Virus record (IMG/VR): IMGVR_UViG_3300042515_001753 | Span: 1 to 64,000 of that record | Direction: 5' to 3' (one strand) | Length of the DNA: 64,000 nt | Shown here: positions 1 to 64,000 of the stretch, in pieces | How positions within the stretch are numbered: the stretch's first letter is position 1 | Layout: each line of letters opens with the position of its first letter | Made by a program: the position numbers and the translations under genes | Notes under the pieces: model-generated | Told to the model about the DNA's origin: nothing | Seen by the model: the letters and a program-made list of their open reading frames with translations, nothing else | Database searches by the model: none

Positions 1-1
1 T

Positions 2-3000
2 ATTGAATATAATCTGCTTATTAATACCAGCAACAGGACCAATTAATCCTTGAAGACCTTGTGTTCCTTGAATACCTTGAAGACCCTGAAGTCCTTGTGT
101 TCCTTGAGTACCTGTACCTCCTGTTCCTCCAGCAGTACCTTGAAGACCCTGAAGTCCTTGTGTTCCTTGAGTACCTGTACCTCCTGTTCCTCCAGCAGTA
201 CCTTGAAGACCCTGAAGTCCTTGTGAACCAACTGTACCTTGTGAACCTACTGTACCCTGAAGTCCCTGAAGACCTTGAGTTCCTTGTGAACCTACTATAC
301 CCTGAAGTCCCTGAAGACCTTGAGTTCCTTGTGAACCTACTATACCCTGAAGTCCCTGAAGACCTTGTGAACCAACTGTACCTTGTGAACCTACCGTACC
401 TTGAGTCCCCTGAAGACCTTGAAGACCTTGAGTTCCTTGTGAACCAACTGTACCTTGAGTCCCCTGAAGACCCTGACGACCTTGAAGACCTTGAGTTCCT
501 TGTGCTCCTTGAGTACCCTGAAGTCCTTGAGTACCCTGAAGTCCTTGAGTACCTTGAGTACCTTGAGTACCCTGGAGTCCTTGAATACCTTGAGTACCTT
601 GAGTTCCCTGGAGTCCTTGAGTACCTTGGAGTCCTTGAGTACCTTGAGTACCTTGAGTACCTTGAGTACCCTGGAGTCCTTGTGTACCTTGAGTACCTTG
701 AGTACCTTGAGTACCCTGGAGTCCTTGTGTACCTTGAGTACCTTGAGTACCTTGAGTACCCTGGAGTCCTTGAGTACCTTGAGTACCTTGAGTACCTTGT
801 TGACCTTGAGTTCCTTGAGTACCCTGGAGACCTTGAGTACCTTGAGTACCTTGAGTACCTTGTTCTCCCTGAAGACCTTGAGTACCTTGTGTTCCCTGCT
901 GACCTTGAAGACCTTGAGTACCCTGGAGACCCTGAGTACCTTGTATTCCCTGTAGGGCTGCATCCTGAATTGTTGATTTATAAATTTGGTCAGTTGCATT
1001 ATCATAAATTAAAATCAAATCATCAGAAGTTACACTACTTGTAGATATTTGACCTTTAATCGCTTGTTTTGTAACAATACCATCAAGGTATGGAGAAGTT
1101 ACAGTAGTATCAGTAACTTGCATTCCACCAGCAGCAAGTCTTACTCCATAAGGAACTTGAGTTGAACCAATACCTACACCATAATTAAATAACCAAGCAT
1201 CAGTTCCAAGTCCAGAATAAGTTCCAGACCTAACCCACATTATTTGCTTGTAACTTTCTGGAAGTGTATTAGCAGTACCAACTTGGAATGGAACTAATGG
1301 GATTCCTTCGGTAGATGCAATAGCAATACCACCGTGATTTGCGGTCGTATCAGTCGGTAAAGATATTGTTGTTAAACCCAGGACAATTTCTTTGTCCTGA
1401 ACTCTTAGTTCTGTTGCACTAATATAAACTGATGTACCACCAATTGTTAGATTATTTTGAACATTTAAATCATAGACATTTAATTGAGTCCCATCAAAAG
1501 TTAAATTATTAGAACCAGTTGGATTATTAGAACCATCTTTATAAACAACTTGGTTTGCAGAACCTGCTACTGGACCGGTTTGACCTTGAAGACCCTGGAG
1601 TCCTTGTGTACCTTGAGTACCTTGAGTACCTTGAAGACCCTGGAGACCCTGAGCACCCTGAGCACCCTGAGTACCTTGAGTACCTTGAGTACCTTGAAGA
1701 CCCTGAAGTCCTTGAAGTCCTTGAAGACCCTGAGTACCTTGAGTTCCTTGTGAACCTACTGTACCTTGTAGACCCTGAGTGCCTTGAGTCCCCTGAAGAC
1801 CCTGAGTACCTTGAGTACCTTGAGTACCTTGAGTACCTTGAGTACCCTGCTCACCCTGTAGTCCCTGAGTACCCTGGAGTCCTTGTGTACCTTGAGTACC
1901 TTGAAGACCCTGGAGACCCTGAGCACCCTGAGCACCCTGAGTACCTTGAGTTCCTTGTGAACCTACTGTACCTTGTAGACCCTGAGTGCCTTGAGTCCCC
2001 TGAAGACCCTGAAGACCTTGAGTACCTTGAGTACCTTGAGTACCCTGCTCACCCTGTAGTCCCTGAGTACCCTGGAGTCCTTGTGTACCTTGAGTACCTT
2101 GAGTACCTTGAAGACCCTGAGCACCTTGAGTACCCTGCTCACCCTGTAGTCCCTGAGTACCCTGGAGACCTTGTGTACCTTGAGTACCTTGAGTACCCTG
2201 AGTACCCTGAGTACCTTGAGTACCTTGAAGACCCTGAGTACCCTGAGTACCTTGAGTACCTTGAAGACCCTGAAGTCCTTGAAGACCTTGAGTACCTTGA
2301 AGACCTTGAGTACCTTGGAGACCTTGAGTACCTTGAAGTCCTTGAAGACCCTGAGTACCTTGAGTACCCTGAGTACCTTGAAGACCTTGTATTCCCTGAG
2401 TACCCTGAGTACCTTGAAGACCTTGTATTCCCTGAGTACCCTGAGTACCTTGAAGACCTTGAGTTCCCTGGAGTCCTTGCTCACCCTGGAGTCCTTGAGT
2501 TCCTTGCGTACCTTGAGTACCTTGCGTACCTTGAGTACCTTGCTCACCCTGGAGTCCTTGAGTACCTTGCTCACCCTGGAGTCCTTGAGTACCTTGAGTG
2601 CCTTGATGACCTTGAAGACCCTGAGTACCTTGAGTGCCTTGATGACCTTGAGTACCTTGTTCTCCTTGAAGACCCTGAAGTCCTTGAGTACCTTGTTCTC
2701 CTTGAAGACCTTGAGTACCTTGAAGACCTTGAGTACCTTGTTCCCCTTGAAGACCCTGAGTACCTTGAGTACCCTGAGTACCTTGAAGACCTTGTATTCC
2801 CTGAGTACCCTGAGTACCTTGAAGACCCTGAAGTCCTTGAAGACCTTGAGTACCTTGAAGACCTTGAGTACCTTGTTCTCCTTGAAGACCCTGAAGTCCT
2901 TGAGTACCTTGTTCTCCTTGAAGACCTTGAGTACCTTGAAGACCTTGAGTACCTTGAAGACCTTGAGTACCTTGTTCTCCTTGAAGACCCTGAAGACCTT

Positions 3001-4720
3001 GTATTCCCTGAGTACCCTGAGTACCTTGAAGACCTTGAGTACCTTGTTCTCCTTGAAGACCCTGAAGTCCTTGAAGACCCTGAAGTCCTTGAAGACCTTG
3101 AAGACCTTGAGTACCTTGTTCCCCTTGAAGACCCTGAAGTCCTTGAAGACCTTGAGTACCTTGAAGACCTTGAGTACCTTGAAGACCTTGAGTACCTTGT
3201 TCCCCTTGAAGACCCTGAAGTCCTTGAAGACCCTGAAGACCCTGAAGTCCTTGAGTACCTTGAAGACCTTGCAACGCAGCATTTTGAATTGTTGCCTTTC
3301 CTACAACTGTCCCACTTACATCATAAAGAGCAATAAAGTCTCCACTCTGCGGATCGGCAATTAAAGGAAGACCATTAATATCAAGATTTGATGCAGTTCC
3401 ATTAAAACGAGTCGCAGTTACTTCAGTATCAGTAATCTGAACATTACCAACTGCCAAACGAACTCCATAAGGAACTTGAGTTGAACCAATACCAACACCA
3501 TAATTAAATAACCAGGCATCAGTATTCAATCCGGCAAAAGCACCGGACTTGAACCACATTATTTTCTTATATGTGGCAGGTAATGTTTCAATACCAACAA
3601 TATTGAGACTTACAAGAGGAGTTCCTTCGGTAGATGCAATTGCAATACCACCGTGATTTGCCGTTGTATCTGTGGAAACATCATTACCCTGAGAATCGGT
3701 TGTAAATCCAAGAATAATGTCCGCATCACTAACTCTAAAGTTTTCAACAAGAATATAACCTGCTGTACCACCAACAGTAATATTTCCAGTTACATTAAGA
3801 TTATTATTAACCTGTAAATCATTTCCAATCGTTACATTTCCAGGTAAAGTTGGATTTGTTGAAATTGAAACAACAGGAGTTGAACTTTCTCCCGTTCCTC
3901 CTGATACATAAATCTGATTTGCCGCCCCAGAAATTGTCTGAATATAATCTCCAAATGTATCAGTTCCTAACCCAACACTATTTGGTTGAATAGTTGCTGC
4001 TAATGATACATTACCAGTTCCATCAAAACTAATTGGAGAAGCAACAACATCTCCAGTAATTTCAAAAGTTCTTGGAGTGACTAATTGAATTGCAGATGCG
4101 GCAATGCCTGTCAAGCTGCCTACAAATCCACCAAGAGATGTAGTTATACCTGTAATATAAGCGTCTCCAGAAATAGTAATCCCAGATTCGGTTGTTTCAA
4201 GTTTTACATTATTATTATAATAAAGTTGAGCACCACCATTAGGATTAAAAATTGCGCTTGTAACTGTGGCAAAAGGATCCGCAATTTGAATGTTGTTGCC
4301 TAAAATATAAAGAGTAGATCCAGAAATATCACGAATTATTGAACTATTACCATTAGAATAAATCTCTAAATCTGGATTATCACCAAAATATAATCTATCA
4401 TTAGATCTAAAATATGCATTATTTTCAAATGTTGTAATTCCAGAAATAATTAAATCCGAATTAATACCAACTCTACCACCAAAAGTAGAAACTCCCGTTA
4501 CATTTAAATTATCTGCAGTAAGATCATCAAAAAATACATCATCGGTTACATATAAATCACCAACAATATTTGTATCACCAATAACTTTAAGAGAATATTG
4601 TTCGGCATTTGTCGTTCCAATACCTACCTTTCCCGTTACCTGAATAACAGTCTTATCTTCACTATAGGATGATAAACCTACTTTGAGTTCTCTTTGCCTA
4701 CCGCTGACGTACTTATCCAT
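2..4720 (-). CDS. Giant collagen-like tail fibre/virion protein, 3' end beyond window (>1570 aa)
   Basis: ATG at 4720 (MDKYVSGRQRELKVGLSSYSEDKTVIQVTGKVGIGTTN). Frame checked at 3280, 1576 and 949. Two long Gly-X-Gln blocks and VGIGT/GIGST fibre motifs. Absent from the ORF track, consistent with no stop inside the window. Confidence 0.85.
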   Translation of the reverse strand, partial: MDKYVSGRQRELKVGLSSYSEDKTVIQVTGKVGIGTTNAEQYSLKVIGDTNIVGDLYVTDDVFFDDLTADNLNVTGVSTFGGRVGINSDLIISGITTFENNAYFRSNDRLYFGDNPDLEIYSNGNSSIIRDISGSTLYILGNNIQIADPFATVTSAIFNPNGGAQLYYNNNVKLETTESGITISGDAYITGITTSLGGFVGSLTGIAASAIQLVTPRTFEITGDVVASPISFDGTGNVSLAATIQPNSVGLGTDTFGDYIQTISGAANQIYVSGGTGESSTPVVSISTNPTLPGNVTIGNDLQVNNNLNVTGNITVGGTAGYILVENFRVSDADIILGFTTDSQGNDVSTDTTANHGGIAIASTEGTPLVSLNIVGIETLPATYKKIMWFKSGAFAGLNTDAWLFNYGVGIGSTQVPYGVRLAVGNVQITDTEVTATRFNGTASNLDINGLPLIADPQSGDFIALYDVSGTVVGKATIQNAALQGLQGTQGLQGLQGLQGLQGLQGEQGTQGLQGTQGLQGTQGLQGLQGLQGEQGTQGLQGLQGLQGLQGLQGLQGEQGTQGLQGTQGTQGIQGLQGLQGEQGTQGLQGTQGLQGTQGLQGEQGTQGLQGLQGEQGTQGLQGTQGLQGLQGLQGTQGTQGIQGLQGTQGTQGTQGLQGEQGTQGLQGTQGLQGEQGTQGLQGLQGEQGTQGHQGTQGTQGLQGHQGTQGTQGLQGEQGTQGLQGEQGTQGTQGTQGTQGTQGLQGEQGLQGTQGLQGTQGTQGIQGLQGTQGTQGIQGLQGTQGTQGTQGLQGLQGTQGLQGTQGLQGTQGLQGLQGLQGTQGTQGTQGLQGTQGTQGTQGTQGTQGTQGLQGTQGLQGEQGTQGAQGLQGTQGTQGTQGLQGTQGLQGEQGTQGTQGTQGLQGLQGTQGTQGLQGTVGSQGTQGTQGAQGAQGLQGLQGTQGTQGLQGTQGLQGEQGTQGTQGTQGTQGTQGLQGTQGTQGLQGTVGSQGTQGTQGLQGLQGLQGLQGTQGTQGTQGAQGAQGLQGLQGTQGTQGTQGLQGLQGQTGPVAGSANQVVYKDGSNNPTGSNNLTFDGTQLNVYDLNVQNNLTIGGTSVYISATELRVQDKEIVLGLTTISLPTDTTANHGGIAIASTEGIPLVPFQVGTANTLPESYKQIMWVRSGTYSGLGTDAWLFNYGVGIGSTQVPYGVRLAAGGMQVTDTTVTSPYLDGIVTKQAIKGQISTSSVTSDDLILIYDNATDQIYKSTIQDAALQGIQGTQGLQGTQGLQGQQGTQGTQGLQGEQGTQGTQGTQGLQGTQGTQGQQGTQGTQGTQGLQGTQGTQGTQGTQGLQGTQGTQGTQGTQGLQGTQGTQGTQGTQGLQGTQGLQGTQGTQGIQGLQGTQGTQGTQGLQGTQGLQGTQGAQGTQGLQGRQGLQGTQGTVGSQGTQGLQGLQGTQGTVGSQGTVGSQGLQGLQGIVGSQGTQGLQGLQGIVGSQGTQGLQGLQGTVGSQGTVGSQGLQGLQGTAGGTGGTGTQGTQGLQGLQGTAGGTGGTGTQGTQGLQGLQGIQGTQGLQGLIGPVAGINKQIIFN
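35..949 (-). repeat. Collagen block 2, about 101 Gly-X-Y triplets
   Basis: Same 9-bp units, same frame as block 1. Confidence 0.95.
1571..3268 (-). repeat. Collagen block 1, about 188 Gly-X-Y triplets (mostly GTQ/GLQ)
   Basis: 9-bp unit (ccttgagta / ccttgaaga / ccctgagta) tandemly repeated. Confidence 0.95.
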
Positions 4721-4723
4721 TTT

Positions 4724-5071
4724 TTAGTTAAGAGTTTCGAGAATACTGGATACAAACTTAATATCAGTATTATTACTTGCAGATAATTTTAAAACATCAC
4801 TAGATTCAAGAACCAACTTTCCGGATAATAAATTTGCACTATCACTTGAGGAGATTGGATATGATTTAAGAAGTTCGGTAGTCACCGCAATTCCTGTTCT
4901 CTTATTAGTTCTTTGATGAGATAAAGAAACTATTTGAGTATCTGACCCTACATTTGTTGCCTGTGCCAAAAGAACAACACCAGTATATCCAACGGGTGCA
5001 GTATAAATTCCAACCGTGTTTGTTGACCCAACAGAAGTAATTGTTTTAAATATATTAAGTGCTAGTGCCAT
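4724..5071 (-). CDS. Small virion structural protein (hypothetical)
   Basis: 115 aa, beta-rich, between fibre genes. Confidence 0.6.
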   Translation of the reverse strand: MALALNIFKTITSVGSTNTVGIYTAPVGYTGVVLLAQATNVGSDTQIVSLSHQRTNKRTGIAVTTELLKSYPISSSDSANLLSGKLVLESSDVLKLSASNNTDIKFVSSILETLN

Positions 5072-5074
5072 TCT

Positions 5075-7240
5075 TTAATCTCCTCCTAGTGCTAAAATAA
5101 ATGGTGTAAGGGTCGAAAACAAACTCTTAGAATAAAATGTACCAGAGATAGTACCAGTCTGTTGATTAATTACAACACCATCACCAATTCTAAAGTTCCC
5201 AGATTGGTCCGTACTTGTAAATACAACTAATCCTCCATTACGAGCATCAGTTTCATTTTCCTGAATTGGAACACCACCAGTTGTAGGAAGAGCAGTTGCA
5301 ATTTCAGTACCAGAACCAATATATTCTAATGAATGCCCAGATGCCAAAATACGACTCTGTTTAAAAAATGGCACCTGAGTTCCGATTCCAACTTCATAAG
5401 GAACATTATCATTTACCGTAACAGTACAAATACCGGCAGAAATTGGAGTAGAACTTAAGATTGAATAATAAGTTGGAACCATTACGGGAACCGCTATTGC
5501 TGTATTTATCCCAACTTCAGGACCGGTTAATGTAACTGTCGGAGTAGAAACATATCCCCTACCACTAGAAACCATATCAATTGCAACCACCGACCCATCT
5601 TTAACTTCCGCAACTGCTTGTGCAGTAACTCCAAAATTAGTTTCTGGATCAGATATAGTAATTTCGGGAGAAACAGAATATCCAGACCCACCAATACTTA
5701 CCAATATTTTTTCTACTGTATAGAAAAGTTCACCAAAATAAATCACCTGACCGTCAAAGGGTCTTATGACATTAATCTTTGCAGTTCCACCAGAGGCATA
5801 AGTATGGGAAAATGTAGAAACTCCAGTATAAACTGAGAATGATGTAGATGAAGCAATACTCACGACTTCAAAAATGTATCCATAATTTCCAGAAGGAAAA
5901 TTGGAAATAGTGCTAATTGATACAATACCATTATTCACATAATTATGAGTAATTGTAGAAGTCCCTACATTTACCACAAACTGATTAGATGCCGGTATTG
6001 ATATTACATTAAAAATATGATTAGAAGCTCCATTATTATCTCCCGGTGCTGGTGGAAAATATGCCGTAGATATACCACCACCAGAATTACAAGAAAATAC
6101 CAAATTAGACATCGTAACACTGATACCAACAGTAAAATTATGATTAGTAGATGTCGTTACGGTCAAAATACCAGTCGTATTAGTATAATTTGCAGTACTA
6201 ATATTATAATTAGTAACTGCATTTACCGAAGAACAGGTAAATTTCAATCCGGAAATTGAAACTCCCATTCCAACATTAAAATTATGTGGAGCATTTAAAG
6301 TAATTGTAGAGAGTCCTGTAGTATTATTATAAAGTGCGTTTGTAACATTTAAAGTTGGAGTATTTAAATTCAATACAAAAGTATCTGAATTTTCTGCCGC
6401 AGCACTTGTGACTATTCCCGTATATTTCAAGGGTCCAATACCATCCGCAACTAGTCCAAAATTACCAAAAGAGGAGTTTGAGTTTGTAAGGTCACATGCA
6501 GCACCAGACCCACAAAAAACTGCAACATCATCGCAAATAGTAAAGAGAGAAACTAACTGAGCATATCCCTCATTGGTCATCGATGCTCCAATACCACCCT
6601 GATTATATTGAGTATAGGAGTCAAGAACCATACTCTTAGTTGGTCCTATGGCATCATTTCCATCAATCTTTAATCCAATACTGTTTGGAATAAAGTTTGT
6701 ACAGTTCTGAATATAAGGTGATTGATTGAAGTATCCAATCTCTACTGGATTAAAGGCAAAAATTGCACCAGTATTTGCAGGTCCAACAAAGGACATTTCG
6801 GCAATATAATTTCCATTACTTACATAAAAAAGGTCTGCTTGATTTTGTGGAGTGACGGAGACCTCTCTTAAACTATCCCCAACAATACTAACTTGTTCGG
6901 GAATCTTAATTGGATTATTTTCTATATAACTTCCAGCACTAACCTTAATAACAGTTCCTGTTGTTGCTGCCTCAACTGCTCCTCGGATGGTTCGTTTTGC
7001 GTCTCCGAGTTTTTTTCCTGTATTTGTATCGCTTCCGTCTGTTGTGACATATAAAATATTTGTTACTGTTGCTCCGGCGCCGATGCGGATAATATCAGTT
7101 CCTATTCCAGTACGGTCCCTCCTTGCGGTTAATTCACCATCATAAGTGTTGTAGGCTAATTCTCCACTTAAGAGATTCTCTATTGTAGGTCTTTTACCTG
7201 GAACAGCAGACCTTCTAATCCTAATGGGGGTTCCGTCCAT
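5075..7240 (-). CDS. Tail fibre/baseplate-associated structural protein
   Basis: N-terminal IRIRRSAVPGKRP..GELAYNTYDG, YVTTDGSDTNTG motif, SGxGY repeats; late promoter TATAAATA at 7293-7300. Confidence 0.7.
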   Translation of the reverse strand: MDGTPIRIRRSAVPGKRPTIENLLSGELAYNTYDGELTARRDRTGIGTDIIRIGAGATVTNILYVTTDGSDTNTGKKLGDAKRTIRGAVEAATTGTVIKVSAGSYIENNPIKIPEQVSIVGDSLREVSVTPQNQADLFYVSNGNYIAEMSFVGPANTGAIFAFNPVEIGYFNQSPYIQNCTNFIPNSIGLKIDGNDAIGPTKSMVLDSYTQYNQGGIGASMTNEGYAQLVSLFTICDDVAVFCGSGAACDLTNSNSSFGNFGLVADGIGPLKYTGIVTSAAAENSDTFVLNLNTPTLNVTNALYNNTTGLSTITLNAPHNFNVGMGVSISGLKFTCSSVNAVTNYNISTANYTNTTGILTVTTSTNHNFTVGISVTMSNLVFSCNSGGGISTAYFPPAPGDNNGASNHIFNVISIPASNQFVVNVGTSTITHNYVNNGIVSISTISNFPSGNYGYIFEVVSIASSTSFSVYTGVSTFSHTYASGGTAKINVIRPFDGQVIYFGELFYTVEKILVSIGGSGYSVSPEITISDPETNFGVTAQAVAEVKDGSVVAIDMVSSGRGYVSTPTVTLTGPEVGINTAIAVPVMVPTYYSILSSTPISAGICTVTVNDNVPYEVGIGTQVPFFKQSRILASGHSLEYIGSGTEIATALPTTGGVPIQENETDARNGGLVVFTSTDQSGNFRIGDGVVINQQTGTISGTFYSKSLFSTLTPFILALGGD

Positions 7241-7305
7241 TTATAACATTCGGTATTTACCAAAATTAGACAGTATATACTGCCATTTGATTTATTTATA
7301 AAACC

Positions 7306-7677
7306 TCAAGAAGCATTATTTTTTCTTGGACGATAGGCATAAAGATTTGTGGGTAATGGAGGTTTCATCCATTCTTGTATTTTATCAAATCGTTCTTCAC
7401 TATAAAAATCTTGCTGAACATACCACAGTTTCCAGTGCTCGTGCCCCTTAGATTGATTACAGGAATGGCAAGAGCATACTACATTCGTAGTAGTATCTAA
7501 TCCACCTTTTGATTGAGGAACTATGTGGTCTATTGTAAGATTATCTTCGGACTCACAATAGGCACACTTATGATTCCAACTCTCTTTGATATCTTTTCTC
7601 CATATTCGTTTAGCATCCCCAGAACTTGCTGTACAAAGATTAAACAGATACTCTTTAGGCGAATGGAGAGGTCCCAT
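7306..7677 (-). CDS. HNH endonuclease (McrA-like)
   Basis: CAYC..LTIDHIVPQSKGG..NVVCSCHSCNQSKG. Confidence 0.9.
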   Translation of the reverse strand: MGPLHSPKEYLFNLCTASSGDAKRIWRKDIKESWNHKCAYCESEDNLTIDHIVPQSKGGLDTTTNVVCSCHSCNQSKGHEHWKLWYVQQDFYSEERFDKIQEWMKPPLPTNLYAYRPRKNNAS

Positions 7678-7861
7678 AAGTTACTGCGACTTATGATTAT
7701 TTAGAGTTATTGAGATGGTTTCTTTTAGACAAATCCAAATATAACTAAACTGTTCGGATAATGTTGTCTTATGATTCATTCTTCTTTATTTCTTCCAAAA
7801 TTATAACCCCAATAAATGATATACAAATCAAAGAAAACATTAAACCAATTGATATTTTGCA

Positions 7862-8182
7862 TCATACCACAAAAGGTTTTTGTTGACCCTCGGGAAGTTT
7901 AATTTGTGGTAGTGATCTGTTAGGTCCATTTCCACCAGTTGAGATTGGACTTTCCCAAGAACTACCAACAGCACCTTGCACTACCTCATTCGTAGGAAGT
8001 GCTTTCGGCATTTCAATATCAATCACCTGACCCATCAGGAACTTATTTCTTAAGATTGACCGATTAGCAGGGTCAAAAGCAACCATTGCCAGTGCATCTT
8101 GTTCTTCACCACAGTCTAGGATTTTTCTACCAGTCTTAGTCTCAATGACGGAAAAATAATCTTCTGTATTATACTTTTTCAT
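7862..8182 (-). CDS. Hypothetical protein
   Basis: 106-aa ORF overlapping the upstream gene. Confidence 0.65.
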   Translation of the reverse strand: MKKYNTEDYFSVIETKTGRKILDCGEEQDALAMVAFDPANRSILRNKFLMGQVIDIEMPKALPTNEVVQGAVGSSWESPISTGGNGPNRSLPQIKLPEGQQKPFVV

Positions 8183-8402
8183 TATTTGGTTGCGAAGGAA
8201 TTACTGGATTACGATTGACATTCTTAATGACGATAAAAGCATCTTTTTGATAAGTAACAGTACCAAAAGGTTTAGACCACTTTGGATTTGCATCTGGATG
8301 AGTTGCAGTACCAGTTATGGCACAACCACCGACTTGTACTACAATCTCATCCGTTGGTTCCCATCCAAGTTCTGCGATGAGTTCGTTAATCCTTTCTATC
8401 AT
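8169..8402 (-). CDS. Hypothetical protein
   Basis: 77-aa ORF behind TTTACA-17-TATAAT (8425-8453). Confidence 0.65.
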   Translation of the reverse strand: MIERINELIAELGWEPTDEIVVQVGGCAITGTATHPDANPKWSKPFGTVTYQKDAFIVIKNVNRNPVIPSQPNNEKV

Positions 8403-8494
8403 TTTGCTTTTGAGTTCTTTCAGTATTATAGACCATTTTTATCGGTCTGTAAAGATTAGGCCAAGTATCTTGGATAATCTCTGCGAGGATATCA

Positions 8495-9199
8495 TCAATA
8501 CTTTTCCAAACAATATATGCCGTTCTTTTCAGTAATCGCAGAGCAAGTATCCACAAAATCACCACAACACATATAAGTGATTTTACCAAAGTTACGAATA
8601 TTTCCAGAATGTATATGCCCGCAAATTACACCAGAATATTTCTTATCTCTTTGGGCACAATAAGAAGCAATATCGGTCTCATATTGATTGATATAATTCT
8701 TTCCTCTTACAGTATTCTTGAGGAAATATACTAAAGAAAATCTAAAGAATCTTTCCAACCAAATACTTAAGGGTGTAATTAATTCATAACCTTTATTGAA
8801 CATTAATTGCTTCCAAGACCCAGAAGAGTACTCAGAATACTTATCTCCGTGAATACAAAGAAACTTATTTCCCTTTGAGTCCTTATGAATATACTCTTCT
8901 ACCATCTTAAAGTTCTTGTGTTCAAAGTCAGTATAACGACGAATCATTCCCTCGTGATTACCAAGAATATAAACAATCTCGGTTCCTTTCTTTGCGAGAT
9001 TGAGTATTTGATGAACGCATTCAGTATGTTCCTTTTTCCAAAGAGTATTATATTTTTCCATACAGTAGATGTCTATAATGTCACCTACCAGAACTAACTT
9101 TTTGGTTTTGAGTTCTTTCAGAAACTTAAGAAACTTTTCGGTATTACATCTTGGAGTTCCTAAATGCACATCTGAAACAAATACCGTATCGTAAGTCAT
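8495..9199 (-). CDS. Calcineurin-like metallophosphoesterase (LpxH-like)
   Basis: SDVHLG, GDIID, GNHE, HGD, GHIH motifs. Confidence 0.85.
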   Translation of the reverse strand: MTYDTVFVSDVHLGTPRCNTEKFLKFLKELKTKKLVLVGDIIDIYCMEKYNTLWKKEHTECVHQILNLAKKGTEIVYILGNHEGMIRRYTDFEHKNFKMVEEYIHKDSKGNKFLCIHGDKYSEYSSGSWKQLMFNKGYELITPLSIWLERFFRFSLVYFLKNTVRGKNYINQYETDIASYCAQRDKKYSGVICGHIHSGNIRNFGKITYMCCGDFVDTCSAITEKNGIYCLEKY

Positions 9200-9284
9200 A
9201 AAGAGTTATGGTTTTATCTTATGTATTATAGCAGAGACATTATGAAAAGGAACACTCCGAATGCTATGAATGCTGCGAGGATTG

Positions 9285-9905
9285 TTAGCATCTTTCTATA
9301 AATGAAATTACTTCTTGAACTGGTAAAGTATCTATAAAGTGTTCGGTCATTCCACGACCCATACTCATTTCATTTAGTGGTGCCTTATATGAAGAAAAAT
9401 GATTAAGAACTTTCCTTTCCAAGTTCCAAATATCTATGGACTTCCCAGACCATTCTCCAATCAGTTCTGCGGTTTCTTTTTTACGATATAACCAACCCTT
9501 ATAAGACCTACCGACTTTATACTTACCATTATGGAGTTTTATGAAATAGAGTTTGTCTGGATGCTCTGGGTCTTTACATACCCACCCGATTGATTGTGGA
9601 TATGGTTTTCCTTTTCTAGGACTAACTTTTCCAGTATTTGCTTTTTTGGTTGCTTCTATTGCTTTTTGAGAACAAGATTTTCCATAGTTTGGATTATTTT
9701 CTCCAGCATAACTTCTTCTTTTACTTATAACTCTTTCAGCAAAATCTGGTGCTTGTGCCGGATTTCCATAGTCATTACGAATACGAATTTTTACACCACA
9801 TTCCTTAAGAACTTTACTGACCTTATGATGAGAGATGTTAAGTTGTTTAGCAACATCTCTCATTTTCATACCAGAATTATATAAATCTATTATTTCATTT
9901 ACCAC
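9285..9905 (-). CDS. Putative free-standing homing endonuclease (HTH + NUMOD3 + GIY-YIG-like C-terminal domain)
   Basis: N-terminal HTH, GENNPNYGK, LYFIKL..YKVGRS..LERKVL..GMTEHF; late promoter 9929-9936. Confidence 0.65.
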   Translation of the reverse strand: MVNEIIDLYNSGMKMRDVAKQLNISHHKVSKVLKECGVKIRIRNDYGNPAQAPDFAERVISKRRSYAGENNPNYGKSCSQKAIEATKKANTGKVSPRKGKPYPQSIGWVCKDPEHPDKLYFIKLHNGKYKVGRSYKGWLYRKKETAELIGEWSGKSIDIWNLERKVLNHFSSYKAPLNEMSMGRGMTEHFIDTLPVQEVISFIERC

Positions 9906-9935
9906 AACTTCTATACCAAAGTTATAACTATTTAT

Positions 9936-9961
9936 AAAAAAAGGAACTTCGAAGAGTTCCC
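9936..9961 (-). terminator. Intrinsic terminator after psbA
   Basis: GGAACT-CTTCGA-AGTTCC followed by T-tract. Confidence 0.8.
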
Positions 9962-9988
9962 TTATTATACCATTATTTGGTTTTTATA

Positions 9989-11774
9989 TCAACCGATTGA
10001 CGGTGCCGTTAAAGCAACTTCTTGAGTAGAAGCGGCAGCAAGGTCAAGTGGAAAATTGTGAGCATTCCGTTCATGCCGTTTTTGTTATCGTAAGAACTCT
10101 TTATTTCTTACTTCTTACTGTCGCCAGTAAGACCAGACTATCTCTTCATCCGTTCTGGATGCTGGGCATTCGTGGGTAGATTATTGTTGGAACTCACTAC
10201 CTAGTCGTTAGACCTGCCGAAGAACCTATGTCCTCTTCGGATTGGTACGGGATTGTCTACTTGAGAGTTTCCCCGTTTAACCCAGTTTCGTCAAGGAATA
10301 TTCCTATTCCAGGGTGACTACATTTAGGAAATCACTTCCATACCAAGACCAGCACGATTAAGAATGTCAGCCCAAGTAGGAATTACTCGGTTTTGACTAT
10401 CAACGATGGACTGGTTAAAATTAAAACCGTTGCACTAGACCCATAAGTTTTCCATCCTTATGGAGTGGACTATATCTTCATCCCAGTAGGATGTCGGACG
10501 CTTAAACCTGTTATTAAGGAAACTATATTCCTCAGGTAGTCTCTGAACCTTTCTTGAGTGTACTCAAGACTTGGCTGCTGATTGCCCTTTTATTTGGAGG
10601 GTTTCCAGCAATTCATCCGATGTTTGCCGTTAAATTGCTTTAACGGAACCCCAATTGAGGTTAAAAGCCATCGTAGAAACCCCGAGAGCAGTGAACCAAA
10701 TTCCAACAACAGGCCATGTAGCAAGAAAGAAATGAAGCGACCTAGAGTTATTAAACGAAGCATATTGAAAAATAAGGCGTCCAAAATAACCATGAGCGGC
10801 AACGATATTGTATGTCTCTTCTTCTTGTCCGAACTTGTAACCATAATTCTGTGATTCAGTTTCTGTAGTTTCACGAACGAGTGACGAAGTAACCAAAGAA
10901 CCGTGCATCGCAGAGAACAGTGAACCACCGAACACACCAGCAACTCCAAGCATGTGGAATGGGTGCATAAGGATGTTATGTTCTGCCTGGAATACAAGCA
11001 TATAGTTAAAAGTACCAGAGATGCCTAGTGGCATAGCGTCAGAGAAAGAACCTTGACCGAAGGGATAGACCAAGAATACGGCACTCGCAGCAGCAACAGG
11101 TGCTGAGTAAGCGACGCAAATCCAAGGACGCATACCTAGACGGTAAGAAAGTTCCCATTCACGACCCATATAAGCATAGATGCCGATGAGGAAGTGAAAT
11201 ACAACGAGTTGGAATGGACCCCCATTATAGCAATCGGGGGACTATATGTTTCCATATAGATTGGACTATATCTTCACCTTATTTCTATTTAAGGTGTTGG
11301 GCGCTAATCTGGTATTACTCAACACGCTTGTTGACCCCAGTAGTCTCTGAACCTTCCACAGAAGTATCGTCTGTGGCTTGGCTGCTGATTGCCTTGTCGT
11401 ATAAACGATTTAGGGTTCCAGCAATTCACCCAATTTATAGTGACCCTATTTTACTTAAGCCACTCATCAAGACTTGCAGCTTCCCAGATTGGGTAGAAAT
11501 GCAGTCCGATAGCATTAGAAGAAGGAACAACGGCACCAGAGATGATGTTGTTACCATACATTAGAGAACCCGCTACTGGTTCACGAATGCCGTCAATGTC
11601 CACTGGGGGAGCACCAACGAAAGCGATAATGAAGCAAACCGTTGCCGCAAGAAGGCAAGGCACCATCAATACACCAAACCACCCGACATAAAGACGATTA
11701 TTGGTAGATGTAATCCAGTCACAGAAATCGTTCCAAGTATTTGTGGAACGTTGTTGAGCAATTGTAGCAGTCAT
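9989..11774 (-). CDS. psbA: Photosystem II D1 protein; exons 11458-11774, 10658-11230, 10331-10432, 9989-10076
   Basis: Exons total 1080 nt = 359 aa + stop; junctions restore EWL-YNGGP, FNL-NGFNF and [16 protein letters not shown] with H332/E333 at canonical numbering. Confidence 0.97.
10077..10330 (-). mobile_element. Group I intron 3 in psbA (254 nt, codon 331)
   Basis: P AAACGGGGAA, Q AATCCCGTA, R GTCTAACGACTA, S AAGAGATAGTCT; P1 GTGAT/GTCAC; terminal G. Confidence 0.93.
10433..10657 (-). mobile_element. Group I intron 2 in psbA (225 nt, codon 297)
   Basis: Same P/Q/R/S words as intron 1; P1 AACCT/GGGTT; terminal G. Confidence 0.95.
11231..11457 (-). mobile_element. Group I intron 1 in psbA (227 nt, codon 106)
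   Basis: Exon ends in U, intron ends in G; P AATTGCTGGAA, Q AATCAGCAG, R GTTCAGAGACTA, S AAGATATAGTCC; P1 AGTGGCT/GGTCACT. Confidence 0.95.
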
Positions 11775-11789
11775 TTAAATAAAAAGGGT

Positions 11790-11911
11790 AAGTATGAGTT
11801 CGGGGGAACGAACTGGTTACATTATGTTCCACGACACCCTCCATCGTGGATATGAGGGATTCTTTACTTCTCGTGATCCCGGTTGGAGAAGACACGGTTC
11901 TTAATCCGTGT
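11790..11911 (-). ncRNA. Structured psbA 5' leader (probably PhotoRC-II-like)
   Basis: Hairpins CACGG/CCGTG, CCACGAT/GTCGTGG (loop GAGGG complementary to upstream CCCTC), AGTTCG/CGAACT; family name from memory. Confidence 0.65.
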
Positions 11912-11919
11912 ATGTATAT

Positions 11920-11948
11920 ATAATAACACTGTTAGGAAATCCTGTCAA
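11920..11948 (-). promoter_or_regulatory. Sigma70-type psbA promoter
   Basis: TTGACA-17-TATTAT. Confidence 0.8.
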
Positions 11949-11993
11949 TAGGTCCAATTACCTAAGTGGCACAGCATAAATAAGAACCCTTTG

Positions 11994-12155
11994 TCAGCAG
12001 GAATATTCGTTGATTTTATCCAAAACCATATTCAAGTATTGGTCCGCAAGTGCTTTTGGGTCCGAAGTATATCCAATATGTTCAGTCTGAAGTTTCTGCT
12101 TCAACTTCAGAACCTGATACTTCATTTCTTCTTTAGTCAATTGTCCTCTGGGCAT
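11994..12155 (-). CDS. Small hypothetical protein (53 aa)
   Basis: MPRGQLTKEEMKYQVLKLKQKL..; CTAAATA late promoter in the loop of the hairpin 12161-12190. Confidence 0.7.
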   Translation of the reverse strand: MPRGQLTKEEMKYQVLKLKQKLQTEHIGYTSDPKALADQYLNMVLDKINEYSC

Positions 12156-12281
12156 AAAAAATCCTTCTCTCCGTATTTAGAGAGAAGGATTGATATAATT
12201 ATTTTTTTAATGTGAGTTTCAATATATTAAGTGCTATTGCTGATATGAATACTCCGCAGAATATTGAGAGAATATCAGAAG

Positions 12282-12401
12282 TCACCATACTCCCGGAAGA
12301 ATTTGACCGGTGGTAAGATAAGTGCCTACGGCAATTACAAAACCAAGCATGGCAAGTCTTCCGTTTAAAATTTCTGCCTCGGGGGTAAATCCAAATTTCA
12401 T
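12282..12401 (-). CDS. hli: High-light inducible protein (39 aa)
   Basis: MKFGFTPEAEILNGRLAMLGF..TGQILPGVW; below the ORF-track cutoff. Confidence 0.95.
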   Translation of the reverse strand: MKFGFTPEAEILNGRLAMLGFVIAVGTYLTTGQILPGVW

Positions 12402-12498
12402 TTTGTTTCTCCTTAGTAAGTGTCGGAAAGTTGATTGATAGAGTGTGCAAGAAGCACAAGAAAAGAAATGCTCGTTACGGTAAAAATGAGTTCGTTCA

Positions 12499-12708
12499 TC
12501 AGATTACACCAAAGAAGAGGTTCCCTGTGAGTGCATAAGAAACAACTGCGGCAACAAATCCTAGCATTGCCCATCTTGAATTTGCCTTTTCTGCTCTTTC
12601 CGCATAAGTCTCAAGTGCATAACGCTCTGCATCAGTTGGAGACACATACATTTCAGGTTCCTTTGCGAACAGGTTTTGTTGCCCGTGCTCATTAGTCGTA
12701 ACGGTCAT
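12499..12708 (-). CDS. hli: High-light inducible protein (69 aa)
   Basis: AEKANSRWAMLGF motif; promoter TTGACA-17-TATAAT at 12733-12761. Confidence 0.92.
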   Translation of the reverse strand: MTVTTNEHGQQNLFAKEPEMYVSPTDAERYALETYAERAEKANSRWAMLGFVAAVVSYALTGNLFFGVI

Positions 12709-12781
12709 CGTAGTTTCATTAAGAACTATGTCATTATATATGCAGAGGAGGGCGTTGTCAAGTACCCAAAGTCAGAAGACC

Positions 12782-13573
12782 CTAACTTTGTGGCGGGGAT
12801 GGGTTTGTAATCCTACCAAGATATGGATCATAATTCATCAAGTCATCAATTTTCATATCATAACCCTGGCGTTCCCAAAAATGAAGAAGACCATCGTGAC
12901 TTTGACGATGAAAAACATCAATATGTTCTGGATGAATGGAAGAACCTAAAGCAATCTTATAAAGGAACAAAGGAATTGAAAAAGTATTACCAGAATTGTA
13001 AATCAAGTCATCAGCAACTGCTCTGGGCTTTACACCATTATCAAGTTTGTACTTATCTCCACGAACATGATGTCTTAGAATCTTTTCTGCATGATGTCGA
13101 GTAATCATATAAGCGGCAGTTGAAAAATCATTCACAAATCTCTTATGAAGTTTAACATGTAAATCACCGGTACAAATAATGGCAAGTTGAATTACATCAT
13201 AATCATAAGGAACTTTAGCAACAAAATCACTCCAAGTAAAGTTCCAGAATCTGACAAGTTGTAAATCTACATCATCTTCCATAATCACCGCATAGGGACT
13301 GTCAGAGGTCTCTATCCAGTGCTTGAGTGCCTTGAGATGAGAAGTTGTACATCCAATCTCACCAGAGGTCATATTGTCAGGATAGCGACCCTTAATGATG
13401 TCGCTCAGGTCATCTTCTCTTCCATCATAGGCAGAGATACGAGTATAGTTTTCTATCTCCCAGTACTTAAACTGCTCCTCCATATATTCCTTTCTTTCTG
13501 GTTGCCCATCAAGATTAAGATAATAAATAGGTCCAATATTCTTAAGTTTATATGCCGCTTTATTTTTGTCCAT
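12782..13573 (-). CDS. Glycosyltransferase family 25
   Basis: YYLNLD..ERK, GEIGCTTSHLKA, IMEDDV. Confidence 0.88.
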   Translation of the reverse strand: MDKNKAAYKLKNIGPIYYLNLDGQPERKEYMEEQFKYWEIENYTRISAYDGREDDLSDIIKGRYPDNMTSGEIGCTTSHLKALKHWIETSDSPYAVIMEDDVDLQLVRFWNFTWSDFVAKVPYDYDVIQLAIICTGDLHVKLHKRFVNDFSTAAYMITRHHAEKILRHHVRGDKYKLDNGVKPRAVADDLIYNSGNTFSIPLFLYKIALGSSIHPEHIDVFHRQSHDGLLHFWERQGYDMKIDDLMNYDPYLGRITNPSPPQS

Positions 13574-13579
13574 CGTAAA

Positions 13580-14425
13580 TTAAATTTTATTTAAATTGTA
13601 AGATTGATATTTTTTCAAGTATTTTTGAGACTGATAATATCTCTCTAGTTGTTTTTGATTTAGACTTTGTAAGTAATCCCACAACTCATTATTTCTCCTA
13701 ATGTGTGGATTACCAAAGCCAGAATTATGACCTCTAAAATGTTCTAGATGATATACATATGAATAATCAATTCTCCCAACATTATAACCTAAAATTTTAA
13801 AACGTAAATATCTTTCTTTGTCTTCCGGAGACCAAGAAATAAAGTTCTCATTTTCCATTCCGGCATTAATATAGGATTTTCTCTTAAAGAATTGAACATG
13901 TCCAAACTCAGACCTATAAATATTTGATTTTTTTTCTAAAATTGAAAAATCAAAATCATTATTAATAAAATCACTTACAAGTTCATCAGTTGTAAAAATT
14001 TGATACTGATAGTCTCCAAACCCATACGGATAGACTAAATCATAATTTTTTTCTACGATTAATTTTACTGCTTCTATACATGCCTCTGGTTTCAATAAAG
14101 CATCACAATCATAATTAACCACAACATCAGTTTTTACTTGATCTAGCATTTCGTTTAGAATTTTCATTCTATGAAATTCTAAACTATCAGATTCTTCAAA
14201 CAAATATATAAGATTATTAATTTCATCTTCATCCAAAAATTCTTTAATTTGTTCTATAACATACTCTTGAACAAGAGGTTTAGAATCAACTTCTTTTAAG
14301 ATTACTTTGGTGTTAAAAGTTTTAAGAAGATAGCAAAGAACTGTAGTAATATTTCTAGTTCTATCACCAGAATCAATCCTAATAGGAATTATGAAAGTAC
14401 AATCTGATAAGTCTATTTTTTTCAT
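13580..14425 (-). CDS. GT-A fold glycosyltransferase (GT2/GT7-like)
   Basis: FIIPIRID, NYDCD (DxD), GMENENFISWSPED. Confidence 0.8.
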   Translation of the reverse strand: MKKIDLSDCTFIIPIRIDSGDRTRNITTVLCYLLKTFNTKVILKEVDSKPLVQEYVIEQIKEFLDEDEINNLIYLFEESDSLEFHRMKILNEMLDQVKTDVVVNYDCDALLKPEACIEAVKLIVEKNYDLVYPYGFGDYQYQIFTTDELVSDFINNDFDFSILEKKSNIYRSEFGHVQFFKRKSYINAGMENENFISWSPEDKERYLRFKILGYNVGRIDYSYVYHLEHFRGHNSGFGNPHIRRNNELWDYLQSLNQKQLERYYQSQKYLKKYQSYNLNKI

Positions 14426-15204
14426 ATTTTAATCCACTCATCCAAATATAAATCTTGTGTTTGATTTTTAGAAGTATTACTATCTTCCCCAAACCACCGC
14501 AAAGGAGCAATCACTTTTTTAGATTTTGCTAACCATGCACCCCACCAAGAGAATGAAGAATTAGCAATAATATGATAATCGCACATACTCATCAAACACA
14601 AATCAATAAATCCATTATGAGATTCTGAAATAATAAATCGTTCCGATTCAAATAATTTTTGCGACTGACACCAACCAACATCATCGGAAAAAATTATTAC
14701 AGGAATATCAGAATCAAAGTGTTCTAGTGCTCGTTCATAATACGAAAGACTGCAAGGAGGGTGATTCGTAGAATTAGATACATAATCAGTTCGTCTTACA
14801 TGCAGAGCAATAATTTCATCAAACTTAAAATTAGATACACAGGGTTCTAAAATATAATTTTTAAATGTAAAATCTTCTCTGATACTATCTTCAATATGTT
14901 TGAAATATTTTTCACTCTGATAATATCCATGTAAATTTACATTATCTGGACAGTTATCAACATACTCTGGGTCATAGTGAAATTGTTTTTCGGGATAAAA
15001 ATCTGCAGGAATGAATCCAATATTCTTTACACTCTTCATCTCAAAAACATCAAAGAGTTTATTATCTTTCCATTTATCACCATAATCAGTTTTAGGAATA
15101 CAAAAATCATATCCTTTAGTTGCAGAAATACCTCTCAGTGAGGCATATTGAAACATTTGATTTGCCAGTCTACCATACTGACCAAGATAATTAAATCCAA
15201 TCAT
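14422..15204 (-). CDS. Alpha-1,2-fucosyltransferase, GT11
   Basis: GRLANQMFQYA, GYYQSEKYF, HVRRTDY, NSSFSWWGAWL. Confidence 0.92.
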   Translation of the reverse strand: MIGFNYLGQYGRLANQMFQYASLRGISATKGYDFCIPKTDYGDKWKDNKLFDVFEMKSVKNIGFIPADFYPEKQFHYDPEYVDNCPDNVNLHGYYQSEKYFKHIEDSIREDFTFKNYILEPCVSNFKFDEIIALHVRRTDYVSNSTNHPPCSLSYYERALEHFDSDIPVIIFSDDVGWCQSQKLFESERFIISESHNGFIDLCLMSMCDYHIIANSSFSWWGAWLAKSKKVIAPLRWFGEDSNTSKNQTQDLYLDEWIKI

Positions 15205-15208
15205 GCTA

Positions 15209-15997
15209 CTAAGAATAAAGAATAGTTTTTTTGTCAGCAGGAGAATGAATCATCCTTGCAGAAAAATCAAACTCATTATCAGGATAATTTCCAGGTTTTG
15301 CAAAGGAAGGATGCAGTATGTGGAAATCATCATAATTTTCAATCCTATATCTATTTAAATGACTTTCATCATGTGCCGCTGCCATTACATTATTTTCCAA
15401 ATCTTTTTTGATTCTTTCATCAAGTTCATCAATTAATTTAAAAATTTCTGGAATTTTACCACCCCAAATACATCCTTGAAGATATACATCGTCCTTTTCC
15501 TCTTCTTCAGTTACACATGATAAGGATCTTGTATTTCTTTCAAAAGGTAAATATTGAAGAAATTTACTCCAGTTAGCACTAAAAGTCGGATGTTGTACTC
15601 CGAAAAATGGTTTTTCATCATTGAAAAAATCTTGATATGTAATTAACTGATCGCAACAATACATATCAGCATCAAAGTATACATACCAATCATAATCCTT
15701 TAATTGGCTTTCAATTTTTTTAATCTCTCCAAATCTTCTCAATCCACCGATACTATTATACATCAAATTATACCAATTATCTGAAGAATAATCTGATGTG
15801 GTAATTTCAATATTTTCAGATGATGGTATAATTTTAATATTGTCTGGAATGTCATCTCCAAGATCTCCATCTGTAAAAACAAAAAAATCTTTCTGACATT
15901 CTGGAACAAAATATTCCATCAGTGTCTCATAATACTTTGGAAAGAATTTAAGATAATTTCCCGTTCCAATAAAGTTTATTGCTATTTTTTTATTCAT
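15209..15997 (-). CDS. Glycosyltransferase family 6 (alpha-1,3-Gal/GalNAc transferase-like)
   Basis: FIGTGNY, FVFTD, FDAD, HDESHLNRY; start moved to the ATG at 15997. Confidence 0.88.
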   Translation of the reverse strand: MNKKIAINFIGTGNYLKFFPKYYETLMEYFVPECQKDFFVFTDGDLGDDIPDNIKIIPSSENIEITTSDYSSDNWYNLMYNSIGGLRRFGEIKKIESQLKDYDWYVYFDADMYCCDQLITYQDFFNDEKPFFGVQHPTFSANWSKFLQYLPFERNTRSLSCVTEEEEKDDVYLQGCIWGGKIPEIFKLIDELDERIKKDLENNVMAAAHDESHLNRYRIENYDDFHILHPSFAKPGNYPDNEFDFSARMIHSPADKKTILYS

Positions 15998-15998
15998 A

Positions 15999-16946
15999 TT
16001 AACTATTGGTAATGATTTTTTCAACTGAAGAAATATAATATTTTTGAAGTATCTCTTTCCAATCAAACTGCTTTGAATATTCTACAATTTCTTTTCTATT
16101 ATTTACAGCATATTTCCTATTCTCAATAATTTTATTCTCAACATACTCCAAATCGGAGATTTTGTTTTCGGGAATGATTGTAATAAATTCTTTATTAATA
16201 TCTAAATTTGCTCTCCCCCATTCACAAACAACCACACCAAGTCCAGCGGAAAGTGCCTCCATACAAACAAGTGGATGTGCTTCGCCATCGGAAAGTAAAA
16301 CAAGGTTTCCGTATTGAGTTAATTCATTATATAATGTATCTTTTCCCCACTCACCCAAATAATTTTTAGAAGTATCAAATCTAGAATCAGCAATATTTCC
16401 AGCATACCAAAGACTAGGAATTGTCTGAAACATAAACTGACGCTTCCTATAATCTACCTTTGCAAGATAGATTGAACGATCTGGATACTCTGGATTATCT
16501 ACATAATTAAATTTTCCTCTGTTTACTCCATTTGGTGTTAAGAACAACTTGTCTTCAGGCAGATTCAATAATACTTTATACATATTTTGAATTCCCTCAG
16601 ACAGACAGAATGTATTCGGTCTGAGTCGAGCAAAGTCATTAGCAATATTCACATATCCACCAAAGAGTTCAGGTCTTTCTAAGTAACCATAATGACTTGT
16701 AATTGCCTTTGGTTGTTGAATATGAGGATATAAAGTAATAAATTCATCATAATGAATGTGAACAAAATCAGATCCAAAAGAATTAACATCTTTTATAATC
16801 TGATTATAATCTTTAGTATTCACAATTTGAACTTGATGTCCTAGAGATTCTAAAGCAATTTTAGTGTCCCATATAAGAATTTCTACCGCACCCCAACCAA
16901 GAGGTGGAATAGGCATAATTCCAGGACCGATTAAAGATATTTTCAT
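15999..16946 (-). CDS. GT-B glycosyltransferase (GT4-like)
   Basis: IPPLGWGAVE, EAHPLVCMEALSAG. Confidence 0.85.
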   Translation of the reverse strand: MKISLIGPGIMPIPPLGWGAVEILIWDTKIALESLGHQVQIVNTKDYNQIIKDVNSFGSDFVHIHYDEFITLYPHIQQPKAITSHYGYLERPELFGGYVNIANDFARLRPNTFCLSEGIQNMYKVLLNLPEDKLFLTPNGVNRGKFNYVDNPEYPDRSIYLAKVDYRKRQFMFQTIPSLWYAGNIADSRFDTSKNYLGEWGKDTLYNELTQYGNLVLLSDGEAHPLVCMEALSAGLGVVVCEWGRANLDINKEFITIIPENKISDLEYVENKIIENRKYAVNNRKEIVEYSKQFDWKEILQKYYISSVEKIITNS

Positions 16947-17839
16947 AGATTCTTTTCAACCCATTCCTCTAATTTTACACTTGGATTCCAACCAAAAATT
17001 TTATTAATTTTTTTATTATTTGCAAGAGTAATTCTTGACTCTCCAGGTCTAGGTGCTAGATTAATAACATTATTCGAAATCATTCTTGCAATTTGATTAA
17101 TAGAATGATTTGTTCCGGTGCCGACATTATATACTTGCCCAAATGCTTCCCAATCTGGATTGGAAATAGCAGCCATCACATTTGCCTTCACAACATCACT
17201 AACATGAGTAAAGTCTCTCCGCTGATTACCATCACCAACGATAGTCAGAGGTTCTCCTGCTGCCCTCTGACGAAGAAAAATACCAATCACAGGAGCATAT
17301 TGTCCACGTAAAGGTTGACGCTCACCATAAACATTAAAGTATCTAAAGCAAACAGTGGGAAGACCATAAAGACTAGTATACATTTTGCATAGTTTTTCGC
17401 CATTTACTTTTGAAACTGAATAAGGATTTAAACAGTCATCAGGTTGTGTTTCAATATTTGGTGATTGATTCATTCCATATGCAGAAGAGGTTGAGGAGTA
17501 CATCAATCGCTTTACCCCTGCTTCTCTTGAGCACTGAAGAACTGTACATGTACCAACAGAGTTAATACTTACTGCTTGAATAGGATTTTCAATTGCAGGT
17601 TGAATACGTGCCTCTGCAGCAATATGGAAGACATAATCTACTCCATCGTATAGGGGGCGAGTGTTTTCATAATCACGAATGTCATACTTATAATTTTGCG
17701 CTTTATCATTCCAGTAAAACTGTTCATGAACATCCGAATATTCATTATCAATTACAACAACCTCGTGCCCCATTTCAAGAAGACAATCTACTAGATTTGA
17801 TCCGATAAATCCTGCGCCGCCAGTAACTAAACTTTTCAT
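16943..17839 (-). CDS. NAD-dependent nucleotide-sugar epimerase/dehydratase
   Basis: VTGGAGFIGS, YSVSK, RYFNVYG. Confidence 0.92.
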   Translation of the reverse strand: MKSLVTGGAGFIGSNLVDCLLEMGHEVVVIDNEYSDVHEQFYWNDKAQNYKYDIRDYENTRPLYDGVDYVFHIAAEARIQPAIENPIQAVSINSVGTCTVLQCSREAGVKRLMYSSTSSAYGMNQSPNIETQPDDCLNPYSVSKVNGEKLCKMYTSLYGLPTVCFRYFNVYGERQPLRGQYAPVIGIFLRQRAAGEPLTIVGDGNQRRDFTHVSDVVKANVMAAISNPDWEAFGQVYNVGTGTNHSINQIARMISNNVINLAPRPGESRITLANNKKINKIFGWNPSVKLEEWVEKNL

Positions 17840-18642
17840 ACCATTTCTTGAAATAAACAAAGATGATTTTTACCATTAACTCTATGAAACTTAGTAAAAA
17901 GATTCTCTTTTGTTTTACAGAGATATCCAATTGCTATTTGTTCATTATTTACATTTTTATTCTTAATCATATAATCCAAAACATGATCGATTTCATTGCT
18001 GATATTTTTAATAGCAATTTTATTTCCACCAAACATGCTTCCACAGATAAAAGACCGATTATCCCAAAAATAACTTTCGGATAATGTTTGAGAATTTACA
18101 AGATCAGGATAACATTCAGTATTATACTGGATTAAGAAGGTATTGTCAATTTGTTCTAATGCTTGAAGAGTATCTTCACTGGGGTAATCATTTTCAAGAT
18201 TGCAGTCATATAAAAATCGACTGGCACCTGCGTCTAACCAAAAGAAAAATTTAGAGTCAAAAGAATTAATCTCAGATGCTTTTTTCAACCACTTAAATTT
18301 AGAATATTGAATGACAGGATACATTGAGTAGTTGCACTCAACTCTATTTGTGTCTGCCATATTTTCTTTATAAAATTCAGAATCGATAACTTCTTGAATT
18401 GAATCTTTCAGATGAAAATATGGTATTTGTTCCAAAGGTTCAACAATAATTTCGGTCGGTAAATCTTGCCTGACTTCTTTAATAGTTTCAACCAAAGACT
18501 CTTCTGTAAAAATAATAAATGGACATTTTACACTTAATGTCTTTGAAAACCATTCTAGATAATCTTCCCAACTTCTATTATCATCTCTTTGTAGTTCTTG
18601 AACATTATATAAAGAAGTAACAATTACAAAATCAGTTTTCAT
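17836..18642 (-). CDS. HtrL/WlaTC-like glycosyltransferase
   Basis: IVTSLY, YSKFKWL, FWLDAG, NNEQ. Confidence 0.7.
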   Translation of the reverse strand: MKTDFVIVTSLYNVQELQRDDNRSWEDYLEWFSKTLSVKCPFIIFTEESLVETIKEVRQDLPTEIIVEPLEQIPYFHLKDSIQEVIDSEFYKENMADTNRVECNYSMYPVIQYSKFKWLKKASEINSFDSKFFFWLDAGASRFLYDCNLENDYPSEDTLQALEQIDNTFLIQYNTECYPDLVNSQTLSESYFWDNRSFICGSMFGGNKIAIKNISNEIDHVLDYMIKNKNVNNEQIAIGYLCKTKENLFTKFHRVNGKNHLCLFQEMV

Positions 18643-19204
18643 TTTTATAGAGGTAGATAATATCGTCATACTTATTTTTATTTGCTCTCAAATCAACAAT
18701 TTCAAAAGTATCAAGATATTCAGAAACTTTCCATCCTGGATTATCATCAACATCTTCAATAATATAATAACCACCTGGTTTAAGTTTTGATTTAAGAATA
18801 TTCCAAGTTTTTAATGTAAGATCCGGATTATGGGAAGCATCATCAATAATTAAATCAAATTGTGGGCAGTTTTCAAATGAACTTGGATCATCTTGAGACC
18901 CTTCTGGTAGAAAAATAAATCTTTCTTTCTCTTCTTCTGTAAGTTGGAGATTAGAATATTCTTTATCAAATCCATAGATTTTAGTTTTATCTGAAAAAAT
19001 ATCTCTCCACATTCTCAAACTATAACCAGAAGATACTCCTACCTCTAAAACACAAAGATCTTTATTGTCTTTAACTTTTTCGAAAACTTCCGGATAAAAA
19101 AGTTCATAAGAATGATCTGATCCCTTATCACTACAACCAGTCCAGGGGGTAGAACTATAATGTTGAATGATTTCTTTTGCTTTTTGTTTGAATGATTTTG
19201 CCAT
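18632..19204 (-). CDS. Class I SAM methyltransferase
   Basis: SDKGSDHSY, LEVGVSSG, IIDDASH, LKPGGYYIIED. Confidence 0.85.
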   Translation of the reverse strand: MAKSFKQKAKEIIQHYSSTPWTGCSDKGSDHSYELFYPEVFEKVKDNKDLCVLEVGVSSGYSLRMWRDIFSDKTKIYGFDKEYSNLQLTEEEKERFIFLPEGSQDDPSSFENCPQFDLIIDDASHNPDLTLKTWNILKSKLKPGGYYIIEDVDDNPGWKVSEYLDTFEIVDLRANKNKYDDIIYLYKNEN

Positions 19205-19205
19205 T

Positions 19206-20084
19206 TTATTTCATATTTTTAAAATGTTCAAAGTTAACATGCTCAACCCAATTTGGCCACATATTAACTTGTAAAGGTTTGCAAGATTCGTAGTCAAAAT
19301 TATGAATATAAAATTTGGAATCAATTTTATATTTCTCATACCAATCTGTTGCTTGTTTATATATGATCGCTCCAAAGTCGCCCAATCCGATTTTTAAATT
19401 TTTCCTAGAGCAAACTTCTATGCAATAGTCTCTTACATGAATTACACCATTTTCATAAACACTTGGAATAAATTCATACCATCCAGATAAAAACTTTTCC
19501 ATAGATTCTGGGTTTCCCAAGAAAAACCAATCGCAAGGATTATTAGGAAACTCTCCGGCATACAAATGACCACCATTCATTGAACTTTGAAAATATATTG
19601 TATCTGACTCTAGAGTAACCTGGGATAATATATCTTTAATTGGTTTAGTTAAAATAACATCTGGTCTAGATTTAATAACGACATCGATATTATTATATTT
19701 TTTAGTTTGCAAAAATGCTTGATAGTTGGAATAAGTTTGACTTAGAAGACCATATAAAACTATTGGAGTAATGATTTTATAATGCTCTATACTTTCACCC
19801 TTCCAAACATCAAAATTAAATTTTTTAAAGAATGTAATATCAAAATCTTTATGCTTTTCAACACTACAATCAGTTACCTTATATCTTTCTATAAATTGTT
19901 TATCTAAATTTTCATCACCAAACCGATCAGTAAACCATAACTTATAAACTTTTTTATGATAAGATTTATCCCACCAAAGATGAGAGCAAACCTTATCATT
20001 TTCATCTATCTGATAATTGGAAAAATAACTAATATTTTCATCATAAAAAATAGGTTGTCCAGAAAATAAAAAAGCGCAATTCAT
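19206..20084 (-). CDS. Putative glycosyltransferase-like protein
   Basis: FSGQP start, KSRPD, DWFFLG; paralogue of 24643-25386. Confidence 0.55.
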   Translation of the reverse strand: MNCAFLFSGQPIFYDENISYFSNYQIDENDKVCSHLWWDKSYHKKVYKLWFTDRFGDENLDKQFIERYKVTDCSVEKHKDFDITFFKKFNFDVWKGESIEHYKIITPIVLYGLLSQTYSNYQAFLQTKKYNNIDVVIKSRPDVILTKPIKDILSQVTLESDTIYFQSSMNGGHLYAGEFPNNPCDWFFLGNPESMEKFLSGWYEFIPSVYENGVIHVRDYCIEVCSRKNLKIGLGDFGAIIYKQATDWYEKYKIDSKFYIHNFDYESCKPLQVNMWPNWVEHVNFEHFKNMK

Positions 20085-20782
20085 TTTTCAAAAATAAAAT
20101 TTGCAACTTGTAGAGTATATTTCCCACAATGAATTGTAAAAGGATCTGGTTCAGAATAATCACAAGAACCTATCAGAGTTAAACCCGTCGATTCAATCAG
20201 TTTAACAACTAATTCCGGTTTAATAAACTCACCAAATTTATTTTCAACATCAACATCAGAAACAATAATAAATTTACCGCCAGGTTTGAGGACTCTATAA
20301 ACTTGTTCTGCAATATCTTTCCATCCCTGATTATTAATTTTATTAGTATGAGATCCATTAAAATGTGTTACAGCGCAAGAATCTACAAAATAATCTACTG
20401 AATTATTTTCCATATCCTTAACTTCGGCAAGAGCATCATTCAAAACCATCCGAACTAAACTTCCGGAAAATGAATGACTAACATCGCTAATATCAATTCC
20501 GGTTACATCATGACCCAATGAAGAGATGATGTGAGGTAGGGGAGAACTAGAACATCCAAGATCTACGACAGTTTTTTCAGTTTGATCTAGTTTTTCAAAA
20601 TAATCTGCGATTAAACACCACTTCATCAAAGCATCATCATTTTCCCAAGTAACATGGGGAAATTTTTGAAGATACCCATACTCTTTAACTTTACTTCTAC
20701 AAAACTCTAAATCAATTGCATTCAATAATTTACTATTAAAATTCATTTCAAACAACCTCTTTCCACTGTGCTGAGTTTTCAA
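20081..20782 (-). CDS. SAM-dependent methyltransferase
   Basis: VDLGCS, RVLKPGGKF. Confidence 0.85.
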   Translation of the reverse strand: MKTQHSGKRLFEMNFNSKLLNAIDLEFCRSKVKEYGYLQKFPHVTWENDDALMKWCLIADYFEKLDQTEKTVVDLGCSSSPLPHIISSLGHDVTGIDISDVSHSFSGSLVRMVLNDALAEVKDMENNSVDYFVDSCAVTHFNGSHTNKINNQGWKDIAEQVYRVLKPGGKFIIVSDVDVENKFGEFIKPELVVKLIESTGLTLIGSCDYSEPDPFTIHCGKYTLQVANFIFEK

Positions 20783-21431
20783 TAACCTCCATATCAGTAA
20801 TCAATCCAACTCCAACAATATCTTCGTGATACTCTGAGGTAACATCAGTATATGTTGGAACATATAATTTAACCCCATTTAATGCTCCCATAACTTCTCC
20901 AGGTCCACAAATTTTTCCACCACAAACATCATACTTAGCATGTGAAACATATGGGTTTTGGAAGTCGTCAATAAAAATTGTATAATTTTTAAAATTAGTA
21001 GTTACAAAATTGACTTCATCAAACAAGGGCCAGGAATACATATGCTGTCCGTTTTCCATCCACTCCCCATGTGCATCGAACCAAAAAACGGTTTTCTTAT
21101 CTTTTAGATCTGGTTCTTTAGCAAAGACATAATGAAGAATTTCTGGTGATGGCATTTTTTGCATATCAACATTCTTAAAATCCTTTAAGATATCATAAGA
21201 CACCGAATATCTGTAGTCATCAATCTCACAGGTATATACCTTTTTGTCCGAAAAATTATCAGCAATAAAATAGGAACTTTCAGCATAAGCAGTTCCGGTT
21301 TCAATAAAAATATCCGAATCTTTCATACACTCATAAACAGTATCAATAATGTAAGTGTCTCCATGAAAGGGATTACCATGCTCCCAACCTGCGGGATCTT
21401 TACTAAAGTTGGCTATTTTGTATTTTGCCAT
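20748..21431 (-). CDS. Methyltransferase-like protein
   Basis: FIETGT, FWFDAH, IFIDD. Confidence 0.65.
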   Translation of the reverse strand: MAKYKIANFSKDPAGWEHGNPFHGDTYIIDTVYECMKDSDIFIETGTAYAESSYFIADNFSDKKVYTCEIDDYRYSVSYDILKDFKNVDMQKMPSPEILHYVFAKEPDLKDKKTVFWFDAHGEWMENGQHMYSWPLFDEVNFVTTNFKNYTIFIDDFQNPYVSHAKYDVCGGKICGPGEVMGALNGVKLYVPTYTDVTSEYHEDIVGVGLITDMEVIENSAQWKEVV

Positions 21432-22159
21432 TTTCCTCCGTAATTAGTTGAATAAAGTTCTCTATGTTGATGCAATAATGGATGACCAGAGTTTTTCCAA
21501 TTTGGATTTCTGATACACTCGGTTTGGTCTGGATTATCTGTATAAGTATACCCAAATAAAGAAAAAAGAAAAGCGAGTAAGTAATCGTAACAAATCATTC
21601 TTGGATCTAATTCCAAACCACCAGAAAGTTTATCAAGATCATTCATCAACTTATCATACATCCCATAAAATGAAGATGTTTTCATGATACCGCCAGCGGG
21701 TCCCCAAGTTCCATTATTTTTACCTCCATTCATTATAACATATTTCTGAATGATTTTGGGCATTACATTCGCCGTTGGTCCAACAAGATCAGCATCAAAT
21801 GGATGCAACTCTCCTCTTACCAAAACATCTGGTTCCATCAAAACCATATATTCGGTTTTACAAAAGTCACATCCATTTTTTAGTCTTCTCAAAAACTCAA
21901 GTGAGATTCCCATAAAAAGGTCAATATCTCCAGAGTTTTCTCTAATATATTGATCTACATCTCTAGCAATACCAACTACCTCCATAGTTTCTTTTATAGT
22001 CTCAATATTTCCAAAATTTTCTTTTAGATAAGAAAAATCTAAACCATTATCAGAAACAAGGTAAATTGGATTTTCTGGGTAAAATTGTCTAAATTTTTCC
22101 AAAGAATACTCAATCGCCGCTTGTTCTTTGTAGCAGATATAAAATACACCTAAGTCCAT
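21413..22159 (-). CDS. GT-A-like glycosyltransferase
   Basis: LVSDNG, LMEPDV. Confidence 0.6.
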   Translation of the reverse strand: MDLGVFYICYKEQAAIEYSLEKFRQFYPENPIYLVSDNGLDFSYLKENFGNIETIKETMEVVGIARDVDQYIRENSGDIDLFMGISLEFLRRLKNGCDFCKTEYMVLMEPDVLVRGELHPFDADLVGPTANVMPKIIQKYVIMNGGKNNGTWGPAGGIMKTSSFYGMYDKLMNDLDKLSGGLELDPRMICYDYLLAFLFSLFGYTYTDNPDQTECIRNPNWKNSGHPLLHQHRELYSTNYGGKWQNTK

Positions 22160-22160
22160 A

Positions 22161-23651
22161 CTATTTAATTACTAAAAGAATGTTATTATCAATATGATTA
22201 TTTGAATTTGGAAGATTCATCAATTTAATATAATCTAAAGAATACTCATTTTTCAAGTTTAAAAGTATTGCTTTAAATGAATCATAAGTTGAAATGGTTA
22301 AATCTTCTACAATAAAAATGCCACCTGGTTTAAGTTTATAAATGGACTCTTTAAAAAAGTTTAGATTGGAAATAAATTCGTGCTTTCCATCATCAATAAT
22401 CACATCAAACTCAATATCATTAAGAGAATCATTTTTCCACATATTTTGAATTGACTGTGGATTATCTTGGTTACAATAAAAATATTCAACATCAAGATCT
22501 GAAATGGTTAAAAACGTTTCTTCATCAACATCTGCGGCATAAATTTTTGCCTTTGAGAAATATTCTCTCCAGCTCTTTATTGAAGACCCGTGATAAATTC
22601 CCACTTCAAAAAAGTTAATTTTTTCGTCTCTAAAATTCTTAAAAAAGTAATTATAAAGAGCAGAGTAATTATGCCAATTCGAGCACTTGTCTGATCCATG
22701 CTTCTCAAGGATACTGCAAAGGTCAGTTCTGTTTGCTAACTTATCTAAATCTAAAAATGAAAGAATTTCATTCTCAGCAATTTCAAGTGAAGTATTTTCC
22801 ATGTAGTTTAATAATTCAGTATTTTTTAATTCGCTAATACCAGTAAAATGGTAGTTATCATTATTTACACCACTCCAAAGGAATGGTCTATTTTCGTATC
22901 TTAACACCCGATATAAGAAAGAAAATCTTGGAAAAGTTCTAGGTAATTTTCCATCTAGTATATATCGGTACACCAAACAGTTCAAAACATCTTGATCGCC
23001 ACAAGACCATTGAAATTCTGGGTCTGGATTATGATTAGGACTCTTTGCGATTAAATCTTTATTCTTACATAAGTCAAGATACTCAGAAATAAATTGTCTT
23101 CCAAAATTATTATTTCTTACCAAGACTCTTGCAGCATTGATGAGATGTGAATTTTTCACTACTCGTTTTTCATCTTCACTGAAGAAATAATCTAATGTAT
23201 ATTCTTTGACAGATGACTTTACATAACAACCTTCCCTTTCCATCTGAAACCAAACATCACTTGAGTTCTCACTCAACATAGTTTCAGAAATGGATGTAAT
23301 GTTCTCCCAATCAGTTTGCCAATACTGTTCGTTCTTAATAAAATTACCATCGTGATATAAAAGTAAAGAACCCTCTGGAATGTTCTTTAATGTATAGTCA
23401 ATCAGAAATGGTTTAAAGTCAAAATAACCAAAATTATGAACGTGAGTGTTTTGGTCTAAAGGTTCATCATAACAATTACAAATGTCTTCACTATTAGGAA
23501 GAAGTTTTAAAGTTCGTTTTGTATGAACAAAAATATCTTCAAAAAATGGTGCTAAACGTTCTTTAATTTGGTTAGATGTTTCTAATAAAGAAAATCCCTC
23601 ATCATATGGTGGACCTTCGGAGCAAAAAGATAATAGATACATAATAATCAA
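22161..23651 (-). CDS. Fusion: GT-like N-terminal domain + class I methyltransferase
   Basis: FKPFLI..YHDG..DQDVL, then GSDK..HNY, FEVGI, IIDDGKH, LKPGGIFIVED. Confidence 0.7.
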   Translation of the reverse strand: MIIMYLLSFCSEGPPYDEGFSLLETSNQIKERLAPFFEDIFVHTKRTLKLLPNSEDICNCYDEPLDQNTHVHNFGYFDFKPFLIDYTLKNIPEGSLLLYHDGNFIKNEQYWQTDWENITSISETMLSENSSDVWFQMEREGCYVKSSVKEYTLDYFFSEDEKRVVKNSHLINAARVLVRNNNFGRQFISEYLDLCKNKDLIAKSPNHNPDPEFQWSCGDQDVLNCLVYRYILDGKLPRTFPRFSFLYRVLRYENRPFLWSGVNNDNYHFTGISELKNTELLNYMENTSLEIAENEILSFLDLDKLANRTDLCSILEKHGSDKCSNWHNYSALYNYFFKNFRDEKINFFEVGIYHGSSIKSWREYFSKAKIYAADVDEETFLTISDLDVEYFYCNQDNPQSIQNMWKNDSLNDIEFDVIIDDGKHEFISNLNFFKESIYKLKPGGIFIVEDLTISTYDSFKAILLNLKNEYSLDYIKLMNLPNSNNHIDNNILLVIK

Positions 23652-24646
23652 TAATTAACTACTTCAATAAGTTCTTTAACTCTGCTTATATAAGTATGAT
23701 TTTCTTTAACAAAAAGCATTTGAGATTTAATTAAGTCATAGTTCTCTTTTTCTTTTTGAGCATCAAAGAATAATTGATATGTATCCTCATTATAAATGAT
23801 ATTACCATCAAAAAATTCATATACTGGTTTTGAATTAGTAACTCCCAGTTGACCATAACTAATGTTTTTGAAATTCCTACAAGGAATATAACCCCACTCT
23901 TTAAATGCTTTGTGTCTTACATCGGGCGCAAGATAAGATTTTTGAATTATTTTCCTCTGTTCTTCAAAAGATTGAGGACTAATCCAAGGGCAGTTATACT
24001 TAAATTCAATACCACCCTCTTCACAAGCCCGAATAAAAGGATTTAAATAAACTAAGTTATCATACTCGGGTGGTGCAGTTTTACAATCTTTTGGACCACC
24101 CTGCCCGCCGCCAATTGTTCCAGCAAAGAAGACATAATTTTCTTTGGGAATATACATATCTTCTAAATTTATTTCATCGGGCAATAAGTCAGTTGCCCAA
24201 GTTGTATAAAAATAATCATATTCCGAACCTTTCTCAAAATAACAACCAGAACCAATCTTTGCTGCTTTACTGCGGTCTAAAGAATAGTTGTAATTTTTAT
24301 CAACCCATTTATCAGCATTATATCTAACATCAATCAATCGTCCAACCTTACCAAGATAAGCGCCTGCTCCAGGATTACCTTCTACACGATTATCTTTGTT
24401 TCCAATATAATGAACTGCATAAGTAGAGTTGCTAAACAGTGGAATATTTGGATTTCCAATAACTGCCCACTGTTCAGTAAAAATCAAAGCATCATTGAAT
24501 ATTTGAGGATCAAAATTATCTGAACCATCAATCCAATAAGTTTCATATCCTAGTGCCTTAAAAGCATTATAATATCCGGAATGAATATATGAATGTGTAT
24601 GAGAATATAATTTATATCCCCACACAATAACTCTTTTATGTTTCAA
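23648..24646 (-). CDS. GT-B-like protein
   Basis: HTHSYIH, GYIPCR, HTYISR C-terminus. Confidence 0.55.
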   Translation of the reverse strand: MKHKRVIVWGYKLYSHTHSYIHSGYYNAFKALGYETYWIDGSDNFDPQIFNDALIFTEQWAVIGNPNIPLFSNSTYAVHYIGNKDNRVEGNPGAGAYLGKVGRLIDVRYNADKWVDKNYNYSLDRSKAAKIGSGCYFEKGSEYDYFYTTWATDLLPDEINLEDMYIPKENYVFFAGTIGGGQGGPKDCKTAPPEYDNLVYLNPFIRACEEGGIEFKYNCPWISPQSFEEQRKIIQKSYLAPDVRHKAFKEWGYIPCRNFKNISYGQLGVTNSKPVYEFFDGNIIYNEDTYQLFFDAQKEKENYDLIKSQMLFVKENHTYISRVKELIEVVNY

Positions 24647-25386
24647 AATGATACCCCCAAATCTAATGACTTTGTTTTAATTTGATTATTTTTTAAATGA
24701 TTTCTAAGTAATAGTTCAACACACCAAATATTTTCTTCAGACATTACTTGATGATAAACTGGTTCAAAATGATAATATAGACTACTCCAAACATTCATAA
24801 TTTTAGGAGATCCCATTCCAAACCAATCACTAATCATACCTGAAGGTTGATTTAAATCTTGATAATATAAGATATCTGATTCAAATTTTGAATTTAAAAA
24901 ATCTATCTTAACAGAAGGGCTTACATCATATCTTAAAGTAATTACAAAATCATACTTTACATTATTTTCAATAGAATAATTTTCCCTAAGAAAATTGACC
25001 ACCATTTTACTATAGCATTGACTATGGCATCTATCAATAGTATACTTTTCAAAAAATTCTATTCCATTTGGATCATCCAACCCATAATCAAAACATTTTT
25101 TAATGTTTTCTTCTGTTACTTTAATATTTGAATTTTCCCAAAGTTTTGGTTTTTCAAAGTAAAAAGATTTTGGAGCATAGATATCTAAAAGTTTTTTATC
25201 CATATCAATGTCACAAGATCTACCCCAATGCCCTGGAGTTCTTTTGCCATAATCTAGATTATTAGGATCATACCAACAATGTAGAAAAACGTCTACATCA
25301 TTACCATCTATGAGAGTTTGTTTAATTCTTTGAGAAGTTTGTATGGCATTACGTGGTTGACCAGACAAACATAATGCAATTTTCAT
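24643..25386 (-). CDS. Putative glycosyltransferase-like protein
   Basis: KIALCLSGQPR, DVFLHCW, LRYD. Confidence 0.55.
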   Translation of the reverse strand: MKIALCLSGQPRNAIQTSQRIKQTLIDGNDVDVFLHCWYDPNNLDYGKRTPGHWGRSCDIDMDKKLLDIYAPKSFYFEKPKLWENSNIKVTEENIKKCFDYGLDDPNGIEFFEKYTIDRCHSQCYSKMVVNFLRENYSIENNVKYDFVITLRYDVSPSVKIDFLNSKFESDILYYQDLNQPSGMISDWFGMGSPKIMNVWSSLYYHFEPVYHQVMSEENIWCVELLLRNHLKNNQIKTKSLDLGVSF

Positions 25387-26372
25387 AAGGAAATTTCTTT
25401 TACCACTTTTTTAATTAAAAATTCAATATTTGTATTAGGTTCCCATCCCAAAATTTGTTTTGCTTTTTGATAAGTTCCCTTAGAATATTTATTGGTTTCT
25501 TTTGCAACAATTTGCTTATCGAGTGAATAAAACCCATCGAATAGTTCTGGATAATTATCCCAAAGTTTTGATGCTTCTCTATAAATTGGTTTAATATTTG
25601 TGTTAAACACTTCACAGATATAACTTGCGATTTGATTTACAGAAACAAGTGTCCCCGTACAAACATTAAAGGTATCATCTGGTTTTTTCTCTAAACATAA
25701 ATCAATCAATTTGACAACATCATCAACATGAATATAATCTCTACTCTGTTCACCATTAGAATGTAGTATTGGAGAATTATTATTCATAATTTCCCTAACA
25801 ATATAGTTAATCAAAGGTGGGTGTTTTCTATGAATATCTTGTCTTGGACCAAATACATTAAAAAATCTGAGTGTAGTAACTGGCATACCATAATTTAATC
25901 GGTATGATTCGCAAACTTCCTCAGACATTTTTTTAGATAAAGAATACCAAAGTCTTGGATTTACTTTTAAATCTTCAGTAAAAACTTTTTCTTTATTATT
26001 CTCGTAAACTGCACTTGTACTTGCAAAAATTACATGGGGAACATTCCATTTCCTAGCACATTCAAGAATATTCATTGTGCCAGAAACATTTACATTAATA
26101 GTTTCAACTGCATTAGTTTCACAATCAGGAAGTGCGGTAATAGCGGCAAGATGAATAATACAATCATAATCATCTTTGATTAATTCATTTAGATTAGAAT
26201 TACAAATACTAAGATTATAAAATTTTCCAAAAGTTTCACCGTTAATGGTTAAATTTTCCAAATATCCATTTCTTAAATTATCAATAAATGTAAGTATGTG
26301 TCCTTTTTTATATAAGTAATATCCTAAAGTAGATCCTATTCCACCTGCCGCTCCTGTTAAAAGTATTTTCAT
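25383..26372 (-). CDS. NAD-dependent epimerase/dehydratase
   Basis: LTGAAGGIGS, YSLSK, RFFNVFGP. Confidence 0.9.
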   Translation of the reverse strand: MKILLTGAAGGIGSTLGYYLYKKGHILTFIDNLRNGYLENLTINGETFGKFYNLSICNSNLNELIKDDYDCIIHLAAITALPDCETNAVETINVNVSGTMNILECARKWNVPHVIFASTSAVYENNKEKVFTEDLKVNPRLWYSLSKKMSEEVCESYRLNYGMPVTTLRFFNVFGPRQDIHRKHPPLINYIVREIMNNNSPILHSNGEQSRDYIHVDDVVKLIDLCLEKKPDDTFNVCTGTLVSVNQIASYICEVFNTNIKPIYREASKLWDNYPELFDGFYSLDKQIVAKETNKYSKGTYQKAKQILGWEPNTNIEFLIKKVVKEISL

Positions 26373-27427
26373 TTTAAGAACTCCTTTAAATTATCACTAT
26401 TTCTTGGTATATTAATTGCCTCGCAAGAAGGATATGGATTACTTTTTGCAAAATCATTAATGATCACTCTCTTACAATGAGGTAATCCCATAACTAGTTC
26501 ATCATATAAAATATTTTTTTCTTCTAATTCAGAGACCGTTATATCTTTCATATGTTTTGGTCTACTTGTTGTCAAAATTATTTTTACTTTACCTGATGCA
26601 TATAAAGAATTTAAATAATTAATATTGTCTTGAAGAGGATCGGCATTACCAATATAAGGTGGAAAATGTATAGAAGAGTTTGTTACCAAAGTTCCATCGA
26701 TATCAACAAATAAACACTTATATTGAGATTTATACTTGTTCCAAGATTCAAGCGTTCCCCAATCTTTAAAATTAAAAGTTTTAAGACCATAAAAAGTAGA
26801 ACCAGATAACATCATCTCAAATATAATATGGCTAATATAGCACTCACCTTCCATGTCTTTTAGTTTCTCATAGGTAACACAAAATTCTTTTGCATCAGAG
26901 AAAGCATATCCACCACTGGAAAAAGTAGAACTAATAACTTGTTTTTCTACAATATTAGTTACTATTTCATTAATATCAAGTTCAATATAACTTTTAGTTC
27001 TAGCATTAATATTATCCATATCATTTAAGTCAAAATATGCAATTTGGTTTTTTTCTTCTACCAATTCACATTCATAATATCCATCAGAATCTTTAATAAA
27101 AATGAATCCATCTAATGAATTTTTATTTAAAAAATTATAAACAGTCTCTGACTGAGATTTAGTTTGATTGGATAGTAGAATAATATTTGATTTTTTATTT
27201 AATTGAAGTTCTTCAAGTTCTTCAGTAAAACCTTTTATAAAATTATATTTGTCTTCATGTTCTTGAAGGCAAATAAAATATATACTTTCAAAAAAATCTA
27301 AATTTAATCCTAATATAGATTCCGTAACCATAAATCTATTAGTCATTGGATGTGTTAGCATCCATTTTGGTCTCATATTTGGGAAACGACTAGACCTTCC
27401 CGCCATAGGAATTATTAAAGTCCGCAT
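26369..27427 (-). CDS. Nucleotidyltransferase fused to HAD phosphatase
   Basis: IIPMAGRSSRF..PKW, DWGT, then VDIDGT, TTSR, IIND. Confidence 0.85.
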   Translation of the reverse strand: MRTLIIPMAGRSSRFPNMRPKWMLTHPMTNRFMVTESILGLNLDFFESIYFICLQEHEDKYNFIKGFTEELEELQLNKKSNIILLSNQTKSQSETVYNFLNKNSLDGFIFIKDSDGYYECELVEEKNQIAYFDLNDMDNINARTKSYIELDINEIVTNIVEKQVISSTFSSGGYAFSDAKEFCVTYEKLKDMEGECYISHIIFEMMLSGSTFYGLKTFNFKDWGTLESWNKYKSQYKCLFVDIDGTLVTNSSIHFPPYIGNADPLQDNINYLNSLYASGKVKIILTTSRPKHMKDITVSELEEKNILYDELVMGLPHCKRVIINDFAKSNPYPSCEAINIPRNSDNLKEFLK

Positions 27428-28217
27428 ATAACTTTGACGATTTTACCATTGTATCAAGTATACTTCTTTGATCAGAAAAAGTCAAGTAAGGTTCAATTCT
27501 CAAACTATTCATTGCTTCTAAAATATCAAATTCATCAGTATCAATAAATTTAGAGTATCTATAATAAAGTTGATTCCAGATATGTTTATAAATTTGCTCC
27601 AATCTATTTGACTGTATGTTTTGAGTTTTGATACCCCAGAGATGGTAAAGATCTTGTTTCAATTTGACAAGATCAGAAATAAAACTATCAACATAACAGT
27701 CAAGAAAATCAATAAAAAATAATCTATTTTTATGAAAAATAATATTATTAAAAGTTAAATCTCCATGACAAAAAGTTTTAGGAACATAAACATCTTGCTT
27801 ACCAATTAAAAGTTCAATGTATTCCAAATAATTCTTATAACAAGTTTTATTTTTTAAAAATTTAATTTTTTCATCAATATTTGGTTGAACATTAATCAAT
27901 CGATAGTTTGAAATAAGAGAATCAAAATATTCAAATAAAGTATCAATGACAAATTCTATGTCCTTAATAGAAGATGTAGAAAAAAATTTCACAAAAGATT
28001 TTCCAGGAATGTATTCCATATCAAAATACCCGTCCTGAATATTATGAACTTTGGGGGTATCTATATTCTTTAAAATTCGATGAGAAAATAAAACTTGTTT
28101 ATTAACTTGTAAAGAAAGTCTTGAGTTATAATTGATTGATGAAGAATATTTTCTAAGTACTCTGCTATCAATTAATTCAAGTTTACATCCAGATAATCCT
28201 ACAGAAAAATCTAACAT
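27390..28217 (-). CDS. APH/choline-kinase-like phosphotransferase
   Basis: GLSG, MEYIPG, CHGDLTFNNI, FIDF. Confidence 0.8.
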   Translation of the reverse strand: MLDFSVGLSGCKLELIDSRVLRKYSSSINYNSRLSLQVNKQVLFSHRILKNIDTPKVHNIQDGYFDMEYIPGKSFVKFFSTSSIKDIEFVIDTLFEYFDSLISNYRLINVQPNIDEKIKFLKNKTCYKNYLEYIELLIGKQDVYVPKTFCHGDLTFNNIIFHKNRLFFIDFLDCYVDSFISDLVKLKQDLYHLWGIKTQNIQSNRLEQIYKHIWNQLYYRYSKFIDTDEFDILEAMNSLRIEPYLTFSDQRSILDTMVKSSKLYADFNNSYGGKV

Positions 28218-28260
28218 TGAGGATATTGATAAATTTTATGCTACTTTCATTAGAAATAAT

Positions 28261-29193
28261 TTAAATAATATTTTCCAAATACCACTTATAAGTTGATTGA
28301 ATACCTTCACGAAGACCAATTTTGGGATTCCAACCAAGTGCTTTAATTTTATCCACATTCAAAAGTTTTCTTGGTGTTCCATTTGGTTTTGTTGCATCCC
28401 AATTGATATGACGGTCATAACCAACAACATCAGAAATTGTTTCTGCCAGTTGTTTAATTGTCACATCCTCACCAGTCCCAACATTAATATGTTCTGGATT
28501 ATTATAATTTTTCATAGAAATATAACATGCTTCAGCCAAATCGTCAACATGAAGAAATTCTCTCATAGCAGAACCATCTCCCCATAGTTTCACTTCCCAA
28601 TGTTCGCTATGGTTAAGGGAATTATGAAACTTAGCAATCATCGCAGGAAGAACGTGCCCAGTCTCCCAATCAAAGTTATCATAAGGACCATAAAGATTTG
28701 TAGGCATTAAAGAAATTGCCTTAAACCCATATTGCTTATAATATGCTTGACACATTTTAACGCCAGCAATTTTTGCTATTGCATAAGCATCATTTGTAGG
28801 TTCTAGAGGGCTTGATAATAGTTGATCTTCAGTAATCGGTTGTTTAGCAAGTTTTGGATAAATGCAAGATGAACCAAGAAATAAAAGTTTCTTAACACCA
28901 AAATTATAAGATGAATTAATGATATTATTTTGTATCATTAAGTTATCATATATGAATTCTCCAGGATAATTGTAATTTGCCATAATACCACCAACTTTTG
29001 CAGCGGCAAGAAAAACATATTCAGGTTCTTCTGAGCAAAAATATCTTTCAGTTTCATCTTGATTTGTAAAATCTACATCGTCACGAGTTCCTTTGATGAT
29101 GTTAGTATATCCTTTACTTGCAAGATTTCTGACAATTGCAGATCCAACCATTCCGTTGGCACCTGCAACTAAAATTTTAGAATCACTGTCCAT
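28261..29193 (-). CDS. fcl: GDP-L-fucose synthase
   Basis: [39 protein letters not shown]. Confidence 0.95.
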
Positions 29194-30184
29194 AAATGCA
29201 CATATCCTCAACTAATTGATTAAAAGAAATCTTAGGTTCCCAACCTAATTTTTTCTTTGCCTTAGAGGCATCCCCCAATAAAGTCTCTACTTCAGCAGGT
29301 CTAAAATATTTAGGATTGACTTTAATGACTGCTTTCTTAGTATTCCAATCATATCCCACCTCATCAAGACCTTCACCCATCCATTCAATCTTCATACCAA
29401 AGTAAGGTGCTGCTGCCTCAACGAACTCACGCACCGAGTACTGCTCTCCTGTGGCAATTACATAATCATCTGCCTCATCTTGCTTAAGCATTAACCACAT
29501 CGCCTCTACGAAGTCCTTAGCGTGTCCCCAGTCCCTCTTTGAGTTTAGATTCCCGAGATATAATATATCTTGTTCCCCAGTTGAAATGCGTGATAATCCT
29601 CTAGTGATTTTTCTTGTAACAAAAGTTTCTCCTCTTCTAGGGGATTCGTGATTGAAAAGAATTCCAGAAGATGCATGTAATCCGTAAGATTCTCTGTAGT
29701 TTTTGACGATCCAGTATCCATATAATTTTGCAACTCCATAAGGTGAACGAGGATAAAATGGTGTGGTTTCTTTCTGAGGTATCTCTTGAACTTTACCGAA
29801 CATCTCAGAAGTAGATGCCTGATAAATTCGGGTTTTATTCTCCATACCAAGAAGACGAACTGCCTCAAGAATACGAAGAGTGCCGAGACCATCAACCATA
29901 CCAGTATACTCAGGTATCTCAAAAGACACTTTTACATGACTCTGAGCACCCAGATTATATATTTCATCTGGTTGAACTTGCTGAATAACTCTTACAAGAT
30001 TTGTGGAGTCAGTCAAATCACCATAGTGCAATTTGATTTGATTGTAAATATGATCAATTCTTTGAGTATTGATTTGAGAAGCACGACGAATAATACCATG
30101 AACTTCATATCCTTTCTCTAGGAGAAGTTCGGCAAGATATGATCCGTCTTGACCTGAAATTCCCGAAATTAAAGCAACTTTCAT
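29183..30184 (-). CDS. gmd: GDP-mannose 4,6-dehydratase
   Basis: [39 protein letters not shown]. Confidence 0.97.
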
Positions 30185-30204
30185 ATAAGAACTACTTTTT
30201 TATT

Positions 30205-30239
30205 ATTATAGCAAAAAAGGAGAGTTTATGCAACTCTCC
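30205..30239 (-). promoter_or_regulatory. Terminator with embedded promoter for the glycan operon
   Basis: GGAGAGTT-GCATA-AACTCTCC-T6 overlapping TTGCAT-17-TATAAT. Confidence 0.75.
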
Positions 30240-30293
30240 TTGTATAGCATGTAATAACCCTTTAATCAAGGGGGAGTTGCGCTTCTCCAGGTT

Positions 30294-30388
30294 GCTCGCC
30301 ACCAATTCTTTGACTGGAAATTGGAAACCAGACGGGAGTAACCTCCATCCGCACCAGTCGTCATTTATATCGCCCATACGACAAGGGC
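30294..30388 (-). ncRNA. wcaG-like RNA motif
   Basis: Two pseudoknot-like units each ending in UGGUG, upstream of gmd/fcl; family name from memory. Confidence 0.65.
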
Positions 30389-30412
30389 ATTAAGGGGTCA
30401 TATTTGACTCCA

Positions 30413-30487
30413 CCAGTACTTTTAGAGTCTCTCCGTGACTAAAGGGGGTTCATCACCGACCAGTACTTTTAGAGACTCTCCGTGTCT
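30413..30487 (-). repeat. Two 28-nt direct repeats (30413-30440, 30460-30487)
   Basis: 26/28 identical; the two differences are compensatory in a stem. Confidence 0.9.
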
Positions 30488-30726
30488 TCATCATCGTCTC
30501 TTATATAACAAGGTACTCTATCAGGGTCCAACCATTTAGCATAATTAAAGTCTTCCATAGCAGTCAAGCACTGCATCTGATTATCAAACAGATAGATATC
30601 ATTCCATCGTTTGGTATAATAATCTTTTTTCTGAAGGCGATAATCGGGTTTGTTGTTAAGTTCAATAATACCCTTTTCTACAAACCGATATTCTTCTCGT
30701 TCCAAGAGAACTTTAGATTGAATCAT
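30469..30726 (-). CDS. Hypothetical protein
   Basis: 85-aa ORF, ATGA overlap with the upstream gene. Confidence 0.7.
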   Translation of the reverse strand: MIQSKVLLEREEYRFVEKGIIELNNKPDYRLQKKDYYTKRWNDIYLFDNQMQCLTAMEDFNYAKWLDPDRVPCYIRDDDEDTESL

Positions 30727-30938
30727 TTTACTTCAACAGTTTCAAGGTCCTGAATAAGATAATCAATTAGAATGTCATAGTTATCCAAAGCATCCTCAGA
30801 GAACATTACACCTTCATTTTGATAATATCGACGAATTTTTTTGTAAAGTTTTGGACTCTTTACATCAAGATAAAAATCACCATTCGCGGCGGCACGAAGA
30901 GTACTAAGTTCTTTCTTGAATTTGATAGTCAGAGACAT
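30723..30938 (-). CDS. Hypothetical protein
   Basis: 71 aa; promoter TTGACA-17-TATAAT at 30962-30990. Confidence 0.7.
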   Translation of the reverse strand: MSLTIKFKKELSTLRAAANGDFYLDVKSPKLYKKIRRYYQNEGVMFSEDALDNYDILIDYLIQDLETVEVK

Positions 30939-31014
30939 CGCTTTGATTTGTTTACCTTGTTATTATAGAGTGATTTGAGTTTTATGTCAAGTGTACCAGT
31001 CTCGGAACTGGCAA

Positions 31015-31088
31015 TCGGGCATAGAGGATTTGAACCTCTGACCTTTCCGGCCCAAGCGGAACGCGCTACCAAACTGCGCTAATGCCCG
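31015..31088 (-). tRNA. tRNA-Pro(TGG)
   Basis: Cloverleaf; anticodon loop CTTGGGC. Confidence 0.93.
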
Positions 31089-31132
31089 TATTTCTTTATG
31101 TATAATACCATGACTACCCCATCATGTCAATA

Positions 31133-31215
31133 CGGAAAGAACAGGAATCGAACCTGCGAAGTTTTTACACCCAGCCGCTTTCAAGGCGGTGTCCTCGACC
31201 AACCGGACTCTTTCC
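31133..31215 (-). tRNA. tRNA-Ser(TGA)
   Basis: Cloverleaf with long variable arm; loop CTTGAAA. Confidence 0.9.
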
Positions 31216-31226
31216 AAAATAAGTCC

Positions 31227-31487
31227 TTAACGGACTTCAAAATCAAGTCGTCTTACTTTACGCTGACGCCTTGCTTCTTGAAAGGCAAGGTCTTCATTCG
31301 TAAGAACAGTAGACTTTTCTTTGATACTCATATAGTTTACCATAACGACCTTTGATAAGTCAAGTGCCGCAATATTTTCATTATTACGAATGGTTGCCAT
31401 ATTAGGACATCCACAAGTAATTGTTTTACCAGACTTCCCTTCAATCTCGCTTCCGCAAGGCTTACATCTAACTTTTAAGTTTTCCAT
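31227..31487 (-). CDS. Hypothetical Zn-ribbon protein
   Basis: CxxC..CGC. Confidence 0.7.
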   Translation of the reverse strand: MENLKVRCKPCGSEIEGKSGKTITCGCPNMATIRNNENIAALDLSKVVMVNYMSIKEKSTVLTNEDLAFQEARRQRKVRRLDFEVR

Positions 31488-31499
31488 CGCTATAATTAA

Positions 31500-31943
31500 T
31501 TATTCAGTAAATGATCTTAACATCCAAACTGCTTTTCCGTGAGATTCATTCAAATCGTCAACAAGATTAATAGTTCCTTTTGAGTTTTGTTTCTCTGCTT
31601 CATCGGACACCTCGGTAAGCATCTCAATAATTTTCTTATGGTCTCCCATCAATTGCTCAACCATAGTCTTGGCATCAATAGACTGTGTGCTATTTGACGC
31701 CTGCTCCACTCCAGAGACCTCTGTAATGCGTGTGAGGGTGCTTACAGGTTTCATACCCAGGAATCGCATATGCTCGGTGATACGGTCGATTTCCTCAAAC
31801 ATTTCCTCATATTGCCCACCAAACAAATCGTGATACTCCTTAAAATTGGGTCCAACAACATTCCAGTGATATATCCAAGTTTTATGAAATAAGACGAAAA
31901 GTGATGCCTGTGTATCACTCAATAGTTTGAATAGTTTTTCCAT
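31500..31943 (-). CDS. dps: Dps/ferritin-like DNA-protection protein
   Basis: HWNVVGPNFKEYHDLF..EIDRITE; late promoter 31963-31970. Confidence 0.92.
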   Translation of the reverse strand: MEKLFKLLSDTQASLFVLFHKTWIYHWNVVGPNFKEYHDLFGGQYEEMFEEIDRITEHMRFLGMKPVSTLTRITEVSGVEQASNSTQSIDAKTMVEQLMGDHKKIIEMLTEVSDEAEKQNSKGTINLVDDLNESHGKAVWMLRSFTE

Positions 31944-31971
31944 TACTCAAAGTAGTTTTGAGTATTTATAA

Positions 31972-32044
31972 TGAGCAATCGCAGATTCGAACTGCGGACT
32001 TTCTGAATGTAAATCAGACACTCTAACCGCTGAGTTAATCGCCC
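31972..32044 (-). tRNA. tRNA-Val(TAC)
   Basis: Cloverleaf; loop TTTACAT. Confidence 0.93.
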
Positions 32045-32050
32045 CTAAAG

Positions 32051-32215
32051 TCAAGACTGATTCATCATATATTCTACCGTAGTTGCTATATCATTCATAG
32101 CATCACGGAGATTTTCTCTTTGACCAGATTCTTGTTTACGAATTGGACGAGAACTATCACACAGAGTCCACCTCCACTGATTCATTTCTGAGCAGAACCA
32201 TAGATTTATCTTCAT
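32051..32215 (-). CDS. Small hypothetical protein (54 aa)
   Basis: MKINLWFCSEMNQWRWTL..ESGQRENLRDAMND; read manually. Confidence 0.7.
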   Translation of the reverse strand: MKINLWFCSEMNQWRWTLCDSSRPIRKQESGQRENLRDAMNDIATTVEYMMNQS

Positions 32216-32399
32216 TCTTATAGTGTTCTAACTTAATCCAATTTATAAGAGCATTTACTTCCATCATTTTTTGTTCATCTTGTTTAATGACGATATCAGA
32301 AGGAAGTTCTCCAAAGTTAATGATTAATGGAATTGCAGTTTTATAGTATTCTAATGCTTCTATAGCAAGTTTTCTATCACGTTGAGAAATAAGCGACAT
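32157..32399 (-). CDS. Hypothetical protein
   Basis: MSLISQRDR after an AGGAGG RBS; promoter at 32421-32449. Confidence 0.65.
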   Translation of the reverse strand: MSLISQRDRKLAIEALEYYKTAIPLIINFGELPSDIVIKQDEQKMMEVNALINWIKLEHYKNEDKSMVLLRNESVEVDSV

Positions 32400-32464
32400 A
32401 GACCTCCTAACTCGTTTCTTATTATACGACAAAAGGGAGGTTTCGTCAACCCCCCATATCTATA

Positions 32465-33427
32465 TCAGTTACCGATACGCTTTACGGCAATTCTTGATTT
32501 GTTGAGAATGCTACCGGCAAGAGGAACATAACCCAGATCATCAGCAAGCATTTGTGCCTTAGAACTCAAAGCATAATTGAGTGCCTGTTGAATATCACCA
32601 GTCTTTGCACCATTTCCAGTCTTATAGGCAAGAATCCAAGTCAGAGTGGAGATAGGATATGCACCAGAGGCAGAAGGATTAGGATTTTCGCCAGCAAGAT
32701 TTGCATCCAGTTTGATAGAGTTTAGAGCAATAGCACCAGACTTAGCAGTAGGAAGAACAAACTGCCCTGCCTTATTTTGAACTGCTGCTGTCTGAAGTTT
32801 ATTTGCTTTCACAAATCCGGTATTCACATAACCAATAGAACCAGGAGTGGTCTTAACAGTACCAGAAACACCTTCATTTCCTTTACCACCAATACCAACA
32901 GGCCATTTTACTGACTTACCAACTCCAGGTTTCCAACCACCAAAAGCATCCAGAGAATTAGTAAATGCAAAAGTAGTTCCAGAACCATCAGAACGATGAA
33001 CCACAAGAATAGGTCCAGCAGCACATCCAAGTGCCTTCCAGTTCTTGATGGTTCCAGAAAACACATCTACAGTTTGCTTCTGAGTGAGTTTCAGAGTGCA
33101 TCCAGGTTTGTTATAAGCAACGGCAATAGTTCCACCCACCATAGGAATTTGAACCACGCCACGCTTAACTTTACTTGCCTCTTTTGACGAAATAGGTTCA
33201 TCAGTTGCACCAAAATCGACAGTTCCTGCGACATACTGACGGACACCAGAACCAGAACCAACTGACTGATAATTCACACGATTGCCAGTTTCAGAAGCAT
33301 AACCTTGGAACCAGCGTTGATAGATGGGTGCTGGAAAGGTGGCACCAGCACCATTCAAAGGAGGTCCAGCAAGAGCGGCAACAGGAGCAGCAACCAGACC
33401 AGCAACAATAAGATTTTTGAGTTTCAT
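32465..33427 (-). CDS. pstS: Phosphate ABC transporter substrate-binding protein
   Basis: Signal peptide, GAGATFPAP, YQSVGSGSG, HRSDGSGTT. Confidence 0.97.
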   Translation of the reverse strand: MKLKNLIVAGLVAAPVAALAGPPLNGAGATFPAPIYQRWFQGYASETGNRVNYQSVGSGSGVRQYVAGTVDFGATDEPISSKEASKVKRGVVQIPMVGGTIAVAYNKPGCTLKLTQKQTVDVFSGTIKNWKALGCAAGPILVVHRSDGSGTTFAFTNSLDAFGGWKPGVGKSVKWPVGIGGKGNEGVSGTVKTTPGSIGYVNTGFVKANKLQTAAVQNKAGQFVLPTAKSGAIALNSIKLDANLAGENPNPSASGAYPISTLTWILAYKTGNGAKTGDIQQALNYALSSKAQMLADDLGYVPLAGSILNKSRIAVKRIGN

Positions 33428-33450
33428 AAAAAGTGAATAACTACAGAGTA

Positions 33451-33495
33451 ATTATAAGGTAAAGGAAAGATAAAATCAACTAAGATTTGGTTAAG
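33451..33495 (-). promoter_or_regulatory. Putative pho box and -10 for pstS
   Basis: CTTAACCA-N3-CTTAGTTG plus two degenerate TTTA units at ~11-bp period, then TATAAT. Confidence 0.6.
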
Positions 33496-33497
33496 AC

Positions 33498-33527
33498 AAA
33501 AAAAAGCACCCAAAGAATGGGTGCTTC
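33498..33527 (-). terminator. Terminator after porin
   Basis: AAGCACCCA-TTCTT-TGGGTGCTT + T-tract. Confidence 0.85.
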
Positions 33528-33549
33528 TACTCATATTATGAGTTGTTTA

Positions 33550-35034
33550 TCAGAATGTGAACTTAGTCTGGACTACACCACCCCACTTGCTGGAATCTTG
33601 ATAACGCTGATTGTTATCAACATAGAACAGAGCAGGAGTAATGCTGATGTTATCGGTGACTTGGAACTTGTAGAAGATTTCAAGCAGAGTTGCATCATCT
33701 ACACCAGCGGTTTCGGCAGAAGGTGCTTGACCCAAAGCAATACCAGCAGAGTTACCCTTAGCAAAGACATCGCTCCACTGAAGACCAACCATCCAAGAAT
33801 TGGAATCAGTAGCATCACCCGAACCAGGAGTACCACTTACACCATTATATCCATAAGCAGCAGAAACGGAAGGAACCCAACCAGATTGTTGTGGTTGCCA
33901 ATAAGCATTAAGAGCAACACTATTGGATTCTTGACCAGCAGCAAGAGTACCATTAGCACTCAAGAGACCGTTGTAGGTGCGCGAACGAGTGCCTTCAGTA
34001 CCATAACGGTAACCTACGGCAACACCCCACTGAGGAGCACGATAACCAACTTGAGCAAGCAGGTTCAGAGCACCATCAGCATTGAATACACCAGTTTCGG
34101 AATCATCACCGTTCTGAGCAACATAGTTCAGACCAGCAACAAATCCACCTTGACCTTTCTTGGTAGGTTGTTTCCACTGAGCACCAAAACCAGCACCAGT
34201 TGCCTTGTTATAGACACCGGGAACACCAGAAACAGCAAAGAAGTCAAGAATTTCTGACTTATAAGCAGAAGGAATCCATGCCATCTCGGTATTACGAACC
34301 AGAGGACCAGCAGTTAGAGTTAGACTCTTACTTACAGGGAACTGGTAGTAAAGACGATCGATCTCTACAGTTCTATCGGTAGATTCTGCCTTATCAAGTT
34401 TGAACAAAGAAGAACTAGAACCAAAAGGATCGCTACTGAAGTTACCGGAACGAAGACGAGTACGGAGCAAGTCCTTACCAGTAAACGAGGTATCAAAGTT
34501 CAGACGCAGATCATAGTTGAATGCGGTGTTACCCACATCAGCACCTTTATTGGTTTCAAGACTAGGAACTCCACCAAGCATGAAATTGACTTCACCCTTG
34601 AGTTTAGTAGTGGTAGAGAATTGTGTTGCTTCCAAGTTTCCAACACGGTTCTCCAGACCATCTACACGACCCTTGAGTACTGCAAGTTCACTCTTGAATT
34701 CGTTCAGCAGTCGTTGAAGTTCATCTGTAGTTTCAGTCACACGATCCAAACAGGCATTCAGCAGTGCTGCTGCTTCAAAGCGAGTCATTGCCTGACCACC
34801 TTTGTATGTGCCGTTAGGATAACCAGCAACGCAACCATAACGGTCTACGAGGTTGGTAAGTGCCTGATATGCCCAATCAGTAGGTTGGACATCAGAGAAT
34901 TGAGTAACACTTGTAACCTGTGCTGCCGAAGCATACTTATTGACATCCTCAGTATTGAGTTCTGCAGCGATAGCAGCAGGAGCAACAAGACCCAGAGCAA
35001 CAGGGACGAGCATTAGTTTTTTAAGAAAATTCAT
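33550..35034 (-). CDS. Cyanobacterial outer-membrane porin (Som/OprB-type with SLH domain)
   Basis: FSDVQPTDWAYQAL..YGCVAGYP, TRFEAAALL, QFSTTTKLKGE, terminal Phe. Confidence 0.95.
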   Translation of the reverse strand: MNFLKKLMLVPVALGLVAPAAIAAELNTEDVNKYASAAQVTSVTQFSDVQPTDWAYQALTNLVDRYGCVAGYPNGTYKGGQAMTRFEAAALLNACLDRVTETTDELQRLLNEFKSELAVLKGRVDGLENRVGNLEATQFSTTTKLKGEVNFMLGGVPSLETNKGADVGNTAFNYDLRLNFDTSFTGKDLLRTRLRSGNFSSDPFGSSSSLFKLDKAESTDRTVEIDRLYYQFPVSKSLTLTAGPLVRNTEMAWIPSAYKSEILDFFAVSGVPGVYNKATGAGFGAQWKQPTKKGQGGFVAGLNYVAQNGDDSETGVFNADGALNLLAQVGYRAPQWGVAVGYRYGTEGTRSRTYNGLLSANGTLAAGQESNSVALNAYWQPQQSGWVPSVSAAYGYNGVSGTPGSGDATDSNSWMVGLQWSDVFAKGNSAGIALGQAPSAETAGVDDATLLEIFYKFQVTDNISITPALFYVDNNQRYQDSSKWGGVVQTKFTF

Positions 35035-35093
35035 ATAGTTCGTTAAGAATTACAACTACGAAGTTTATTTAGACCCCCTGATATTTTAGGGGA

Positions 35094-35164
35094 AGCGGAT
35101 ACACGGATTTGAACCGAGGATAAAAGTTTGGAAAACTCTTGTGTTACCACTACACCATATCCGC
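35094..35164 (-). tRNA. tRNA-Gly(TCC)
   Basis: Cloverleaf; loop TTTCCAA. Confidence 0.92.
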
Positions 35165-35166
35165 AA

Positions 35167-35240
35167 TGTTGAGAGTGGAAGGTTTCGCATCCTTCTACTG
35201 TATCCCTTGTCGGGGTGCCTTACTTTTGGCATCACTCTCA
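35167..35240 (-). ncRNA. tRNA-sized cloverleaf RNA without a canonical anticodon arm
   Basis: TGAGAGTG/CACTCTCA, TGCC/GGCA, CCC/GGG, GAAGG/CCTTC. Confidence 0.6.
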
Positions 35241-35291
35241 GCGTACTTCCTTCACACCATGGAATTATAAGACATAATGAGTATTATGTCA

Positions 35292-35362
35292 AGCCCCATA
35301 ACAGAATTGAACTGTTCTCTGCAGTTTACAAAACTGCTGCATCACCACAATGCTTATAGGGC
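35292..35362 (-). tRNA. tRNA-Thr(TGT)
   Basis: Cloverleaf; loop TTTGTAA. Confidence 0.9.
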
Positions 35363-35670
35363 GGATTGTGTAATTCTCTATGGCAGTTAGCACAAACAAG
35401 AATACACTTTTTTGCTTCTTCTCTTTGTTTTTCAAGAGAAAGAGTAGACCCAATTATACCACCTTCCTTTACGGTTGGGTCAAGATGGTGGAAATCTAAT
35501 GCGGCAATGCACTTATTATACCCACATATAGAGCAACAGTTTCCTGCTTCCTCTTTTAGAATAGCAACATTTTTCCTTCTGGTAGCGGATACACGCTCTG
35601 CGCTTTTCTTTGCCCAATCAGGATTTTTTGCTTTTCTTTCAGCATAAGTTCGTGTTTCTATTTTTGCCAT
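35326..35670 (-). CDS. HNH endonuclease in the tRNA cluster
   Basis: CSICGY..ALDFHHLDP..KCILVCANCHRELH; late promoter 35692-35699. Confidence 0.88.
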   Translation of the reverse strand: MAKIETRTYAERKAKNPDWAKKSAERVSATRRKNVAILKEEAGNCCSICGYNKCIAALDFHHLDPTVKEGGIIGSTLSLEKQREEAKKCILVCANCHRELHNPPYKHCGDAAVL

Positions 35671-35706
35671 TATTATTGGTATAACTTTTATTATTTATAC
35701 CGATAA

Positions 35707-35779
35707 CTCCCCCACCTGGACTCGAACCAGGAACACTTTGATTAACAGTCAAATACTCTGCCAATTGAGCTATAGGGGA
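35707..35779 (-). tRNA. tRNA-Asn(GTT)
   Basis: Cloverleaf; loop CTGTTAA. Confidence 0.95.
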
Positions 35780-35783
35780 ATAT

Positions 35784-35898
35784 TGGTAGGAGGGGGAGAA
35801 CAAAGTGACTACCTCATCCCTCTTGCACATCATCTAGACTTTTGGACAGACCAGAGAGAGGTGTTGCACTTCCTACATTTTGATAGAGGCGCCTATCA
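35784..35898 (-). ncRNA. Structured RNA of unknown function ending in CCA
   Basis: GTAGGA/TCCTAC closing stem, ACCTC/GAGGT inner stem; own promoter 35904-35933. Confidence 0.55.
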
Positions 35899-35934
35899 GT
35901 TTATATAGTAACAAACTTTTGAAGGTTTGTCAAG

Positions 35935-36008
35935 CGTCCTTTGAGAGATTCGAACTCCCGACACATAGGTTCGTAGCCTACTGCTCTAATCCACTGAGCT
36001 AAAAGAAC
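35935..36008 (-). tRNA. tRNA-Arg(ACG)
   Basis: Cloverleaf; loop CTACGAA. Confidence 0.93.
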
Positions 36009-36012
36009 AAGG

Positions 36013-36084
36013 CGAAGGGTGAGGGATTTGAACCCCCATCGCAAGGTTTTGGAGACCTGCATCTTACCGTTAGACTAACCCAAC
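36013..36084 (-). tRNA. tRNA-Trp(CCA)
   Basis: Loop CTCCAAA; two U-U mismatches in the acceptor stem. Confidence 0.82.
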
Positions 36085-36106
36085 AAAATTTGGATATAAA
36101 ATCCAA

Positions 36107-36180
36107 TGCCCGATACAGGACTCGAACCTGTAAAACCTTGTTTCTAAGACAAGTATGTATTCCAATTCCATCAATCGGGC
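36107..36180 (-). tRNA. tRNA-Leu(TAG), short variable loop
   Basis: Loop CTTAGAA; 74 nt. Confidence 0.88.
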
Positions 36181-36254
36181 TGGCTGAGAAACTAGGACTC
36201 GAACCTAGATAAACGCCTTCAAAGGGCGGTGTCCTACCATTAGACGATTTCTCA
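36181..36254 (-). tRNA. tRNA-Gln(TTG)
   Basis: Loop CTTTGAA; encoded CCA. Confidence 0.93.
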
Positions 36255-36255
36255 T

Positions 36256-36330
36256 TGGGGTGTCGTGAGGGAATCGAACCCTCGTAGGGAGAATCACAAT
36301 CTCCAGTCTTAACCACTAGACTAACGACAC
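36256..36330 (-). tRNA. tRNA-His(GTG)
   Basis: Loop TTGTGAT; C73, encoded CCA. Confidence 0.92.
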
Positions 36331-36332
36331 AG

Positions 36333-36405
36333 TGGCTGTAGATGGATTCGAACCACCGACGACTTCCGTATGAAAGAAGCGTTCTACCAACTGAACTATA
36401 CAACC
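36333..36405 (-). tRNA. tRNA with CAT anticodon (elongator Met or Ile2)
   Basis: Loop TTCATAC; no initiator features. Confidence 0.88.
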
Positions 36406-36491
36406 TGGTGGAAGATGTTGGATTCGAACCAACGGAGGTTTTATCCTCACGGTTTAGCAAACCGATGCATTAACCGCTCTGCCAATCTTCC
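36406..36491 (-). tRNA. tRNA-Ser(GCT)
   Basis: Loop TTGCTAA; long variable arm; encoded CCA. Confidence 0.92.
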
Positions 36492-36494
36492 AAG

Positions 36495-36585
36495 TGGGGA
36501 GAAGGTGGAATCGAACCACCATTGCCAAAGGACGGAATCGAACCGTCTCTAACACCGTCGTGCTCACCATCCAAGGTGCTCTCCC
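36495..36585 (-). ncRNA. tRNA-like RNA with two T-arms and no anticodon arm
   Basis: GGGAGAG/TTCTCCC; GACGG-TTCGATT-CCGTC and GGTGG-TTCGATT-CCACC. Confidence 0.75.
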
Positions 36586-36588
36586 AAG

Positions 36589-36695
36589 TTGATAAGGGCG
36601 CCTGATTTAAAGTGCGCTTGGGTCGTTTAACTAGGGGACTATTTCACCCTCCTCCCCCGTCACACTAATGTTTGGTGGGGGTGGACCCTTATCAA
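36589..36695 (-). ncRNA. Structured RNA of unknown function (107 nt)
   Basis: Perfect 10-bp terminal stem TTGATAAGGG/CCCTTATCAA spanning the whole spacer. Confidence 0.6.
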
Positions 36696-36767
36696 TAGGA
36701 ATACCCAGATTTGAACTGGAATCTATCGGTTATCAACCGATTGCTCTAACCATTGAGCTATATTCCT
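36696..36767 (-). tRNA. tRNA-Ile(GAT)
   Basis: Loop TTGATAA. Confidence 0.93.
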
Positions 36768-36771
36768 GAGG

Positions 36772-36845
36772 CGGGAACAATTGGATTTGAACCAATAACA
36801 CCTTGTTCTTCAAACAAGTGCTCTACCAATTGGAGCTATGTTCCC
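36772..36845 (-). tRNA. tRNA-Phe(GAA)
   Basis: Loop TTGAAGA. Confidence 0.92.
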
Positions 36846-36849
36846 AAGG

Positions 36850-36923
36850 TCTGAGAGGCAGGATTTGAACCTGCGACTTGAGCGTTCCAAACACCCAGCT
36901 CTACCAAACTGAGCTACTCCCAG
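36850..36923 (-). tRNA. tRNA-Pro(TGG), second divergent copy
   Basis: Loop TTTGGAA; C1-G72, A73. Confidence 0.88.
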
Positions 36924-36926
36924 ATA

Positions 36927-36998
36927 CATTCCTAACGGGATTCGAACCCGTGTTACCTCCTTGAAAGGGAGGTGACCTAACCGCTAGTCGATAGGAAC
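36927..36998 (-). tRNA. tRNA-Glu(TTC)
   Basis: Loop CTTTCAA. Confidence 0.93.
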
Positions 36999-37003
36999 TT
37001 GAT

Positions 37004-37068
37004 TTGAAGGCAGGTGCGGTATCATCCCGAAGGCGTTCCCATGCTCCTTTTACTTTCCTTGCCTCCAA
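37004..37068 (-). ncRNA. Small structured spacer RNA (65 nt)
   Basis: TTGGAGGCA/TGCCTTCAA terminal stem. Confidence 0.45.
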
Positions 37069-37140
37069 CGACCCTAACGAGATTCGAACTCGTGATTCTT
37101 CTTAGACAGAGAAGTATGATAACCACTTCATCATAGGGTC
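37069..37140 (-). tRNA. tRNA-Asp(GTC)
   Basis: Loop CTGTCTA. Confidence 0.9.
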
Positions 37141-37144
37141 AAGG

Positions 37145-37233
37145 TGGGAGAAGAGGGAATTGCACCCCCAACGGTTCTTATGTAACAGTTTTACAGACTG
37201 CCGCCACACATATCTAATAGTAGCCTTTCTCCC
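37145..37233 (-). tRNA. Atypical tRNA-Tyr(GTA)
   Basis: Loop CTGTAAA; enlarged D-arm; T-loop TGCAATT. Confidence 0.8.
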
Positions 37234-37236
37234 AAA

Positions 37237-37309
37237 TGGGTCGTAGAGGAGTTGAACCTCTCTCTACCGGTTAAAAGCCGGGTGCATAAAACCGATCTGC
37301 CAACGACCC
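37237..37309 (-). tRNA. tRNA-Lys(TTT)
   Basis: Loop CTTTTAA. Confidence 0.9.
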
Positions 37310-37331
37310 AAATAATATGGATAAATATTCG

Positions 37332-37385
37332 GTTGTCTAGGTTCTGGTGGAGAGGCAATCCCTCAACCACTTGATTAGAATACCA
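37332..37385 (-). promoter_or_regulatory. tRNA-array leader: extended -10, boxB-like hairpin, boxA-like element
   Basis: TGGTATTCT, hairpin 37347-37370, AGAACCTAGACAAC 37332-37345. Confidence 0.6.
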
Positions 37386-37439
37386 CCGTTTGGTCTCTGG
37401 GGGGAGATTGGTGGGCACTTAGGAAACTGGTACAGGCAA

Positions 37440-37477
37440 CAAAAAAGGGGAGGAAACTTTTGGTTTCTCTCCCCCTT
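37440..37477 (-). terminator. Intrinsic terminator
   Basis: GGGGAG-AGAAAC..GTTTC-CTCCCC + T6. Confidence 0.8.
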
Positions 37478-37503
37478 CTTATTTGCTTTTTATGGATTAC
37501 ATC

Positions 37504-37605
37504 TTACATATGTCTTTCCATATCCGCAAACAGGGGAGAACCCTCAATATGCCAATAGCGGCAATCGAGATTACTAATCTGTTTTGTGGGCATCGGATAA
37601 GACAT
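37504..37605 (-). CDS. 33-aa peptide
   Basis: MSYPMPTKQISNLDCRYWHIEGSPLFADMERHM between TATAAATA (37627-37634) and a terminator. Confidence 0.45.
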   Translation of the reverse strand: MSYPMPTKQISNLDCRYWHIEGSPLFADMERHM

Positions 37606-37658
37606 TGTTTTCGACCTAAGTGTTTTTATTTATAAGACTTTTTTGTTAAAAAGTCAAG

Positions 37659-37732
37659 TGGAGAATATCGGACTCGAACCGATGACATCTTGCTTGCAAA
37701 GCAAGTGCTACTACCAACTGAGCTAATTCCCC
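37659..37732 (-). tRNA. tRNA-Ala(TGC)
   Basis: Loop TTTGCAA; G3-U70. Confidence 0.95.
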
Positions 37733-37735
37733 AAG

Positions 37736-37809
37736 CGTCCCGAGCTGGATTCGAACCAGCGACCCACATCTTAGAAGGATGTTGCACTAATCCGCTGTGC
37801 TATCGGGAC
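37736..37809 (-). tRNA. tRNA-Arg(TCT)
   Basis: Loop CTTCTAA. Confidence 0.95.
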
Positions 37810-37922
37810 ATAAGGAACCTCCCTGTTTGTGCTTCTATGAGAGGCATGGGAGGTGTGGGATTTATAAGAAGTTTGGACCTCCTCCACCCGTGAACCTACT
37901 ATAAGGCATCAGGGTACTAAAG

Positions 37923-38111
37923 TCAACCCTTTGCTTCCTTACGGGCGTTCTTCTCTTCGGTAATCTCGCCTCTACGGGTCTTGACGAGTTTGGCAACTTC
38001 CTGAAGTGCCTTACGGGCACGAGTACCGGCGGCACTATTACCAGCAGTGAACTTTTCGTCTTCTACTTTCCACGCTTCAATAGCAGTCAGTAGTTCTTGT
38101 GATACAGACAT
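37923..38111 (-). CDS. Small basic protein, histone H1-like Hc1 N-terminal-like
   Basis: EKFTAGNSAAGTRARKALQE; GGAG RBS before the ATG at 38111. Confidence 0.7.
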   Translation of the reverse strand: MSVSQELLTAIEAWKVEDEKFTAGNSAAGTRARKALQEVAKLVKTRRGEITEEKNARKEAKG

Positions 38112-38148
38112 AATAATCTCCAAAATAAAATAGGATATGTTTATATAG

Positions 38149-38556
38149 CTAGTTTTTGGGGCAATCAGGCATCCAGGGAGCACATAAACGCATTTCTCCG
38201 CCGAGTGACTTACATTCTTCGGTATAACACACGGATTCATCAACAGGTTTTTCTGAAAATATTGGAGCAGGAACTTCTACTGGTTTCTCTCCAGATTGTT
38301 TCCAATAATCATCAATTGCTCTATCCACATCCCGTCCAATTCTTCTTTTGAGTTTTTCATCATCTTTGATAATAAACTCATTTAGTATAGTTTGTGGAAA
38401 ATATTTTCTTTGTATCTCATCCAGTAAATCCCAAAGTTGATTGCTGGGAATACTAGAGCACTGTGAAAGTATTGCAATCACAGAAGATAGTACGACTCCT
38501 ATAATTGCATATTGTTTAATATCAGGTTTCTTCTTACCAAAATTGAAATTAAACAT
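38149..38556 (-). CDS. Hypothetical membrane-anchored protein
   Basis: N-terminal TM segment, Cys-rich C-terminus. Confidence 0.65.
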   Translation of the reverse strand: MFNFNFGKKKPDIKQYAIIGVVLSSVIAILSQCSSIPSNQLWDLLDEIQRKYFPQTILNEFIIKDDEKLKRRIGRDVDRAIDDYWKQSGEKPVEVPAPIFSEKPVDESVCYTEECKSLGGEMRLCAPWMPDCPKN

Positions 38557-38610
38557 AAAAAAAGAGGAGTATAGAACTCCTCAGTATTTATTGTGGACTT
38601 ATGATTTTTA

Positions 38611-39255
38611 TCATACTTCAGTAAGAACCATCTTATTAGCATAACCATAAGCAAAGTCAGTTCGGGCACCGTGATGACCCCAACGAATCCACTTTCTAGC
38701 AAGTCTCATATAATCAGTAATGGACTTACCAGGGGTTTTCATTTGGTTCTCAATCATCTTCCAATCACCTTCGTGTAACATATACTGCAATTGAGTATCA
38801 AGAGTGGAAGGGTCTCCACCAATACGGGCAGCAAACTTACCAAGTCCATAGTATCTTGGAGCATTTGTCCATTGGAGTATTCCTACCCCACCGCTCCTAC
38901 ACTGGTGATAAGGCACTCTAGCACCACCCTCACATATGTTAGGAGTGAAGGTAGATTCTTGTTTAATATTGCCCATAATGGTTGCTAGGGCGTTTTTGTC
39001 AGTGATTCCTCGTTTCTGTAAGAATTCCAGAGTACGGGACTCATTAGTATTACATCCTTTACAAACTAATCGTTTTACCTTAGGTTTTTCGGGAACAACC
39101 TCTTTGGTCTCTGTCTCTTGAGTTGGCGCTTCAGGAACAATTGAAAATGGTTGTACTACTGAAGATGTTGCCATACTCGGTGTTGGCAGTGTTGCCGCTG
39201 ATGTTGCAACCGCACCCAAAATCGCTACGGTTACATTTGTTAGGTTTTTAAGCAT
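38611..39255 (-). CDS. Exported cell-wall hydrolase (phage tail-lysozyme family)
   Basis: Signal-like N-terminus; ATIMGNIKQES, GILQWT, LDTQLQY. Confidence 0.85.
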   Translation of the reverse strand: MLKNLTNVTVAILGAVATSAATLPTPSMATSSVVQPFSIVPEAPTQETETKEVVPEKPKVKRLVCKGCNTNESRTLEFLQKRGITDKNALATIMGNIKQESTFTPNICEGGARVPYHQCRSGGVGILQWTNAPRYYGLGKFAARIGGDPSTLDTQLQYMLHEGDWKMIENQMKTPGKSITDYMRLARKWIRWGHHGARTDFAYGYANKMVLTEV

Positions 39256-39263
39256 TTAGTTTA

Positions 39264-39416
39264 ATAGAATTCGGCATCCGTATAGAAGAGGGGTACACCC
39301 AACTCTCGGAGGGCATCTTCCACGGCTCTAAGTGTCACGTCACAGACTCATTATGACAAAACCCACCTTTTGAGTGGGTTCCTTTGCATTATATGAGATT
39401 ATTTAGGTTTTGTCAA
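39264..39416 (-). promoter_or_regulatory. Promoter and structured 5' leader of the hydrolase gene
   Basis: TTGACA-17-TATAAT 39388-39416; stems CCCAC/GTGGG and CCGTGGAAGA/TCTTCTATACGG. Confidence 0.65.
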
Positions 39417-39494
39417 GTGTGCCAGTTTGAGAAGTGGTTAGGGGTGAATAAGTCTCCCAAGAATCTAAATACTTCAAACTACTTTTCACATTTT

Positions 39495-39689
39495 ATGCCA
39501 CGGGAGTGGAATACACCTCATAGAGAAGACTGGAACGCACCGATACATAATATGCTTAAAGCAATAGATAATCACACTCACGAGTACTTCAAGAGTGGTG
39601 ATGAATGGCATCTAAATAAGGCACAAGAACTCAGAAAATATGTTGCTGAGTTGAAGGAATGGATACACCAAACCGAAGGACGATTATGA
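39495..39689 (+). CDS. Hypothetical protein
   Basis: MPREWNTPHREDWNAPIH; late promoter CTAAATA 39465-39471. Confidence 0.7.
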   Translation: MPREWNTPHREDWNAPIHNMLKAIDNHTHEYFKSGDEWHLNKAQELRKYVAELKEWIHQTEGRL

Positions 39690-39979
39690 AATTCAAATAT
39701 CCAACACTTGATAATATAGTTCCTGTGATGGTTGCATTTGTAGCAGCAGCAATTGTTGGAATGACTTTCACAAATTATGTAATATGTAATTTCAAGGTAA
39801 TGACTAGTTTACATTATCTGTATCTTGTAAAGGCATTTGATAAAAGTGGAGCAAAACCTCCAAGTAAATGTGACGATAATACATCAGAATCAATTCAAGT
39901 TTTGATGTCTCTTCTAGCAACTATTATTGCTTTGAAGGCAAACTTAAATAAAAAACCCGAAGAAAAAGAAAATGACTGA
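39686..39979 (+). CDS. Hypothetical membrane protein
   Basis: Two hydrophobic segments; ATGA overlap. Confidence 0.65.
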   Translation: MKFKYPTLDNIVPVMVAFVAAAIVGMTFTNYVICNFKVMTSLHYLYLVKAFDKSGAKPPSKCDDNTSESIQVLMSLLATIIALKANLNKKPEEKEND

Positions 39980-40082
39980 CCCAGTATGGAGTGTAAATAT
40001 ACTATTAGGTATTGGACTTGCCGGTGCTGCTTATATCATATACTATATACTTAAATTAGCATACGAAGAAGATAATGTATAA
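39972..40082 (+). CDS. 36-aa single-TM peptide
   Basis: MTDPVWSVNILLGIGLAGAAYIIYYILKLAYEEDNV. Confidence 0.6.
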   Translation: MTDPVWSVNILLGIGLAGAAYIIYYILKLAYEEDNV

Positions 40083-40416
40083 CTATAGAATCAAGAAGAT
40101 AGAAAGAATTGTTGATGGAGACACATTAGATGTTTCAATAGATTTGGGATTCAATCTTACAACTGTTCAAAGAGTTCGTCTCAAAGGTATTAATGCAGCA
40201 GAAACAAGAACCAAAGACCTTAAAGAAAAGGCAGAAGGTCTTGCGACAAAAGCGTGGTTAGAAAAAGAACTGTCCCGAGAAGGTGAATGGGTAATTGAAA
40301 CTTTCAAAGAAGATAAGTATGGAAGAATACTCGGCACTCTTTATTTTGTTGGAGACCCAGTTACGGTGAATGAGAGAATGATAAATGAAGGAATAGCAAA
40401 ACCTTTTATGGTGTAG
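40075..40416 (+). CDS. Thermonuclease (SNase-like)
   Basis: IVDGDT, RVRLKGINAAE, DKYGRILG. Confidence 0.9.
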   Translation: MYNYRIKKIERIVDGDTLDVSIDLGFNLTTVQRVRLKGINAAETRTKDLKEKAEGLATKAWLEKELSREGEWVIETFKEDKYGRILGTLYFVGDPVTVNERMINEGIAKPFMV

Positions 40417-41023
40417 ACCAAAGTTTTCCTTCTGCTTTTCTCCTTCTTAATAATCCTGCTTCAACATTAGTTCCAGGATTACGATAGAGTTTAAGTGCTT
40501 CCGGAACTTTATCCCATTCCTTATTCTTTAGGACTCTTGTAATAGTATTGAAGTCAGGATTACCATAAAAATCTGCACCGAGATTATAAGCAAAGCAAAG
40601 TAGAGCCCCTTTTTGACTGTCATTCATTTCACTCCAGTAAGGTATTTTTTGGAGAGCAGGAATAAACTCACGACGCAGTTGATAGTAGAACAAATCATCT
40701 GCTTCTTCTTGAGTGATTTTGTTTCCAATCATAAATCGGGTTCCATCCTTTCTACGAGTGCTTCCCCAACCTATCGTAATGGGCAAACCACCTGTAAGAG
40801 GATCGTAATATGCTTTAAGATGACATTTCTCAAATTCCTTAATAAGTTCTACACCTTCAATAGGCAATCCATCAAGTGTTGGTTCTATCTTTTGATTTCT
40901 ATAAATCCTAGCAAACTCATCCAAGATTTCTTTGTGAACTGATGCCTGAAGAAATGCCCAGGCACGATTTTGATGCTCCAGGTCTTTATGGTTCTCTACG
41001 GCATCTATGAATTTGATAGTCAT
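40406..41023 (-). CDS. Lysozyme GH24 (endolysin)
   Basis: IKEFE..AYYD..TIGWG, ALLCFAYNLG, GLLRRRKAE. Confidence 0.92.
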   Translation of the reverse strand: MTIKFIDAVENHKDLEHQNRAWAFLQASVHKEILDEFARIYRNQKIEPTLDGLPIEGVELIKEFEKCHLKAYYDPLTGGLPITIGWGSTRRKDGTRFMIGNKITQEEADDLFYYQLRREFIPALQKIPYWSEMNDSQKGALLCFAYNLGADFYGNPDFNTITRVLKNKEWDKVPEALKLYRNPGTNVEAGLLRRRKAEGKLWSTP

Positions 41024-41718
41024 TTAAAGATTCTTCCCCAACCAGTTTTATCCTTACCGTTCTCTAACCATCTATACTTTAGAACTTCAACAGGATAAAC
41101 GGCACCTTTACCTTTATTTACGGGTGTAGTATAACCCGACATCAAATCCCCATATGGGTCATTACAGATATAAGATTTTCCATCAGGACTTTTTCCTATT
41201 ACACACAGCATGTGCCCACCAGTAGGAGAAGATAGAGTACCACGGTGGAGTATGCCAATAACAACGGGTCTCCCAGCAGATAACTCACGATCAAGATCAG
41301 CAAAAGAAAGATTGTAACTAAAGCGTGACTTAATTCCATAAGAATCAAGAACTTTGGTCTGAACCGTGTGATCAGTTGAGTCACCGATTGCAAACACTTT
41401 CTGAACATAGGCATCATCGCCCTTTGCTCCCTTTAAAGTACCTGGCTTAAAATACTCAAGGCACATAGCACAGGAAGAACTATTGCAAGTACGATTAGCG
41501 TCTCTATAATTATCTGTCTGAGGATAATATGGAACATTCAAAATTCCAGGAATGACTGCTTCTATTTTTGTTCTAAAGATTTTGACCCAGTTAGCAGTAT
41601 CCTCTATCAGGTCCGGACACTTACTTGCAAGATTCACTTCAAGTTGCTCTACTGCCGCAACATGTTTTGGGTTCTTTGGGTCATAATGTAGAAAAAAGTT
41701 GTGAAGGTCTATTCTCAT
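41020..41718 (-). CDS. Peptidase C39-like protein
   Basis: LNVPYYPQ, CNSSSCAM, GGH, NDPYG. Confidence 0.85.
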   Translation of the reverse strand: MRIDLHNFFLHYDPKNPKHVAAVEQLEVNLASKCPDLIEDTANWVKIFRTKIEAVIPGILNVPYYPQTDNYRDANRTCNSSSCAMCLEYFKPGTLKGAKGDDAYVQKVFAIGDSTDHTVQTKVLDSYGIKSRFSYNLSFADLDRELSAGRPVVIGILHRGTLSSPTGGHMLCVIGKSPDGKSYICNDPYGDLMSGYTTPVNKGKGAVYPVEVLKYRWLENGKDKTGWGRIFK

Positions 41719-41900
41719 TATTCGTCTCCTAAGTATTCAAGTGAAAAAACATCGTGTTCAGAAATATCGGGGTCCATCCATTCTCTAAACTCTGCCTGAA
41801 TTGCCTGAGCATCTTCAGTACCTTTATTCTCACATAATGTATGTATGCGATCAACTGCCCAATCATGTGATGTTCTTAGAGTCTGCTCTAGTAGTGTCAT
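41718..41900 (-). CDS. Hypothetical protein
   Basis: ~60-aa ORF in operon. Confidence 0.6.
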   Translation of the reverse strand: MTLLEQTLRTSHDWAVDRIHTLCENKGTEDAQAIQAEFREWMDPDISEHDVFSLEYLGDE

Positions 41901-42318
41901 CATAATAATCTTTCCGAAAATAACGATTTAGAATATTAGAATTATAGTACGCTGGAACCCCAGAGTCAAGTGATTCGGTCAGTACATTATTTAGAAAAAG
42001 TTGTCTTGTTTCCTCAAAGTTACACTTACCTTTGGTCTTATGAAGACTTATAATTTCTCTACTGAACAACTCTTTGCCATACTGAATTATATCTTCTTTC
42101 AGTTCGGGGCAAGAACCATAATAATTTTTCCAATCAGATTCTGACTTTACTTTTCTCTTCTTTCCTTTTGGTGTTCTGAACTGCCAAAGGTACTTGCGTC
42201 CAATATAATTTCTACCGGTGGTCTTACAGGATATGAGATATACGAATCCAAAATAATCTTCTATATGAGTTGACTCAAAAATCTCCCCATTATATCTCCA
42301 AGGATTCTCATAGCTCAT
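41863..42318 (-). CDS. GIY-YIG-like endonuclease
   Basis: GFVYLI..YIGRK..YYGS..YYN. Confidence 0.75.
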   Translation of the reverse strand: MSYENPWRYNGEIFESTHIEDYFGFVYLISCKTTGRNYIGRKYLWQFRTPKGKKRKVKSESDWKNYYGSCPELKEDIIQYGKELFSREIISLHKTKGKCNFEETRQLFLNNVLTESLDSGVPAYYNSNILNRYFRKDYYDDTTRADSKNIT

Positions 42319-42425
42319 TTAGTAGTCTTATAGAGCTATTATTTATCCTTCAACGGAGACAAACCTAGTCTACATAAAAAAAGGAGACTTGTCAAGCCTC
42401 CTTTAAGTTATGTTAGGATTTTAGA

Positions 42426-42824
42426 TTATAAACCTAACATTTTTTTCAGTTGTTCTCTTTTTGAATCTTCACGCTTATTGCGTTCTCCAAATAAATCGTC
42501 TCTACGACTTTTTAGACGACCTCCCATTCTTTTTGCCTTTTCTTCTCTTTCGCCTCTTGGAAGTTTATTCAATCCTTTACTTCTACCTTGATGTTGATTA
42601 TCAAGAACATTTTGTGCCTTATAAGTCGTCTTTACACCTTTATCAATTTGCTTATCAGATTGGTCTGCCGCTGCCTCAACAATAGTTCCAATAGCTTCGG
42701 CATCCATCTCCATCATTACATAATGTGCCTCTTCTACGGTCTCTACGTGCCCCTGTGAGAGGAGATACTCAAGCACAAGGTCATAGGCATCACACTCGTA
42801 AGAGTCGGTAGTAAATGTTTTCAT
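42426..42824 (-). CDS. Late hypothetical protein (possible internal head protein)
   Basis: YDLVLEYLLSQGHVETVEEA motif; TATAAATA 42843-42850. Confidence 0.65.
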   Translation of the reverse strand: MKTFTTDSYECDAYDLVLEYLLSQGHVETVEEAHYVMMEMDAEAIGTIVEAAADQSDKQIDKGVKTTYKAQNVLDNQHQGRSKGLNKLPRGEREEKAKRMGGRLKSRRDDLFGERNKREDSKREQLKKMLGL

Positions 42825-42899
42825 TTTTTTTACTTTTTTAGTTATTTATAAAAAAACCCCTCCGGGTGGAGAGGTCTTGTGATTACTTGAAAAATAATA

Positions 42900-44012
42900 T
42901 CAACCTTCTTTTTTTGGCATTTTGGCGCCAGAAGTGTGCCTTTCAGTGCCTGCAGAATCTCTATAGGTTTCTCTTTCTCTTCTTGGTGTTACATAACCTA
43001 CGCCGGGAACAGCACCAGTCTTTCCAGCATCTCTGGCAGCATTTCTTTCTGCTGCTCTTTTTGCTGCTCTTTGACGATTTTTATCGTAATTATCACCCTC
43101 ATCTAAAATACTCTGTCTCCACTCTTCACTCATATTTGCCATAATGACCAGAGCCGCTTCATTTGTATCAGCATAACCTTCGGCAACTAGGTGCTCAAGC
43201 ACAGTATCAAAAGTATCATACTCCATTTCCATATTCAGGCGCTGCTGTCTAGGAGTTGGTTTTGCAGCAGGAGTAGGCGATGTTTTTGCAACAGCAGGAG
43301 TTGGACTAAATGCAGCAGGTTTTGATGCTGCTGCTACAGTATTACTTAGTGTATTACTTGGAGCAACTTTAGGGGCACCGGCAGACTTTGCTGCCTGAAG
43401 TGCTTTCTCTGGAGATGCTCCAGATGCTCTTGCTGCTTGTGCTGCCTTCAATTCGGAGGAAGTTGGAGTTCTTCTCTCAAATGAAGTTTTACCTAACATA
43501 CCAGTTGCTGGTTTTGCCGGTGCTGTGGGTTTTGTGGGTGCTACTTTAGCGCCAGCGGGTGCTGGTGTAGCAGGTCTAGCGGCAGCGGGTGCTGCTGGTT
43601 TTGTGGCAGCGGGTGCTGGTGCTGCTGGTTTTGCGCCAGCGGGTGCTGGTGCTGCTGCTGGTTTTGCGGCAGGAGCAGGAGTAGTAGCGGGTCGTACTGA
43701 ACCAGGAGAAGAACCACTACCTCTCCTACCACCACTACCAGACCCACCAGCACTACCTGCGCCAGGAGTTGTTGGTAATGTAAAAACTGAAGAATTTTGT
43801 CCCGTGGTTCTTGCTCGACCTTGCTCTTCAAGATAAGACTCATACATCTCTTCCCAAGTATAATCACTCAGGTCATAACCCTCTTCAATAAGGCCATTTA
43901 CCCAAGTCTCAACTTCTTCCCAAACCTGCTCTTCGGTGAGTTCTTGAGGGGCATATACATTATTATATGCCTCCATCAAACCATATGCATCAGTACCAGT
44001 AAGTCTAGACAT
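42900..44012 (-). CDS. Late Pro/Ala-rich hypothetical protein
   Basis: Low-complexity PAA linker; FDTVLEHLVAEGYADTNEAA motif; TATAAATA 44039-44046. Confidence 0.7.
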   Translation of the reverse strand: MSRLTGTDAYGLMEAYNNVYAPQELTEEQVWEEVETWVNGLIEEGYDLSDYTWEEMYESYLEEQGRARTTGQNSSVFTLPTTPGAGSAGGSGSGGRRGSGSSPGSVRPATTPAPAAKPAAAPAPAGAKPAAPAPAATKPAAPAAARPATPAPAGAKVAPTKPTAPAKPATGMLGKTSFERRTPTSSELKAAQAARASGASPEKALQAAKSAGAPKVAPSNTLSNTVAAASKPAAFSPTPAVAKTSPTPAAKPTPRQQRLNMEMEYDTFDTVLEHLVAEGYADTNEAALVIMANMSEEWRQSILDEGDNYDKNRQRAAKRAAERNAARDAGKTGAVPGVGYVTPRRERETYRDSAGTERHTSGAKMPKKEG

Positions 44013-44059
44013 CTTTTCTTATAAGTTCTTTATAGTTTTATTTATAAAAAAAGAGAGCC

Positions 44060-44221
44060 TCAAGGACTCTCATTAGTTTTATTATTCAACCAAATATAAG
44101 AATAGTCGTGGTCTCCAAAAAGCACATCATCATATTCGGCAGCATCCTTATAACATTTTATAATTTCTTCTTCACACCACTCATCGTAATTTCCATCACT
44201 ATTGAGTATTTTTGGTGTCAC
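44060..44221 (-). CDS. Small acidic protein (53 aa)
   Basis: GTGA overlap with the nrdB stop; read manually. Confidence 0.5.
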   Translation of the reverse strand: MTPKILNSDGNYDEWCEEEIIKCYKDAAEYDDVLFGDHDYSYIWLNNKTNESP

Positions 44222-45399
44222 AACTTGAATCCGGAGAAAGTGTCGGGTTTTACATCAGACTTAATACCTCCAACCAAATATGAAGTTATCTCTGATTCTT
44301 GTGGTGCTATTTGTACTTCTCTTGAATTCAACCAGTGTGAGGTCCAAGGAAGAGGATTATTCTTCGCAGGAATATCATAAAGTGGGCGAAGACCAATTGC
44401 CTTCATTCTGCGGTTGGCAGTCCATTCAACATACTGGCAAAGAAGTTTATCATTCAGTCCGATCATAGAACCATCCTTGAACAAATATTCTGCCCAGAGT
44501 TTTTCTTGATTGACTGCATTCTCAAAAGTCTTATAGACCCACTGCTCTTCTTCCTGTGAGATTTTCTTCATATCTGGGTCATCACCTTCCTTCCACTTGT
44601 TGAGGATGTTCTGGGTAATGACTAGGTGCTGACTCTCATCACGGGCAATTAGACCGATGATTTTTGCACTTCCTTCCATAAGTTTGAGTTCGCCAAATGC
44701 AAAACTGCAAGCGAAACTGACGTAAAAGCGAATACCTTCAAGAATATTAACGTTTGCAACTGCTCTGAAAAGTTTTCGTTTGAGTTCATATCTTTCTGCC
44801 TGTGCGTAGGGAACTGATTCTTGGGCATGTTTCCAAAGTTCAGAAGTTCCATAATGATGGGCACTATTGATGAAATCATTATATGCTTCGGTGACACTCA
44901 CGGCACGTTCTAGGATTCTTTCATCACGAAGAATTGTATCAAAGACATCCGCAGGGTCCGAATAAACATTCTTAATGATATAGGTATATGAGCGACTATG
45001 AATCATCTCCATAAACTCCCAGACCTTCATACACGCTTCCAGTTCAGGAAGAGAGCAGTAGGGAGCAAATGCCATACCAGGACCTCTTCCCTGAACCGAA
45101 TCAAGCATAATCTGATATTTCAGATTACTCGTAAAAATATGTTTTTGTTCCTGGCGTAATGTTTGATAATCACCACGATCTTTTTGTAAGGAGATTTCTT
45201 CGGGTCTCCAAAAGTATCCAAGTTGTTGTTGAGTTAATTTATCAAAGATTGGATACTTGTAAGAATCATAACGCTGAATGCCCAGAGGTGCTCCAAAAAA
45301 CATCGGTTGCTTTTTAGTATCTACCTCCTGAGAGTTAAAAACTGTCATTTGATTGACCACATTTTTCTCCTCTAGTTTTGTTTTAAAGTTAAAATCCAT
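44218..45399 (-). CDS. nrdB: Ribonucleotide reductase class Ia beta subunit
   Basis: FWRPEEI, LDSVQGR, EMIHSRSY, LEGIRFY, RDESQH. Confidence 0.97.
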   Translation of the reverse strand: MDFNFKTKLEEKNVVNQMTVFNSQEVDTKKQPMFFGAPLGIQRYDSYKYPIFDKLTQQQLGYFWRPEEISLQKDRGDYQTLRQEQKHIFTSNLKYQIMLDSVQGRGPGMAFAPYCSLPELEACMKVWEFMEMIHSRSYTYIIKNVYSDPADVFDTILRDERILERAVSVTEAYNDFINSAHHYGTSELWKHAQESVPYAQAERYELKRKLFRAVANVNILEGIRFYVSFACSFAFGELKLMEGSAKIIGLIARDESQHLVITQNILNKWKEGDDPDMKKISQEEEQWVYKTFENAVNQEKLWAEYLFKDGSMIGLNDKLLCQYVEWTANRRMKAIGLRPLYDIPAKNNPLPWTSHWLNSREVQIAPQESEITSYLVGGIKSDVKPDTFSGFKL

Positions 45400-45444
45400 A
45401 ATTTTTTTTCTCCAAATTAACTCACACTTTTATATTTACTCAGG

Positions 45445-47745
45445 TCAGATTTTGCAACTTTCACAGTCGTCTTCATCAGAACTCATAATATCATACAGGA
45501 GGGATTGAAGTTCTTCTTTAGATTCTTCAACCACTTCATCAGTCTTAATATCATAAGTATTCTGATAATAACTTGTTTTCCAACCTAGTTTATAAGTTGT
45601 AAGAAGGTCTTGTGCCATTACCGACACAGGTACTTCATTATTGGGATAATTTTCTGGATTATACGACCAGTTTCCAGAAATTGCCTGATCAAAGAACTTT
45701 TGCATAACAGCAACAATATTGATATAACCAGTATTGCTAGGCATATCCCAAAGAAGCGTATAGTTGTTCTTAAGAGTTTGATACTGGGGGACAATCTGCT
45801 TGAGAGGTCCTTTCTTTGATTTCTTAATGGACAAGTATCCCCGAGGTGGTTCAATTCCATTTGTTGCATTTGACACAACGGAACTGCTCTCCGAAGGCAT
45901 TTGTGCCGACAGTGTTGAGTTCCGTACTCCATATTGCTTAACTTGTTCCCTAAGACTATCCCAATCATACTTTAAGTTATTCGGAACAATTTCATCAACA
46001 TCCTTCTTGTATGTATCAATCGGTAGAATACCCTGACCATACTTAGTACGATGAGAATACTCACAGGCACCTTTTTCTTTCGCAAGATTTACGGTTGCCT
46101 TAATCAGATAATATTGGAATGCCTCACTCAAGTCGTGTACTAGTTTCCAGGCACCAGGGTCTCCATAGTTTTCTCCATTCTTGGCAAGATAGTGTGCCAG
46201 ACCAATATAACCTATCCCAAGTGATCGGCGCCTCTTGGTGAAGTTCTCTGCTGCCTTTACGGGGTAATTTTGATAGTCAATAATCTCATCCAAAGCACGA
46301 ACAGAAAGATCGCAAAGTTCTTTCATATCATCAAAGTGCTTTAATTTTCCAACATTTATCGCAGATAGAATACAAGTTGCGACTTCTCCATTCTCATCAT
46401 CAATATGCTGTATTGGAGTCGTGGGTTCGGTGATCTCCATACAAAGGTTACTCATATTAACCTTATCCAGATAAGAACTATGAGAGTTGCAGTGGTCAAT
46501 ATTCATAATGTAAATACGACCGGTCTCTGCTCTTTCCTTCAGAAGATCCAGAAAAAGTTCTTGTGCTCCAATAGTTTTTCTTGGAATAGACTCATCTTGC
46601 TCCGCATTTACATATATCTCATCGAATGAATCTGTACCAAAAGCATCATACAATCCGGGAACTGAGTGTGGGGAGAAAAGTGTGATCTCCTGATTCTTGA
46701 TGAATCTTTCATAGAACAGTTTGGATATTTGAATTCCATAATCCAATTTACGAACACGATTATCTTCAGTTCCTTTGTTATTTTTGAGAACTAGAATGTC
46801 TTCTATTTCTTGGTGCCAGATAGGAAAGAAAACTGTAGCAGAACCACCTCTGATGCCGTTCTGAGTGCAGCATCGGACAGTTGCCTCAAACTTCTTAAGG
46901 AAGGGCACCACGCCTGTGTGTTGTACCTCTCCGCCTCTGATTTTGCTGTTGATGCCACGTATTCTACCAGCGTTAATGCCGATACCAGCCCTTTGTGAGA
47001 CATATTTACCAATAGCCACATCGCTGCTAAAGATGCTATCGAGGGTGTCATCAACATCAACGAGAACACAAGATGCAAATTGACGAAGTGGAGTTCTGAC
47101 TCCTGCCATAATCGGCGTTGGGATGTTGATTTTGTGTTTGCTGATTGCGTCATAATATTTTTTAACGTAATCCAAACGAGTTTCCTTTGGATATTTAGAG
47201 AAGATGGTAGCAGCAATCATCAGGTACATAAACTGAGGAGTCTCATAAAGAGCACCGGAACTTCTGTCCTGAACCAGATACTTATCAACCACCTGACGGA
47301 GACCCGCATAGGTGAAGAGATAATCACGCTCATGTACAATAAAGGACTGAAGTTTCTCAAACTCTTCATCACTATAAAGACTCAGAATCTCGGCATCATA
47401 GACACCCTTATCAACACAATTATGAACGTGTTCAATCAGAGTAGGGCACTCGTGCATACGACCGAATAACTGCTTGCGGAGAGCGAACAGAAGCAGGCGA
47501 GCGGCAACAAACTGATAGTTAGGGTGGTCTAGGTCAATCAAGTCGCTTGCAGAGCGAATTAGAATCTCCTGAACCTCCGATGTGGTAATGCCATCATAAA
47601 ACTGAATACCGGACTGCATTTCAACTTGAGATGCCGATACTCCTGCTAAGTCCTTACACGCTTCTTCTACCATTAGGTGAAGTTTGTTTAAGTCAAGACC
47701 CTCAATCGATCCGTTTCTTTTAATAACCTTTGTTCCGTTGCTCAT
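45445..47745 (-). CDS. nrdA: Ribonucleotide reductase class Ia alpha subunit
   Basis: ATP cone, QFASC, SNLCME, C-terminal CESC. Confidence 0.97.
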   Translation of the reverse strand: MSNGTKVIKRNGSIEGLDLNKLHLMVEEACKDLAGVSASQVEMQSGIQFYDGITTSEVQEILIRSASDLIDLDHPNYQFVAARLLLFALRKQLFGRMHECPTLIEHVHNCVDKGVYDAEILSLYSDEEFEKLQSFIVHERDYLFTYAGLRQVVDKYLVQDRSSGALYETPQFMYLMIAATIFSKYPKETRLDYVKKYYDAISKHKINIPTPIMAGVRTPLRQFASCVLVDVDDTLDSIFSSDVAIGKYVSQRAGIGINAGRIRGINSKIRGGEVQHTGVVPFLKKFEATVRCCTQNGIRGGSATVFFPIWHQEIEDILVLKNNKGTEDNRVRKLDYGIQISKLFYERFIKNQEITLFSPHSVPGLYDAFGTDSFDEIYVNAEQDESIPRKTIGAQELFLDLLKERAETGRIYIMNIDHCNSHSSYLDKVNMSNLCMEITEPTTPIQHIDDENGEVATCILSAINVGKLKHFDDMKELCDLSVRALDEIIDYQNYPVKAAENFTKRRRSLGIGYIGLAHYLAKNGENYGDPGAWKLVHDLSEAFQYYLIKATVNLAKEKGACEYSHRTKYGQGILPIDTYKKDVDEIVPNNLKYDWDSLREQVKQYGVRNSTLSAQMPSESSSVVSNATNGIEPPRGYLSIKKSKKGPLKQIVPQYQTLKNNYTLLWDMPSNTGYINIVAVMQKFFDQAISGNWSYNPENYPNNEVPVSVMAQDLLTTYKLGWKTSYYQNTYDIKTDEVVEESKEELQSLLYDIMSSDEDDCESCKI

Positions 47746-48713
47746 ACTTTCTTCCATTCGTTAAACTTTACTTTTGCTTCTAAACCTGTTCGTGTATTCA
47801 ATTTTAACACATCCATAACCGAAAGTCCAGCAAGCACCATATCATTAATGTCCTTTTGCTGAATAGATTTTGACCAAATCACAACCTTACTTCCACTCTC
47901 AATAATCTTATTCATACGATTACAGATTTCTCGATTTCGTGGTTCATTATCAAAGACATAAACAACATCCTTAAAATTGCAGGATGATACATCAACATCG
48001 GCACCACACATAGCGATTCCATTCTCTACAAACTCAGAGTCAAATGGTCCTTCGACAATATAAACCGTCTCATTTGCATTTACCTTATTGAGTCCATAAA
48101 GTTTGGGAATCGAATCATCCAAGATGACGGTAATGTATTTAACACTATTCGGTCCTAGTGCTCTTCCTTGAAATCCGAAGACTTCTCCTTCCCTAGTGTA
48201 TAGTGGTATGACTATACGACTCTCATCCTTTACAATCCTACTAAATGTAGGTTTTTGAGTATTCACCCACTCCTGAAACTTGTCAGCAAAATAAAACTTT
48301 TCCGGATTGAGTTTTCTTTTTTCCAAGTATTCTTTAGCAATTTGATTGGACGATGCTTTAGGAAGATTTAGTTTCTTTTGGAAGACTGGTTTTGAGAACT
48401 CAAACTTTGGTTCTTCAACCACAAAGTTCTTACCAGTATGACCTTCCTTAAATTTCTCAAGTGTATATTGTTTGTGAAGAGTTGGGTCCAGTTCTTTGAG
48501 GAAGTTATTAAATGATAAACTTGACCCACAGTTATGGCACTTAAAGTTTGTATTAGTCTTTACGGCATACAAATATCCCCTTGTCTTACTTTTATTCTTT
48601 TGAGAATCTCCACAAAGAGGGCAGCGAAAATTGTAGAGGTTTGATTTAACTCTTTTAAATTTCTGAAGGCGTGACGAAACTAATCCAATATACTTGGAAT
48701 CAATCAAATCCAT
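47742..48713 (-). CDS. 61: DNA primase (T4 gp61)
   Basis: FRCPLCGDS..CHNC, IVEGPFDS, FDNEPRN. Confidence 0.95.
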   Translation of the reverse strand: MDLIDSKYIGLVSSRLQKFKRVKSNLYNFRCPLCGDSQKNKSKTRGYLYAVKTNTNFKCHNCGSSLSFNNFLKELDPTLHKQYTLEKFKEGHTGKNFVVEEPKFEFSKPVFQKKLNLPKASSNQIAKEYLEKRKLNPEKFYFADKFQEWVNTQKPTFSRIVKDESRIVIPLYTREGEVFGFQGRALGPNSVKYITVILDDSIPKLYGLNKVNANETVYIVEGPFDSEFVENGIAMCGADVDVSSCNFKDVVYVFDNEPRNREICNRMNKIIESGSKVVIWSKSIQQKDINDMVLAGLSVMDVLKLNTRTGLEAKVKFNEWKKV

Positions 48714-48724
48714 TATAAAGGGTA

Positions 48725-49168
48725 CTATTTTGCTTTTTCTATTCTAATCTTTTCTGCGTCTGGTGTCAAGACATCCACAACCATACTTGACTGAGAAAAC
48801 GCAAAAGAAACTATTACTAAAGCACCCGCAACTAACCAACGAAACTTTGTTACGTCATCAACCTTTTTATCTACAGATTCTATACGATTATCTATCTTTT
48901 TTTCTAATGATTCAAACCTTTCGATTACTCTACCGTGCTCTTCTGTATTTTTATCTTCCATCACCCGAATTCGACTAAAAATTACCTCATCAGTCTTATT
49001 AGTATTATCCAACTTTTCTTCATGGACTGCTAACATCTTCGATATGCTTTGACTAGTCTGTCCCATTATCTGAATGGCTTCATCTATCTTTTTCATCATA
49101 ACCTCATAGGAAGTAAGACGTTCTTCGAGAACCGCTATTTTTGTTTCGTTAGATGATTTGGTAAACAT
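48725..49168 (-). CDS. Coiled-coil protein with C-terminal TM segment
   Basis: KIAVLEER..MLAVHEEK..FRWLVAG. Confidence 0.65.
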   Translation of the reverse strand: MFTKSSNETKIAVLEERLTSYEVMMKKIDEAIQIMGQTSQSISKMLAVHEEKLDNTNKTDEVIFSRIRVMEDKNTEEHGRVIERFESLEKKIDNRIESVDKKVDDVTKFRWLVAGALVIVSFAFSQSSMVVDVLTPDAEKIRIEKAK

Positions 49169-49232
49169 TTTTTTTGTTGGTGGGTATATGGTTCTACAAA
49201 ACAAAAAAATCAAGTAGTGGTCTTGCTATTAT

Positions 49233-49445
49233 TTATTTGGGTTTTCTTCTTTGCATTCTGGCAAGATTTTTGAAGAATGGGTTCCAATTCCTTCTCTTTC
49301 CTTTTCTCAAATCTACTGGAGGATTATCACCTGCTTCTACTGTACCGGCAATCTTTCCACCAGCAAGACTATTAGTAGGGGCAGCACCACCCTCACCCTC
49401 CTCTTTGAGATTATGAATAATATCAATAATCTTGTTTATATCCAT
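49233..49445 (-). CDS. Hypothetical protein
   Basis: EE..PTNSLAGGKIAG. Confidence 0.6.
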   Translation of the reverse strand: MDINKIIDIIHNLKEEGEGGAAPTNSLAGGKIAGTVEAGDNPPVDLRKGKRRNWNPFFKNLARMQRRKPK

Positions 49446-49816
49446 TAGATTTTTTGTAGTTGAGATAGGCACTCAGAATCTTCAACAATTTCGTGTATCT
49501 GAGTTTTGGGATATTCCGGTAAACGATTTAAGAACAGTAAAAAACTTTTAATAGACGGCCACAGTTCCTTTTCTAAGTTATAGAATAATAAAGGAACTGC
49601 GGCATCATTAAAAACATTAAAGAGAATAATGAGATGATTTAAGATGAGATGAGTTTTTAATTCTCCGGTATTTTTATATCTTTTTAATAATCTTTTTACA
49701 TATCTTATTCTTTTCAAATCAGACTCAAAGTCCTCCATCGTGACTGATTGAGGATTTTCATAATACTTAATGGCAAATAATATATAATTATTCTCATTCA
49801 ACTCATCAAATCTCAT
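49445..49816 (-). CDS. Conserved T4-like cyanophage protein
   Basis: FAIKYYENP..HLILNHLIILFNVF. Confidence 0.75.
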   Translation of the reverse strand: MRFDELNENNYILFAIKYYENPQSVTMEDFESDLKRIRYVKRLLKRYKNTGELKTHLILNHLIILFNVFNDAAVPLLFYNLEKELWPSIKSFLLFLNRLPEYPKTQIHEIVEDSECLSQLQKI

Positions 49817-49822
49817 AGGTTA

Positions 49823-50695
49823 TTATGCGTAATCAAGAGTTGCTGCGTTAGAAGTTGCTGTTGCTCCACCAGTTGAAGTAACCACGGTACGATACTGGTA
49901 TCCATCAGGAATATTAGCACCGACAGTTGTTGAACCAATTCCGACTGTTGCCGTAGTTACATTACTGTAAATTCCACCGTTGGCAAGGTTAGTAAATCCT
50001 GCACCAACATAAGAAGCATACTGCCACTGGAATGTGAGAGGTGCTGTTGGGGTTGCACTTGCTACAACACTAAATGATTGTGCCGCAGTTGTAGAAACTC
50101 CACTCAGACTTACTGGTTGAGTAGTAATTGTAATGTAACGGTCTGGGAATACGGCATCATCAAGAGCATCACCTGTTGCACCATAAGTTGCGGGTACATT
50201 AGAACTAATACCAGACATAGCTACGAGAACTTCTGATTTGACTCTTAAGTATCCGTGCTGGTCAATGTAAGTGTGAATCCCAACCCAACCGGCGTGTGCT
50301 ACTTTATACTTAGAACCAGTTGCGGCGTTGGCAGCAGCTTCGTATTCATCTACACCATAAACTGCATTGGTTAAACCAGTAGAAGTGGTTTGAATACCTG
50401 CGTAATTTGAATCTTCTAATGTATAAACTGGTTTTTGCGTTAAAGTATATCCAACTCCAGAAATTGCTGCTCCACTCAGATATTGAGTTGTTGCAATTGA
50501 AACAACTAGATCCGAAGTAATTCCGGAAATTACTGCCTGCCCGTATGTACCTCCTACACCAATAACAATTGTAGTTCCAGTTGAAATACCAGCAGCGGTA
50601 AATGAAGTACCAGCTCCAGTAATAGTTTCAGTAGAGTAGTTTACTGAAACTGTACCGGGAGAAAATAAATTGTCTGCCTTGCCCCAAAGAGCCAT
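49823..50695 (-). CDS. Virion structural protein with C-terminal Ig-like domain
   Basis: MALWG, AHAGWV, ITTQP..FQWQ..GYQYR..SNAATL; late promoter 50727-50734. Confidence 0.75.
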   Translation of the reverse strand: MALWGKADNLFSPGTVSVNYSTETITGAGTSFTAAGISTGTTIVIGVGGTYGQAVISGITSDLVVSIATTQYLSGAAISGVGYTLTQKPVYTLEDSNYAGIQTTSTGLTNAVYGVDEYEAAANAATGSKYKVAHAGWVGIHTYIDQHGYLRVKSEVLVAMSGISSNVPATYGATGDALDDAVFPDRYITITTQPVSLSGVSTTAAQSFSVVASATPTAPLTFQWQYASYVGAGFTNLANGGIYSNVTTATVGIGSTTVGANIPDGYQYRTVVTSTGGATATSNAATLDYA

Positions 50696-50783
50696 GTTTC
50701 TTACCTATAAAATTCTTTTCTGATAATATTTATAAAAAAAGGAGACCTTGGTTTTGGTCTCCTTATTATTAACTTAGTTTAAT

Positions 50784-50969
50784 TCAGGGAGTAGGGTCTA
50801 CTGCACCTTTTTTCTTAAGATGTGTTTGAATTTGAAGAATTACAAAAGAAACAATTCCATTTGCTTTTAGTTGTGGAATTGAACCAAGTAATTCGGAAAC
50901 AACTAGAAGAATAGTTGCTACTGTCGCTTCATTTGCAACAATCCATGCCCAGATAAGTCCAGTGGTCAT
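50784..50969 (-). CDS. Small membrane protein
   Basis: Hydrophobic 61 aa; GAGG RBS. Confidence 0.6.
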   Translation of the reverse strand: MTTGLIWAWIVANEATVATILLVVSELLGSIPQLKANGIVSFVILQIQTHLKKKGAVDPTP

Positions 50970-51006
50970 AATTACCTCGTGTGAAGAGTTCTGTTTTATT
51001 TATGAA

Positions 51007-52485
51007 CTAGGTTCCTCTAGTATCCATTCTAAAGTCTGCTGCTGCTTTTCTAGCATTACGGCGTAGTGCTGCTTTACGTTCTAAAGGACTAAGAACACCC
51101 TTTTTTCTAGCCTCCTCACTAGGAGAGGGTGGTTTTTCTCCACTCTTTGGTTCTTGCCTTGAACCACCATACTTCAGGGGTGGTTTATTTCTTTCTTTAA
51201 CTCTAGGGTCGCCACCTTTTTGAGTTGGTCTACCAGTCTTTGTATTAATACCGGTTTCTCTTTCGGAACGATTCAGCTCATCAATCTGCTCACCTTCTGG
51301 TTCATAAGACATCTTAAGACCCATCAATCCAAGTTTAGTTCTTAATCTATCCCTCACAGTTTTCATAGAACGGGGGTCTTCCTCTTCACCATTCTTTTTT
51401 TTCTTATCATCAGAACCACATTCCATTTCTTCCTTTACTTTTTCTGGAAGACCTTTGTGCTTGGTTGATGCAAACTTCTTTGCTTCTTTTTTGGTAATTT
51501 CTTTTGCAGCTTGGGCAACTTCAGGACTTGCGGCAGGTTTTCCTTTTTTGGCAGCATAAACCATACCCATAAAACGCTGTTGTGCCTGACTAACTGCCTT
51601 TTCGGCAATCAGTTCACCCTCAAGTTCATTATGTGCCATTAGTCCCTTACCTTGTTCGGGAGCAACAACTACTTTATTCTTAACTTTTCCTTTTTTATAA
51701 TCAATTTTTGTGGTATTAGAATCTTCGGTTTCTGCTTCGTGAATGAACTCTTCTTTACGAGTTGCGATAGCATTTCCAATCGCACCACGCCTCTTCATTA
51801 GGTACTTATCGGACTTATCCTTATCTCCATCATTATCAACATCACCATCTTCTTGACCTACGGGGTCTAATCCTTTACCTGCCGCAACTCTTGCCGTTTG
51901 AGAACCCTTCTTTCTCTCACCCTCATAAGGTTCGCCATACTGAGTCATCTCAACGGATTCAATATTTGGATTCGCACGAAGTTGATTAATTTTCTCACGG
52001 GTTGCCATTCTCACATAAGACCTTTTAGTATTCTTATCGGTTACTCTTACCTTATACTTTCTGTGCTCTGCCGAATCCAATTCTTCAACATAGGTTAGAG
52101 AAATTGGTTCTTGTTCTTGCTCGGTTCCTTCAACAAAAACCTTAAAGAGTGCCTTCGCAAGAGAATCTGATGCGGCACTCTTAAATGCAGGATTAAAATC
52201 TTCTGCCTTCATACTACTACCTTCTTTGCCGAATAGTTTTGCCTTGACCATCTTTCTTTCCTCACCTCCCATACTGCTATTTTGCATATATTGAGAAAAT
52301 GCCTGAGGAAGTGGAATATCTTCTCTTCTTGCTCTATAACGAATATCATATACTGCCTGCTTTGCCTTTTTCTCAGGAGACTTTCCAGAATCTTCTTTTT
52401 TATCGTTCTTGTCAGTAGGACCAGAACCGGCAGCAGCAGGAGCAAATTTTCTTGCTGGCAATTCTTCGGCAATATGATTTTTCAT
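51007..52485 (-). CDS. Large charged hypothetical protein
   Basis: DGDVDNDGDKDKSDKYL, AVSQAQQRFMGMV..FASTKHKGLPE. Confidence 0.7.
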   Translation of the reverse strand: MKNHIAEELPARKFAPAAAGSGPTDKNDKKEDSGKSPEKKAKQAVYDIRYRARREDIPLPQAFSQYMQNSSMGGEERKMVKAKLFGKEGSSMKAEDFNPAFKSAASDSLAKALFKVFVEGTEQEQEPISLTYVEELDSAEHRKYKVRVTDKNTKRSYVRMATREKINQLRANPNIESVEMTQYGEPYEGERKKGSQTARVAAGKGLDPVGQEDGDVDNDGDKDKSDKYLMKRRGAIGNAIATRKEEFIHEAETEDSNTTKIDYKKGKVKNKVVVAPEQGKGLMAHNELEGELIAEKAVSQAQQRFMGMVYAAKKGKPAASPEVAQAAKEITKKEAKKFASTKHKGLPEKVKEEMECGSDDKKKKNGEEEDPRSMKTVRDRLRTKLGLMGLKMSYEPEGEQIDELNRSERETGINTKTGRPTQKGGDPRVKERNKPPLKYGGSRQEPKSGEKPPSPSEEARKKGVLSPLERKAALRRNARKAAADFRMDTRGT

Positions 52486-52505
52486 ATTAAGACTTTACTA
52501 CTTTA

Positions 52506-53825
52506 CTATTTTCTATACTTATTTATAAACTCCCTGATATTGGATACCTTATAACCACGATAGGGTTTTGCTCCGTATTGTAGATTTGTTTCGGGTGCCT
52601 CGGGAGTCATATCCGCAACATACTTATAGAATCCAGATGTTCCAACTAAAGTATTTGGTTTTCCAGGTTCTCTCATCTTTCTATTCATCGTAACTTCGGT
52701 ATATTTCTTTGTTTCCATTACATCCTTAATCCAGGACTTAAACATCATACCAGATTCGGTTACACAAATCAGATAGTTAGTACCACGACGCAGGATTCTT
52801 CCAACAAGTCCGGTATTCAGATTCTCAACTAGTTGACCGATTTGGAAGATTTTTTCTGAAATATAATTCTCACGAAGAGTCTGGTAATCAAACTTAGGAG
52901 CAATTTCCCAGAGGTTCCAACTTTCATTAATACCCATAGATGCTCTTACGGAATCAAATAATTCCTGTGCCGATTTACGCTTCATCTCTGGCGGAAGACC
53001 TTCTCTAAACTTACGAAAATCTCCTTCGGCAGCGGCAAGTCTCATTCTGGAAGCCGACATTCCCTCAACACCTTTGGCATCGGGGTCTCTATCACCGGCA
53101 GAAACTACTTCAATATTATCAAAGGCATACAGTTGCCCGTTATAATTACCAGAAAGTTTCTCAAACTCCTTTACACGGTCAGAACCACCCACAATTCTAA
53201 CATTCGTATATCCATCATTATGTGCCTTCTTAAGAACATCAAAGATAGTTTTATTTGCGGCATCATTCACAATTCTTTCACTATGAGCAGGAAACATCTG
53301 TCTCATATATGAAATCTTTGTATCAGGGTCCAGCGGATTCTTTTTCTTATCCTGACTTCTGGATGGATAGATTAGATAGTCTCCACCATCTGCCTGTGAT
53401 GAAGCAGCGGCAACATCCATCAATTGCTGGTGTCCGACCGTAGGGGGATTAAAACGACCAAAAGCAATCGTAAGAGTTCCCTTGGTCTTAGGAACTGGTG
53501 GTGGCGTTGCCACCGGTTGTTGAGGTTCCTGTGCTACTGGTTGCTGCTCTGGTGCTGGTTCTTGCTGCTGCTGTGGTGGTTGTTGAGCATTTGGGTCATT
53601 ATAACTTGGAGAAGGAACATCCTTTTCGTGTGGAGTTTGATTTGGGTCCTTTCCTACTCTCTGTCTCTTATTATAGAACTTTAACTTTCCACCTTCTGTT
53701 TTGGCAACAAACTCATTAGTTCTTCTATCATACCAACCACCGTGCCCGTCACCCTGCAATCCAACACGCTGAGCTTGGTCTGCTGCAGAAGTTGCTTCTG
53801 ATATGAACTGAAAGAAACTTTTCAT
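52506..53825 (-). CDS. Cytidylyltransferase-like nucleotidyltransferase
   Basis: FGRFNPPTVGH, VGGSDR, SAGDRDPD, MSASRMR. Confidence 0.85.
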   Translation of the reverse strand: MKSFFQFISEATSAADQAQRVGLQGDGHGGWYDRRTNEFVAKTEGGKLKFYNKRQRVGKDPNQTPHEKDVPSPSYNDPNAQQPPQQQQEPAPEQQPVAQEPQQPVATPPPVPKTKGTLTIAFGRFNPPTVGHQQLMDVAAASSQADGGDYLIYPSRSQDKKKNPLDPDTKISYMRQMFPAHSERIVNDAANKTIFDVLKKAHNDGYTNVRIVGGSDRVKEFEKLSGNYNGQLYAFDNIEVVSAGDRDPDAKGVEGMSASRMRLAAAEGDFRKFREGLPPEMKRKSAQELFDSVRASMGINESWNLWEIAPKFDYQTLRENYISEKIFQIGQLVENLNTGLVGRILRRGTNYLICVTESGMMFKSWIKDVMETKKYTEVTMNRKMREPGKPNTLVGTSGFYKYVADMTPEAPETNLQYGAKPYRGYKVSNIREFINKYRK

Positions 53826-54073
53826 TACTTACTTAATTTTTTCTTACGAATATTCGCCATTATTGCTTCTTTATTAGCAACAATATAGTTTAATCCATTT
53901 TTTCTAATCTTAATATATTTATTCTTTAACAATTCTGATTTATTTAATTTAATTTCATTATCAAGAGTAAAGTAAAAATACTTTATAAAATCATTCATTA
54001 CATCTTTTGGTAATGATTTTTTAGTGGTGAAGATATCAATAATATTATTAAGAAATGCTTGGAGGTCTTTCAT
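53825..54073 (-). CDS. Hypothetical protein
   Basis: 82-aa ORF, coupled on both sides. Confidence 0.6.
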   Translation of the reverse strand: MKDLQAFLNNIIDIFTTKKSLPKDVMNDFIKYFYFTLDNEIKLNKSELLKNKYIKIRKNGLNYIVANKEAIMANIRKKKLSK

Positions 54074-55203
54074 ATTAGAAACATTCCTGGTTGTGCTTCA
54101 AGGTAATTTCTTGGATAAAATCTATATGATTTTCCCATAGAAGCATTTGAACTTGCTACTTCCATTTTATATCTAATTTGAATAATTAAATTACTATTAC
54201 CAGAAAGTCTAGTTCCATCCGGTTTTGAAAGATAAATCTCTATTTTGGGGTCTCCAGATGCATTCATTCTAGCACTATATCTACTGTTTGCAAGTATATC
54301 TCTAAACTCTCTATTGGCAACTCTGGTCTTTACTTGACCTGTGCTTGTAAATTTAACTAGTTCGGTATTTACATTTCTAGATAGTCCAAAAATAATATAA
54401 TCAGCAAATTTAACTTTAGTATCCGTAGATTCTACAGTATCTAATCCTTCATTTAATTTTTCAGTTGCATATGCATAAACAAGTCTTGCCGCTTTTTTTA
54501 ACTGTTCTCCACCACCAGTAGACTTTGCCGATTCCCTTGATGGATACTTTTTAGTGTATACTTCAATATCAAAAAAATTATCAATAAATTTCTGATATTT
54601 TTCTTGAATTGGAGATACATCTAAACCCATCTCACCAAAAATACTTAAAAACTTATCAAATCCTTGTCCCGATACTTGATGGAATTGTTCCCCACCAGAA
54701 ACCTTTAAAGAATAGTCAATATTTCTAAACCTTTTATCAGGATTGGTGGGGGAATTAACTTCTACGTTAACATCTGCTTTAGTTCCTTTTTGGTCTAATG
54801 TTCCTGCAGCAGATATTCTAATATTATCTTCTCTTTCATTAATTGATAGTCCCCTTGCTTGAGCATTCAATCTACTATGAGAATTAACAAATGATACTGC
54901 ACCGGATCTTAAATCTGAAACTTTATTCCAATTTGCTCTAACTGATAAAAAATCTTGAGCCTTTCTAGGAACAGATACTGTTACTGAAACCGTATCAATT
55001 ACAGCACTCCCAACATCATTAACTTGTTTAGCATACCCACGCTTCATCATTTCAGTCAATATAATATCAACATCAGATGTATTTACAGTTGGTAATGTTT
55101 TTGAAGTCTTTAGTTTTGCTCTTTTTACAAACCGAGCAGCAACTGCGGCAGCAAAAAATACCTCAAATAAATCACCTCTATTTGCTGGAATAGATTCTGC
55201 CAT
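54070..55203 (-). CDS. Hypothetical protein, possible PD-(D/E)XK nuclease fold
   Basis: RGDLFE..KADV..YSLK; late promoter CTAAATA. Confidence 0.5.
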   Translation of the reverse strand: MAESIPANRGDLFEVFFAAAVAARFVKRAKLKTSKTLPTVNTSDVDIILTEMMKRGYAKQVNDVGSAVIDTVSVTVSVPRKAQDFLSVRANWNKVSDLRSGAVSFVNSHSRLNAQARGLSINEREDNIRISAAGTLDQKGTKADVNVEVNSPTNPDKRFRNIDYSLKVSGGEQFHQVSGQGFDKFLSIFGEMGLDVSPIQEKYQKFIDNFFDIEVYTKKYPSRESAKSTGGGEQLKKAARLVYAYATEKLNEGLDTVESTDTKVKFADYIIFGLSRNVNTELVKFTSTGQVKTRVANREFRDILANSRYSARMNASGDPKIEIYLSKPDGTRLSGNSNLIIQIRYKMEVASSNASMGKSYRFYPRNYLEAQPGMFLI

Positions 55204-55244
55204 AAGTATTTTATTTTTATTTAGTGCTTAAGACTACCGAAGGG

Positions 55245-55424
55245 TCATTCACCAACTACAGCACCAATCTTTTCATCAAGGTCTAAAATCACGGCACGAA
55301 TGTCAGAAATACGAGGAGGAACAGAAAGTTCATCATAGGTATAACCTTTTTGATTCTCAAAAAGAATTTGACGAACGGCAGCGGCAGTCCGAACATCCAT
55401 CTTAACAGATACTGTTTTAGTCAT
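55245..55424 (-). CDS. Hypothetical protein
   Basis: ~60-aa ORF. Confidence 0.6.
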   Translation of the reverse strand: MTKTVSVKMDVRTAAAVRQILFENQKGYTYDELSVPPRISDIRAVILDLDEKIGAVVGE

Positions 55425-55834
55425 CAAATGTCTCCATCTTCACGATTTTCACTATAGTATGCGTCAAAAAATCCGTCTGGATAACGCTTCATCAGTTTAT
55501 CAATATTAGTCTGAATTACTTCATCAAAAGAGACATCAAGAGCAATACACGCTTGTGCCACATACCACATCGTATCACCCAGTTCCTTAATCAAGTGAGT
55601 ACGGGTCTCATCATTCCAAGACTTACCTTGAAAGACCATTTTCTTGACTATTTCTAAAAACTCACCACCCTCGGCATTAATTCCCACAGAGGCAGTCAGA
55701 AGACGCTCAATATTAGCACCTTTCTCATCCAACTGAACCATACGGTCAGAAAGAGCAAGGAAATCTTTGGATGCATCAGAAGTTACGGCATCTACGAAGT
55801 TCTGATACTTATTAAAATCAACTCGTTGTGTCAT
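55424..55834 (-). CDS. mazG: MazG-like nucleotide pyrophosphohydrolase
   Basis: AEGGEFLEIVKK, KELGDTMWY, NIDKLMKRYP. Confidence 0.92.
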   Translation of the reverse strand: MTQRVDFNKYQNFVDAVTSDASKDFLALSDRMVQLDEKGANIERLLTASVGINAEGGEFLEIVKKMVFQGKSWNDETRTHLIKELGDTMWYVAQACIALDVSFDEVIQTNIDKLMKRYPDGFFDAYYSENREDGDI

Positions 55835-57003
55835 GAAAATTTAAATCCCTCAAATGATTTTTTTGGTTTATTTTCTTCATTATTATACTCCTCTTCTTTA
55901 CCGCTGTCAAGTATGTCGTTTTGTGCGGACTGTTCTACATCATAAAGTCTCATTTTGGCACGGTCAATTCCAACAACGAAACGCTTAAAGATTGTTGGGT
56001 CATTATATCTGTTTTTAAGTTGCTTCACCATAATCTGCCCTAGACCTTCTAATTCCTCGGTACTAATCAGAGCAAACATAAGGTCGGCAGTAGCAGGAAG
56101 ACCGAACGATTCAGAAGTATCGGTCAATTCTACATCGGAAGAACCAAAACCGCTCCTAGTCGTCTGTGTCGCACTCATAATAGGAACATTAAACTCTACT
56201 GCCAAACCACGAAGTTCTTCGGCAATAGACTTAACCAAAGTATAAGAATTGATATTACTACCACTCTTAAATCGTGAGGAGGAGCAAATATTCAAATAGT
56301 CAATAAAGATAATATCAGGTCTAAATGATTTCTTCAGAGCAAGTTCATTCAGAAGTGCCTTGAAGTGCCCGGAGTGTGCCGAAGCAGTAGGATATTCTTT
56401 GATTACCAAAGAACCCCGAGTCTTCTTGGAAATACCATTTACTTTATTCTCAAATGCTGAGCGTGGTAAATCAATCAGTTGTTGAATTGGAACATTAAGA
56501 AGATTCGCATCAATTCTTTCGGCAATTCTTTCTTCTGCCATTTCAAGAGTAATATAAAGAACATTTCTATTCTGTAGTAAGGCAGAACTGGCAACGTGAC
56601 ACATAAAGAGAGATTTTCCAACTCCAGTATTGTGAGAGGAAACTCCATTAGTGTAATATCTATGATTTGGATGATTTACATTAATATCTACAATAGGTAT
56701 TTGTTTATTGTTTTTATAAACCCGACCAATTTTAATACCCTCGTTAGTAATCAATTTGTATATTAAGTTAGATTGTTCCATTTCTTTAGCGGAAATCCAA
56801 CCTTCAGTAGTTTCAAACAAATGGGACTCATTACAACTAACTTTATTACCCCCCATCATAAGCAATTCATATTCTTCATACATCCCCTTATTAATAAAAA
56901 AATTAACAGGAACATATCCATCGGGAGAATCAACCTCCACTTCATATCCATTATCAAGTAATGTTTTGATTTCAGCAATCGATGTTTCTTTTTCAATCCA
57001 CAT
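55831..57003 (-). CDS. 41: gp41 helicase C-terminal half preceded by split-intein IntC
   Basis: 125-aa Hint region ending SSHN, then TGVGKS, ITLEMAEE, IDYLNI, SATQTTR, KNRY. Confidence 0.95.
   Translation of the reverse strand: MWIEKETSIAEIKTLLDNGYEVEVDSPDGYVPVNFFINKGMYEEYELLMMGGNKVSCNESHLFETTEGWISAKEMEQSNLIYKLITNEGIKIGRVYKNNKQIPIVDINVNHPNHRYYTNGVSSHNTGVGKSLFMCHVASSALLQNRNVLYITLEMAEERIAERIDANLLNVPIQQLIDLPRSAFENKVNGISKKTRGSLVIKEYPTASAHSGHFKALLNELALKKSFRPDIIFIDYLNICSSSRFKSGSNINSYTLVKSIAEELRGLAVEFNVPIMSATQTTRSGFGSSDVELTDTSESFGLPATADLMFALISTEELEGLGQIMVKQLKNRYNDPTIFKRFVVGIDRAKMRLYDVEQSAQNDILDSGKEEEYNNEENKPKKSFEGFKFS
56629..57003 (-). mobile_element. Split intein C-fragment (125 aa)
   Basis: Block B CNESH, block F VDINV..HRYYTNG, terminal HN followed by Thr. 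Confidence 0.93.
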
Positions 57004-57035
57004 TTTGTATAAATACCATTAGCAGGGACAGGGAA

Positions 57036-57704
57036 ATGTTTAATCAAATCTATTCTAACTTATGTGAAGGCAATAAGTCAAGAAAAGAAAACTATAAAAA
57101 ATATTCTGGGTTACACGAACATCATATTATTCCCAAACATATGGGGGGAAGTGATGAAGATTTTAATCTAACATATTTAAATGTTAGAGAACATATATTG
57201 GCACATTATTTGTTGTGGAAGATATATAAAAATCCAAATGATTTAAGGTCTATGAAAATGTTGGGAGCAAACTTATCTCCACAATATAGAAAAATAACAG
57301 GAGAATTTTGTCGTGACAATAATATTGGTATTTTTTCCATTCCATCAAATGAAAGAAAAAAATGGACAATAAAAGGAATAGAAAGTCAAAAACAAGATTA
57401 CTTAACAAATCAAACAAAAAATTTTTACTATTGGAGCACCGAAGAGGGAAGAAAAGAAAGGGCATCTCTTGGAGGAAAGAAGATGGGGTCAAAAGAATTT
57501 AGTTATTGGGCATCTAATGAAGGAAGAAAAACACGATCATCATTAGGGGGAAAGGCGCATAAAGGAAAAAAGGTAATGCATTTGCCCGGAACAAAGGGAT
57601 GGAAAAGAATATCACCAGAAGAAGTTGATATAAAACTAAATGAAGGTTGGAAGTTTGGAACTGGAGAACCAGCACCAAACTCCAAAATCAAGAAATCTTC
57701 CTAA
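57036..57704 (+). CDS. HNH homing endonuclease, inverted between the gp41 halves
   Basis: HEHHIIPKHMGG..NLTYLNVREHILAHYLL; late promoter TATAAATA 57008-57015. Confidence 0.9.
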   Translation: MFNQIYSNLCEGNKSRKENYKKYSGLHEHHIIPKHMGGSDEDFNLTYLNVREHILAHYLLWKIYKNPNDLRSMKMLGANLSPQYRKITGEFCRDNNIGIFSIPSNERKKWTIKGIESQKQDYLTNQTKNFYYWSTEEGRKERASLGGKKMGSKEFSYWASNEGRKTRSSLGGKAHKGKKVMHLPGTKGWKRISPEEVDIKLNEGWKFGTGEPAPNSKIKKSS

Positions 57705-58320
57705 ATCTAATTTTAACTATAGTTTCTGGATGAACGCAACCGGCAAGAGCAATATTCAGAGTCTTATTAGGTAATCCACCTTTTGTGATTTTGTTGAAAT
57801 ATTCTAGGTCAAATTCAATCTTATCTTCTTTACGATGATAAAACTCATATCGTTCCTCATAATTCTGAAGATAATCGTGACCTATATTATTATCAAAAGA
57901 TACTGCCAAGGCATCGGAAAGAATACTGGGAATGGCATCTCTACCTTTTTTATCATCCTTACCATCGGCAATATGAATGGACTCCATGAGTGCCAAGTAA
58001 ATAGCACGGTCACGGCACCACTTTTCGGTAGTATCCAGTATCCACTGCTTATCCACAGGACTATCATTAAGTTTAGAAAGTAATTCTACTATTTCCTTAT
58101 TTTCAGATTCTGTCAAATCTCTACGATTATCAATCTCAATATTGAGTGCTTCTATTGTAATTGAAGAACCATACTTAACGATGAACTCAACAATTTCCTC
58201 AAAAACTATCTTTTCTACTCTTTGCTCATAGTACTCCGGTTGAATAAAAGGAATAACCTTTCTGGCATAGTCTTCATTAAATACTAAGTTTCTAAGGATT
58301 GTAAGTTCAAGTCGTTCCAT
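57688..58320 (-). CDS. 41: gp41 helicase N-terminal half with split-intein IntN
   Basis: TEKWCRDRAIY, SFDNNIGHDY, TKGGLPNKTLNIALAG. Confidence 0.95.
   Translation of the reverse strand: MERLELTILRNLVFNEDYARKVIPFIQPEYYEQRVEKIVFEEIVEFIVKYGSSITIEALNIEIDNRRDLTESENKEIVELLSKLNDSPVDKQWILDTTEKWCRDRAIYLALMESIHIADGKDDKKGRDAIPSILSDALAVSFDNNIGHDYLQNYEERYEFYHRKEDKIEFDLEYFNKITKGGLPNKTLNIALAGCVHPETIVKIRFRKIS
57691..57738 (-). mobile_element. Split intein N-fragment (16 aa)
   Basis: CVHPETIVKIRFRKIS-stop directly after IALAG. Confidence 0.9.
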
Positions 58321-58328
58321 TATTTTAA

Positions 58329-58874
58329 TTAAAGATTTCGTTTATGATGCGGAACATCGAATACAAAAGTAATTCTAATGTTGTCGCCAATATTAACTGC
58401 CTTATGGGGTAGTTTATTATTGAACCAAAATAGTGTTCCCGGTTCAATAGTTGTAGTTTCATCCCCAACAGTATACTCGTATTTTCCCTGAATGGAAAGG
58501 TGATATCTATCCTTCGTAAGATAATAAGTTCCTTCGTCAATATGAGAACCCACAATTTCACCGACTGGAAGTGCCAAGAATCCACAACGACGGAGTTTCT
58601 TAAAATACTTTCCCAAGTAATTAAGAATCTCCGTATGTTTTTCATATGCCGGGGTTTTAATACATATTTCAGTATTCCCGACATATTGGTTCTCTTTTTC
58701 AACTCCACCCATTATAAGTTGCAACACATCCACAGTAACAGTATATTCTGTGGGGTCTAGTTGTTCGGAGTCTTCAATATTTTTTTGAGAACCCCAGTCT
58801 TCAGGATATTGCTTAAGTTGTTCTAATATTTTAGAAACATTTACATTAGTTTTTATTATACGAATATTTTTCAT
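58329..58874 (-). CDS. Asp/Asn beta-hydroxylase-like 2OG-Fe(II) oxygenase
   Basis: HIDEG, RYHL, WFNNKLPH, RITFVFD. Confidence 0.85.
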   Translation of the reverse strand: MKNIRIIKTNVNVSKILEQLKQYPEDWGSQKNIEDSEQLDPTEYTVTVDVLQLIMGGVEKENQYVGNTEICIKTPAYEKHTEILNYLGKYFKKLRRCGFLALPVGEIVGSHIDEGTYYLTKDRYHLSIQGKYEYTVGDETTTIEPGTLFWFNNKLPHKAVNIGDNIRITFVFDVPHHKRNL

Positions 58875-59899
58875 ACACCATAACTAAACTCACCCTTGGC
58901 AATCACATCAAGTTTTTCCATTACTTCTGGTGTAAAATATTTTTCGGTATTTTTTAAGATTTCTTTGGCATAAAGTTTCTTACCATCAATCTCATAACGA
59001 CCTGCTACATTCTTCCAGAGTCCACCAATCTCACCAAGTTCAAGAAGACCGTAGTAACGATCAAGACCGCGCTCATCATAATACAGACGGATTTCAACAT
59101 CTTGATTCTCCTTACTTAAACGTGATTTGTGAGTCTTTGCCCTGATAATGTTTCCAATTACTTCCGTTCCATCTTTTTCTTTTGACTTAGAAAGATAGAT
59201 AATTGTAGACGCTGCATATTGCAATCCAGAACCACCAGACATTTGTTTACCACCATAAAGAGACATCGACTCATAGGTGTGATTTGTCACTAGCATAGGA
59301 ATCTTTGCCTGTCCCAATTTGAGAGTCAGCATACGGAAGGCACCTTTGATAAGTTGTGCCTTCGTCATATCACGAGTATCCTTCTCTGCCAGAGCATCAT
59401 TAATTTCTTTGTTGGTAGAAAGCATTCCCAGAGAATCTAATACAAAGATACAAGGGTTTCTTTCATCCTCTTTTTTCTTTAGGTAAATATCAACTGCCTT
59501 GAGTGTTTTGGTACGAAACTCTTCTACCGTAACTACATTGACAACCACCAGACGACTTGTGTCAACTCCCCTACTTTCCAGAAGGGATTTTGTGATTGCT
59601 GCTTCAGTATCAAAATACAGACAATATCCAGTAGGATTATTATCAAGGAAATTTTTAACGACGGCAAGACTGAAGAAAGTTTTTCCAGTAGAAGTTTCAC
59701 CAGCGATTGCAGTAATCTTATTCCCAGATACACCACCAAATATACTGCCGGATACAAGAGCATTAAAAATGTACGAACCCGTATCCACATAAGTTTCAGT
59801 TTCATCAATATCCGAAGCGAGTTGAGTGTATTCTCCACCAATCTCCTTCACTATGTCACGCAAAAAATTTAATCCAGAATCTGCCATTTTTCTACCCAT
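58871..59899 (-). CDS. uvsX: RecA-like recombinase
   Basis: AGETSTGKT, YFDTE, LDSLG, GGSGLQYAAS. Confidence 0.95.
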   Translation of the reverse strand: MGRKMADSGLNFLRDIVKEIGGEYTQLASDIDETETYVDTGSYIFNALVSGSIFGGVSGNKITAIAGETSTGKTFFSLAVVKNFLDNNPTGYCLYFDTEAAITKSLLESRGVDTSRLVVVNVVTVEEFRTKTLKAVDIYLKKKEDERNPCIFVLDSLGMLSTNKEINDALAEKDTRDMTKAQLIKGAFRMLTLKLGQAKIPMLVTNHTYESMSLYGGKQMSGGSGLQYAASTIIYLSKSKEKDGTEVIGNIIRAKTHKSRLSKENQDVEIRLYYDERGLDRYYGLLELGEIGGLWKNVAGRYEIDGKKLYAKEILKNTEKYFTPEVMEKLDVIAKGEFSYGV

Positions 59900-59932
59900 T
59901 TTTAATGATTATACTACAAAAACCACTTCAAG

Positions 59933-60721
59933 TCAACTTTGTTGAGGAACAGCACGATAACCTTTATGTGATTTCGTATTCCTTTTATAATTAAGAAGAT
60001 TCCAAGTAGTTCCAACATCTAAATTATTTTCTTTACAAAATTTAGTAATATTTTTCCCACAAATAATTTCACCCTGAGGATTTATAATTGAAAATTCTTT
60101 ACTTTTCTTCTCCACTATTTTATTTACAATTTCAATATCTCGTTTCTTTCCATAAAGATAATGCTTTTCCCCACTTCTTGCTTCACTCCATTTTTTCTTG
60201 GTTTCTTCTGTGTGAATTCTGCCTTTATTTGCTTCACTTATTTTTAACTTAGATTCTTCACTATGAATTTTTCCTTTCCAAGAATCTAATAATTTATTTC
60301 TATGTTCTTGAGTTAAGGGTATTCCATATTTTGGATGATTTTCTCCACTTTTAGATATACTCATTTTATTTCTAGTTTCCTCAGTCATAACATATGGTTT
60401 TTTACCTTTCTTTGATTCGGACATTCTAATTCTTGCGATTCCATAAAGATGAGAATTATAATATCTACCTTTTGATTTCATTAAAATATGAGCGTGAATC
60501 ATTTTAGTAGTTTTTTTATCCTTAATTCCACACCTCTTAATATAAATCTTTTCCAATAAAGCGTGAGCGATATAATGTTCCCTTGATGTTAGAACTACAA
60601 TCCTTTTATTATTTCCAAAGATACTTTTTGGAAATGTATGATGCTTTTCTGTATAACCTTCAGGTGGAGTTCTGTTCTCTACTTTCCTGATAAGATTGCA
60701 ATAATGCTTTAGATAGTTCAT
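59933..60721 (-). CDS. HNH homing endonuclease with NUMOD3 repeats
   Basis: EKHHTFPKS..LTSREHYIAHALL; repeated HSEESK/HTEETK, GENHPKYG. Confidence 0.9.
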   Translation of the reverse strand: MNYLKHYCNLIRKVENRTPPEGYTEKHHTFPKSIFGNNKRIVVLTSREHYIAHALLEKIYIKRCGIKDKKTTKMIHAHILMKSKGRYYNSHLYGIARIRMSESKKGKKPYVMTEETRNKMSISKSGENHPKYGIPLTQEHRNKLLDSWKGKIHSEESKLKISEANKGRIHTEETKKKWSEARSGEKHYLYGKKRDIEIVNKIVEKKSKEFSIINPQGEIICGKNITKFCKENNLDVGTTWNLLNYKRNTKSHKGYRAVPQQS

Positions 60722-60731
60722 TTATATTCTA

Positions 60732-60823
60732 TTGAGAGTGCATTACTATTTATAATAGAAAAGGTGCCCTGAAGCACCTAATCTTCCTGTGAAATTGCAC
60801 TCTCAACAGGTGTAGTTATTTAT
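60732..60823 (-). promoter_or_regulatory. Tandem late promoters, terminator and 11-nt inverted repeat upstream of the HNH gene
   Basis: ATAAATA 60817-60823, hairpin 60762-60779 + T, TATAAATA 60747-60754, TTGAGAGTGCA/TGCACTCTCAA. Confidence 0.7.
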
Positions 60824-60953
60824 CTTCCTGTTTTTGTTTATTGAGATAATTCATTTTATAAGACCAAAGTTTTTGATAAAGAGCAGTATCTCCACCAATC
60901 CTCATAGCACTAATAATAGTATTCAGTTCTTTTTCGTTAATAGGTAAATTCAT
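60816..60953 (-). CDS. Small hypothetical protein (45 aa)
   Basis: MNLPINEKELNTIISAMRIGGDTALYQKL; TGATG coupling to gp43. Confidence 0.65.
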   Translation of the reverse strand: MNLPINEKELNTIISAMRIGGDTALYQKLWSYKMNYLNKQKQEDK

Positions 60954-63454
60954 CAGGTAAAAAATGAATCAAGATTTGTTGTATGTTCGGTTTTCCATCC
61001 AATCGAATCCAAAATAGACTTGAGTGGGTCTAAGAAACTCTTCTCAAATTGTAGTTCATAATCAATATATTTGTCAAGTCCCAATTCCTTTGGAAATTCG
61101 GAGATGAAGGAAATAACATTCTCTTGTATAATATTGGGTTTTTTTAAGAAAATATACTTAACTTTCTCACCATTATTAATAAGTGAATATTTGTTAGTAA
61201 GTTTTTTCTCTTTTATATAATGATTGAAGAGAAGTGCTCCACGAACATGAATTGGAGTTTTGGATGCGTAAATATTTGATGATGAATAATATTTACGGAC
61301 ATCAGATGCCGTTCGGGGAAAAGCAATTTGCTCTGGTGGAAGAGATTTAAATTCTTGGAGGCACTCATCAATAAATCGAATCACCTCATCTTCAGTTCCA
61401 CTCATCATAATCTTCAGACCATCTTTAATCATCTTGCGGCAAGGTGCCGGAGTTGAAGACTTGACTGCCTCAATACCCATCATCTTCAATTTAGGTTCGG
61501 TGTATCGCACACCTTCACTATCCCAAACATTCAGAATGTAACGCTTCTTGGCAGTCCAAATTCCACGGTCGGCAATATTCTCCCGTTTCATTTGCATCTT
61601 TTGATCGTATGCGTTTACATAGTCCGCCAGTTCTTGGTAGCAACCTTCAATATACTTTTCAAGTTCCACCTTACAGATCTTATCAAGGAACGAAACAACG
61701 CTTTCAGTAGTTTTCTCTCTTCCCTGGTATACAGTTTCAACCAAAGGACCCATATTGAGATAAATGGAGTCAGTATCAGAAGCAATAACATAATCAACAC
61801 TCTTAGTTTTAAGAACTTTGTTTAGATAAGAGTTCATCTTCTCTTCAATCCAACGAATGGCAACCTGACCCGAAAGAGTAATTGCCTCAGCATTTGCTAG
61901 TTTGAAATAACGGAAATACTGATTCCCAATAGCACCATAAGCAGAGTTAAGAGAAATCTTTTTTGCCATTTGGATGTTATTACATCTTGCAATTTCTTTC
62001 TCAAGTTCTTTTGATTTTTTCTTCTCATACTGTTTTTTTGCCTCAATCATCTTCTCCTTATATACAACACGATCATTATACATTTTCTCCATTAGTTCTG
62101 GAAGAAAACCACGAATGTCCTTACGGTACATAGCACCATTAGGGCAAACTGCATAATCCTTATACATATCAAAAGTAAGTTCCTGATTGAGAATTTTATC
62201 CACGGTTACACTAGGATGCCTTTCTTCAACAAGTGTTTCGGGACTTACATTAAATTGCATAATCAAATGTGGATAAAGACTGTTTAAGTCAAAATTAACC
62301 ACCCAATCATACTTTCCAGGAATTGGTTCTTTTACATAAGCTCCAGCATACTTGGAATCTTTATCAGTTTTTTCTTTCGGAGGAATTACAATATTCCTCT
62401 GCTTAAGATAATTATAGATAATCGTATCCCACATTCTTACCTGAGAAAACACATCCTCATAGTTTACCTTACCATCATATGCCATAGTCAAGGCAAGTTC
62501 AATCAGTTTCATCTTGTCTTCCAAACGGTCAACAAGTTCTACGTCAACGATGTTGTATTCTACAAACTTCTGCCAACCTTTAGTATAGAAGTCCTTAAAA
62601 GTATCAAACTCAGAGTGATCCAGTTTTTTCTGATTGAGTTCTACGCTGGCAATATGATCTAGACGATAAGATTCCTGCGCTTTATAAGTGAATTTCTTAT
62701 AAAGTTTAATGTAATCTAATTGACTAATACCACCAATATCATAGGAAATGTGCTTTCTTCCAGATATGTAAACTTCATCCTCAGTCACAAGACCCCAGGG
62801 TGACATACGCTTCATCAATTTCTCACCCAAAACTCTATCCAGGCGACGAACGAGATAGGGAATATCATAAAGTTCACTGTTCCAACCAGTAATAACCTCT
62901 GGAGTATTATCCTCAATCATCCACCAGTGAATAAAATCATTTAATAGACTATACTCATCAGAGAATCCTCGGTAAGAAACATTTGATTGATTATTATCAA
63001 ACTTACCCAATCCCCAAGTACGAATTTGTTTCGTATTATAGTCTTGAAGTGTAATGAGTAGTACTTCTTCTGCCGCATTTTCCACATCAGGAAATCCATT
63101 TTCGGATGCAACCTCAATGTCAATTGTGGTAAGTTTAATTTTACTAATATCAAACTTAATTTCATTTTCCGGATATTTGTCCGAAATATATTGATAGATG
63201 TACTTGTCGTTTCCGTAAATTTTAAAGTTTTGTACATCAGTATACTTCTTAATAAACTCTCTACAATCCCTTACAGAACCAGGTTGAATAGGTTCTACAT
63301 ATTCTCCCTGAAGTGTCGTATATTTGGTTGTTTTTTTAGACGGAACAAAAAGAGTAGGAGAGAACTTCTCACGGGTCATAAAATGTCTACCATTTTCATA
63401 ACCACGAACCAAGAAGTGGTCCCCAACCATTTGCACGTTTGTATAAAAATTCAT
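60953..63454 (-). CDS. 43: Family B DNA polymerase (T4 gp43)
   Basis: DIEV, DLNSLYP, KISLNSAYG, SDTDS, KKRY. Confidence 0.97.
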   Translation of the reverse strand: MNFYTNVQMVGDHFLVRGYENGRHFMTREKFSPTLFVPSKKTTKYTTLQGEYVEPIQPGSVRDCREFIKKYTDVQNFKIYGNDKYIYQYISDKYPENEIKFDISKIKLTTIDIEVASENGFPDVENAAEEVLLITLQDYNTKQIRTWGLGKFDNNQSNVSYRGFSDEYSLLNDFIHWWMIEDNTPEVITGWNSELYDIPYLVRRLDRVLGEKLMKRMSPWGLVTEDEVYISGRKHISYDIGGISQLDYIKLYKKFTYKAQESYRLDHIASVELNQKKLDHSEFDTFKDFYTKGWQKFVEYNIVDVELVDRLEDKMKLIELALTMAYDGKVNYEDVFSQVRMWDTIIYNYLKQRNIVIPPKEKTDKDSKYAGAYVKEPIPGKYDWVVNFDLNSLYPHLIMQFNVSPETLVEERHPSVTVDKILNQELTFDMYKDYAVCPNGAMYRKDIRGFLPELMEKMYNDRVVYKEKMIEAKKQYEKKKSKELEKEIARCNNIQMAKKISLNSAYGAIGNQYFRYFKLANAEAITLSGQVAIRWIEEKMNSYLNKVLKTKSVDYVIASDTDSIYLNMGPLVETVYQGREKTTESVVSFLDKICKVELEKYIEGCYQELADYVNAYDQKMQMKRENIADRGIWTAKKRYILNVWDSEGVRYTEPKLKMMGIEAVKSSTPAPCRKMIKDGLKIMMSGTEDEVIRFIDECLQEFKSLPPEQIAFPRTASDVRKYYSSSNIYASKTPIHVRGALLFNHYIKEKKLTNKYSLINNGEKVKYIFLKKPNIIQENVISFISEFPKELGLDKYIDYELQFEKSFLDPLKSILDSIGWKTEHTTNLDSFFT

Positions 63455-63708
63455 CAGGCAGTTAATTCAAGATACTTGTTAACGATTTCGGGAGTTGGTT
63501 CTGCGATTGTGAGAATACTATCAGAATGAATCATTAATTCGGTCTGATTAGTAACCTCGGGCCAGGGTTTCATATCATCCACACTAAAAAATTCATATGG
63601 ATTAATTAACTTACAATCAGGTTCACCAAGTTCGGATCCAATCTCAACAATTTCGGTAATTAAGATAGTATCAACCTTCAAGAGAAGACACTTCACATTC
63701 CTTTCCAT
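63454..63708 (-). CDS. Hypothetical Sm-like protein
   Basis: LGEPDCKLINP..PWP. Confidence 0.6.
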   Translation of the reverse strand: MERNVKCLLLKVDTILITEIVEIGSELGEPDCKLINPYEFFSVDDMKPWPEVTNQTELMIHSDSILTIAEPTPEIVNKYLELTA

Positions 63709-64000
63709 TTACTTTTTCCTCATACATTTGTTTGATAGCCTCTACTGGTTCAACAATTGTCACAACCCAATCTAGACGAACTGGAATCTCATTATCACTT
63801 GTAAAGAGAATCCAGGAAGAAAATGTTACACTAACTGTACCATCTTCTGGTTCTATTGGTTCTTCTGTTAAGAAGATTGAATTGCTGATCTTCATTTTAT
63901 GCGGATTCGTGAACAAATATCCACATACTTTATCTTCAGAAATCAACTCCTTAATATCGGCAATTACTGATTCTCCAGATTTTAATAGAGCAATTTTTAC
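63671..64000 (-). CDS. Hypothetical Sm-like protein, start beyond window
   Basis: VKIALLKSGESVIADIKE.. open to the right edge. Confidence 0.6.
   Translation of the reverse strand, partial: VKIALLKSGESVIADIKELISEDKVCGYLFTNPHKMKISNSIFLTEEPIEPEDGTVSVTFSSWILFTSDNEIPVRLDWVVTIVEPVEAIKQMYEEKVNGKECEVSSLEG

What the first reader, a model, noticed from the sequence alone, without database searches (positions are those of the whole stretch)
2..4720. Proline-poor Gly-X-Gln collagen fibre built from duplicated modules
Seen: the layout is [domain]-[~188 triplets]-[domain]-[~101 triplets]-[next domain]. Both collagen blocks start with TIQ(N/D)AALQG and end with GPVAG. The globular domains share TDTTANHGGIAIASTEG..DAWLFNYGVGIGSTQVPYGVRLA (about 1140-1360 and 3460-3675). 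Y is almost always Gln and X mostly Thr or Leu. Inference: a very long segmented fibre with internal trimerisation knots, whose length can change by 9-bp slippage.
Basis: partly seen in the sequence, partly recalled or inferred. Interest (0 to 1): 0.6.

Follow-up and report, generated by a model that had tools for sequence, protein, structure and literature searches.

The report
Giant segmented collagen-like cyanophage fibre
The window holds the first half of a roughly 3,335-residue gene from a freshwater T4-like cyanophage; it encodes a probably trimeric, half-micrometre fibre made of proline-free, uncharged Gly-X-Gln collagen rods joined by a repeated, uncharacterised trimer-forming node domain, a known kind of phage part in an extreme and unstudied form.

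Summary
On the minus strand (4720 to 2) one open frame encodes 484 aa, 189 unbroken Gly-X-Y triplets, 206 aa, 102 triplets, then the start of another domain. Y is Gln in 272 of 291 triplets, X is mostly Thr or Leu, and there are 2 Pro. The 206-aa spacer is a 50%-identical copy of residues 264-484.

The gene does not end in the window. The contig breaks at the end of a 149-bp internal exact repeat. Other IMG/VR contigs, identical wherever they overlap the gene, complete it to 3,335 aa:
- six collagen blocks of 189/102/54/64/99/44 triplets, about 474 nm of helix;
- four copies of the node domain;
- a C-terminal Peptidase_S74 intramolecular chaperone.

Three copies of the node are predicted to form an intertwined trimer (score 0.90, best control 0.00). 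The node has no Pfam family and no match to a solved fold. The gene sits behind a tailspike-like gene, in an order conserved in Synechococcus phages S-SKS1 and S-SRM01.

At least 240 related loci exist. Genes with otherwise identical sequences differ only by clean in-frame indels of 9 to 162 bp that copy adjacent repeat units.

The triple helix itself and the fibre's place on the virion remain inferred.

The parts
2..4720 (-). 5' 4,719 nt (aa 1-1573) of the giant fibre gene. ATG at 4718-4720. The frame runs off the window and off the contig 43 nt later.
   Evidence: identical over 4,763 nt to L007 and L015
3932..4720 (-). N-terminal region, aa 1-263. It holds the conserved N-terminal peptide (M.KY.S.RQ..LK.G.SSY ... 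VTGKVGIGT) and a fibre-shaft-like stretch. It is the presumed attachment end.
   Evidence: PHROG tail fibre / virion structural families. phmmer hit to cyanophage P-SCSP1u fibre gp28, PDB 8i4m, E 3.2e-6. The N-terminus is shared with S-SKS1 SWZG_00010 and metagenomic relatives.
3269..3931 (-). Node domain copy 1 (aa 264-484), immediately N-terminal to collagen block 1. It ends in ATIQNAALQ.
   Evidence: 50% identity to copy 2, E 7e-63; HMM hit at aa 265-476
1568..3268 (-). Collagen block 1: 189 uninterrupted Gly-X-Y triplets (aa 485-1051). Y is Gln in 185. About 162 nm if triple-helical.
950..1567 (-). Node domain copy 2 (aa 1052-1257). It starts AGSANQVVYKDGSNNPTGSNNLTFDG directly after the GPV triplet. 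The core carries TANHGGIAIASTEG and TDAWLFNYGVGIGSTQ.
   Evidence: Alignments A1 and A2. Predicted intertwined homotrimer, 0.90 against controls 0.00. AF2 monomer pLDDT 79.8. No solved-fold match.
32..949 (-). Collagen block 2: 102 uninterrupted triplets (aa 1258-1563). Y is Gln in 87. About 88 nm. It contains young tandem duplications: a 63-bp unit x2.4 at 100% (73-225) and a 45-bp unit x2.9 at 98% (237-367).
1..106 (-). First copy of a 149-bp exact internal repeat (gene nt 4615-4763; second copy at gene nt 6073-6221, outside the window). The contig ends exactly at its last base, so this is an assembler break, not a gene end.
   Evidence: G000 and G001 both stop there, and L023 starts at the second copy
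4724..5071 (-). 115-aa gene between the tailspike-like gene and the fibre gene, with 3-nt spacers. It is conserved in the same position in S-SKS1 and S-SRM01. Function unknown; it may be an assembly factor or adaptor.
   Evidence: phrog_1276; synteny
5075..7240 (-). 721-aa tail-fibre/tailspike-like gene, first gene of the presumed operon.
   Evidence: phrog_17885 'tail fiber protein', E 1e-203; 76% DNA identity to S-SRM01; sequence
7293..7300 (-). TATAAATA, a T4-type late-promoter-like motif 53 nt upstream of the 721-aa gene's ATG.
   Evidence: Weak evidence: 12 sites in the window against 6.8 expected.

Best explanation
The window carries the 5' half of one gene of about 10 kb (3,335 aa) from a freshwater T4-like cyanophage. 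The gene encodes a homotrimeric, segmented, collagen-like virion fibre, most likely a host-recognition fibre attached at the tail or baseplate.

Proposed mechanism; shown means computed here, inferred means my reading:
- Three chains are brought together and held in register by the C-terminal Peptidase_S74 intramolecular chaperone and by four copies of an intertwined trimeric node domain. The chaperone domain is shown. Its self-cleavage after folding is inferred from the family. The trimer is a prediction only.
- Five of the six Gly-X-Gln blocks are followed directly by a conserved post-collagen module after a GPV triplet, and the last block by the C-terminal domain (shown). This follower would nucleate C-to-N zippering of that block into a triple helix (inferred from how collagens fold).
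- The result would be a beads-on-a-string rod with segments of about 162, 88, 46, 55, 85 and 38 nm, about 0.47 micrometre of helix in all (inferred).
- The N-terminal 263 aa would dock on the virion and the distal end would contact the host (inferred).
- With almost no Pro, no Lys or Asp and no KGE/KGD triplets, helix stability would have to come from Gln at Y and Thr at X, through hydrogen bonding or hydration and possibly glycosylation, and from the clamping nodes (inferred).
- Block length evolves fast by gain and loss of tandem units of 9n bp, which keeps the Gly register. This is shown in relatives.
For: - Sequence anatomy.
- Pfam Collagen: E 1e-136.
- Extension of the gene: L007 is identical over 4,763 nt and continues to 3,127 aa. 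A 127-nt overlap joins it to the far end of G001. L023 reproduces the last 1,294 aa of the joined model with 0 mismatches.
- C-terminus: Peptidase_S74, E 8e-15, with an S-D-E-R-L-K motif, plus many tail-fibre PHROGs.
- Node trimer: score 0.90 against best control 0.00, pLDDT 90, about 845 contacts. The first AF2 monomer model (33-row alignment) was poor, pLDDT 55, which could reflect an obligate oligomer or just the shallow alignment; a 68-row alignment gave 79.8.
- Context: the order HNH gene, tail-fibre gene, small gene, giant gene is conserved in S-SKS1 and S-SRM01. There the homologue keeps the node domain but has other fibre repeats in place of collagen.
- Phage identity: DNA polymerase 84.5% identical to S-SRM01.
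- Family: 242 related loci in IMG/VR and 480 protein hits, many ending in PF13884.
- Length variation: clean 9n-bp indels between otherwise identical genes.
- Assembly: no exact repeat of 100 bp or more lies wholly inside blocks 1 and 2, and the independent assemblies are identical wherever they overlap.
Against: - There is no experimental evidence for a triple helix. Thr at X ranks low and Pro is absent in host-guest stability scales (recalled, not checked here), and no known stabiliser (Hyp, Pro, salt bridges, Thr at Y) is present.
- Virion location is not established. The PHROG label 'baseplate wedge subunit' is transferred annotation, and no T4 baseplate or fibre Pfam family matches.
- No proteomic or EM data exist for this uncultured phage.
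- The trimer score comes from a predictor used outside its calibration (three copies, my own alignment).
- The central 1,458 nt between the two 149-bp repeat copies rests on one contig (L007). Short-read assemblies can mis-size tandem repeats.
- Read laying returned only fragmented Logan contigs, so repeat length could not be checked against reads.
Confidence: 0.72

Rival explanations
1. It is a virion fibre but not a tail fibre: a head, neck or collar filament (like T4 whiskers or the head filament of some flagellotropic phages) or a capsid decoration. It would serve long-range capture or environmental sensing rather than being the primary receptor-binding fibre.
For: - The extreme length (about 0.47 micrometre) exceeds typical long tail fibres.
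- No homology to T4 gp34-37 or to baseplate Pfam families.
- The genome of the identical relative G001 has a second Gly-X-Gln collagen gene elsewhere, so several fibre types exist.
Against: - The gene follows a tailspike-like gene and precedes a small tail-fibre-like gene.
- The N-terminal shaft matches a cyanopodovirus tail fibre.
- S74-terminated proteins are mostly tail fibres or spikes.
Confidence: 0.2
2. The Gly-X-Gln blocks are not collagen triple helices. They would be flexible, largely disordered or PPII-like tethers (entropic springs) between trimeric nodes, or another glycine-rich PPII assembly.
For: - Composition lacks every published stabiliser: Pro 0.5%, charged residues 2.3%, 0 KGE/KGD. 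Published viral collagens have about 22% Pro at X, 38% Lys/Arg at Y and abundant KGD (PMC3368898; PMC11923368).
- (Gly-Pro-Thr)10 is a random coil unless glycosylated (PMC11923368).
- A relative (P0004) has Ala at every third Gly position.
Against: - Gly periodicity is perfect over 189 triplets, and every indel in relatives preserves the triplet register. That argues for selection on a structure that needs Gly at every third residue.
- The blocks are bracketed by predicted trimers that would hold three chains in register.
- Gln at Y is among the more favourable non-imino residues (recalled).
Confidence: 0.15
3. The long blocks, or the 10-kb gene as a whole, are partly assembly artefacts of a low-complexity repeat, and the true gene is shorter or differently joined.
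For: - Four contigs break inside this gene.
- Logan contigs shatter across the repeats.
- The segment between the two 149-bp repeat copies is carried by one contig only.
- Some length differences among relatives involve perfect tandem copies that assemblers can collapse.
Against: - Assemblies from different samples agree base for base over 4,763 nt and over the last 1,294 aa.
- The longest exact repeat wholly inside blocks 1 and 2 is 97 bp.
- The frame stays open through 10 kb.
- Dozens of related complete ORFs have the same multi-block architecture.
Confidence: 0.07

Closest known systems
Collagen-like phage tail fibre proteins (Smith et al. 1998 'Bacteriophage collagen'; P-SSM2 orf028, PMC1079782; E. 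coli O157 prophage EPclA/B, PMC3368898)
   Same: A phage structural gene with long Gly-X-Y runs flanked by non-collagen trimerising domains, and a presumed or shown trimeric side or tail fibre. EPclA was shown to be a trimer with a collagen CD signal.
   Different: - Composition: EPcl proteins have 48% Pro at X and 31% Lys/Arg at Y. Here Pro is 0.5% and Lys is 0, with Y = Gln at 86% over the full gene (93% in the window).
- Size: six blocks and 552 triplets, against one short block.
- A repeated internal node domain with no Pfam family.
- A C-terminal S74 chaperone.
Giant modular fibre proteins of cyanophages S-SKS1 (SWZG_00010, 1,727 aa) and S-SRM01 (gp333, 1,540 aa), PHROG 1469, annotated 'baseplate wedge subunit'
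   Same: The same gene position, a shared node domain (55-57% identity) and, for S-SKS1, a similar N-terminus.
   Different: These isolates have no collagen. Between and around the nodes they carry tandem repeats of about 30 aa or of 10-15 aa. In the window's gene the spacers are Gly-X-Gln blocks.
Fibres and spikes with a C-terminal intramolecular chaperone (Pfam PF13884 Peptidase_S74: K1F endosialidase, T5 L-shaped tail fibre)
   Same: A C-terminal S74 domain with a Ser ... Lys motif (SDERLK) at the end of a trimeric fibre protein.
   Different: The shaft is collagen-like, not a triple beta-helix. The domain lies outside the window and is known only from identical contigs.
Multi-segment animal collagens (FACITs such as type IX, where NC domains between COL segments set trimerisation and register; PMC8968730)
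   Same: The architecture: several triple-helical segments separated by non-collagenous trimer or register domains.
   Different: No homology. This would be a homotrimer, with no Hyp and no charged pairs, on a virus particle.
Bacillus BclA and other Thr-rich bacterial collagens
   Same: Pro-poor, Thr-rich collagen-like filaments with hypervariable triplet number. Glycosylation of Thr is the proposed stabiliser.
   Different: BclA has Thr at Y and a C1q-like C-terminal trimer. Here Thr is at X and Gln at Y, and no C1q domain was found.

Membership tests
Collagen triple-helix repeat proteins (Pfam PF01391) | Uninterrupted (Gly-X-Y)n of at least 6 triplets scoring above the Pfam gathering threshold | tested here: met
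   189 and 102 triplets; 445 bits against a cut-off of 27.2
Collagen triple-helix repeat proteins (Pfam PF01391) | An adjacent domain that trimerises the three chains | tested here: met
   By prediction only. Node x3 gives ipSAE 0.90 against best control 0.00, pLDDT 90. An S74 chaperone sits at the C-terminus of the full gene.
Collagen triple-helix repeat proteins (Pfam PF01391) | Actual triple-helical conformation (CD maximum near 220-225 nm, cooperative melting, rod seen in EM) | not testable with these tools
   Needs recombinant protein
Collagen triple-helix repeat proteins (Pfam PF01391) | A known stabilising composition: imino acids, Lys-Gly-Asp/Glu salt bridges, or Thr at Y | tested here: not met
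   Pro 0.5%, Lys 0, Asp 0, KGE/KGD 0, Thr at Y in 9 of 552 triplets. This is typical of collagens rather than strictly defining.
Phage fibres/spikes with an intramolecular chaperone (PF13884 Peptidase_S74) | C-terminal S74 domain above threshold with the Ser/Lys cleavage motif | tested here: met
   55.3 bits against a cut-off of 22; SDERLK present. It lies outside the window, on contigs identical to the window gene.
Phage fibres/spikes with an intramolecular chaperone (PF13884 Peptidase_S74) | Autoproteolytic release of the chaperone and presence of the mature protein in virions | not testable with these tools
   Uncultured phage
T4 baseplate wedge subunits (the label carried by PHROG 1469 and RefSeq homologues) | Detectable homology to a T4 wedge protein family (gp6/7/8/10/11/25/53) | tested here: not met
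   No Pfam family other than Collagen and S74 in any part of the protein. The label is transferred annotation only.
BclA/C1q-type bacterial collagens | C-terminal C1q/TNF-like globular trimer | tested here: not met
   No C1q hit in Pfam scans

The most novel reading that the evidence does not exclude
The Gly-(Thr/Leu)-Gln blocks are genuine triple helices of a compositional class not yet studied: no imino acids, no charge pairs, Gln ladders at Y. They would be made foldable by a previously undescribed intertwined trimer node that nucleates and registers each segment. Together these would build the longest phage fibre so far inferred (about 0.5 micrometre). Its reach would be tuned in nature by 9n-bp repeat gain and loss, and this would be a family-wide design in aquatic cyanophages.
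Probability: 0.35. Interest if true: 0.75.

Novelty: new variant of a known kind. Interest (0 to 1): 0.58.

Why it matters
- Collagen science: this is a natural, abundant family (over 240 loci, about 12,000 triplets surveyed) that lacks proline, hydroxyproline and the Lys-Gly-Asp/Glu salt bridges recently proposed as a near-universal folding aid (PMC11923368). If the blocks are triple-helical, they test the sequence rules for stability. They would also supply a ready-made modular system (node, rod, node) for recombinant collagen design.
- Phage biology: a half-micrometre segmented fibre with rapidly variable segment lengths would change the encounter geometry between a cyanophage and a host cell of about 1 micrometre. 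It would also be a hypervariable host-range locus, and it explains why assemblies of these genomes break there.
- Annotation: the 'baseplate wedge subunit' label on this family is unsupported.

Tried and rejected
- Read laying on four lake-water runs. Only Logan contigs were available and they shatter in the repeats. The many 'joints' are repeat artefacts, so this says nothing for or against length variation.
- Profile search of solved structures with the node alignment: 0 hits at E up to 10.
- Fold search with the node monomer model. Foldseek against PDB gave a best E of 0.79 (endosialidase NF). VIA-align gave a best Z of 2.8 (S16 gp37 tip). BFVD returned only the sequence homologues from S-SKS1 and S-SRM01. 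A monomer cut out of an intertwined trimer is a poor probe, so this does not prove a new fold.
- The first AF2 monomer model, from 33 sequences, was unusable (pLDDT 55).
- ESM Atlas feature search found only unnamed clusters.
- The P-SCSP1u gp28 match lies in the part of that fibre not resolved by cryo-EM, so it gives no structural information.
- Plus-strand ORFs inside the repeats (61-1044, 1555-3336 and others) were rejected as shadow frames of the repeat.
- The idea that the contig end is the gene end was rejected.
- The large representative-protein search was not used, as the operators advised.
Full report
**1. What is in the window**

The window is the reverse complement of bases 81,988-145,987 of a 146,030-bp linear IMG/VR viral contig, rated 68% complete.

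On the minus strand a single frame is open from the ATG at 4720 down to base 2. It stays open for the 43 further bases to the contig end. Its parts, from a script:
- 484 aa of non-collagen sequence.
- 189 uninterrupted Gly-X-Y triplets. Y is Gln in 185; X is Thr 86, Leu 73, Glu 15.
- A 206-aa domain.
- 102 uninterrupted triplets. Y is Gln in 87; X is Thr 50, Leu 30.
- The first 24 residues of another domain.

There are 2 prolines in 291 triplets, each in the final GPV triplet of a block. Both blocks are preceded by TIQ(N/D)AALQ and followed by AG. Pfam Collagen scores 445 bits against a cut-off of 27.2.

**2. The duplicated module**

BLASTP aligns residues 264-484 of the N-terminal part with the whole 206-aa spacer at 50% identity, E 7e-63. 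The repeating unit is therefore a node domain followed by a collagen block. The node domain has no Pfam family. It matches PHROG 1469, labelled 'baseplate wedge subunit'.

**3. The gene is truncated, and what the rest looks like**

A scan of IMG/VR with the node domain found 242 related stretches. Three contigs carry this same gene:
- L007 (69-kb contig) is identical to the window gene over all 4,763 available bases. It continues to 3,127 aa, still open at its end.
- L015 lies on a 233,886-bp contig rated 100% complete (G001). It stops at exactly the same base as the window's contig.
- L023 reproduces the last 1,294 aa of the joined model described below.

The stop point of the window's contig and of G001 is the last base of the longest exact internal repeat of the gene. 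That repeat is 149 bp: gene nt 4615-4763 and again 6073-6221. The contig end is therefore an assembler break, not a gene end.

The far end of G001 carries the end of the gene: a last collagen block, then 149 aa with a Peptidase_S74 'chaperone of endosialidase' domain (55 bits against a cut-off of 22) and an SDERLK motif. L007's last 127 bases equal the first 127 bases of that end. L023 matches the last 1,294 aa of the joined model with no mismatch, and it starts at the second copy of the 149-bp repeat.

The joined model:
- 3,335 aa in total.
- Collagen blocks of 189, 102, 54, 64, 99 and 44 triplets. That is 552 triplets, 50% of the protein, and about 474 nm at 0.286 nm per residue.
- Four node copies at aa 265-476, 1053-1249, 1682-1879 and 2393-2596.
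- A second type of spacer of 150-158 aa.

Every block is followed directly by a conserved module. Two blocks are followed by AGSANQ.VYKD...NLTFDG, which opens a node, and a third by the same opening motif leading into a 158-aa spacer (a 27-position partial HMM match). Two are followed by AGINKQIIFNNNNVSAGATNFVYD, and the last by the C-terminal domain.

Caveat: the 1,458 nt between the two 149-bp repeat copies rest on L007 alone.

**4. Is it an assembly artefact?**

Within blocks 1 and 2 the longest exact repeat is 97 bp. Assemblies from different samples agree base for base. The frame stays open for 10 kb, and dozens of complete related ORFs show the same multi-block design. I rate artefact as unlikely for the window part.

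Reads could not settle it. Only Logan contigs were on offer, and they fragment in the repeats. The stretch is held at 78-84% of its sampled words in nine lake-water metagenome runs from 2020 and 2024.

**5. Whose gene it is**

- The DNA polymerase in the window is 84.5% identical to that of the freshwater T4-like cyanophage S-SRM01 and 79% to that of S-SKS1.
- The window also holds ribonucleotide reductase, a helicase and 20 tRNA genes.
- The fibre gene is preceded, with 3-nt spacers, by a 115-aa gene (phrog_1276) and a 721-aa tail-fibre/tailspike-like gene (phrog_17885, E 1e-203).
- A TATAAATA motif sits 53 nt upstream of the 721-aa gene. This is a weak indicator of late expression.
- The order HNH gene, tail-fibre gene, small gene, giant gene is conserved in S-SKS1 and S-SRM01.
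- The giant proteins of those two phages keep the node domain, and S-SKS1 also the N-terminus. They carry tandem repeats of other kinds where this gene has collagen. The node is thus a reusable connector in modular fibres, and collagen is one of several shaft types.
- The N-terminal 263 aa match the tail fibre gp28 of cyanopodovirus P-SCSP1u (PDB 8i4m, E 3.2e-6). The matched part was not resolved in that structure (PMC10575957).

**6. Are the nodes trimerisation knots?**

Three copies of the 206-aa node, given with a 33-row alignment, were predicted as a complex. The score was 0.90 in three runs against 0.00 for the best of three controls, with pLDDT 90, about 845 contacts and 97% agreement between runs. 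The tool's calibration is that 20 of 30 solved homo-pairs and 1 of 23 monomers reach the mark. Those counts hold only roughly here, because I supplied my own alignment and three copies.

Nearly every residue is at the interface, which fits an intertwined fibre-type trimer. AlphaFold2 on the monomer gave pLDDT 55 with 33 sequences and 79.8 with 68 sequences.

No solved structure matches by sequence profile or by fold. Foldseek's best E was 0.79 (endosialidase NF), and VIA-align's best Z was 2.8 (S16 gp37 tip). BFVD returns only the S-SKS1 and S-SRM01 homologues. The weak hits are all phage fibres. A monomer taken out of a trimer is a poor probe, so I do not claim a new fold.

**7. Does length change by slippage?**

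Inside the window there are young higher-order duplications: a 63-bp unit x2.4 at 100% identity and a 45-bp unit x2.9 at 98%.

Among relatives, several sets of genes have 100% identical non-collagen parts over 1,000-1,400 aa but different block lengths. Examples are 63 vs 57, 93 vs 83, 63 vs 53, 81 vs 63, 98/93/88, 87 vs 95 and 13 vs 12 triplets.

In five pairs checked at the nucleotide level, the only difference in 2.6-7.9 kb is one clean indel of 9, 9, 54, 90 or 162 bp. The indel is 88-100% identical to the adjacent unit, except for one 9-bp case at 67%, and can slide 6-110 bp. That is the signature of slipped-strand or unequal exchange in tandem repeats.

Steps are multiples of 9 bp, from one to 18 triplets. 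Assembler collapse of perfect copies could account for some cases. For this gene itself no variation was seen.

**8. Composition in context**

Over the full gene:
- X is Thr 265, Leu 163, Ser 55.
- Y is Gln 477, Val 59.
- There are 6 Pro, 0 Lys, 0 Asp and 0 KGE/KGD triplets.

The trait is family-wide. In 61 distinct relatives (11,913 triplets) Y is Gln 74% and Thr 14%, and X is Thr 36%, Ala 16% and Leu 13%. Median Pro is 0.9% and median charged residues 1.5%.

Published surveys give, for viral collagens, 22% Pro and 35% Asp/Glu at X, and 38% Lys/Arg and 13% Gln at Y (PMC3368898, Table 4). KGD is 13% of all viral triplets and is proposed as a general folding aid (PMC11923368). This family lies outside those generalisations.

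From memory, not checked here: host-guest peptide scales (Persikov et al. 2000) place Gln among the better non-imino residues at Y and Thr among the poorer ones at X. Gln-rich recombinant bacterial collagens have been reported to form triple helices.

**9. What is known and what is new**

Known:
- Collagen-like phage fibre genes, including in T4-like cyanophages (P-SSM2 orf028, PMC1079782) and pelagimyophages (PMC7029224).
- Trimeric prophage collagens that have been characterised experimentally (PMC3368898).
- S74 chaperones.

Not described in anything I could find:
- The six-segment design of about 0.5 micrometre.
- The recurring node domain.
- The imino-free, uncharged Gly-X-Gln composition as a family trait.
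- The documented 9n-bp length polymorphism.

I file it as a new variant of a known kind.

**10. Limits**

The triple helix, the self-cleavage, the place on the virion and the host are all inferred.

Noticed in passing
window 12782-30184 (minus strand): An ~18-kb low-GC island (GC 0.27-0.35, against 0.35-0.45 elsewhere) of about 20 co-directional sugar-nucleotide and glycan genes. It includes GDP-mannose 4,6-dehydratase (E 3.8e-153), three NAD epimerase/dehydratases, GT25, GT11, GT6, GT1-like and GT7C-like transferases, HtrL/YibB, methyltransferases and a kinase-like gene. It lies 8 kb from the fibre gene. It might modify the host surface or glycosylate virion proteins such as the Thr-rich fibre; this was not tested.
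   Followed up: partly
window 31015-37809 (minus strand): An array of 20 tRNA genes. It includes Gly(TCC), Gln(TTG), Thr(TGT) and Leu(TAG), the four residues that make up nearly all of the collagen blocks. The set covers 18 of the 20 amino acids (Cys and Tyr are missing), so no specific link can be claimed.
   Followed up: no
L092:3287-7285 (minus), i.e. G001:C1 about 196287-200285: The complete relative genome has a second, unrelated-looking Gly-X-Gln collagen gene (1,332 aa, P0124). It has regular G-IAGQNAGQ-G interruptions, a different C-terminal domain and no S74 domain. It is not present on the window's contig.
   Followed up: partly
protein P0004 (metagenomic relative, 1,349 aa): Its 'collagen' blocks read GTQ-GxQ-ATQ, with Ala replacing Gly at every third Gly position over hundreds of residues. 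They are flanked by the same node domains. A regular Gly-to-Ala pattern is unexpected for a canonical triple helix and remains unexplained.
   Followed up: no
L091:8492-9118 and 1323-5577 (G001, downstream of the fibre gene's stop): A 2OG-Fe(II) oxygenase, a ferrochelatase-like gene and two glucosyltransferase/methyltransferase fusion genes follow the fibre gene and a small tail-fibre-like gene. Any role in modifying the fibre is speculative.
   Followed up: no
window 7306-7677 (minus strand): An HNH endonuclease gene lies directly upstream of the fibre operon, in the same place as in S-SKS1 and S-SRM01.
   Followed up: no
window 61-1044, 455-955, 1555-3336, 2171-3364 (plus strand) and 391-1005, 1963-3282 (minus strand): Long ORFs in other frames of the repeat (up to 593 aa). 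They are shadow frames of the 9-bp periodicity, not genes, and could mislead gene callers.
   Followed up: partly
window 5075-7240 (minus strand): The 721-aa upstream protein starts with a conserved fibre N-terminal motif (IRIRRSAVPGKRPT ... GELAYN). It has sequence features reminiscent of a right-handed beta-helix tailspike, but no Pfam family matched at E 0.01.
   Followed up: partly

What the first reader, a model, noticed from the sequence alone, without database searches (positions are those of the whole stretch)
9989..11774. psbA interrupted by three group I introns
Seen: introns of 227, 225 and 254 nt, each with U at the 5' splice site, terminal G, P/Q/R/S and a matching internal guide. 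All fall after the second base of a codon (106, 297, 331), and splicing restores a 359-aa D1. Introns 1 and 2 share identical core words but have different guides, which suggests retargeting of one lineage. Intron 3 is distinct and sits next to Mn ligands H332/E333. The cultured cyanophages I recall carry at most one psbA intron. Inference: three splicing steps could gate D1 output.
Basis: partly seen in the sequence, partly recalled or inferred. Interest (0 to 1): 0.8.

Follow-up and report, generated by a model that had tools for sequence, protein, structure and literature searches.

The report
Three self-splicing introns in phage psbA
The photosystem gene psbA of an uncultured lake cyanophage is split by three small self-splicing group I introns that must be removed to make D1 protein; this is real, but it is one example of a pattern that is common in uncultured phage contigs and is present, unrecognised, in one cultured phage.

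Summary
On the minus strand, psbA (11774-9989) carries three ORF-less group I introns of 227, 225 and 254 nt. All three exceed Rfam's threshold. Each has U before the 5' splice site, a terminal G, and P1/P10 guides matched to its own exons. Removing them gives an intact 359-aa D1. One lake metatranscriptome contig joins 10076 to 10331, exactly excising intron 3.

The novelty claim does not hold. The cultured freshwater phage S-SRM01 also has three psbA introns, at other sites; its authors recognised only one. In IMG/VR contigs I catalogued 16 intron sites in viral psbA, with genes carrying 2 to 4 or more introns. At least three further contigs carry the window's 106/297/331 trio.

Introns 1 and 2 are not recent copies of each other (60% identity).
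- Intron 1 is the ORF-less form of an HNH-ORF intron at the same site.
- Intron 2 is a mosaic: site-297 ends around an S-PM2-type core.
- Intron 3 belongs to a separate, phage-restricted lineage that co-occurs with the ORF just downstream of psbA, a likely free-standing homing endonuclease.

Best reading: selfish mobile introns. Light-gated splicing is possible but untested.

The parts
11920..11948 (-). sigma-70-like promoter match (TTGACA, 17 nt, TATTAT) upstream of psbA
   Evidence: Consensus scan, 11 of 12 positions matched. A match only, not evidence of function.
11814..11904 (-). PhotoRC-II RNA motif in the psbA 5' leader
   Evidence: Rfam RF01717, 48.7 bits against a gathering score of 39. 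The same motif precedes psbA in S-SRM01.
11458..11774 (-). psbA exon 1 (codons 1 to the second base of 106)
   Evidence: Translation and splice reconstruction; tblastn to relatives.
11231..11457 (-). Group I intron 1 (227 nt, ORF-less, site L106 phase 2)
   Evidence: RF00028 at 108 bits. P1 is AGTGGCT/GGTCACT and P10 is CTAT/ATAG. It is 92% identical to the 3' 162 nt of an 814-nt ORF-bearing intron at the same site in L165/L118.
10658..11230 (-). psbA exon 2 (573 nt)
   Evidence: 99-100% protein identity to many viral contigs.
10433..10657 (-). Group I intron 2 (225 nt, ORF-less, site L297 phase 2), a mosaic
   Evidence: RF00028 at 98.4 bits. P1 is AACCT/GGGTT and P10 is CAA/TTG. Its core is 81-84% identical to S-PM2-type site-334 introns, while its ends are 74-86% identical to site-297 introns.
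10331..10432 (-). psbA exon 3 (102 nt)
10077..10330 (-). Group I intron 3 (254 nt, ORF-less, site M331 phase 2), a separate lineage
   Evidence: RF00028 at 57.8 bits. P1 is GTGAT/GTCAC and P10 is GCAT/ATGT. 21 of 58 predicted pairs show compensatory changes across 36 distinct relatives. An RNA contig joins 10076 to 10331.
9989..10076 (-). psbA exon 4 with the stop codon
9940..9963 (-). Intrinsic-terminator-like hairpin plus T run directly after psbA
   Evidence: A similar hairpin follows psbA in S-SRM01 and S-PM2.
9285..9905 (-). Free-standing 206-aa ORF: N-terminal HTH and NUMOD3, plus a strongly conserved C-terminal domain. Candidate homing endonuclease partnered with intron 3.
   Evidence: Pfam finds NUMOD3 (E 2e-5) and a weak HTH. 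The family has 69 metagenomic members with an almost invariant C-domain. The ESM Atlas gives GIY-YIG/T5orf172 as a lead. It co-occurs with site-331 and site-336 introns and is nearly absent beside intronless psbA. The nuclease fold is not confirmed.

Best explanation
This is the psbA gene of an uncultured freshwater T4-like cyanophage. It lies on a 234-kb IMG/VR contig, and the nearest cultured relative is S-SRM01, which is distant. [quoted passage not shown] The psbA leader carries a PhotoRC-II motif. Each intron pairs its internal guide with its own 5' exon (P1, with a U.G wobble at the splice site) and 3' exon (P10). Each is then excised by the standard two-step guanosine-initiated reaction, and the ligated exons encode a normal 359-aa D1. 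The introns are best read as selfish mobile elements kept harmless by efficient splicing, at different stages of the homing cycle. Intron 1 matches an HNH-endonuclease-bearing intron at the same site but lacks its ORF. Intron 2 is a recombinant whose catalytic core came from the S-PM2-type intron of site 334. Intron 3 is probably mobilised in trans by the free-standing endonuclease-like gene just downstream of psbA, as in the F-CphI 'collaborative homing' model. Shown here: the intron anatomy, the restored reading frame, covariation for the intron 3 family, the relationships to other introns, the ORF co-occurrence, and one exact spliced junction in RNA. Inferred: self-splicing activity, the direction of ORF loss, and endonuclease function and target.
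For: Rfam hits above threshold for all three introns. Exact restoration of D1. P1/P10 guides rarely reached by shuffles. 21 of 58 pairs are compensatory in the intron 3 family, with almost no broken pairs. An RNA contig in run X17 skips exactly 10077-10330, and an RNA contig of intron 1 with no differences ends exactly at 11231. Presence/absence polymorphism: near-identical D1 genes carry no intron, only intron 3 (L153, L172, L203, L209), or the full trio (L122, L234, L251, L263). ORF-bearing and ORF-less forms occur at the same sites, and an ORF-bearing variant of intron 1 appears in RNA runs (loose ends at 11393). Intron 2 is a mosaic. The window-type ORF is present beside 12 of 15 site-331 introns and 27 of 40 site-336 introns, but beside only 3 of 74 intronless psbA genes. 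F-CphI-type genes accompany 6 of 7 site-334 introns. The published model for S-PM2 is in PMC6083498.
Against: No biochemical proof of self-splicing. The RNA data are assembled contigs rather than reads. Only intron 3 has an exact junction, from one contig with 30 nt on its shorter side, and an intronless relative present as DNA or RNA could produce the same junction. Unspliced junction-crossing contigs are present for all three introns. The nuclease fold of the downstream ORF was not confirmed by Pfam, PDB sequence search or Foldseek. The co-occurrence sets were chosen by intron patterns, and some loci end soon after psbA.
Confidence: 0.82

Rival explanations
1. The introns are a regulatory device. 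Three serial, light- or redox-dependent splicing steps gate how much translatable psbA mRNA, and hence D1, the phage makes. It is compatible with a selfish origin.
For: Light-dependent change of the spliced:unspliced ratio was measured for the single S-PM2d psbA intron, and the authors cite light-regulated splicing of the four Chlamydomonas psbA introns (PMC5931967). Both unspliced and spliced forms appear in lake metatranscriptome contigs. The trio is stable across several samples.
Against: Near-identical D1 genes exist with 0, 1 or 3 introns, and most close relatives have none: 63 of 68 complete genes. The introns are therefore dispensable. Intron sets differ freely between contigs (16 sites), as expected for mobile parasites rather than a fixed circuit. 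There are no condition-dependent data for this phage.
Confidence: 0.15
2. One or more of the introns has decayed and no longer splices, so this psbA is a pseudogene or is only rarely expressed.
For: Intron 3 scores only 57.8 bits, close to Rfam's threshold of 50. Unspliced contigs are seen in RNA runs.
Against: The intron 3 family shows strict compensatory covariation and invariant core segments. An exact spliced junction for intron 3 exists in RNA. The exons show no frameshifts or stops and are 99-100% identical in protein to intronless relatives. Guides match the exons for all three introns.
Confidence: 0.03
3. The three-intron arrangement is a chimera produced by metagenome assembly across strains that each carry fewer introns.
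For: Strains with only intron 3 co-exist in databases. RNA and DNA contig graphs branch at the intron borders.
Against: The identical trio occurs in IMG/VR contigs from at least four different datasets: L122/L207, L234, L251 and L263. Six DNA runs hold 0.98-0.99 of the sampled words of the whole 1786-nt stretch. Exon 3 is only 102 nt, so single reads or read pairs link introns 2 and 3.
Confidence: 0.02

Closest known systems
psbA group I intron of Synechococcus phage S-PM2 (and S-RSM88) with the free-standing endonuclease F-CphI ('collaborative homing')
   Same: An ORF-less group I intron of about 210-250 nt in a cyanomyovirus psbA, with an endonuclease-like gene immediately downstream of psbA. 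The core of intron 2 is 82.5% identical to the S-PM2 intron. The gene is preceded by a structured leader and followed by a terminator hairpin.
   Different: S-PM2 has one intron, between R334 and N335. The window has three, at L106, L297 and M331, and none at 334. The downstream gene is not an Endo VII-type F-CphI but an HTH/NUMOD3 protein with a different conserved C-domain.
psbA of freshwater Synechococcus phage S-SRM01 (MW015081)
   Same: The closest cultured relative of the window's phage. Its D1 is 337/359 identical. By my reconstruction its psbA also holds three group I introns, and joining the exons gives an intact 359-aa D1. Intron 1 is about 72% identical to S-SRM01 introns A and B.
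   Different: The sites are H92|F93 (910 nt, with an HNH ORF), A250|A251 and R334|N335, so none is shared with the window. The downstream endonuclease is F-CphI-like. The published description recognises only one intron and calls the pieces partial psbA genes (PMC8557907).
Chlamydomonas reinhardtii chloroplast psbA with four group I introns
   Same: Several group I introns in one psbA gene, with light-regulated splicing reported (as cited in PMC5931967).
   Different: A chloroplast gene with large introns. I did not compare sequences or insertion sites here.
Multi-intron genes of other phages (Twort orf142 with three introns; Bastillevirinae DNA polymerase and terminase genes with two or three)
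   Same: Three self-splicing group I introns in a single phage protein-coding gene, of the phage-typical kind traditionally assigned to subgroup IA2 (PMC11878797).
   Different: Those are genes of DNA metabolism or structure in Firmicutes phages. Here the host gene is a photosynthesis auxiliary gene. Exon skipping is documented there; it was not seen here.

Membership tests
Group I catalytic intron (Rfam RF00028) | Conserved catalytic core (P3-P9) matching the family covariance model above the curated threshold | tested here: met
   108, 98.4 and 57.8 bits against a gathering score of 50; full-length model matches on the minus strand.
Group I catalytic intron (Rfam RF00028) | The 5' exon ends in U, which forms a U.G wobble in P1 with an internal guide near the intron's 5' end; P10 pairs with the 3' exon | tested here: met
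   P1 of 7, 5 and 5 bp and P10 of 4, 3 and 4 bp. Shuffles reached this in 3, 3 and 27 of 5000 trials.
Group I catalytic intron (Rfam RF00028) | Terminal G at the 3' end of the intron, and excision that restores the host reading frame | tested here: met
   All three introns end in G. The joined exons give a 359-aa D1.
Group I catalytic intron (Rfam RF00028) | Helices supported by compensatory base changes among relatives | tested here: met
   For the intron 3 family, 21 of 58 pairs change on both sides and are kept, with almost none broken. Not run separately for introns 1 and 2.
Group I catalytic intron (Rfam RF00028) | Self-splicing with a guanosine cofactor; spliced product present in RNA | tested here: inconclusive
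   One metatranscriptome contig joins 10076 to 10331 exactly (intron 3). There are no junction contigs at 95% or better for introns 1 and 2. The data are contigs only, and an intronless relative cannot be excluded. The biochemistry is not testable here.
S-PM2-type cyanophage psbA intron | Insertion between R334 and N335 of psbA | tested here: not met
   The window's sites are 106, 297 and 331, each in phase 2. The S-PM2 site was read.
S-PM2-type cyanophage psbA intron | Sequence kinship with the S-PM2 intron | tested here: met
   Intron 2 core: 82.5% over 160 nt. Intron 1: 69%. Intron 3: no match. Membership therefore holds for the core of intron 2 only.
Collaborative homing pair (ORF-less intron plus free-standing homing endonuclease) | An endonuclease gene adjacent to the intron-bearing gene that co-occurs with the intron | tested here: met
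   ORF 9285-9905 starts 83 nt after the psbA stop. It co-occurs with site-331 and site-336 introns (12/15 and 27/40) against 3/74 intronless genes.
Collaborative homing pair (ORF-less intron plus free-standing homing endonuclease) | A recognisable nuclease domain | tested here: inconclusive
   Pfam finds only NUMOD3 and HTH. The Atlas gives GIY-YIG/T5orf172 as a lead at score 0.90. Foldseek's best hit is not significant, at E 0.33.
Collaborative homing pair (ORF-less intron plus free-standing homing endonuclease) | The enzyme cuts the intronless allele near the insertion site, and the intron protects its own genome | not testable with these tools
   Needs an expressed protein and cleavage mapping.
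Subgroup IA2 (phage-type) group I introns | An extra P7.1/P7.2 element between P7 and P3' | not tested
   The Rfam alignments show 31-35-nt insertions after the conserved GACUA in all three introns, which is consistent with this feature. No subgroup-specific model was run.

The most novel reading that the evidence does not exclude
psbA of freshwater cyanomyoviruses is a hot spot where a radiating population of group I introns moves among at least 16 sites. The introns would move by guide-matched reverse splicing (sites 106 and 250 share GTGGCT and the same guide) and by swapping catalytic cores between introns. A previously undescribed family of free-standing endonucleases would aid this. In multi-intron alleles such as this one, serial light-dependent splicing would set D1 output. 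Because exons 2 and 3 are multiples of three in length, exon skipping would stay in frame.
Probability: 0.15. Interest if true: 0.7.

Novelty: new member of a known kind. Interest (0 to 1): 0.4.

Why it matters
psbA is the best-known auxiliary metabolic gene of cyanophages and is widely used as a marker gene. PCR and read-mapping surveys, and automatic annotation, will miss or fragment intron-rich alleles; the S-SRM01 genome shows this, with its gene annotated as 'partial' pieces. Introns at many sites, both with and without endonuclease ORFs, make this gene a natural system for studying how group I introns change targets and exchange modules. Splicing of the S-PM2 psbA intron responds to light. 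Multi-intron alleles are therefore a direct way to ask whether such introns are only parasites or also regulators. The window itself adds three new insertion sites relative to published phage psbA introns, and a candidate new endonuclease partner. It does not reveal a new mechanism.

Tried and rejected
1. Megablast of the whole locus against 50,697 phage records found only exon matches, so the phage is not among cultured or deposited genomes.
2. A first collection scan with two conserved core words was too general. It was useful only because 15 of the loci happened to hold psbA.
4. I tried to name the nuclease domain of ORF 9285-9905 by several routes. Pfam on the whole protein and on the C-domain, PHROGs, a PDB profile search, two AlphaFold models and two Foldseek searches all gave no significant nuclease match. 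Only the Atlas lead and my reading of the motifs point to GIY-YIG/T5orf172.
5. The 2010 ISME J paper on the S-PM2 antisense RNA is not held, so I could not check what it says about metagenomic psbA introns.
6. The second joint in the RNA data (11169 to 11475) does not fit intron 1. I read it as a diverged intronless relative, not as splicing.
7. I considered recent duplication of one intron within this gene as the origin of introns 1 and 2, and rejected it at 60% identity.
8. I considered a cellular origin. The core of intron 3 is absent from 185,579 species-representative genomes, apart from two tiny and probably mis-binned MAG contigs.

Full report
OBSERVATION. The region 9989-11774 encodes psbA on the minus strand. 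They join to 1080 nt and translate to a 359-aa D1 with no stop. The introns are 227, 225 and 254 nt. Each follows a T and ends in G, and each lies after the second base of a codon: L106, L297 and M331. H332 and E333 follow intron 3 directly. Their role as Mn ligands is established knowledge of photosystem II, not something tested here. A scan of the whole window with Rfam finds exactly three group I intron matches, all here and all on the minus strand. They score 108, 98.4 and 57.8 bits against a gathering score of 50.

For each intron I searched for a P1 helix that pairs the last exon bases with a guide in the first 45 intron bases. The terminal U had to lie opposite a G, and an adjacent P10 helix to the 3' exon was also required. 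The results were 7+4, 5+3 and 5+4 base pairs. Shuffles reached these values in 3, 3 and 27 of 5000 trials.

CONTEXT. The locus has a promoter-like match and a PhotoRC-II leader motif upstream, and a terminator-like hairpin directly after the stop codon. Two hli genes, a glycosyltransferase and a metallophosphoesterase lie nearby. No deposited phage genome contains the locus; only the exons match, at about 80%. The closest cultured genome over 24 kb of flanking sequence is the freshwater Synechococcus phage S-SRM01, and only 15% aligns, at 77%. Lake-water DNA runs hold 0.98-0.99 of the sampled words. A 233,886-bp IMG/VR contig carries the identical gene (L122). The source is therefore an uncultured freshwater T4-like cyanophage.

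RNA EVIDENCE. I laid Logan contigs of four metatranscriptomes on 9850-11950.
- Run X17 contains a contig that joins 10076 to 10331, skipping exactly the 254 nt of intron 3. The shorter side of the joint is 30 nt and the depth is 302.
- The same run has a 215-nt contig of intron 1 with no differences that ends exactly at 11231, the predicted 3' end of the intron.
- Contigs crossing unspliced borders exist for all three introns.
- Loose ends at 10655 show exon 2-exon 3 junctions of diverged relatives.

Because these are contigs, and because an intronless relative could give the same joint, I count this as partial support only.

KINSHIP OF THE THREE INTRONS. Introns 1 and 2 share the core words of a family that also includes the S-PM2 intron and the three S-SRM01 introns. 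They are only 60% identical to each other. Intron 3 is 44-55% identical to all of them.

Intron 1 matches, at 92% over its 3' 162 nt, an 814-nt intron at the same site in contigs L165 and L118. That intron carries a 232-aa ORF with an HNH-like motif. The homologous S-SRM01 ORF scores as HNH in Pfam. RNA contigs with an ORF-bearing version branch off at 11393. Intron 1 is thus the ORF-less form of an endonuclease-bearing intron.

Intron 2 is a mosaic. Positions 37-196 are 81-84% identical to S-PM2-type introns that sit at R334|N335, but only 66-67% identical to other site-297 introns. Its first 36 and last 29 nt are 74-86% identical to a site-297 intron and 23-40% to the site-334 introns. In contig L088, two introns at different sites share an identical peripheral segment. 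Exchange of modules between psbA introns therefore seems common.

Intron 3 has 92.5% relatives at the same site in contigs whose psbA has no other intron (L153, L172). Its core also occurs at 78-86% identity at A336|H337, with a different first 47 nt. An alignment of 36 distinct members of this lineage gives 58 predicted pairs. Of these, 21 change on both sides while staying paired, and almost none are broken. This core is absent from cultured cyanophages. In 185,579 species-representative genomes it appears only on two tiny MAG contigs.

Intron 1 and the S-SRM01 site-250 intron use the same guide (GGTCAC), and both target exons end in GTGGCT. This is the signature expected if an intron moved by reverse splicing to a site matching its guide. 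It is suggestive, not proven. The chance that some pair among 16 sites shares a hexamer is about 0.1 by my estimate.

HOW COMMON IS THIS? S-SRM01 is annotated with two 'partial' D1 genes around an endonuclease ORF, and its authors inferred one intron (PMC8557907). Rfam finds two further introns there. The junctions can be read directly. Joining four exons gives an intact 359-aa D1 that is 337/359 identical to the window's. A cultured cyanophage with three psbA introns therefore already sits in GenBank.

In IMG/VR I fetched three sets of loci and mapped exon breaks with tblastn plus a junction search.
- Breaks with U before and G at the end, and 13 or more of 15 flanking residues conserved, define 15 sites: 60, 77, 92, 106, 167, 183, 186, 190, 215, 250, 297, 331, 334, 336 and 341.
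- Site 337 was read by eye, which brings the total to 16.
- Every site has its own matched P1/P10.
- Many sites occur in both a short form and a 700-900-nt form.
- Among the 68 complete genes chosen only by similarity of D1 residues 107-296, 63 have no intron, 4 have one, and one (the window's contig) has three.
- Among 36 complete genes that carry the intron 3-type core, 22 have one intron, 4 have two, 6 have three and 4 have four.
- A partial gene, L218, has at least four breaks.
- The window's exact trio recurs in L234, L251 and L263.
- Some genes have two introns 16-19 nt apart.

However, I found no paper describing multi-intron cyanophage psbA.

THE DOWNSTREAM ORF. ORF 9285-9905 starts 83 nt after psbA. 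Pfam sees a NUMOD3 motif and a weak HTH. It belongs to a family of 69 metagenomic proteins with variable N-terminal DNA-binding modules and a nearly invariant C-terminal domain of about 95 aa. The ESM Atlas places that domain nearest to GIY-YIG/T5orf172 clusters, and the motifs look compatible to me. No statistical match was obtained from Pfam, PDB sequences or Foldseek.

Close homologues (74-100% identity) lie beside psbA in 12 of 15 loci with a site-331 intron. Distant homologues (31-35% identity) lie beside 27 of 40 with a site-336 intron. Only 3 of 74 intronless genes have one. Endo VII-type F-CphI homologues accompany 6 of 7 site-334 introns. This mirrors the published F-CphI/S-PM2 'collaborative homing' arrangement (PMC6083498).

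MECHANISM AND RIVALS. I conclude that the three elements are functional self-splicing introns that behave as mobile parasites. The points in favour are:
- They are dispensable among near-identical D1 genes.
- Their sets vary between contigs.
- They occur with and without endonuclease ORFs.
- They are linked to endonuclease genes.

Regulation by light-dependent splicing has a precedent in S-PM2d (PMC5931967) and cannot be excluded. Nothing here tests it. Pseudogenisation and assembly chimerism are unlikely for the reasons given under the rival explanations.

COMPARISON AND VERDICT. The closest known systems are:
- the S-PM2 intron with F-CphI;
- the unrecognised three-intron psbA of S-SRM01;
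- Chlamydomonas psbA;
- three-intron phage genes such as Twort orf142 (PMC11878797).

The window adds new insertion sites, an intron lineage absent from cultured cyanophages, and a different candidate endonuclease. The kind of element and its way of working are known. I rate it a new member of a known kind, of moderate interest. The population-level picture is the part most worth following up: many sites, module exchange, guide-matched site switching, and a candidate new endonuclease family.

Noticed in passing
L002 (S-SRM01, MW015081) 1332-3740: The deposited annotation splits psbA into two 'partial' D1 genes. By my reading there are three introns (1608-2517 with an HNH ORF, 2992-3200, 3453-3659) and an intact 359-aa D1 after joining.
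   Followed up: yes
L267 11810-12321; L224 981-1472; L219 2857-3347: Twin introns: two group I introns separated by mini-exons of only 16-19 nt (sites 331+336 or 331+337) in viral psbA genes.
   Followed up: partly
window 11393 (RNA runs X15, X17): RNA contigs match intron 1 downstream of 11393 but continue upstream into sequence like the 3' end of the HNH ORF of S-SRM01 intron A. An ORF-bearing variant of intron 1 is therefore present in the environment.
   Followed up: partly
L088 12114-12339 and 12458-12668: Two introns at different psbA sites (297 and 336) in one contig share an identical segment of about 40 nt after the conserved GACTA. This suggests gene conversion or module exchange between introns.
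   Followed up: partly
window 10658-11230 and 10331-10432: All three introns are in phase 2, and exons 2 and 3 are 573 and 102 nt, both multiples of three. Exon skipping, as known in phage Twort, would stay in frame. No skipping joint was seen in the RNA contigs.
   Followed up: partly
window 30288-37853: A large tRNA array of about 23 Rfam tRNA hits between 31.0 and 37.8 kb on the minus strand, plus a wcaG RNA motif (30288-30390) and an abiF RNA match (37817-37853).
   Followed up: no
window 12282-12401 and 12499-12708 (minus): Two small high-light-inducible (Chloroa_b-bind) genes lie just upstream of psbA. A family-25 glycosyltransferase lies at 12782-13573.
   Followed up: no
window 8495-9199 (minus): A calcineurin-like metallophosphoesterase lies downstream of the endonuclease-like ORF. 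In S-SRM01, a gene downstream of psbA and its homing endonuclease gene is annotated UDP-2,3-diacylglucosamine diphosphatase; I did not test whether the two are homologous.
   Followed up: no
L284 and L285 (genome contigs): The only 'cellular' hits to the intron 3 core are contigs of 1.3-1.7 kb binned into a Flavobacteriaceae MAG and an Acidibacter MAG. These are probably mis-binned phage fragments.
   Followed up: no
L165 2370-3187: This contig has two tandem Endo VII-type (F-CphI-like) ORFs downstream of a psbA that carries introns at sites 106 and 334.
   Followed up: partly

What the first reader, a model, noticed from the sequence alone, without database searches (positions are those of the whole stretch)
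14422..30184. Phage operon with the enzyme set for an ABO-blood-group-like glycan
Seen: adjacent GT11 and GT6 genes plus gmd and fcl in a 20-gene cluster with GT25, further GTs, two epimerases and four methyltransferase domains. Known: GT11 makes the Fuc-alpha1,2-Gal acceptor that GT6 extends (A/B antigens, E. coli O86). Inference: a fucosylated, methylated glycan for host LPS remodelling or virion coating.
Basis: partly seen in the sequence, partly recalled or inferred. Interest (0 to 1): 0.65.

Follow-up and report, generated by a model that had tools for sequence, protein, structure and literature searches.

The report
Cyanophage fucose-glycan operon, known type
A lake-water T4-like cyanophage carries a 20-gene operon that makes GDP-fucose and encodes about ten sugar-adding enzymes, including an adjacent GT6/GT11 pair like those that build human ABO antigens. 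Clusters of this kind have been known in cyanophages since 2005, and nobody has yet shown what glycan they make.

Summary
GT11 (14422-15204) and GT6 (15209-15997) are adjacent, and gmd and fcl head a 20-gene cluster on the minus strand. The cluster runs 12782-30184, so GT25 and one more GT lie outside the stated coordinates. Only three methyltransferase domains could be verified, not four.

The window is the first 64 kb of a complete 233.9-kb T4-like cyanomyovirus found repeatedly in lake-water metagenomes. The cluster is the syntenic, enlarged counterpart of the P-SSM2 "LPS cluster" (gmd-fcl…GT11…GT6…GT25), published in 2005. Cyanophage GT6 was already discussed as an ABO-synthase relative in 2012-2014.

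New here:
- A wcaG RNA plus a terminator hairpin sits directly before gmd.
- Neither the cluster nor the whole genome encodes a flippase, polymerase or initiating transferase.
- There is no T4-type late promoter in the cluster.
- Three unassigned ORFs have glycosyltransferase folds.
- GT11 lies within 10 kb of GT6 in 66 of 68 viral loci.
- dN/dS is 0.04-0.22, so the genes are not filler DNA.
- This GT6 subclade lacks the acceptor-stacking Trp of ABO enzymes.

A fucosylated, methylated glycan is likely. An A/B-like epitope is plausible but unproven. Whether it goes on host LPS or on the virion is unresolved.

The parts
30962..30990 (-). Candidate sigma-70-type (early) promoter, TTGACA-17-TATAAT. 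It lies upstream of two small ORFs, the wcaG RNA and the operon.
   Evidence: 12 of 12 consensus positions match. This is a consensus match only; function is inferred.
30288..30390 (-). wcaG RNA motif (RF01761), an orphan riboswitch candidate. It forms the 5' leader of the operon.
   Evidence: 71.4 bits against a gathering score of 42, full length 1-98. It is the only copy in the 146-kb record. The same motif precedes gmd in L114 at 97.6 bits. PMC2864571 describes the motif.
30217..30241 (-). Intrinsic-terminator-like hairpin (10 bp, then a T run) between the wcaG RNA and the gmd start codon. It is the probable expression platform.
   Evidence: One search found it, and the fold forms the hairpin. 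Any switching behaviour is inferred.
29183..30184 (-). gmd, GDP-mannose 4,6-dehydratase.
   Evidence: PF16363, E 3.8e-153. TIGR01472 at 554.5 bits, above the 415 cut-off.
28261..29193 (-). fcl-like GDP-L-fucose synthase. Its start overlaps the end of gmd by 11 nt.
   Evidence: NF047922 at 463.9 bits, E 2.6e-139, under the 500-bit cut-off. Start codon. S-SCSM1 has the same 11-nt overlap.
27390..28217 (-). Small-molecule kinase-like protein with an APH/choline-kinase fold; presumed sugar kinase.
   Evidence: PF01636, E 6.4e-8; PF01633, E 2.6e-5. It travels with the next two genes as a module in other loci. Substrate unknown.
26369..27427 (-). Two-domain protein. The N-terminal part (residues 1-235) is like a sugar nucleotidyltransferase. 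The C-terminal part is a HAD phosphatase or mutase-like domain.
   Evidence: HAD domain: (weak hits, E 5e-4 to 1e-10 in PHROGs). N-terminal domain: protein-atlas feature score 0.96 to NTP_transferase clusters, which is a lead only.
25383..26372 (-). SDR nucleotide-sugar epimerase/dehydratase 1.
   Evidence: PF01370, E 5e-52. One search gave no equivalog assignment.
24643..25386 (-). GT-A-fold putative retaining glycosyltransferase (DUF7796-like).
   Evidence: AF2 model pLDDT 88.9. Foldseek top hits are GT6 enzymes and glycogenin, E about 1e-6, TM about 0.45.
23648..24646 (-). GT-B-fold putative glycosyltransferase.
   Evidence: AF2 model pLDDT 85. Foldseek top hits are SenB, T4 alpha-glucosyltransferase, TreT and FUT9, E about 1e-5.
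22161..23642 (-). 493-aa protein. The first ~310 residues are unknown; the C-terminal part is a class I methyltransferase domain.
   Evidence: PF13578 (weak); phrog_21658 methyltransferase, E 5e-17. The N-terminal part has no hit.
21413..22159 (-). Unassigned 248-aa protein. Its conserved DGG…EPD pattern is reminiscent of GT-A enzymes, but this is not verified.
   Evidence: Alignment A4. No PDB, Pfam or profile match. Conserved in many loci.
20748..21431 (-). Unassigned 227-aa protein.
   Evidence: No family hit. dN/dS 0.055-0.11.
20081..20746 (-). SAM-dependent methyltransferase (Methyltransf_11 type).
   Evidence: PF08241, E 1.4e-7.
19206..20084 (-). Paralogue of the 24643-25386 gene: a second GT-A-fold putative glycosyltransferase.
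   Evidence: hhalign probability 98.3%. Atlas neighbours are viral DUF7796 clusters.
18632..19204 (-). SAM-dependent methyltransferase (Methyltransf_24 type).
   Evidence: PF13578, E 4.6e-8.
17836..18642 (-). HtrL_YibB family protein. This family is named after a gene beside the E. coli LPS-core cluster.
   Evidence: PF09612 at 50.5 bits against a cut-off of 24.1.
16943..17839 (-). SDR nucleotide-sugar epimerase/dehydratase 2.
   Evidence: PF01370, E 6e-58.
15999..16946 (-). GT-B (GT4/GT1-like) glycosyltransferase, widespread in cyanophage clusters.
   Evidence: weak PF00534 and PF13439 hits; phrog_33732 glycosyltransferase, E 7e-167.
15209..15997 (-). GT6 family retaining alpha-1,3-Gal/GalNAc-transferase homologue. 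It has the DXD motif (D-A-D), the His233 equivalent and HDESHLN. It has Ala at human W300 and Gln/Cys at human positions 266/268.
14422..15204 (-). GT11 family alpha-1,2-fucosyltransferase homologue with the H-V-R-R-T-D motif.
13580..14425 (-). GT-A glycosyltransferase (GT2 / beta-4-GalT-C-domain-like).
   Evidence: PF02709, E 1.2e-4; PF00535, E 0.009. It is the most variable gene among relatives, at 60-87% amino-acid identity.
12782..13573 (-). GT25 (LOS/LPS-core beta-galactosyltransferase family).
   Evidence: PF01755 at 56 bits against a cut-off of 24. D-D-V-D motif.
12160..12191 (-). Strong terminator-like hairpin (13 bp) after one small ORF; probable 3' limit of the transcription unit.

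Best explanation
This is a riboswitch-fronted glycan operon of a T4-like cyanomyovirus. It is one of the known cyanophage 'LPS / cell-wall modification' clusters.

Shown:
- The phage encodes its own GDP-L-fucose pathway (gmd, fcl).
- It encodes about ten soluble glycosyltransferases, including a contiguous GT6-GT11-GT2-like-GT25 block.
- It encodes three methyltransferase domains and two further SDR enzymes.
- All 16 genes that could be tested (SDR1 to GT25) are under purifying selection.

A three-gene module (kinase, nucleotidyltransferase-HAD fusion, SDR) probably makes a second nucleotide sugar. That reading rests on weak family hits and a feature-similarity lead, so it is inferred rather than shown.

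Inferred mechanism:
1. Transcription starts from a host-type (early) promoter.
2. It is gated by the wcaG RNA and its terminator.
3. In the cytoplasm the enzymes build a fucosylated, O-methylated oligosaccharide.
4. Its terminal part is made by a beta-galactosyltransferase (GT25 or the GT2-like enzyme). GT11 then adds alpha-1,2-fucose, and GT6 adds an alpha-1,3-hexose or N-acetylhexosamine. The result is an H-, A- or B-like cap.
5. The phage encodes no initiating transferase, flippase, polymerase or exporter. The glycan must therefore be built on a host lipid-linked acceptor (lipid A-core or an undecaprenyl-linked unit) and exported by host machinery.
6. This changes the surface of the infected cell. 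The likely benefit is to stop further phage adsorption to cells that are already infected.
For: - Family assignments.
- Motifs: GT6 has DXD, the His233 equivalent and the Glu303 equivalent. GT11 has HxRRxD.
- New fold assignments for 24643-25386 with its paralogue 19206-20084, and for 23648-24646.
- Operon anatomy (overlapping starts, one strand).
- wcaG RNA and terminator.
- No late-promoter motif in or before the cluster, against 10 on the coding strand elsewhere in the window.
- No hydrophobic segment in any cluster protein, and no ORF with five or more such segments in the complete 233.9-kb genome.
- GT11 within 150 nt of GT6 in 48 of 68 IMG/VR loci and within 10 kb in 66 of 68, in both gene orders and across 36-100% GT6 identity.
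- Same gene order in independent contigs.
- dN/dS 0.04-0.22 for 16 genes against three relatives.
- Syntenic clusters in P-SSM2 and ACG-2014f.
- A related DXD-type GT6 from Parachlamydia transfers GalNAc only to fucosylated acceptors: PMC3516806.
- GT25 and HtrL_YibB are LPS-core-type families that act on the cytoplasmic face. This rests on established knowledge of those families.
Against: - No biochemical data exist for any cyanophage GT6 or GT11.
- This GT6 subclade has Ala at the acceptor-stacking Trp (human W300) and Gln/Cys at the donor-selecting positions. No characterised enzyme has these residues.
- Only a crude hydrophobicity scan tested for membrane enzymes.
- Promoter and terminator calls are consensus matches.
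- Nothing in the sequence shows that the acceptor is LPS rather than a protein or another polysaccharide.
- Relatives of gmd, fcl and the leader occur in contigs of one marine RNA library, but that does not prove transcription.
Confidence: 0.55

Rival explanations
1. Virion glycosylation. The soluble enzymes decorate phage capsid, tail or fibre proteins in the cytoplasm with a fucosylated, methylated glycan. Chloroviruses do this (they encode gmd and GDP-fucose synthase and carry methylated, fucose-rich capsid glycans), and so do some mycobacteriophages. The coat would shield virions or tune adsorption.
For: All enzymes are soluble, and no lipid-linked assembly or export genes are present. That fits direct protein glycosylation as well as it fits LPS work. 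One gene combines an unknown domain with a methyltransferase. Atlas neighbours of the DUF7796-like GTs include giant-virus clusters. Tail-fibre genes lie within 6-10 kb. The chlorovirus and mycobacteriophage precedents come from my own knowledge and were not checked in papers here.
Against: There is no T4-type late promoter in or before the cluster, while structural genes in the window have one. The cluster sits among host-physiology genes (pstS, psbA, ferritin-like gene, tRNAs) and behind a wcaG RNA that elsewhere fronts exopolysaccharide and high-light genes (PMC2864571). GT25 and HtrL are LPS-core families. I found no report of glycosylated cyanophage virions.
Confidence: 0.2
2. A fucosylated glycan, but not ABO-like. 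In this GT6 subclade the enzyme uses another acceptor or donor, so the product does not carry an A or B trisaccharide.
For: The Trp that stacks on the acceptor galactose in GTA/GTB and BoGT6a is Ala or Gly in the whole window subclade. It is kept in P-SSM2, ACG-2014f and chlamydial GT6 (PMC3516806). Positions 266/268 are Gln/Cys, against Leu/Gly in GTA, Met/Ala in GTB and Ala/Gly in P-SSM2 and Chlamydiia. The subclade also carries an insertion of about 20 residues. In 7 of 24 loci of this subclade GT11 is not adjacent.
Against: GT11 remains the immediate neighbour in 16 of 24 loci of this subclade. The catalytic core (DXD, His, Glu) is intact.
Confidence: 0.35
3. Glycosylation of phage DNA to escape restriction, as with the T4 glucosyltransferases.
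For: One fold hit of the GT-B protein is T4 alpha-glucosyltransferase. A homologous gene is annotated 'DNA beta-glucosyltransferase' in S-SCSM1. The idea was raised for S-SCSM2R (PMC12801897).
Against: GDP-fucose synthesis, GT11, GT6, GT25 and O-methyltransferases have no known role in DNA modification. The fold hit is generic GT-B, with TM about 0.5.
Confidence: 0.03
4. Non-functional passenger or 'stuffer' DNA that fills the large capsid. Sullivan et al. 2010 left this possibility open.
For: The cluster's GC content is lower than the rest of the genome, 0.310 against 0.372. PMC3037559 states that function is unknown.
Against: dN/dS is 0.04-0.22 in all 16 genes compared. All 20 reading frames are intact. 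Gene order is conserved in independent contigs. A conserved regulatory RNA fronts the cluster.
Confidence: 0.02

Closest known systems
LPS gene cluster of Prochlorococcus phage P-SSM2, with its relatives in P-SSM5, S-SSM7, S-SM2, ACG-2014f, S-SCSM1 and S-SCSM2R
   Same: The host virus type is the same (a large T4-like cyanomyovirus), and so is the genome neighbourhood (after pstS and tRNAs, before hli or psbA). The frame is the same: gmd-fcl at the head, then GT11, then GT6, then an SDR, and GT25 at the tail (PMC1079782, PMC3037559).
   Different: The window's cluster is larger. It adds the kinase / nucleotidyltransferase-HAD / SDR module, two DUF7796-like GTs, a GT-B enzyme, HtrL and three methyltransferase domains. 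GT6 precedes GT11 and the two are directly adjacent. GT6 is only 30-41% identical to those of isolates. A wcaG RNA above the Rfam threshold fronts gmd here but not in the P-SSM2, ACG-2014f or S-SCSM1 loci. The source is lake water.
Bacterial and vertebrate GT6 histo-blood-group synthases (human GTA/GTB, B. ovatus BoGT6a, Parachlamydia PaGT6, E. coli O86 WbnI)
   Same: It is a Pfam GT6 member. It aligns over 230 residues with GTA/GTB at E 3e-12. It has a DXD motif like the vertebrate, phage and chlamydial clade, plus the His233 equivalent and HDESHLN with the catalytic Glu.
   Different: It is a minimal catalytic domain with no membrane anchor. The acceptor-stacking Trp is replaced by Ala. Positions 266/268 are Gln/Cys. 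It carries an insertion of about 20 residues. Activity is untested.
E. coli O86 O-antigen gene cluster (blood-group-B-like O unit)
   Same: It combines GDP-fucose synthesis, a GT11 fucosyltransferase and a GT6 transferase in one locus.
   Different: The phage has no wzx, wzy or initiating-transferase equivalent, in the cluster or anywhere in its genome. It cannot make and export an O antigen on its own. It also adds methyltransferases and many more GTs.
wcaG RNA motif (Rfam RF01761; Weinberg et al. 2010)
   Same: It is a full-length match above threshold, in a T4-like cyanophage, upstream of exopolysaccharide-type genes, exactly as the family was described (PMC2864571).
   Different: Here a clear terminator hairpin follows 47 nt downstream and directly precedes gmd. 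That gives a concrete expression platform. The ligand is still unknown.
Chlorovirus (PBCV-1) virus-encoded glycosylation machinery
   Same: A virus encodes gmd and GDP-fucose synthase together with soluble GTs and methyltransferase domains. The comparison is from my own knowledge.
   Different: The host is eukaryotic and the known target is the capsid protein. No sequence relationship was tested here, and the target of the cyanophage enzymes is unknown.

Membership tests
CAZy GT6 (PF03414) | Sequence membership above the curated threshold | tested here: met
   58.4 bits against a cut-off of 25, confirmed on the genome. phmmer against GTA/GTB gives E 3e-12.
CAZy GT6 (PF03414) | DXD (metal-dependent) or NXN motif, and the catalytic Glu in HDESHLN | tested here: met
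   D-A-D aligns with human D211-V-D213. HDESHLN is identical to the human sequence around E303. The His233 equivalent is invariant.
CAZy GT6 (PF03414) | Acceptor-binding Trp (human W300, BoGT6a W189) that stacks on the fucosylated galactoside | tested here: not met
   Ala in the window protein, and Ala or Gly throughout its subclade. Trp is kept in P-SSM2, ACG-2014f and Chlamydiia (PMC3516806).
CAZy GT6 (PF03414) | Transfer of alpha-1,3-Gal or GalNAc to Fuc-alpha-1,2-Gal | not testable with these tools
   Needs an enzyme assay.
CAZy GT11 (PF01531) alpha-1,2-fucosyltransferase | Sequence membership and the HxRRxD GDP-fucose motif | tested here: met
   97 bits against a cut-off of 23.9. H-V-R-R-T-D is present.
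GDP-L-fucose de novo pathway (Gmd + Fcl) | Both enzymes present as equivalogs | tested here: inconclusive
   Gmd passes (554.5 against 415). Fcl scores 463.9, just under the 500-bit cut-off, though at E 2.6e-139 and overlapping gmd by 11 nt as in annotated phage fcl genes.
Cyanomyovirus LPS / cell-wall-modification cluster (P-SSM2 type) | Located in a T4-like cyanophage hypervariable region, with gmd/fcl, GT11, an SDR and GT25 co-occurring | tested here: met
   PMC3037559 lists GT11 (T4-GC 260), an epimerase (265) and GT25 (266) as co-occurring.
Self-contained Wzx/Wzy- or ABC-dependent O-antigen cluster (E. coli O86 type) | Initiating phosphoglycosyltransferase, flippase or ABC transporter, and polymerase (all polytopic membrane proteins) | tested here: not met
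   No cluster protein has a hydrophobic segment above 1.61. No ORF in the complete 233.9-kb genome has five or more such segments. This was a hydrophobicity scan, not family-specific HMMs.
wcaG RNA (RF01761) | Covariance-model match above the gathering score, in the 5' leader of a polysaccharide gene | tested here: met
   71.4 bits against 42, model positions 1-98, ending 104 nt before the gmd ATG.
wcaG RNA (RF01761) | Ligand-dependent switching | not testable with these tools
   The ligand is unknown. Only a terminator hairpin was found downstream.

The most novel reading that the evidence does not exclude
The wcaG RNA is a true riboswitch that senses a nucleotide sugar or a related host metabolite. 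It gates an early phage operon whose product, a methylated histo-blood-group-like glycan made by a GT6 subclade with altered acceptor recognition, is placed on the virion or on a non-LPS host structure. This would be a metabolite-controlled viral glycan coat in a bacteriophage.
Probability: 0.1. Interest if true: 0.75.

Novelty: new member of a known kind. Interest (0 to 1): 0.33.

Why it matters
Cyanomyoviruses kill a large share of the picocyanobacteria in oceans and lakes. Many of the large ones spend 15-20 kb on glycan genes, and twenty years after their discovery the product and purpose are still unknown.

This locus does not change that picture, but it sharpens it in four ways:
- The genes are under purifying selection, so they are not filler.
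- GT6 and GT11 form a tightly linked module across hundreds of wild viral contigs.
- The phage depends on host export machinery.
- The operon can sit behind an orphan riboswitch candidate with a clear terminator.

If the product is an H/A/B-like epitope, aquatic phages would be a large environmental reservoir of blood-group-type glycosyltransferases. That bears on the proposed horizontal origin of vertebrate GT6.

Tried and rejected
- Profile searches of three unassigned proteins against PDB sequences gave nothing. Folding was needed, and the fold cap (two jobs) left 21413-22159, 20748-21431 and the N-terminal 310 residues of 22161-23642 unassigned.
- hhalign of these profiles against GT6, the GT2-like protein and the GT4-like protein found no relation.
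- A fourth methyltransferase domain was not found.
- GT11 has no sequence relative among solved structures.
- The wcaG RNA was not found above threshold in the P-SSM2, ACG-2014f, S-SCSM1, L004, L127 or L141 loci, so the leader is not a general feature of these clusters.
- A search for GT6 in picocyanobacterial host genomes could not be run. The one genome-collection scan returned only its best 80 of 164 hits, none cyanobacterial and all at or below 39% identity.
- RNA evidence is weak. One marine metatranscriptome holds contigs 85-96% like gmd, fcl and the leader, which is presence in an RNA library and not proof of transcription of this phage.
- The position of human A343 / bovine W356, which admits or excludes the 2'-fucose, could not be aligned reliably in the C-terminal tail. 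I draw nothing from it.

Full report
WHAT THE WINDOW IS

The window is part of an IMG/VR virus record of 146 kb. That record is 100% identical over 145,987 bases to a 233,886-bp IMG/VR genome that CheckV rates complete, and window coordinates equal coordinates in that genome.

PHROG matches show a T4-like cyanomyovirus: gp43 DNA polymerase, NrdA/B, pstS, cytidylyltransferase and tail fibres. The nearest isolate in core genes is the freshwater Synechococcus phage S-SRM01, at about 79% nucleotide identity. The stretch occurs in 22 lake-water metagenome runs from as many studies, several of which may be the source sample.

THE OBSERVATION

Twenty consecutive genes lie on the minus strand from 30184 down to 12782. 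They overlap or are at most 43 nt apart, and eight junctions are 4-nt overlaps.

Pfam and NCBIfam assign the following:
- gmd (TIGR01472, 554 bits, cut-off 415)
- an Fcl-like GDP-fucose synthase (464 bits, just under the 500 cut-off, E 2.6e-139)
- a kinase-like protein
- a protein with a HAD domain
- two more SDR epimerase/dehydratases
- Methyltransf_11 and Methyltransf_24 enzymes, and a third methyltransferase domain at the end of a 493-aa protein
- an HtrL_YibB protein
- a GT4/GT1-like protein
- GT6 (58 bits, cut-off 25)
- GT11 (97 bits, cut-off 23.9)
- a GT2/GT7C-like protein
- GT25

Two details of the finding need correction. GT25 and the GT2-like gene lie at 12782-14425, outside the stated coordinates. 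Only three methyltransferase domains can be shown.

Several starts listed as TTG are better placed at downstream ATGs, which then match the gene lengths called in related contigs. For GT6 the start is 15997.

WHAT THE UNASSIGNED GENES ARE

I built alignments from natural relatives found in viral contigs.

- The 247-aa protein (24643-25386) folds with pLDDT 88.9. Its closest solved folds are GT6 enzymes and glycogenin, that is, retaining GT-A transferases.
- The 292-aa protein (19206-20084) is its paralogue, with hhalign probability 98.3%.
- The 332-aa protein (23648-24646) folds with pLDDT 85 into a GT-B glycosyltransferase. Its top hits are SenB, T4 alpha-glucosyltransferase, TreT and FUT9.
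- The N-terminal 235 residues of the HAD-containing protein resemble sugar nucleotidyltransferases by language-model features. This is a lead only.

With the kinase-like gene before it and the SDR after it, that protein forms a three-gene module that moves as a unit between cluster architectures. It probably makes a second activated sugar, whose identity I cannot tell.

Three pieces stay unassigned: 21413-22159, 20748-21431 and the first 310 residues of 22161-23642.

In total the operon holds about ten glycosyltransferase-type proteins.

REGULATION

A full-length wcaG RNA (RF01761, 71.4 bits, threshold 42) lies at 30288-30390 on the coding strand. It is the only copy in the 146-kb record. A 10-bp hairpin with a T run lies at 30217-30241, between the RNA and the gmd start at 30184.

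wcaG is an orphan riboswitch candidate. It was described from marine metagenomes and T4-like cyanophages, upstream of exopolysaccharide and high-light genes (PMC2864571). The same RNA precedes gmd in a differently organised viral contig (L114, 97.6 bits). It does not reach threshold in the P-SSM2, ACG-2014f or S-SCSM1 loci.

A perfect sigma-70 consensus lies at 30962-30990, upstream of two small ORFs and the leader.

The T4 late-promoter motif TATAAATA occurs ten times on the coding strand of the window, each just upstream of an ORF. It never occurs in or before the cluster, although the cluster is the most AT-rich part of the window. I infer early or middle transcription by host polymerase, gated by the leader. 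This is inference from consensus matches.

WHAT THE CLUSTER LACKS

None of the 20 proteins has a membrane-spanning segment. No ORF in the complete 233.9-kb genome has five or more hydrophobic segments. The phage therefore encodes no initiating phosphoglycosyltransferase, flippase, polymerase or ABC exporter.

Whatever is built must be assembled in the cytoplasm. It is built either on a host lipid-linked acceptor that host machinery then exports, or on proteins.

HOW COMMON IT IS

- By tblastn, GT6 occurs in 72 phage records, GT11 in 105 and gmd in 84. Nearly all are cyanomyoviruses.
- In IMG/VR, 248 viral contigs encode a GT6 relative.
- Among 68 fetched loci with at least 1 kb on both sides of GT6, GT11 is within 150 nt in 48 (32 upstream, 16 downstream) and within 10 kb in 66. 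GT25 is present in 60 and the GT4-like gene in 62.
- The window's exact gene order recurs in independent contigs at 78-100% amino-acid identity. Identity is mosaic from gene to gene. In L091-L094, for example, GT6 is 99% identical, GT11 86% and the GT2-like gene 63%.
- Other architectures reshuffle the same modules. One has gmd-fcl-aminotransferase-GT6-(GT11 fusion).
- dN/dS against three relatives is 0.04-0.22 for all 16 genes compared. This answers the 'stuffer DNA' doubt left open in PMC3037559.
- The cluster's GC content is 0.310, against 0.372 for the rest of the genome.
- In one genome per prokaryotic species, the best cellular GT6 relatives are at most 39% identical, and none of the best 80 is a cyanobacterium. 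The scan kept only 80 of 164 hits, so hosts were not properly tested.

COMPARISON WITH WHAT IS KNOWN

P-SSM2 carries the following order: pstS … gmd – fcl-like – SDR – GT2 – GT2 – dioxygenase – GT1 – hyp – GT11 – hyp – hyp – GT6 – hyp – SDR – GT25 – hli. ACG-2014f has a similar cluster. These 'LPS clusters' were published in 2005 and 2010 (PMC1079782, PMC3037559) and extended in 2022 and 2025 (PMC9602691, PMC12801897).

The P-SSM2 GT6 and its marine-metagenome relatives were placed in a DXD-bearing prokaryotic clade of GT6. That clade was proposed as a model for the ancestor of the vertebrate enzymes. A member of it from Parachlamydia transfers GalNAc to H trisaccharide or 2'-fucosyllactose, but not to LacNAc (PMC3516806, PMC3961637).

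The full-text searches found no paper that tests what any cyanophage cluster makes.

HOW FAR THE ABO ANALOGY HOLDS FOR THIS GT6

The enzyme keeps D-A-D at the DXD position, the His233 equivalent, and HDESHLN with the catalytic Glu. It is only 30% identical to P-SSM2 GT6 and belongs to a separate subclade that carries an insertion of about 20 residues.

In that subclade the Trp that stacks on the acceptor (human W300; W189 in BoGT6a, PMC3516806) is Ala or Gly. The two donor-selecting positions (266/268) are Gln/Cys. They are Leu/Gly in GTA, Met/Ala in GTB, and Ala/Gly in P-SSM2 and chlamydial sequences.

Donor and acceptor therefore cannot be read from the sequence. The best argument for a fucosylated acceptor is the persistent linkage to GT11, with gmd and fcl in the same operon.

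MOST LIKELY MECHANISM

1. An early transcript passes the wcaG gate.
2. gmd and fcl raise the GDP-fucose pool, and the kinase / nucleotidyltransferase-HAD / SDR module supplies a second sugar.
3. The GTs and methyltransferases assemble a methylated oligosaccharide on a host lipid-linked acceptor at the inner face of the membrane.
4. The contiguous GT25 / GT2-like / GT11 / GT6 block makes a terminal Gal, then Fuc-alpha-1,2-Gal, then an alpha-1,3 cap.
5. Host machinery exports the product and the infected cell's surface changes.

I put about 0.85 on 'makes a fucosylated glycan', about 0.45 on an A/B-like cap, and about 0.5 on LPS as the carrier. Virion glycosylation is the main rival, at about 0.2.

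VERDICT

This is a real, functional and nicely complete operon, but it is a new member of a known kind. Its main added value is fourfold: the wcaG-terminator leader, the demonstrated dependence on host export, the population-level linkage of GT6 with GT11, and the divergent acceptor site of this GT6 subclade.

Noticed in passing
window 9285-11904 (- strand): psbA appears to be split by three group I introns: RF00028 at 11242-11479, 10441-10667 and 10114-10366. Photo_RC exon pieces lie at 11451-11774 and 10630-11169, and a PhotoRC-II RNA lies upstream at 11814-11904. A NUMOD3/HTH protein at 9285-9905, resembling a homing endonuclease, follows. To my knowledge, three introns in one phage psbA is more than the single intron usually described.
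   Followed up: partly
window 35094-37809, 31015-31088, 31972-32044 (- strand): A large tRNA set: 20 tRNAs by ARAGORN, 18 of them in one array. An abiF RNA match (RF03085) sits right after the array at 37817-37853.
   Followed up: no
window 30395-30480 (- strand): A direct repeat of about 25 nt (core GGAGAG-CTCTAAAAGTACTGGT) occurs twice, between the stop of the small ORF 30469-30726 and the wcaG RNA. Related contigs vary here and in the 30240-30294 linker, while the RNA and the terminator are kept.
   Followed up: no
G001:C1:225446-227006 (same phage, outside the window): Two more tandem GT25 paralogues, 28% identical to the cluster's GT25, lie near the other end of the complete genome.
   Followed up: no
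window 31500-31943 and 32465-33427 (- strand): A ferritin-like protein gene with a TATAAATA late-promoter motif before it, and pstS, lie just upstream of the glycan operon. This is the same pstS-then-glycan-cluster order as in P-SSM2.
   Followed up: partly
L091-L094 versus window 12782-25386: Near-identical relatives (98-100% in most genes) drop to 82% in the 493-aa methyltransferase protein, 86% in GT11 and 63% in the GT2-like gene. This suggests gene-sized recombination inside the cluster, as in bacterial O-antigen loci.
   Followed up: partly
L009, L010, L013-L016, L018, L020 (genome contigs): The best 'cellular' GT6 relatives (33-38% identity) sit on contigs binned as DPANN or Thermoplasmatales archaeal MAGs. 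These may be mis-binned viral contigs rather than archaeal genes.
   Followed up: no
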